The translations under genes were made by a program, and so were the position numbers. Below the pieces are notes generated by a model that saw only the letters and a list, made by a program, of their open reading frames with translations, was not told the origin of the DNA and ran no database searches. Shown one piece after another: positions 1-17,119 of a DNA stretch of 17,119 nt (position 1 is its first letter; each line of letters starts with the position of its first letter). The stretch is from NCBI GenBank assembly GCA_031414595.1, contig JANNVX010000099.1, positions 1 to 17,119 on the forward strand, read 5' to 3'. The stretch is from Deinococcales bacterium. Its GTDB lineage: Bacteria > Deinococcota > Deinococci > Deinococcales > JAAFIG01.

Positions 1-109
1 ATATCACTTGGCGACGAGTTTTTTCTTTGGCATCTTTGCACTGTTTGTAGTGTTTCTCGAGTTCTTCAGTCGTATGGTGGGCGGTTAGAGGTGTGCCTAA
101 TCTTGACAT
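1..109 (-). CDS. IS630-family transposase, N-terminal HTH region (partial, runs off the window start)
   Basis: Manual translation from ATG at 109: MSRLGTPLTAHHTTEELEKHYKQCKDAKEKTRRQVI... This resembles the 'H.s.EELe..Y+..kd..e+.r.qiIwl' N-terminus of IS630-type transposases. Too short for the ORF track. Confidence 0.6.
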   Translation of the reverse strand, partial: MSRLGTPLTAHHTTEELEKHYKQCKDAKEKTRRQVI

Positions 110-137
110 TCCTTATTATCTACCTAAAGTTGGTATA
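1..137 (-). mobile_element. Probable left end of an IS630-like insertion sequence
   Basis: TATA at 134-137 lies about 25 bp upstream of the transposase start (minus strand TATACCAACTTTAGG...). IS630 elements insert at and duplicate TA. The partner end is outside the window. Confidence 0.4.
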
Positions 138-183
138 AGACTCCAACAAAAACGTGTCCTGTATTGCCCTAATTTCTAATTCA

Positions 184-215
184 TGGACGAAAGCCTTTTA
201 TTAGGTTTTCGTCCA
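184..215. terminator. Stem-loop downstream of lutC, possible operon terminator
   Basis: TGGACGAAAGCCT-N6-AGGTTTTCGTCCA: 13-bp arms with one wobble/mismatch, about 90 bp after the lutC stop. No clear U-tract. Confidence 0.45.
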
Positions 216-302
216 CAAAACCTACCATTCAGCCCTACTCGAGCCGAGCGCGTCCAATCATCTCGAGCGCAGTTTCTTGTTTTGATCGCCAAACTATAAA
301 CC

Positions 303-932
303 CTACAAATCTGGCTCTAATTTCACCAACACAACCTCGAGAACCCTAGGACCATGCACCCCTTCTACCCGATTGAGTTCAATATCCGAGGTCGCGCTGG
401 GTCCTGAAATAAAAGTAATCGGTTGCCCAGCTTCAACACTCGAGTGCAGTCTCGAGATGGCGCTCGGTAAGTTATCCACAATATCACGCTCGAAAACCAC
501 ACAAATATGAATATCTGGAATCAAAGTCAAAGCCCGTCTGCCTTGGTGGGTGCTGTGATCAAGCACAATCGTACCAGTCTCGGCAATCGCCAGCCTTGAA
601 CCCGTCACCACCGCTTGGGCGTTCTCGAGTTCTCGTGGCTCGAGGTTTAAGTGGTCAATGATTTTCTCTACAGAGTTTGGCAACCAAGTCTCTGGGAGGT
701 CATGGGGTACAGCTATTTTTGTGATTTGTAAACGCTCAAGAATGTCTTTTATGGTCTTTTGAATGTCTTTAGTAATATGAACTCGAGCGCGATAATCCGA
801 AATGCGTTCCTCGAGTAAGTGTAGTACATCCTTTTCACCCGTCTTGAGTCGGTAATTTCGAGGAATAGTTGAGGTTTCTCGAGGTGTGCCAAGTGCGCTT
901 TTGATGGTACTGAGCATGGTTTCACGACTCAT
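303..932 (-). CDS. lutC: Lactate utilization protein C (LutC/YkgG/LldG, LUD domain)
   Basis: 209 aa with AIAETGTIVL, RALTLIPDIHI and FISGPSATSDIEL..VEGVHGP motifs. ATGA overlap with the lutB stop. Confidence 0.93.
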   Translation of the reverse strand: MSRETMLSTIKSALGTPRETSTIPRNYRLKTGEKDVLHLLEERISDYRARVHITKDIQKTIKDILERLQITKIAVPHDLPETWLPNSVEKIIDHLNLEPRELENAQAVVTGSRLAIAETGTIVLDHSTHQGRRALTLIPDIHICVVFERDIVDNLPSAISRLHSSVEAGQPITFISGPSATSDIELNRVEGVHGPRVLEVVLVKLEPDL

Positions 933-2353
933 GATTTACCTTTATTTTCACGCCACCAGCCTCTAAAGGCTTGTTGAGGAACACTCGGTAAGTCACGGCT
1001 GTTTGTCCAACCCGCTAATAAGCCCGGTAGACTCGAGATTTTATTATTTTTAGTCATTGGTATTTGTCCAACTCGAGCCGCTTTTTGGGCAAATTCATAG
1101 CGCTTAACATCCATAAACACCCATGCCATGCTTTTCAGGGCAGCCCCCTCGAGATTAAAGAATCCAGTTTTTCGTTCCACCACTTGTCCGCGCAAGTACA
1201 CCAGAATTTCTGGAATATTGATTTTGACAGGGCAGACTTCATAACATGCACCGCACAGACTCGAGGCAAACGGTAAACTCTGTGCATGGTCAGACTCGAG
1301 ACCAATCAGTTGTGGCGTAAGAATCGCCCCAATTGGACCGGGGTAAACACTGCCATACGCATGTCCGCCAGCCCGTTCATAGACGGGGCAGACATTCAAA
1401 CATGCCGAGCAGCGAATGCAGTGCAGTGCTTGCCGTCCGACTTCATCTGCTAGAACTTTGGTTCGTCCATTATCGAGCAGTACCAAATGAAATTCTTCTG
1501 GACCATCGCCCGTATGAACCCCTGTCCAAAGGCTGGTGTAGGGGTTCATCCGTTCGGCTGTGGATGACCTAGGAAGCAGTTGTAGCATCACCTCGAGGTC
1601 ACGCAGTTCTGGCAGGACTTTTTCAATCCCCATGATGCTGATTAAGACTTTGGGCAGGGTCAGGCACATGCGTCCGTTGCCTTCGGATTCGACCACACCA
1701 ACCGTTCCAGTCTCGGCGATGGCAAAATTTGCACCTGAAATTGCCACAGGCACAGTCAAAAACTTTTCTCTCAAGTATCGCCGTGCGACTTCGGCTAAAG
1801 CCCTTGGTTCATCGGTTAAGTCTTTTGGCTCGAGGTTAAAGGATTTTAAGAACAATTCCCGAATCTCAGCACGGTTTTTATGAATGGCTGGCACAAGAAT
1901 ATGGCTTGGGTGGTCATGAGCCAGTTGCACAATCAATTCGGCTAAATCGGTTTCAATTGCCGTAATGCCAGTCCCCTTCAGGGCATCGTTTAAGCCAATT
2001 TCATCGGTGGTGATGGATTTGATTTTGATGACTTCTTTGGCTTGGTGTGCTTTGACAATCCTCGAGACGATGTTGTTGGCTTCTAGCGCGTCGGTTGCCC
2101 AATGAATTTTTCCACCTGCTTTCTGTACACTCGCCTCGAGTTGCAGCAGAAGTTCTGGTAAACGCTGCATCGCGTTTTCTTTGATAGCTGCCCCAGCATC
2201 ACGAAGTTGTTGCCAATCGGGGAGTTCTGCCACCACCTTTAAGCGTTTTTCACGAATAGCAGTCGTGGCTTTACCAAGGTTACGGCGCAGTTGTGGATTC
2301 TCGAGGGCGATTTTAGCGGCTTCTTGGTAGGGTTTAGGATTAACAAAAGGCAC
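929..2353 (-). CDS. lutB: Lactate utilization iron-sulfur protein B (LutB/YkgF/LldF)
   Basis: ETDLAELIVQL..PSHILVPAIH motif and two 4Fe-4S motifs (CIRCSACLNVCP, SSLCGACYEVCP). Start reassigned to GTG at 2353, overlapping the lutA stop (TAGTG), giving 474 aa. Confidence 0.95.
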   Translation of the reverse strand: MPFVNPKPYQEAAKIALENPQLRRNLGKATTAIREKRLKVVAELPDWQQLRDAGAAIKENAMQRLPELLLQLEASVQKAGGKIHWATDALEANNIVSRIVKAHQAKEVIKIKSITTDEIGLNDALKGTGITAIETDLAELIVQLAHDHPSHILVPAIHKNRAEIRELFLKSFNLEPKDLTDEPRALAEVARRYLREKFLTVPVAISGANFAIAETGTVGVVESEGNGRMCLTLPKVLISIMGIEKVLPELRDLEVMLQLLPRSSTAERMNPYTSLWTGVHTGDGPEEFHLVLLDNGRTKVLADEVGRQALHCIRCSACLNVCPVYERAGGHAYGSVYPGPIGAILTPQLIGLESDHAQSLPFASSLCGACYEVCPVKINIPEILVYLRGQVVERKTGFFNLEGAALKSMAWVFMDVKRYEFAQKAARVGQIPMTKNNKISSLPGLLAGWTNSRDLPSVPQQAFRGWWRENKGKS

Positions 2354-3096
2354 TAAGCACCGCCTTCGGTCTGGGCAAGGATTTCGGCTAAATGCACGGT
2401 TCGTACACCAGTATTCATTTTTGATAAACCACCGTTTATTTGCATCAGACAAGAATTATCACCACCGGTACAAGTGTTGGCTTTGGTGTTGAGGATACAG
2501 CGCATTTTATCGGACAACATCGCGGTGCTGGTTTCAGGATTTTTGATGGCAAATGTTCCACCAAAACCACAACAGGATTCTGAATTCTCGAGCGGCATCA
2601 GTTCCAAACCACGGACGTTTTTGAGCAGTGTATAAGGTGCATCACCTAGGGCTAGGGTTCGCAAGCCATGACAAGAACTGTGATAGGTCACTCGGTGCGG
2701 ATAGTACGCCCCGACATCCTCGAGTTTAAGGACATTCACAATAAATTCGGATAACTCGAGGGTTTTACTGGCAATCACCTTGGCTCGAGACCCTAAAGCA
2801 GTGTCATGCGCCCATTCACAAACTTTAGTAAAGTATTCCCTGACCATTGCCACACATGAACCAGACGGCGAGACGATGTATTCAGTATCCTCTTTTTCAA
2901 ACACTTCAATAAAGCGCCGTACTATTTCTAGGGTCTCTGCTTGATAGCCAGAATTGAGGTGCATTTGTCCACAACAGGTTTGCTCGAGGGGGAATGATAT
3001 TTCACAGCCTAGTCGCTCGAGCAGCGCAACCGTAGCAATTCCAGTTTGCGGATAGAGCGTATCGTTTAAGCAAGTGATAAACAAAGAGATTTTCAT
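2353..3096 (-). CDS. lutA: Lactate utilization protein A, Fe-S oxidoreductase with CCG domains (LutA/YkgE/LldE)
   Basis: MKISLFITCL, QTCCGQ, SPSGSC, YHSSCH and CCGFGGTF motifs; 247 aa. Confidence 0.95.
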   Translation of the reverse strand: MKISLFITCLNDTLYPQTGIATVALLERLGCEISFPLEQTCCGQMHLNSGYQAETLEIVRRFIEVFEKEDTEYIVSPSGSCVAMVREYFTKVCEWAHDTALGSRAKVIASKTLELSEFIVNVLKLEDVGAYYPHRVTYHSSCHGLRTLALGDAPYTLLKNVRGLELMPLENSESCCGFGGTFAIKNPETSTAMLSDKMRCILNTKANTCTGGDNSCLMQINGGLSKMNTGVRTVHLAEILAQTEGGA

Positions 3097-4487
3097 TCGC
3101 GCCCCTGTGGTTCAAAAAAACTGAACGAATGTGTAGCTTGCATTAGCGACCTCCCAGTGCCTTGGGGAATGGATTTGGTTGCCTCGAGTTGAACCACCAG
3201 ATTACCACTCAGGGTGGCATCGGTCATACCCGCAATTACTGTTTTGCCTGTGGCATTGGCGGTCAGTTGATTCAGTAAACCAATTTGTGAGCCGCCCCCA
3301 ACAATAAAAATAGATTCGACAGGCGTACCACAAACCTGCTCGAGGTTTTGCAAAACAAGCGCATATTTGGTAGCTAAACTTTCTAAAATACAGCGCACCA
3401 ATTCGCCCCTCGAGTAAACACTCTTGCCCATTAAAGCACTGACTCGAGCAGGCATATCCAAACCAGGACTGAGAAAAATAGAATCGTCAACATCAATCCG
3501 AACTTCAAGGTTTAACGCTTCTGCTTCCGAATACAGCACTGACCAATCAGGATTATCCCAAGCACGACGGCATTCTTGGAGTATCCACAACCCCATGACG
3601 TTTTTCAGTAAACGATTGGTCTTGTAGACCCCTGCTTCGTTGGTGATATTCGCCTCGAGTGCGGCGCTGGTCAGCACGGCTTTCTTGGTCTCGAGTCCGA
3701 TTAAACTCCATGTGCCACTCGAGATATAAGCGCTGTGTTCGGTCAGTGGAATGGCTACTACAGCGCTGGCGGTGTCGTGTGTACCAACTGCAATCACTTC
3801 GGCTTGTTGTAAACCAAGTTCTTTGGCAAGGCTTGGGGTCAGTGTTCCAAGGTTTGTTCCAGCCTCTACAATCGGCGGCAGAAAATGACTGGGTAGCCCA
3901 AGTTTCTCGAGTAACCCAAGCGCCCAATTTCCAGTTGTGGCATCGTAAAACTGGGTGGTGCTGGCATTGGTGCGCTCACAGACTTTTTTTCCAGTCAACC
4001 AAAAATGCAGTAAGTCTGGTACAAGTAGCAGGGTTTTGGCTCGCTCGAGATGAGCTTCAGGAGTAACAAGCAACTGATACAAGGTATTAAACGGTAAGAA
4101 TTGCAAACCAGTTACTGCAAAAATTTCTTCTTTTGACAAGGCTACAGAATCCATCACCCCATTGGTTCGGGTGTCTCGGTAGCAATGCACACCATCTATT
4201 AAAGCATCAAATTCGTCCAGCAGTGCGTAATCTACTGCCCAAGAATCCACCCCGATGCTCAAAACCATGCCGCCCAGTGCTTCGGCTCGAGCCACTGCTA
4301 GGCTTAACCCAGTGCAAATTTCACGCCATAGGGCAATCACATCCCAGTAGAGAGCCGTACCAATCGGTGTACCACCATTCCAAAAACGGTGCAGTACCTC
4401 AACCTCGAGCTTATTGTTCTCGAGCCAACCCAGTGCCACACGCCCACCAGATGCGCCAAGGTCAATCGCAATATGAAAAGATTTCAC
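3093..4487 (-). CDS. rhaB: Rhamnulokinase (FGGY family)
   Basis: IAIDLGASGGRV, GVDSWAVDY, HDTASAV, YISSGTWSLIG and RLLKNVMGLWILQEC motifs. Start reassigned to GTG at 4487 (GTGA overlap with the upstream stop), giving 464 aa. Confidence 0.93.
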   Translation of the reverse strand: MKSFHIAIDLGASGGRVALGWLENNKLEVEVLHRFWNGGTPIGTALYWDVIALWREICTGLSLAVARAEALGGMVLSIGVDSWAVDYALLDEFDALIDGVHCYRDTRTNGVMDSVALSKEEIFAVTGLQFLPFNTLYQLLVTPEAHLERAKTLLLVPDLLHFWLTGKKVCERTNASTTQFYDATTGNWALGLLEKLGLPSHFLPPIVEAGTNLGTLTPSLAKELGLQQAEVIAVGTHDTASAVVAIPLTEHSAYISSGTWSLIGLETKKAVLTSAALEANITNEAGVYKTNRLLKNVMGLWILQECRRAWDNPDWSVLYSEAEALNLEVRIDVDDSIFLSPGLDMPARVSALMGKSVYSRGELVRCILESLATKYALVLQNLEQVCGTPVESIFIVGGGSQIGLLNQLTANATGKTVIAGMTDATLSGNLVVQLEATKSIPQGTGRSLMQATHSFSFFEPQGRE

Positions 4488-6559
4488 CGCGTGAACGCCC
4501 CAGCGTTCCCTGCATCCACATTGAGGATATTGCCTGTGCTTTTGCCAGAATGCGTTTCGGAAGAAAAAAAGTAAATCGCTTCGGCAATATCTTCGGGAAA
4601 GACATTTCGTTTCAGCATACTGCGGTTGCGGTACAGTTCCTCGAGGTCGGTTTCTTCGATTTTGTAGGCGGCAGCGCGTTGGGCTTTCCATTCACCACTC
4701 CAGATTTTACTGCCACGCAGCACCGCATCTGGATTAACGGAATTGACCCGCACACCATCACTGGCAAGTTCCAAGGCAAGACATCTGGCAAGGTGCAATT
4801 CGGCGGCTTTGGCGGTGCAGTACGCACTGGCGTTAGGACTGGCGACCAAGGCATTTTTACTGGCAACAAAGATGATACTTCCACCCAGTTTTTGTTGTTT
4901 AAGTAATTTTGTGGCTTCTCTCGAGATTAAAAAATAGCCCGTGGTCAGCACCGAAATGTTTTTATTCCACATCTCTAAACTGGTTTCTTCAATTGGCGCA
5001 CTCGAGGCGATTCCAGCATTTGAAACCAGAATATCTAAGCCGCCGTACTCGAGAGCAGCAAAAGCAATACTATTGGCGACTTCGGATTCTACTATCATGT
5101 TGGCTTGGACACCGCGCACCACATCCGTTCCGAATTGTTGACCAAGTTCTTGTACTGCCGCCTCGAGGCTGCTCTGGTCAATGTCTGCCAGCACCACACA
5201 TGCACCTTCGGACAGTAAACGAATGGCAGTAGCACGTCCGATTCCACCCGCGCCCCCCGTCACTAAGGCAATTTTACCCGCCAGCGTTTTTGGCTTAGGC
5301 ATCCGTTGTAGTTTGGCTTCCTCGAGCAACCAGTATTCAATATCAAAAGCCTCTTGTTCGGGTAGCCCGACATAATTGCTAACCCGTTCAGCTTCACGCA
5401 TGACGTTAATGGCGTTCTGGTAATACTCGGATGCAATTCTTGCGGTGGCTTTATTGGCGGCAAAAGTCAGCATCCCGACACCAGGAATCAAGTAGACGAC
5501 TGCGTTGGGGTCACGCATTTTTGGCGAGTTCGGGCGTTTACAACGTTCAAAATAAGCACTGTAAAAGGCTCGGTAATGCTCGAGTTGTGCCTCTAAACCT
5601 GGTAAAAACACATCAGGATTAAACTGGTCAAATTCGAGGACAAGCGGCGCGATTTTAGTCCGCAAAAAATGGTCTGGGCAACTTGTACCAAGGGTAGCCA
5701 GACGCTCTAAATCAGTGCTACAAACAAACTCGAGAATGGCTGGGTCATCGCAGAAATGCCCAATTTTAGATTCTAAACTCGAGATTTTCCCACGAAGAAT
5801 CGGCAATAATCTGGTCACAAGCTCAAAACGGGATTCTTGAGGCAAAGCCGTTATTTTTGCACCACCAAAGGCTGGTTTGTCGTGCGTCTCGAGCCAAGTG
5901 CTGCACTGATTGATAATCTCGAGGGTGATTTGATAACAGTCTTTGGCGATGTCCGCCCAAGTGAACAACCCATGTCCACCCAGAATTAACCCGACTAAAT
6001 TTTTGTCTTGTGCGGCTGCCTCGAGTTTTAGCCCTAAATCGTAGCCGGGTCGTTGCCACGGTAGCCAACCGATTTTTCCTGCAAAAATTTCTTGGGTTAG
6101 GCGCTGACCGTCTTTACTGGCGGCTATCGCAATAATCGCATCAGAATGCACATGGTCTACGTGTTTGTACGGCACATAAGCATGAAGCGGCGTGTCTATG
6201 CTGGCGGCTCGAGGATTTAGGTTGAAGGTGCAGTGCGGTAAAAAAGCCACCATTTCGTCTTCAAATTCTAAACCCCGATAACGGTTTTTTAGTGCCTCGA
6301 GCTTGGACATGTAGAGCGTACTAAAGCCGTCTAAGCCAAGGCTGCCGAGGTCGCCGCCACTGCCTTTGACCCACAACACTTCGACTGTTTCGCTGCTTAG
6401 AGGGTCAGTCTCGAGAACCTTGGCGCTGGTGTTGCCACCGCCATAATTGGTGATGCGTTTGTCCGAACCCAGTAAATTCGAGCGGTAACGCAAAAGTTCA
6501 GACTCGCTTAGGCTCGCGGCAGTTTGGTCGTTCCATAAATTGGGCAATTGATTTGTCAT
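4484..6559 (-). CDS. rhaD: Bifunctional rhamnulose-1-phosphate aldolase / short-chain (lactaldehyde) dehydrogenase (RhaEW type)
   Basis: N-terminal class II aldolase (GGGNTSAK, VKGSGGDL, SIDTPLH, HVDHVH, GTSCPDHFLRTK) fused to an SDR domain (VTGGAGGIG, SNAG, YCTAK). RBS AAGGA upstream. Confidence 0.94.
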   Translation of the reverse strand: MTNQLPNLWNDQTAASLSESELLRYRSNLLGSDKRITNYGGGNTSAKVLETDPLSSETVEVLWVKGSGGDLGSLGLDGFSTLYMSKLEALKNRYRGLEFEDEMVAFLPHCTFNLNPRAASIDTPLHAYVPYKHVDHVHSDAIIAIAASKDGQRLTQEIFAGKIGWLPWQRPGYDLGLKLEAAAQDKNLVGLILGGHGLFTWADIAKDCYQITLEIINQCSTWLETHDKPAFGGAKITALPQESRFELVTRLLPILRGKISSLESKIGHFCDDPAILEFVCSTDLERLATLGTSCPDHFLRTKIAPLVLEFDQFNPDVFLPGLEAQLEHYRAFYSAYFERCKRPNSPKMRDPNAVVYLIPGVGMLTFAANKATARIASEYYQNAINVMREAERVSNYVGLPEQEAFDIEYWLLEEAKLQRMPKPKTLAGKIALVTGGAGGIGRATAIRLLSEGACVVLADIDQSSLEAAVQELGQQFGTDVVRGVQANMIVESEVANSIAFAALEYGGLDILVSNAGIASSAPIEETSLEMWNKNISVLTTGYFLISREATKLLKQQKLGGSIIFVASKNALVASPNASAYCTAKAAELHLARCLALELASDGVRVNSVNPDAVLRGSKIWSGEWKAQRAAAYKIEETDLEELYRNRSMLKRNVFPEDIAEAIYFFSSETHSGKSTGNILNVDAGNAGAFTR

Positions 6560-6584
6560 GTTTGTTCCTTATATACGCTAAAAA

Positions 6585-7769
6585 TTAAGTTGGAAACCCG
6601 CCACCACCGACAGTTGTGCCTCGAGCCAAACTGACTTGCTCGAGATACCCAGATTGACGGTGGGCTTTAATCGGGTCGGTGGCTAGACCCATCTCGGTTC
6701 GCACCGTCTCGAGCAGAGGGCGGACATCGCATTTGAAGCCATCCATCAGGGTTCGGTGCGCCTCGAGAACATCCCCAGCCTCCTGAGCGGCTTGTAGGCG
6801 CTCGAAGTCTATATGCAGGGCTTTGGCATAGGCTTCTTGACAGTTCAAGACACTTTGCAGCATCGCCTCGAGTTTGGGTTCGATGTTGTGGCTTTGGTCA
6901 ATCATGTACGCCACAGCTTTGGTGTGATTTTTGAGTTGTGGGTCGCTCGAGCGCTCGGCACTGACCAATTCGGCGTAAATACAAAATAACTCGAGCGGAT
7001 TGGTTGTACCAACAATCAGGTCATCATCGGCATAACGCCGTGCATTAAAGTGAAACCCGCCAAGTTTGCCTTCATCCAGTAAAAATGCCACGATTGCTTC
7101 GATGTTGACGGCTTGGGCATGATGCCCCAAATCCACCAGCACTTGGGCTTTATCACCAAGGGCTTGGCAGTGGTTCAGTGCCACACCCCAGTCGTTCAAA
7201 TCAGTAAAGTAAAAAGCTGGTTCAAAGAACTTGTACTCCAAGAGCATCCTCGAGTTTTCTGGTAGCGCTTCGTAGACTTGCTCTAAACTGTGTCTTACCC
7301 GGCGTTTACGCGCCCTAAAATCATCTTGTCCAACATAATTTGTGCCATCAGCAAACCACAGGCTTAAATCTTTTGAACCCGTGATTTTCATGATTTCAAT
7401 GCACTCGAGCATGTGGGCTACAGCTTTTTGGCGCACGCCAGCATCTGGATGAGCTATCGAACCAAGTTTGTACTGTTCGTCCTGAAAGAGATTTGGGTTG
7501 ATTGCACCAATCTGAATCTGGTGTTTTTGGGCATAACTCGAGAGTGCCAACCAATCATCGGGTTTGTCCCACGGGATATGCAATGCCACACTTGGAGCAA
7601 TCCCAGTCAGGCGGTGAACTTCGGCGGCATCTTCGAGCTTTTCCCAGACGGTACGGGCTGCGCCCAGTGCAGGGAAAGTTTTGAAGCGCGTGCCAGAATT
7701 TCCGTAGCCCCAACTTGGTGTTTCGATACGCTGGTTTTTGAGTGCCGCAACAATTGAATCTTGATTCAT
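6585..7769 (-). CDS. rhaI: L-rhamnose isomerase (xylose-isomerase-like RhaI type)
   Basis: [51 protein letters not shown] and YMIDQSH motifs. RBS AAGGAG upstream. Confidence 0.95.
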
Positions 7770-7778
7770 GGTGTCTCC

Positions 7779-8558
7779 TTATTCAGGGGCAATCAGTAAC
7801 TTGACCCTAGCTTTTTTCAGGGCTGTACGAATGCTGCTGTTTGGTGGCTGTTCGGTGATAATCGTGTCCACGGCGTTCAAAGCAAGAATTTGATTGGCGG
7901 CTCGAGAACCAAATTTAGAGCTGTCTAACAGTGCAATTTTTTGCGCCGAGGCTTGTATCAAAAGCTCTTTGGCTTCGACTTCGGGTAAGTGCGCGTCGGT
8001 GAAACCATGCTCTGGGGTAAAACCCTTGCTCGAGAAAAACACTTTGTCGGGGTGAAAGCGTTTTAAGCCAGCACTGAAAACACTACCCACAAAACTTCTG
8101 GCAGGTGAATGGTATACGCCACCCATCAAGGTAAACGCCACGCCACTCGCGGCAAGGATATTAGCAGCATCGAGTCCAGTGATAATCGCTTGGACTTTGC
8201 GAACCGCCAAAATTCGCACCAAGGCAAGGGCGGTGGTACTCGAGTCTAGGGCGATGGTATCGCCATCTTCAATCAGTTCTAAAGCCGCCCTGGCAATGCG
8301 TTGTTTCTCCAAGGTACGCTGAGCGGCACGCAAGCTGTAAGCCACTTCTTGGCTGGCAGACTGAATAATTCTTGCCCCGCCATGCACTCGCTCGAGCAGT
8401 CCTTGTTGCTCGAGGTAATCCATATCTCGGCGCACCGTCATTTCGTGAACACCAAATTCAAGGGCTAAGGCTTTGGTGCGGGCAACACCGTACTTAATAG
8501 CGGTCTCGAGGATTTGCTGATGTCGCCCCAGCGAGACAACATCAAAGTTTTCGGTCAT
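7779..8558 (-). CDS. DeoR/GlpR-family transcriptional regulator, probable repressor of the rhamnose operon
   Basis: HTH 'LALEFGVHEMTVRRDMDYLEQQGLLERVHGGA' and sensor-domain motifs ALDSSTT and LLDSSKFG. ATG at 8558 chosen because a -10 box lies 7 nt upstream. Confidence 0.92.
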   Translation of the reverse strand: MTENFDVVSLGRHQQILETAIKYGVARTKALALEFGVHEMTVRRDMDYLEQQGLLERVHGGARIIQSASQEVAYSLRAAQRTLEKQRIARAALELIEDGDTIALDSSTTALALVRILAVRKVQAIITGLDAANILAASGVAFTLMGGVYHSPARSFVGSVFSAGLKRFHPDKVFFSSKGFTPEHGFTDAHLPEVEAKELLIQASAQKIALLDSSKFGSRAANQILALNAVDTIITEQPPNSSIRTALKKARVKLLIAPE

Positions 8559-8565
8559 GGTCGTA

Positions 8566-8605
8566 ATTCTAACATGAAACAAACATAAAAAGTCAAACTT
8601 ATGTT
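8566..8605 (-). promoter_or_regulatory. Operon promoter with candidate DeoR operator
   Basis: Minus strand: TTGACT (8591-8596), a long 19-nt spacer, then TG-n-TAGAAT (8566-8571). Inverted repeat AACATAA-N10-TTATGTT (8582-8605) straddles the -35 box. Confidence 0.55.
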
Positions 8606-8657
8606 ACCTCTGGTATTCATGCCAGAACTTCGTGTCTCGAGTAAATGGATGAAAGCA

Positions 8658-10016
8658 CTATTCTTCGGTGCGGATATAGACGGTTTTTTCTTCGCTGTAC
8701 GCCTCGAGTGCTTTGGGTCCAAGTTCTCGTCCGTAACCACTTTGCTTAAAGCCGCCAAATGGGGTGGTGTAGCGGACACTCGAGTTGGAGTTAATACTTA
8801 AAACTCCAGAGTCTATCGCCCTTGCCATTCGCAGCGCCTGAGCGTTATCCCGAGTCCAAATGCTGCCGCTTAATCCATAAATGGTGTTATTGGCAAGTTC
8901 TATAGCCTCTGATTCGCTCGAGAATGTCAGTACGGCAGTCACAGGACCAAAAATTTCTTCCTGCATCACGCGGTCTGTCACGTATTCTGGCTCGAGTACC
9001 CGAGGGGCAAACCAAAAACCCGCGCCACTTGGAGCGCTGCCTAAAATGCTAACCTTGGCATTTTCGATGATGCTTTCGACTCGAGCGCGGTGCTGTGCCG
9101 AGATTAACGGACCCATATCCACATCACTGCTTGGGTCGCCAACACGGTAATTTTTAACATGTGGCTCGAGGGCATTCATAAAATCATCAAGCACATTTTT
9201 ATGCACCAACAATCTCGAGCGGGCGCAGCAGTCCTGTCCAGAATTCTCAAAAACACTGCTCGGCACGGCAGCCGCCGCCGCCACAATATCGGCATCATCC
9301 ATGATGATACTGGCGCTTTTTCCACCAAGCTCGAGGGTTACGCGCTTAATATGTTGGGCGGCTCTGGCAGCAATATCCTTACCGACGGCAGTGCTGCCCG
9401 TAAAGGCAATTTTTGCCACATCTGGATGGTCAACCAAAGCCCTTCCAGCCTCGAGTCCAGTGCCAACCACGACATTCAGCACACCTTCGGGCAGTCCCGC
9501 CTCGAGTACAATTTTCTCGAGTTCCATGGCAGTCAGGGGGGTGAGTTCGGCAGGTTTTAAGACACAAGTATTGCCCGCAGCAAGGGCTGGTGCGAGTTTC
9601 CAAGAGGCAATATAAAGCGGAAAATTCCAAGGGGTGATTAAACCGACCACCCCTAGCGGCTCGAGAAAAGTCATGGCAATTCCGCCCGCCACGGGAATGG
9701 TTGCGCCCATGTGCCGTTCTACCGCCCCGGCATAGTACCTGAAGACATTGGCTACTGCGCCAATTTCCCATTTGGCATTACCGATGGGTTTACCACCATT
9801 TTTTGACTCGAGCAGTGCTAATTTTTCTAAATTGGCTTCGATGTGATTGGCAATGCTGTATAAAATTTTGGCACGCTCATTAGGAGCAGTTTTGCGCCAA
9901 GCTGGGAAAGCACGTTTGGCACGTTGCACTGCCTTGTTGACCTCGCTCGCAGTGGCGGCTGGAATTTCGGCAAGAATTTTTTCGGTGGCTGGCTCGAGAA
10001 CTTGGATTGTGGTCAT
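8658..10016 (-). CDS. Aldehyde dehydrogenase family protein
   Basis: ITPWNFP, LKPAE, FTGSTAVG, LELGGKS, GQDCCA (catalytic Cys), EEIFGP and PFGGFKQSG motifs; 452 aa. Substrate cannot be determined from sequence. Confidence 0.93.
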   Translation of the reverse strand: MTTIQVLEPATEKILAEIPAATASEVNKAVQRAKRAFPAWRKTAPNERAKILYSIANHIEANLEKLALLESKNGGKPIGNAKWEIGAVANVFRYYAGAVERHMGATIPVAGGIAMTFLEPLGVVGLITPWNFPLYIASWKLAPALAAGNTCVLKPAELTPLTAMELEKIVLEAGLPEGVLNVVVGTGLEAGRALVDHPDVAKIAFTGSTAVGKDIAARAAQHIKRVTLELGGKSASIIMDDADIVAAAAAVPSSVFENSGQDCCARSRLLVHKNVLDDFMNALEPHVKNYRVGDPSSDVDMGPLISAQHRARVESIIENAKVSILGSAPSGAGFWFAPRVLEPEYVTDRVMQEEIFGPVTAVLTFSSESEAIELANNTIYGLSGSIWTRDNAQALRMARAIDSGVLSINSNSSVRYTTPFGGFKQSGYGRELGPKALEAYSEEKTVYIRTEE

Positions 10017-10072
10017 AGAAGGTATTCTGACATAGAGTTAAGTGCCAAAACCAACAGGTATGATAAAAGCAC

Positions 10073-11230
10073 ATGGGGCTTCTCGAGTTTTATAACCTAA
10101 CCACACGACAAACCGAGTTCGTACTTTTAGCCAAGCACCTGGCTTCGAGCATGGCATCTCGAGCGGGTCTGTTTGACCAAAATGGCGAATTGCCAATCAG
10201 CAGTTTTACCGAATTAAAACAGAGCGCCTATCCAAAATTAACTGTTCCAGAGGCTTTTGGTGGACTTGGTGCGAATCTGCTCGAGTTTGTGCTGGCACAG
10301 ATTTGTTTATCCCAAGGCGATGCGGCTGTGGCTTTAACGGCTGCCATGAATGCCCATGTGATTGGTGGTGTAGCTGAATCTGGGGCTTGGAGTCTCGACA
10401 TCTCGAGTCGGATTTTTAAGGAAATCGTTACTCGAGGGGCGTTAATCAACGCGCTGGCTTCCGAACCAGAATTAGGCAGTCCATCTCGAGGTGGGGCGTT
10501 TCGCACAGTGGCAGAAAAAGTGGCGGGAGGCTGGCGATTATCGGGGCGTAAAAATTGGACGACTGGCGGGACTTGCCTAGATTTTTTCTTGGTTCATGCG
10601 TCATTGATTGGGGTTCTCGAGCCTACAGGACGAATGATTGTGCCAGTAAACGCTGACGGGGTGCGCTTTGAAAAAACTTGGATGGATGCCCTGAGCCTGC
10701 GTTCAAGTGCGGCGGATGATGTGGTTTTTGACCATGTTTTTGTTCCAGACTCGGACTTTATTGCCCCAACTGCCCCAAGTTCATCTGGTACAGCTTGGTT
10801 TTGGGCAGCCATAGCAGCCACTTATTTAGGAATTGGCATTGCTGCCCTTAATGAAGTGGTGCGGTACACAAAAACTCGAGTACCAACGGCGTTAGGTAAG
10901 CCAATCTCGAGTTTAGCAGGGGTGCAACAAAAAATTGGTTTGATTGAACTGACCTTAAAAGCGGCTCAGACAATGCTCTTTGAAACTTGTGAGCGCTGGG
11001 TGACATCGGAATCTCGAGACGAACTTCTGCCCGCTTTGGCTGGGGCAAAGTATTTATCTACCAATGCGGCTGTGACCGCCACAGATTTGGCGCTTCGGGT
11101 GGCGGGTGGCAATGCCCTGACCCGAGTTTTGAGTTTAGAGCGGCACTTTCGGGATGCTCGGGCTGGCTTGGTGCATCCGCCAAATGATGAAACTGCCCTC
11201 GAGATGATTGGACGCGCTCGGCTCGAGTAG
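10073..11230 (+). CDS. Acyl-CoA dehydrogenase family flavoprotein
   Basis: VPEAFGGLG, ASEPELGSPSRGG, LSGRKNWTTG, VVFDHVFVP and LERHFRDARAGLVHPP motifs. TATGAT at 10059-10064 lies 8 nt before the ATG. Confidence 0.9.
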   Translation: MGLLEFYNLTTRQTEFVLLAKHLASSMASRAGLFDQNGELPISSFTELKQSAYPKLTVPEAFGGLGANLLEFVLAQICLSQGDAAVALTAAMNAHVIGGVAESGAWSLDISSRIFKEIVTRGALINALASEPELGSPSRGGAFRTVAEKVAGGWRLSGRKNWTTGGTCLDFFLVHASLIGVLEPTGRMIVPVNADGVRFEKTWMDALSLRSSAADDVVFDHVFVPDSDFIAPTAPSSSGTAWFWAAIAATYLGIGIAALNEVVRYTKTRVPTALGKPISSLAGVQQKIGLIELTLKAAQTMLFETCERWVTSESRDELLPALAGAKYLSTNAAVTATDLALRVAGGNALTRVLSLERHFRDARAGLVHPPNDETALEMIGRARLE

Positions 11231-11260
11231 GAAACACTGTCCCAAAAGTTTGAAGTGAAT

Positions 11261-11503
11261 CTAAATACGTTGTGCTAAAAGAGTAATCGTGCGACCAAAG
11301 TACAAAATACTACGGTCAACACGATTATCTTGCAGGATGACTAAATCCGCAAATCCCATAGTACCCCAAACCCAAGACCAAATCACCCTTTCACTGCTTG
11401 AGCAGAAACCCAGTAGTTTCAATTTTTGGAGTCCTGCAATCAGTACGGTAATCACGGTTATATCAATCGTTAGAATCACATAAAGCATCGTTTTGACCTT
11501 CAT
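11261..11503 (-). other. Small hypothetical ORF or decayed continuation of the orphan stalk gene
   Basis: 80-aa ORF with an ATGA overlap to the upstream stop and a hydrophobic N-terminus. No recognisable family. Confidence 0.25.
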
Positions 11504-12058
11504 ACAAACAAAGACTTCACTGCCACACTCCCCACAGGCTTAACACTCGAGACTGGCGGCGTAACACTGCTAACACTCGAGGCACTAGGACTACTAACAC
11601 TCGAGACTGCACTCGGACTCGAGACACTAGCATTTGAACTGGTCACACTACTGGCATTCACACTTGGGGCAGTTGGAACACTATTTGGACTCGAGACACC
11701 AGAAGCAGTTACAGCTACCCCACTTGGAGCGGCTTGACTTGGGGCTTGGAGTGGGGTCACGGTGCTTCCTGTTGTACCAATGGTTGGACTCGAGACTGGG
11801 TTAGATGTGTTGGTTGGACTCGAGGGTGCTGGGGTTTGGGCTGTGGTTGTACCAATGGCTGGACTCGAGACTGCTGGGCTTGGATTGCTCGAGGTTTGTG
11901 TGCCGTTGGCTGGACTCGAGATTGGGTTACTGGCTGGTGCTGGACTACTTGGACTCGAGACTCCTGTGGTTGGACTTGTGACATTGCTGGCGCTATTGCT
12001 GGGTGGTGGGTTGCTCGAGCTTGGGCTGGTCACGCTCGAGGCGGTGGTGATTCTCGAG
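11500..12058 (-). pseudogene. Orphan fragment of the Ser/Thr/Pro-rich toxin stalk
   Basis: Encodes VSSP repeats and is nearly collinear with the stalk at the right end of the window (TPLQAPSQAAPSGVAVTAS...VTPPVSSVKPVG). It stops a few codons after homology ends. The first ~13 codons of the tracked ORF look like intergenic sequence. Confidence 0.65.
11534..11824. repeat. Direct repeat A, copy 1 (matches about 16787-17092)
   Basis: Long shared tracts, e.g. GCTACCCCACTTGGAGCGGCTTGACTTGGGGCTTGGAGTGGGGTCACG, with small in-frame indels between the copies. Confidence 0.9.
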
Positions 12059-12078
12059 AATTTTTCACAGCGCCTTGC

Positions 12079-12107
12079 TTCACAAGGATAGTCTATCATG
12101 TTATGCT
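12079..12107 (+). promoter_or_regulatory. Sigma70-type promoter for the small-protein gene
   Basis: TTCACA (12079-12084), 17-nt spacer, TATGCT (12102-12107), with an extended -10 TG. Confidence 0.5.
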
Positions 12108-12170
12108 TTTAGCGTAGCTTCTCTGGGTTGAAGGTTTGACCCCAAGGGTCGGAAATATCCTAACGGAGAA

Positions 12171-12199
12171 ACCCGCGCCCTAGATCAGAGGGTGCGGGT
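12171..12199. terminator. GC-rich hairpin (leader structure, or terminator of a minus-strand transcript)
   Basis: ACCCGCGCCCT-N7-AGGGTGCGGGT, an 11-bp stem. On the minus strand it is followed by TTCTCC. Confidence 0.55.
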
Positions 12200-12229
12200 A
12201 ATTTACCTCTGTTAAAGGAGGTGATAGTT

Positions 12230-12391
12230 ATTCCACACAAAAAGCCTACCAGAAAACGGCTAAAACCGCAAGGTTCAGCTAAGCACCAAAGAAAAATCCG
12301 TAAAACGGTAATTCAAGACGTGCAATTCTGGGCAGCCATTGTGACTTTGGTAAGTGGGATTGTTGCACTTATCATAATCGTCCTCAAGTAA
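12230..12391 (+). CDS. Small basic protein with a single C-terminal transmembrane helix (type I toxin-like)
   Basis: Strong SD AAAGGAGGTGA (12214-12224). In-frame GTG at 12221 (inside the SD) or ATT at 12230. Product (M)PHKKPTRKRLKPQGSAKHQRKIRKTVIQDVQFWAAIVTLVSGIVALIIIVLK*, 53 aa, followed by a terminator. Not in the ORF track. Confidence 0.65.
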   Translation: MPHKKPTRKRLKPQGSAKHQRKIRKTVIQDVQFWAAIVTLVSGIVALIIIVLK

Positions 12392-12414
12392 CCGAATAAC
12401 CCAAGAGGAGCTAC

Positions 12415-12440
12415 ACCCCGTCAGAGATGGCGGGGTTTTC
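12415..12440 (+). terminator. Rho-independent terminator
   Basis: ACCCCGTCA-GAGA-TGGCGGGGT followed by TTTC. Confidence 0.75.
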
Positions 12441-12573
12441 ATTGCTCGAGATTCCGCTAACCTACACAAGCACCGAGCGCGAGGCTCGAGCAGAAGCGGA
12501 GAAAGGTTGTAGCATACGAATTAGATGTGAAGGCAGGTAGCATAGAGCTTAGCTCCAAATACTTTGGAGGAAA

Positions 12574-12840
12574 TCAGAAGCGTAGAGAAGTCAAGGCAAT
12601 TTGGGCATCTTCACGCAAACGGGTTTCAGATATTTCAAATTCACTTTCTTGACCATCTAAGCAACCCGCCCAATAACAATCAACGGATGCAAACAACCGA
12701 TCCAATATATCAAATAACTCAAGATCATCTAGTAGTGAATCTGATTTGAATTCCTTTAGATAAGAATTTTCAAAGTTTTCAATAGTAATTTTTTGATCGA
12801 GAAAATTCTCAATCAGATGTATGTACTTTTCGCGGATCAC
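12574..12840 (-). CDS. Colicin D immunity-like protein
   Basis: 88-aa acidic protein with 'Y..LI..FL...I....FE..YL..FK......LF.ILD.LF..VD.Y....ISE..LR' pattern. Its GTG start overlaps the TGA of the upstream colicin D-like frame. Confidence 0.8.
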   Translation of the reverse strand: MIREKYIHLIENFLDQKITIENFENSYLKEFKSDSLLDDLELFDILDRLFASVDCYWAGCLDGQESEFEISETRLREDAQIALTSLRF

Positions 12841-13619
12841 CTATGCCCTCCGAGGCTACCAGTCGTCGTAACATATTGACTCTGTGCTGGAGAAAGCTTC
12901 CAACCACTAACAAACTCTCCTGCTGGATTCACCATGACGTTATTTCCTGTAATTGGATTGAAGTAATGTGTTACCGGATTTCCTAAATAAGTTCCACTAA
13001 TTACGAGAGTATTTGGATCAGCAATGTGTGATTGTAATGCCTGTTGAAAGATACCACCAGCTTGGCTATTAAAGTTTCCAGGTACTCCAAAATCTGCTGC
13101 GTGCTTAAACTTTTTCTGAAGTTGGGTCGGATCAAATGTGACACTGCAATTATGAACTAATCACTGCCCATCACCCACAAAATACGTGCCAGCCCCTTGC
13201 ACACTGATATTCCAAACCACTTCCACTCGAGCCGTGCATTTCACCTCGAGAACTCGACCCTCCCCACTCGAGCGGCGTAACACATCACCTTTCACAAGGT
13301 CTTTAGTTCCAACCCAATGGGATGAGAGGTTTTCGTGTCCCTCGGCTTTTGGTCGTGGGGTCTTATTCCCAAATTTCTGCACAAAGAACGGATGTTCAGC
13401 CGTGGTTTCAATCACCTCGAGTTGCTTGGAGTTCGTCTCGAGTTTTAGTCCATAGACTGGTTTTTCATGACTGCGTACATCAGTGATTTCATAAGTCCCT
13501 TTAGAATCGGAACTTTCGTCATAAGCAAGGACTTTATCGCCAATTTGTAAACTCGAGATTGCCACGGCTGTTAAGATGGTCTTCCCGACTTTCTTAAGGG
13601 TTTGGGTCAGGGTCTTCAT
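12837..13619 (-). pseudogene. Orphan Hint plus colicin D-like tRNase toxin module, interrupted by an in-frame TGA at 13161-13163
   Basis: The frame continues after the stop: LVHN|CSVTFDPTQLQKKFKHAADFGVPGNFNSQAGGIFQQALQSHIADPNTLVISGTYLGNPVTHYFNPITGNNVMVNPAGEFVSGWKLSPAQSQYVTTTGSLGGHR*. The paralog has TGG (Trp) at this position. The first Hint strand is missing. Confidence 0.85.
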
Positions 13620-13646
13620 GGGTTTTAGTCTACTCGAGTCTTGGCT
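13149..13646. repeat. Direct repeat B, copy 1 (Hint region; matches 15472-15969, offset 2323)
   Basis: About 500 bp, collinear with no net indel, roughly 90-95% identical by eye. Similarity ends at the HN|C junction. Confidence 0.92.
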
Positions 13647-13716
13647 GGTTATGCTCGAGAATAATGTAAGTATTTTAACTCTAGGAAAACCAAATTTGCT
13701 CTGCTACGATTCTATC

Positions 13717-14592
13717 ATGATGAACACCTTTATTAACCCCTTTACCGATTTTGGATTTAAGAAAATCTTTGGGGAGGAAGCCAGTAAACCTCACTTAATT
13801 GATTTCCTTAATTCCCTACTGCCAGATGATGCCAAAATAGCTGATTTGAGTTTCAAGAACCTCGAGCAACTGCCCCGCTCTGAGGATGAACGCAAAGCTG
13901 TTTACGACATTTACTGCCAAGGCGTGAATGGTGAGTATTTTATTGTTGAATTGCAGAAAGTAAAACAAATTAACTTTAAGGACAGAACCATTTATTACTC
14001 GAGTTTCCCAATTCAAGACCAAGCACCCAAAGGAGACTGGGATTACCTGCTTCATCCCGTGTATTGCGTTGGTGTTTTAGGCTTTACCTTCGATGATAGC
14101 AAAGCCAATCGAACAGAAGTGGTTCATAAGGTTGAACTCAAAGACCAGAACAATGAAGTATTCTACAAAAAACTCACTTTTATTTATCTCGAGATGCCAA
14201 ATTTTCATAAGCCACTCGAGCAATTAGAAACACGCCTAGACAAGTGGTTGTACTTCTTAAAGAACTTAGTAGACTTACAACAGATTCCAGAATTGTTTAA
14301 GGAAGAAGCGTTTTTGTCTGCCTTTGAAACAGCTAAATACGCGAATCTCGAGCCGAGTGAACGAGATAGTTATGAACAAAGCCTGAAAATTATGCGAGAT
14401 AATTACTCGGCGTTCAAATCAGCAAGAGAAGAAGGGTTGCTCGAGGGGGAAGCTCGAGGGGAAGCTCGAGGGGAACTGAATGCCAACTTAAAGACAGCCC
14501 GAAACCTAAAAGCCTTGGGGATGAGCTTGGAGCAAATCGCAGATGCAACGGGTCTGAGTGAAGAGAGTTTAAGGCAGAACGGAATTTCTTAG
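13717..14592 (+). CDS. Rpn family recombination-promoting nuclease / PD-(D/E)XK putative transposase (PDDEXK_2 type)
   Basis: FINPFTDFGFKKIFG, YDIYC...FIVELQ, RTIYY, LDKWLYFLK, EGEARGEARGE repeats and a C-terminal ARNLKALGMSLEQIADATGLS HTH. Start reassigned to ATG 13717, 6 nt after TGC-TACGAT. Confidence 0.92.
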   Translation: MMNTFINPFTDFGFKKIFGEEASKPHLIDFLNSLLPDDAKIADLSFKNLEQLPRSEDERKAVYDIYCQGVNGEYFIVELQKVKQINFKDRTIYYSSFPIQDQAPKGDWDYLLHPVYCVGVLGFTFDDSKANRTEVVHKVELKDQNNEVFYKKLTFIYLEMPNFHKPLEQLETRLDKWLYFLKNLVDLQQIPELFKEEAFLSAFETAKYANLEPSERDSYEQSLKIMRDNYSAFKSAREEGLLEGEARGEARGELNANLKTARNLKALGMSLEQIADATGLSEESLRQNGIS

Positions 14593-14606
14593 CCTCGAGA
14601 GAAACT

Positions 14607-14634
14607 AAACCCCGCTTGAGATAGCGGGGTTTTT
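14607..14634 (+). terminator. Rho-independent terminator, possibly bidirectional
   Basis: AAACCCCGCT-TGAGAT-AGCGGGGTTT-TTT, lying between convergent genes. Confidence 0.85.
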
Positions 14635-14803
14635 ACTGGCTCGAGATTTTGTGATTTGCTACTACACAAGCACCAAGGGCAGGCTCGAGATGCGGTCATT
14701 TGTGGAGCAAGCACAGACATTGTGGTGTGATGTGATTGCGACCCTAAAACTAAGGCTTCAAGGACGAGAATTACGAGCTAAAATTCAGTAAAGTTGATTT
14801 GTT

Positions 14804-15163
14804 TCATGAATTTTCCAACTCAAGCCACTTAGAACTTTGTGTATATCGAACAGGAAACGAGCGCAATCGCTCAAGTATTTCATTTCTTAATGACTGAATG
14901 GTTTGTTGAAAACTTTCTTCCGAAAACTTTAGACTTTCGTAGTCTTCGAGAAACAAAGTTTTATGTAGCATTAAAATAGTAGATTCGTTGAAATCCATTG
15001 ACTTCAAAACGTCAATACAGTACGGGTTAAACAACCGATCACCAAAAAAATCTAAAGCATTTCTGTCAAAAGACACCAAATCAAGTGTGCCTAAAAGTAC
15101 AGTGAGAAAGAGAACTTCGCTCTCAAAAGGTGCATCTTTAGACAAAATAAGTCTGGGAATCAT
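14804..15163 (-). CDS. Putative immunity protein, DUF3969-like
   Basis: 119 aa; ATGA overlap with the toxin stop. 'LG.L.......LFNPY....L.......I..LH....LED.ESL' pattern recalled for DUF3969. Confidence 0.7.
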   Translation of the reverse strand: MIPRLILSKDAPFESEVLFLTVLLGTLDLVSFDRNALDFFGDRLFNPYCIDVLKSMDFNESTILMLHKTLFLEDYESLKFSEESFQQTIQSLRNEILERLRSFPVRYTQSSKWLELENS

Positions 15164-17119
15164 TTTCTCCCCTGTCCCGGTTTACTAATACCTGGTTTGA
15201 GCTTAGGGTCAAACACTTGACCAGTTTTAACATTGGTAAAGAAATGAAACGATACTGGATTTCCATTTGCATCAAATCCATCCATATATACTTTACGCCA
15301 ATCACTAACACTGCCTGCTCCGGGAGTTGACGAAATTAGCTCTAGTACACCCAAATTATCGATTGCGACTTGACGAGCCGTTCCCGCCGCACCATCGGCT
15401 CGAGTCCAACCAATTGTATTCAATCCTTCTAATGCACTTTTTCGACCACTAAAAATCGTATTGATAGCACAATTATGAACTAACCACTGCCCATCGCCCA
15501 CAAAATAAGTCCCAGCCCCTTGCACACTGATATTCCAAACCACTTCGACTCGAGCCATGCGTTTCACCTCGAGAACACGACCCTCACCACTCGAGCGGCG
15601 TAACACATCACCTTTCACAAGGTCTTTTGTTCCAACCCAATGGGATGACAGGTCTTCGTGTCCTTCGGCTTTTGGTCTTGGAATCTTATTTCCAAATTTC
15701 TGCACAAAGAACGGGTGTTCAGCCGTGGTTTCTATCATCTCGAGTTGCTTGGTATTCGTCTCGAGTTTTAGTTCATAAATTGGTTTTTCATGACTGCGAA
15801 CATCAGTGATTTCATAAGTCCCTTTGGTATCTGTGCTTTCGTTATAGGCAAGGACTTTATCGCCAATTTGTAAACTCGAGATTGCCACGGCTGCAAGGAT
15901 GGCTTTCCCGACTTTCTTAAGGGTTTGGGTCAGGGTCTTCATGGGTTTTAGTGTACTCGAGTCTTGGCTTTGACGCATCACCCAGACTTTGGTGTTCTTG
16001 GTGAAACTATTGACACAACTTATTAACCGTTTTGTTCCGCCTCGTATCCAATCCATAAAGGCATCTAATCCTCTTGCTCCTGCTTTCACGCCTTTAGAAC
16101 CAATTCCTCCCGTAAACAAACCAAATAAACCAAGGGCAACTGAGCCACCTCGAGCCAACCAGTCGAGTTGTTCACCTGTCATGGTCTGACCAAACAAACC
16201 TTCAATAATACCTTTGCCATCACCAACAAAAGGAACAAAATCAAGAATCATACTGGCAGCTTGTCCAGCCACATTACTTGTGTTGCTATTACTGGGCGTT
16301 CCGTTGAATAAAGGACGATTAAAAATAGCGGCGGCATCACTTGGAGATTTACCAATACTTTGATCAAGTCGTTTCCACCAATCAGCAAAAGCATTAAATT
16401 CTTTGAGATTCATTTTACCAGCACTCAGCAAAGCCGATACGCCACGCCATAAAGCAATTTTAGCTTCTGGATTAGCTCTTTTGTACATTCCAGATTCAAT
16501 AATATTGGTGATTGAATCCTTTTCTAAACAAGTTCCAGGGCAATTTAATTCAAGGCGTTTCAACAGTGTTTTCGCATGTAAAAACGAAAGATTGGCTATT
16601 TCTTGAACGGTTTTACCACCACTGTTATTGATTTGGGTTTCTAACCAATCAGCTTTATCTTGTAAATCCTTAGCATCTGGTTCACACGTGTCTTTTTTGG
16701 TCATTTCAAACTCGTAACTGGTATCGGCTTGCCAAGTGCAATTGAAATTGACTAAAACAAAGGCTTGTGGTTTAACAGTCACACCAACAGGCTTGACACT
16801 CGAGACAGGCGGCGTAACACTACTAACACTCGAAGCCGCACTACTCGAAGATGGACTACTAACACTCGAGACTGCACTTGGACTCGAGACACTGGCGTTT
16901 GGACTGGTCACACTACTGGCTGTCACACTTGGGGCATTAGGAACACTATTTGGACTCGAGACACTAGAAGCTGTTACGGCTACCCCACTTGGAGCGGCTT
17001 GACTTGGGGCTTGGAGTGGGGTCACGATGCTTCCTGTTGTACCAATGGCTGGACTCGAGACTGGGTTAGATGCTGTGCTGGTTGGACTCGAGACTCCTGT
17101 ACTTGGGGTGGTGACGGGG
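15160..17119 (-). CDS. Polymorphic toxin (5'-partial): S/T/P-rich stalk, unknown domain, PT-TG, Hint, C-terminal toxin
   Basis: The frame is open to the window end (PVTTPSTGVSSP...). PT-TG-like LDFVPFVGDGKGIIEGLFGQTMTGEQLDW; Hint from NSFTKNTKV through TTAEHPF to YFVGDGQWLVHN|C; 103-aa tip at 15160-15471. Confidence 0.88.
   Translation of the reverse strand, partial: PVTTPSTGVSSPTSTASNPVSSPAIGTTGSIVTPLQAPSQAAPSGVAVTASSVSSPNSVPNAPSVTASSVTSPNASVSSPSAVSSVSSPSSSSAASSVSSVTPPVSSVKPVGVTVKPQAFVLVNFNCTWQADTSYEFEMTKKDTCEPDAKDLQDKADWLETQINNSGGKTVQEIANLSFLHAKTLLKRLELNCPGTCLEKDSITNIIESGMYKRANPEAKIALWRGVSALLSAGKMNLKEFNAFADWWKRLDQSIGKSPSDAAAIFNRPLFNGTPSNSNTSNVAGQAASMILDFVPFVGDGKGIIEGLFGQTMTGEQLDWLARGGSVALGLFGLFTGGIGSKGVKAGARGLDAFMDWIRGGTKRLISCVNSFTKNTKVWVMRQSQDSSTLKPMKTLTQTLKKVGKAILAAVAISSLQIGDKVLAYNESTDTKGTYEITDVRSHEKPIYELKLETNTKQLEMIETTAEHPFFVQKFGNKIPRPKAEGHEDLSSHWVGTKDLVKGDVLRRSSGEGRVLEVKRMARVEVVWNISVQGAGTYFVGDGQWLVHNCAINTIFSGRKSALEGLNTIGWTRADGAAGTARQVAIDNLGVLELISSTPGAGSVSDWRKVYMDGFDANGNPVSFHFFTNVKTGQVFDPKLKPGISKPGQGRK
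15472..15969. repeat. Direct repeat B, copy 2
   Basis: Matches 13149-13646. Confidence 0.92.
16787..17092. repeat. Direct repeat A, copy 2
   Basis: Matches 11534-11824; built from (GG/AC)ACTCGAGAC units. Confidence 0.9.

What the first reader, a model, noticed from the sequence alone, without database searches (positions are those of the whole stretch)
56..17092. CTCGAG behaves as a HIP1-like highly iterated palindrome (about 35-fold over-represented)
Seen: about 147 CTCGAG by manual count (may be off by a few), one per ~115 bp, versus about 4 expected for a random 6-mer. It occurs in all three frames (LE, SR/SS, xR dipeptides), in genes on both strands and in intergenic DNA, so amino-acid demand does not explain it. 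Known: cyanobacterial HIP1 (GCGATCGC) shows this behaviour and is associated with methyltransferases recognising its core. CTCGAG is the XhoI/PaeR7I site, and restriction sites are usually avoided. Inference: the host has a dedicated process (methylation-linked mutation or repair bias, recombination, DNA uptake or nucleoid binding) that creates or maintains this motif, in an apparently non-cyanobacterial lineage.
Basis: partly seen in the sequence, partly recalled or inferred. Interest (0 to 1): 0.85.

Follow-up and report, generated by a model that had tools for sequence, protein, structure and literature searches.

The report
Hyper-abundant CTCGAG palindrome, cause unknown
This bacterium and its whole family carry the six-letter palindrome CTCGAG about once every 190 bases, often enough to have changed their proteins, and none of the enzymes usually blamed for such repeats explains it.

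Summary
The genome holds 23,235 (1 per 193 bp, 24x base composition, 68x a motif-masked Markov model). The excess survives a shuffle that keeps each protein and its codon usage (20,600 vs 2,010). Density is equal in coding and non-coding DNA. Independently assembled contigs reproduce the sequence. All 18 other genomes of the family, in 5 genera with 47-59% GC, share the trait.

This scan had already reported the motif on other DNA, including another contig of this genome. New here:
- The trait is switched on or off inside a second family: two congeners have 7.0 and 8.6 sites/kb, the third 0.3/kb.
- It is a turnover equilibrium, not a set of preserved ancient sites.
- It doubled Leu-Glu in the proteome in two independent lineages.
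- No orthologue group in six methyltransferase Pfam families, nor Vsr, tracks it.

It is a HIP-like element, but denser than HIP1 and without HIP1's conserved methylase. The reader protein and the mechanism remain unidentified. I found no publication.

The parts
56..17092 (.). 147 exact CTCGAG sites, one per 116 bp; 138 lie in ORFs (all three frames, both strands) and 9 are intergenic
   Evidence: positions and shuffles; frame, strand and gene assignment
303..11230 (.). Catabolic cluster (lutC, lutB, lutA, FGGY kinase, aldolase-SDR fusion, isomerase-like, DeoR, aldehyde dehydrogenase, acyl-CoA dehydrogenase) carrying 93 sites. These genes were used for the orthologue site-conservation tests.
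   Evidence: Pfam; per-gene counts 8, 10, 6, 13, 14, 10, 6, 14, 12; conservation against 15 relatives
4484..6559 (-). Aldolase-SDR fusion gene with 15 sites, against a mean of 0.9 (maximum 6) in 80 proteobacterial orthologues. At about half of the sites the orthologue consensus is another residue (Met-Glu, Phe-Glu or Val-Glu where this gene has Leu-Glu).
11500..12099 (-). orf199, a Ser/Pro/Thr-rich low-complexity ORF with 14 sites, all read as Ser-Ser (frame 2)
   Evidence: translation and counts; no Pfam family
13576..14592 (+). PD-(D/E)XK family transposase gene with 10 sites per kb, so resident mobile DNA is saturated too
8636..8641 (.). Example of an intergenic site, between the DeoR and aldehyde dehydrogenase genes

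Best explanation
CTCGAG is a highly iterated palindrome of the HIP type, kept at a dynamic equilibrium by a force that acts on each site of the DNA itself.

Shown:
- The exact 6-mer, and only it, is enriched, with the sharpness expected of a restriction-enzyme-like dimeric reader.
- The force is the same in coding and non-coding DNA and flat along genes.
- Spacing is random.
- The force is strong enough to override codon choice (log-odds about 4.5) and to double the Leu-Glu dipeptide.
- Sites turn over, with gains equal to losses.
- DNA that arrived recently lacks the motif.
- The trait is on or off between congeners, so one or a few gainable and losable genes should determine it.

Inferred: the determinant is a CTCGAG-specific DNA-reading protein that is still unidentified. 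I think it most likely biases which allele is transmitted during recombination, either between genome copies or after DNA uptake. Site-bearing alleles would then replace one-off variants (a molecular drive). This is similar to what is now argued for cyanobacterial HIP1, but here without a conserved methyltransferase and without Vsr-type repair.
For: Sharp specificity: the perfect word is 23,235 against 341 expected from a 3rd-order Markov model trained on the motif-masked genome (68x). All 18 one-off variants have O/E 0.48-1.95, with transitions highest, as a mutational halo would be. The flanks show no consensus.

DNA-level force: 5.15 sites/kb in coding and 5.37/kb in non-coding DNA. DNA with no open frame of 60 or more codons on either strand holds 373 sites in 87.6 kb, where 12.7 are expected. 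The profile across gene starts and ends is flat at about 5.2/kb, rising to 6.8-7.8/kb around stop codons. Spacing is exponential (CV^2 0.98) and the only periodicity is 3 nt.

Strength: coding sequences hold 20,600 sites against 2,010 +/- 56 after a synonymous shuffle. 60% of 20,434 Leu-Glu dipeptides are spelled CTCGAG, where 1.6% is expected. LE has O/E 2.23, the highest of 400 dipeptides, while EL has 0.98. Occupancy of synonymously reachable sites is 0.60, 0.47 and 0.37 in frames 0, 1 and 2.

Equilibrium: against G005 (122,880 bp, 92.7% identity) 616 sites are shared, 73 are only in G000 and 69 only in G005. Conservation is 0.894 against 0.699 for control hexamers. Against G013 (174 orthologues, 63% nucleotide identity) 215 of 956 sites are shared, against 0.077 for controls. 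But where both genomes keep Leu-Glu (n=541), joint occupancy is 0.285 against 0.271 expected under independence.

Incoming DNA lacks the motif: only 15 gaps of 1.8 kb or more exist, all at GC 0.32-0.44. The four annotated are a polysaccharide island, a clostripain locus, toxin-tip/SUKH cassettes and a block of small unknown ORFs.

Discrete determinant: all 18 other family genomes carry 4.3-6.8 sites/kb at 47-59% GC. In genus g36, G253 has 7.0/kb, G310 has 8.6/kb and G197 has 0.3/kb. The proteome signature recurs in G253 (LE O/E 2.45, 83% spelled CTCGAG) but not in G197 (1.15, 6.6%).

By analogy only: methylated HIP1 sites raise transformation efficiency and behave like Chi (abstract of bioRxiv 10.1101/2024.09.10.611283), and an uptake-signal role is proposed (abstract of PMC13756078).
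Against: No reader protein was identified, and nothing here shows recombination or uptake bias directly. ComEC and DprA are present in carriers, in the non-carrier G197 and in the motif-avoiding genus g7 alike, so they do not discriminate. A drive based on uptake of fragments should saturate near one site per recombined fragment. Reaching 5 per kb would need very short tracts or a bias that grows with the number of sites. Xu et al. (abstract of PMC5861425) read site conservation in HIP1 as evidence for selection rather than biased repair, and my conservation data cannot separate the two. I could not assign specificity to any methyltransferase. Every carrier holds several methylases of unknown target, so non-orthologous CTCGAG methylases are not excluded. 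All family genomes but one are incomplete draft assemblies (57-94% complete).
Confidence: 0.4

Rival explanations
1. Methylation-linked origin, as in Elhai's model for HIP sequences. A CTCGAG-specific methyltransferase marks the sites, and methyl-directed repair or recombination converts near-cognate sequences into the motif. The methylase would have to belong to different classes in different carriers, or to an unrecognised family.
For: Elhai 2015 (PMC4390886; abstract and passages) reports that every cyanobacterial genome with a HIP also has a methylase predicted for that word. CTCGAG-specific m5C methylation exists in nature: Halorubrum sp. BOL3-1, 533 of 560 sites (PMC8112702, table passages). 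Every carrier examined holds several methylases of unknown specificity: G000 has more than 20, and the closed G013 has 1 C5, 4 N6_Mtase-type and 2 D12. The same word recurs in unrelated lineages, which would fit a mobile specificity module of R-M type.
Against: No orthologue group tracks the trait. The two TaqI-type methylases of G000 have orthologues in 2 of 18 family genomes each. G010 has no C5 methylase and G013 has no beta-class one. Local clustering finds no cluster shared by all six family genomes sampled. The atypical C72 protein has true orthologues in 3 of 18. D12 methylases are heterogeneous; the one in G000 sits beside a MutH/Sau3AI-family gene in a genome that avoids GATC (0.14x), and G196 has none. 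The large gamma-class fusion proteins of carriers are only 22-36% identical. Halorubrum methylates CTCGAG without being enriched for it. The inner CpG position changes only about 1.5x more often than the outer C, so there is no clear m5C deamination signature.
Confidence: 0.2
2. Direct, additive selection on each site as a binding site for an abundant chromosomal protein (nucleoid organisation, DNA protection or a 'self' mark), with no transmission bias.
For: Sites are lost about 3x more slowly than control hexamers at 7% divergence. The strength (log-odds about 4.5) is in the range that weak selection on thousands of sites can produce. Xu et al. infer selection and a nucleoid-structure role for HIP1 (abstract). 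tRNA genes resist the motif (7 sites against 27.5 expected at genome density), so it does compete with other constraints.
Against: Spacing is exponential, with no preferred distance and no helical or longer periodicity up to 600 bp. A structural role would more naturally constrain spacing. Architectural proteins usually read fuzzy sites, whereas here one-off variants are at background. G197, a congener of the densest carriers, does without the motif. I could not test the 10-90 kb periodicity reported for HIP1 because the contigs are too short.
Confidence: 0.2
3. Biased mismatch repair or gene conversion in cis. A sequence-specific repair nuclease or glycosylase corrects mismatches in near-cognate sites towards CTCGAG, as Vsr does for CCWGG in E. 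coli. No uptake or exchange between cells would be needed.
For: The force acts per site, is independent of gene context and is at equilibrium. 79 of 86 single-step differences between close relatives are transitions, the class that mismatch correction handles. From my own knowledge, not from a call: VSP repair is known to raise CCWGG in E. coli.
Against: The Vsr family (PF03852) is found in 0 of 19 family genomes, although the control detects it in E. coli, B. subtilis and Caulobacter. Known VSP effects are under about 2-fold (recalled), not 24-68x. All six positions would have to be corrected. No candidate enzyme was found.
Confidence: 0.15
4. No dedicated process: the excess is a by-product of base composition, codon or dipeptide preference, dispersed repeats, or an assembly artefact.
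For: In high-GC relatives, codon usage alone gives many CTCGAG. In G019 (59% GC, 1.5 sites/kb) the log-odds is only 0.37 and LE has O/E 1.08. The apparently intermediate counts of several genera may therefore be largely compositional.
Against: In this genome the excess is 10x over a shuffle that keeps proteins and codon usage and 29x in ORF-free DNA. The flanks are random, so this is not a repeat family. The density is the same at 47% and 59% GC. Contigs assembled independently from public runs match the window with 0 differences over 3.7, 2.5 and 4.8 kb, and a second study holds fragments. 19 separate assemblies, one of them closed, agree.
Confidence: 0.01

Closest known systems
HIP1 (GCGATCGC) and the alternate HIPs of cyanobacteria (Elhai 2015, PMC4390886; Xu, Lawrence & Durand 2018, PMC5861425)
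   Same: A short exact palindrome, hyper-abundant genome-wide and clade-wide, found in genes and between them. Sites are conserved above background. The word can differ or be missing in related genomes. The function is unresolved.
   Different: The word is 6 bp and 67% GC, not 8 bp and 75% GC or more. The density is about 5,200 per Mb, against the 1,000-2,000 per Mb Elhai gives for HIPs (passage). The whole hexamer is the unit: TCGA-core variants are not enriched, whereas the CGATCG core of HIP1 is. No conserved cognate methylase was found, whereas DmtA and DmtC go with HIP1 (abstracts). The phylum is different. The proteome is rewritten (Leu-Glu doubled). CTCGAG does not occur in Elhai's text (0 occurrences).
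DNA uptake sequences (DUS of Neisseriaceae, USS of Pasteurellaceae); the comparison rests on my own knowledge, not on a call
   Same: Over-represented short words spread through the core genome, found in all reading frames with effects on peptides, scarce in recently acquired islands, and explicable by molecular drive without any benefit per site.
   Different: DUS and USS are 9-12 nt, not palindromic and occur about once per kb. Here the word is a 6-bp palindrome at about 5 per kb. Uptake bias is untested here. ComEC and DprA do not discriminate carriers from non-carriers.
XhoI/PaeR7I-type restriction-modification target (CTCGAG)
   Same: The same word and the same sharp discrimination against one-off sites.
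   Different: Restriction targets are normally avoided. This genome avoids about 30 other 6-bp palindromes at O/E below 0.07, yet CTCGAG is 24x enriched. No XhoI-family endonuclease was detected in G000 or in 5 other genomes, but the control search was silent everywhere, so this is weak. No conserved methylase was found.
VSP-repair-driven excess of CCWGG in E. coli (recalled from my own knowledge)
   Same: A repair bias that raises the frequency of a methylase target word.
   Different: Vsr was found in 0 of 19 family genomes. The effect here is more than ten times larger and involves all six positions.

Membership tests
Highly iterated palindromes (HIP class, sensu Elhai 2015 and Xu et al. 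2018) | An exact short palindrome, hyper-abundant genome-wide (15- to 300-fold in Xu et al., abstract) | tested here: met
   23,235 sites: 24x base composition, 68x a motif-masked Markov model, and the top 6-mer by 3x
Highly iterated palindromes (HIP class, sensu Elhai 2015 and Xu et al. 2018) | Present within and between ORFs and not explained by peptide or codon demand | tested here: met
   5.15 against 5.37 sites/kb; 29x in ORF-free DNA; 10x over a synonymous shuffle
Highly iterated palindromes (HIP class, sensu Elhai 2015 and Xu et al. 2018) | Sites conserved between genomes above background | tested here: met
   0.894 against 0.699 (G005), 0.83 against 0.28 (G007), 0.225 against 0.077 (G013). 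Between genera, however, occupancy at conserved Leu-Glu is independent (0.285 against 0.271).
Highly iterated palindromes (HIP class, sensu Elhai 2015 and Xu et al. 2018) | A methyltransferase specific for the word is present in every genome that has it (Elhai abstract) | tested here: inconclusive
   No orthologue group in PF07669, PF12950, PF01555, PF00145, PF02384 or PF02086 spans the carriers. Each carrier holds methylases whose specificity cannot be read from sequence with these tools.
Highly iterated palindromes (HIP class, sensu Elhai 2015 and Xu et al. 2018) | GC-rich word, 75% GC or more (Elhai, passage; TCGATCGA is noted there as an exception) | tested here: not met
   CTCGAG is 67% GC
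Highly iterated palindromes (HIP class, sensu Elhai 2015 and Xu et al. 2018) | Periodic density along the chromosome at 10-90 kb (Xu et al. abstract) | not tested
   Only distances up to 600 bp were examined, and only the 3-nt period appeared. The contigs, and the 400 kb of the closed relative that I held, are too short for a fair test.
DNA uptake sequences (DUS/USS) | Preferential uptake of DNA that carries the word | not testable with these tools
   This needs transformation assays in a cultured carrier
DNA uptake sequences (DUS/USS) | Uptake machinery present in carriers and tied to the trait | tested here: inconclusive
   ComEC and DprA were found in 9 of 10 genomes, including the non-carrier G197 and the motif-avoiding g7. 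Only the 58%-complete G310 gave no match.
Type II R-M target (XhoI/PaeR7I type) | Cognate endonuclease and methylase present; site avoided or neutral | tested here: not met
   PF04555 gave no match in G000 or in 5 other genomes, but the control was silent. No conserved methylase was found. The site is 24x enriched instead of avoided.
Vsr / very-short-patch repair bias | Vsr endonuclease present | tested here: not met
   PF03852 matched in 0 of 19 family genomes, while the control detected it in 3 named genomes

The most novel reading that the evidence does not exclude
A genome-wide sequence drive that is independent of methyltransferases. On this reading, an unknown CTCGAG-specific reader protein, gained or lost even between species of one genus, makes site-bearing alleles win during recombination or repair. 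It has written about 23,000 copies of its word into each genome (3% of all bases). It has also added on the order of 10,000 extra Leu-Glu dipeptides to the proteome. That figure is my extrapolation from LE O/E 2.23 against the 1.15-1.18 baseline of the non-carrier G197. This would be a new class of selfish or self-marking genome signal, and the clean on/off contrast in genus g36 makes its gene findable.
Probability: 0.3. Interest if true: 0.9.

Novelty: new variant of a known kind. Interest (0 to 1): 0.8.

Why it matters
Highly iterated palindromes have been an open puzzle in cyanobacteria for three decades. This is a second, independent and several-fold denser case in another phylum.

Three features make the problem more tractable here:
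- The apparent absence of a conserved cognate methylase separates the phenomenon from the explanation that dominates HIP1 work.
- The trait is on or off between congeners (G253 and G310 against G197). It is also present in a whole family across 47-59% GC. A phylogeny-aware gene presence/absence scan therefore has a realistic chance of naming the determinant.
- The force is strong enough to be measured directly: log-odds about 4.5 on codon spelling, Leu-Glu doubled, gains equal to losses. Models of drive and of selection can be fitted to these numbers.

There are practical consequences too. Gene finders, codon models and horizontal-transfer detectors will be biased in these genomes. XhoI would cut their DNA into fragments of about 200 bp unless the sites are modified.

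Tried and rejected
1. XhoI endonuclease family (PF04555) in G000 and in G013, G011, G253, G196 and G197: no match, but the control search matched in none of the 14 named genomes, so the result is uninformative.

2. NCBIfam scan of the methylase candidates: the call failed on an out-of-range coordinate for L082 and I did not repeat it.

3. Two TaqI-type methylases of G000 (C89, C4) as the cause: rejected because they are sporadic.

4. Atypical 424-aa methylase-like protein on C72: sporadic. It matched in 6 of 18 genomes, with true orthologues in 3. Its PDB matches cover only the SAM-binding motif.

5. D12 (Dam-type) methylases: present in 17 of 18 family genomes but heterogeneous. In G000 the gene is paired with a MutH/Sau3AI-family gene, and GATC is avoided, so it most likely acts on GATC. 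G196 has none.

6. Large gamma-class fusion methylases: present in all carriers tested and absent from G197, but only 22-36% identical to one another, so not a shared determinant.

7. Vsr: absent.

8. ComEC and DprA: not discriminating.

The densest of the 80 loci I examined are 58-71% GC, where codon usage alone gives the word, so I learned nothing about phages of this family.

10. G019 and other 'intermediate' genera of family f2: by the log-odds measure G019 is not a real carrier (0.37). I did not test the other intermediate genera, and I rest no claim on G265, which is flagged as unpublished.

11. m5C deamination signature: differences at the inner CpG position outnumber those at the outer position only 37 to 25, which is not significant.

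12. Tracing substitutions step by step between G253 and G197: not possible, because they are only 63-72% identical in DNA.

13. Runs X5-X8 hold only small shares of the window (0.08-0.15). When laid, they give short pieces at 85-100% identity. I draw no conclusion about habitat from them.

14. Supplementary tables of the HIP papers were not opened. They may list further alternate HIP words.

Full report
OBSERVATION. The window holds exactly 147 CTCGAG, from 56-61 to 17087-17092. Dinucleotide-preserving shuffles give 2.92 +/- 1.77 (maximum 9), and 0 of 200 reach 147. Of the sites, 138 lie in ORFs, in all three frames on both strands, and 9 are intergenic.

GENOME-WIDE. The window is contig C99 of a 4,488,778-bp, 120-contig assembly with 47.2% GC. 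CTCGAG occurs 23,235 times, once per 193 bp. It is the most frequent 6-mer by about threefold. The next ones are its own overlaps, at most 7,481, and then AAAAAA at 5,616. That is 24x the base-composition expectation of 972 and 68x the 341 expected from a 3rd-order Markov model trained on the motif-masked genome. Every one of the 105 contigs over 5 kb is dense, at 116-392 bp per site, and the window's contig is the densest. 69% of all TCGA lie inside CTCGAG. All 18 one-off variants have O/E 0.48-1.95 and the transitions are the highest, which looks like a mutational halo. Discrimination of this sharpness is what one expects from a restriction-enzyme-like or methylase-like dimeric reader. That last point is an inference.

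I called 3,885 ORFs of at least 100 aa by a greedy longest-ORF rule.
- Coding DNA has 5.15 sites/kb and the rest 5.37/kb.
- DNA with no open frame of 60 or more codons on either strand (87.6 kb, 40% GC) has 373 sites where 12.7 are expected.
- Within coding sequences, 20,600 sites are observed. Shuffling synonymous codons within each gene, which keeps each protein and each gene's codon usage, gives 2,010 +/- 56. Shuffling codon order gives 946 +/- 31.
- A strictly dicodon-preserving shuffle would keep in-frame CTC-GAG by construction, so it is not a meaningful test for a 6-mer.
- The informative statistic is context dependence. 60% of 20,434 Leu-Glu dipeptides are spelled CTCGAG. Yet CTC is 7.9% of Leu codons not followed by Glu, and GAG is 20.1% of Glu codons not preceded by Leu, which predicts 1.6%. 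That is a log-odds of 4.53.
- Occupancy of synonymously reachable sites is 0.60, 0.47 and 0.37 in frames 0, 1 and 2.
- Contigs assembled independently from public runs match the window with 0 differences over pieces of 3.7, 2.5 and 4.8 kb. These runs are possibly the source sample. Runs of a second study hold fragments.
- Together with 19 separate assemblies, this excludes an assembly artefact.

PROTEOME EFFECT. Leu-Glu has O/E 2.23, the highest of all 400 dipeptides. Glu-Leu has 0.98 and Ser-Ser, the frame-2 reading, has 1.51. In the window's aldolase-SDR gene there are 15 sites, against a mean of 0.9 (maximum 6) in 80 proteobacterial orthologues. At about half of the sites the orthologue consensus is a similar but different residue. 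For example, Met-Glu in 34 of 80, Phe-Glu in 39 of 80 and Val-Glu in 42 of 80 stand where this gene has Leu-Glu. tRNA genes resist the motif: 7 sites in 5.3 kb against 27.5 expected at genome density.

DISTRIBUTION ALONG THE DNA. Spacing is almost exactly exponential (CV^2 0.98). The only periodicity up to 600 bp is the 3-nt codon signal. The profile across gene starts and ends is flat at about 5.2/kb, with a modest rise to 6.8-7.8/kb around stop codons. Only 15 gaps of 1.8 kb or more exist, all at GC 0.32-0.44. The four I annotated are a polysaccharide-synthesis island, a clostripain locus, polymorphic-toxin tips with SUKH immunity genes, and a block of small unknown ORFs. I infer that recently imported DNA lacks the motif and resident DNA has acquired it. 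Resident mobile DNA is saturated: the PD-(D/E)XK transposase gene in the window has 10 sites per kb.

WHO HAS IT.
- All 18 other genomes of the same family (5 genera, 57-94% complete, one closed) carry 4.3-6.8 sites/kb.
- The closed genome G013 has 59% GC against 47% here. It avoids a different set of palindromes, yet has 4.7 sites/kb. The motif is therefore decoupled from base composition and from the variable restriction repertoire.
- In a sample of 301 genomes of the phylum, the large genus g7 has few sites, mostly fewer than 1,000 per genome. The 2.1-2.4-Mb genus g9 has about as many as of the control word GAGCTC. Several genera of families f2 and f5 look intermediate.
- The log-odds measure separates real carriers from composition effects: G000 4.53, G253 4.53, G196 2.72, G013 2.32, G019 0.37, G197 -0.25.
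- The key finding is in another family, f3. Genus g36 has three genomes. G253 has 7.0 sites/kb, G310 has 8.6/kb and G197 has 0.3/kb, which is the random level. G196, of the neighbouring genus g35, has 3.6/kb.
- G253 and G197 are equally far from G000 (median amino-acid identity 47% and 44% in small samples, against about 67% within the family). So this is a separate lineage.
- The proteome signature recurs there. In G253, LE has O/E 2.45 (the top dipeptide) and 83% of LE is spelled CTCGAG. In G197 the figures are 1.15 and 6.6%.
- The trait therefore behaves as a discrete state that can be gained or lost.

DYNAMICS.
- Against the closest relative G005 (122,880 aligned bp, 92.7% identity), 616 sites are shared, 73 are only in G000 and 69 only in G005. 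Gains and losses balance. 89.4% of sites are conserved against 69.9% of control hexamers. 79 of 86 single-step differences are transitions.
- From the window's genes alone, conservation against frame-matched controls is 0.83 vs 0.57 (G005), 0.83 vs 0.28 (G007), 0.58 vs 0.12 (G009 and G011) and 0.23 vs 0.045 (G010). In the outgroups it is 2 of 24 (G019), 0 of 51 (G024) and 1 of 12 (G025).
- At larger scale, 174 orthologue pairs with G013 (63% nucleotide identity) share 215 of 956 sites (0.225) against 0.077 for controls. But among the 541 positions where both genomes keep Leu-Glu, both have the motif in 28.5%, against 27.1% expected if the two were independent.
- Between genera, then, the sites have turned over. 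What is maintained is the occupancy, not particular ancient sites. This qualifies the simple statement that the sites are conserved.
- One unexplained detail: motif/non-motif pairs between G000 and G005 differ at 3 or more of the 6 positions in 24 of 138 cases, against 6.8% of control hexamers (P 2e-5). In low-divergence flanks it is 5 of 45 against 4.3% (P 0.04). This looks like switching between two spellings, for example CTCGAG and TTAGAA, with short-lived intermediates. It also partly tracks locally divergent segments.

SEARCH FOR THE CAUSE.
- The genome is rich in methyltransferases: 9 Eco57I-type, 9 N6_N4 and 5 C5 matches. It avoids about 30 of the 64 six-base palindromes at O/E below 0.07.
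- The two methylases with TaqI architecture have orthologues in only 2 of 18 family genomes each.
- In five further family genomes from five genera, C5 methylases were found in 4 of 5 (none in G010). Beta-class ones were found in 4 of 5 (none in G013). N6_Mtase and D12 matches were found in 5 of 5. Local clustering finds no cluster shared by all six genomes.
- An atypical 424-aa candidate is sporadic.
- D12 methylases occur in 17 of 18 but are heterogeneous. The one in G000 sits beside a MutH/Sau3AI-family gene in a genome with GATC at 0.14x, so I read it as a GATC system. G196 has none.
- Large gamma-class fusion proteins are present in all carriers tested and absent from G197, but they are only 22-36% identical to one another.
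- Vsr is found in 0 of 19 family genomes, with a working control.
- The XhoI endonuclease family gave nothing, but its control was silent.
- ComEC and DprA are present in carriers and non-carriers alike.
- I could not assign specificities, so non-orthologous CTCGAG methylases remain possible. Methylation of CTCGAG does exist without enrichment in Halorubrum (PMC8112702, table passages).

INTERPRETATION.
Shown: a DNA-level, per-site force with sharp 6-bp palindromic specificity. It is at equilibrium. It is strong enough to rewrite codons and residues. It is absent from imported DNA. It is switched on or off between congeners.
Inferred: one or a few genes encode a CTCGAG-specific reader. My preferred mechanism (confidence 0.4) is a transmission bias during recombination, between genome copies or after uptake. 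This follows the current reading of HIP1 as a transformation-enhancing or Chi-like signal (abstracts), but without the conserved methylase.
The rivals are methylation-linked repair with non-orthologous methylases (0.2), direct selection for a chromosomal binding site (0.2), cis-acting biased mismatch repair (0.15) and composition or artefact (0.01).

COMPARISON AND NOVELTY. The closest known thing is the HIP class of cyanobacteria. This case shares hyper-abundance, presence in and between genes, and conservation above background. It differs in the word (6 bp, 67% GC), in density (about 5,200 per Mb against the 1,000-2,000 per Mb given for HIPs) and in phylum. It also lacks an enriched core, shows an apparent lack of a conserved cognate methylase, and has a measurable effect on the proteome. 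CTCGAG is not mentioned in Elhai 2015 (0 occurrences). Four full-text searches found no report of CTCGAG hyper-abundance. Papers in subscription journals and supplementary files were not searchable. Within this scan the motif had been reported before: 8 notes in at least 7 genomes, one of them on another contig of this genome. Those notes name no mechanism. I class it as a new variant of a known kind.

LINEAGE. Earlier notes call the lineage uncultured Deinococcales. My own check is limited. IF-2 aligns end to end, and best (627 bits against about 440 for the next group), with the 571-aa chains 5lmv_a and 3j4j_A. I recall those as Thermus thermophilus. HIP1 is essentially absent, since CGATCG occurs 3 times.

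Noticed in passing
window 1-141: This stretch is repeated at 99-100% identity at the ends of at least 12 other contigs of the same assembly (C5, C6, C17, C26, C31, C42, C44, C52, C75, C80, C114, C115). It is a multicopy repeat or IS end that breaks the assembly.
   Followed up: no
window 12094-12200: A segment of about 105 bp recurs at 73-89% identity in many contigs of G001, G003, G005, G006 and G007. It looks like a MITE.
   Followed up: no
window 234-284 and 11181-11231: A 51-bp inverted repeat (92% identity) brackets the whole 11-kb lut/rhamnose-type catabolic cluster. The same pair appears in G001, G004 and G005. It could be a pair of shared terminators or the ends of a mobile unit.
   Followed up: no
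whole genome G000: The genome avoids other palindromes to an extreme degree. About 30 of the 64 six-base palindromes have O/E below 0.07 (GGGCCC 0, TGCGCA 2, CGATCG 3 copies). GGCC is at 0.01x and GATC at 0.14x. The genome also holds more than 20 methyltransferase genes. The closed relative G013 avoids a different set.
   Followed up: partly
G000 and nearly all carriers: GAGCTC, the same two half-sites in the swapped order, is nearly absent from nearly all carriers: 6 in G000, 30 in G253, 2 in G310 and 0-25 in most family genomes. Exceptions are G002 (114), G012 (161) and G010 (568), and G196 has 1,197. This may be a separate SacI-type restriction pressure, or it may be linked to whatever reads CTCGAG.
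   Followed up: no
window 11500-12099 (-) and 16784-17092: orf199 is a Ser/Pro/Thr-rich low-complexity ORF with no Pfam family. Its 14 CTCGAG sites all encode Ser-Ser. An 89%-identical copy forms the start of the polymorphic-toxin gene at the end of the window.
   Followed up: partly
window 13161-17118: Polymorphic-toxin cassettes (PT-TG and PT-HINT domains, DUF3969) with a PD-(D/E)XK transposase gene between them. The PT-HINT segment is duplicated, with the same site spacing at 13.2-13.66 kb and 15.5-15.96 kb.
   Followed up: no
G000 contig C1, about 26.9-28.5 kb (L366:2405-3984): A D12-class adenine methylase gene is followed directly by a MutH/Sau3AI-family gene, in a genome that avoids GATC. 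This is probably a GATC restriction-modification pair or a Dam/MutH-type pair.
   Followed up: partly
G000 contig C56, about 0.1-3 kb: An array of at least 14 tRNA genes lies within about 3 kb. Five of the seven tRNA genes that contain CTCGAG are in it.
   Followed up: no
window 4484-6559 (-): The aldolase-SDR fusion gene is 63-70% identical to orthologues from Rhizobium, Devosia, Massilia and other Proteobacteria. The catabolic cluster may therefore have been acquired by horizontal transfer, yet it is now saturated with the motif.
   Followed up: partly
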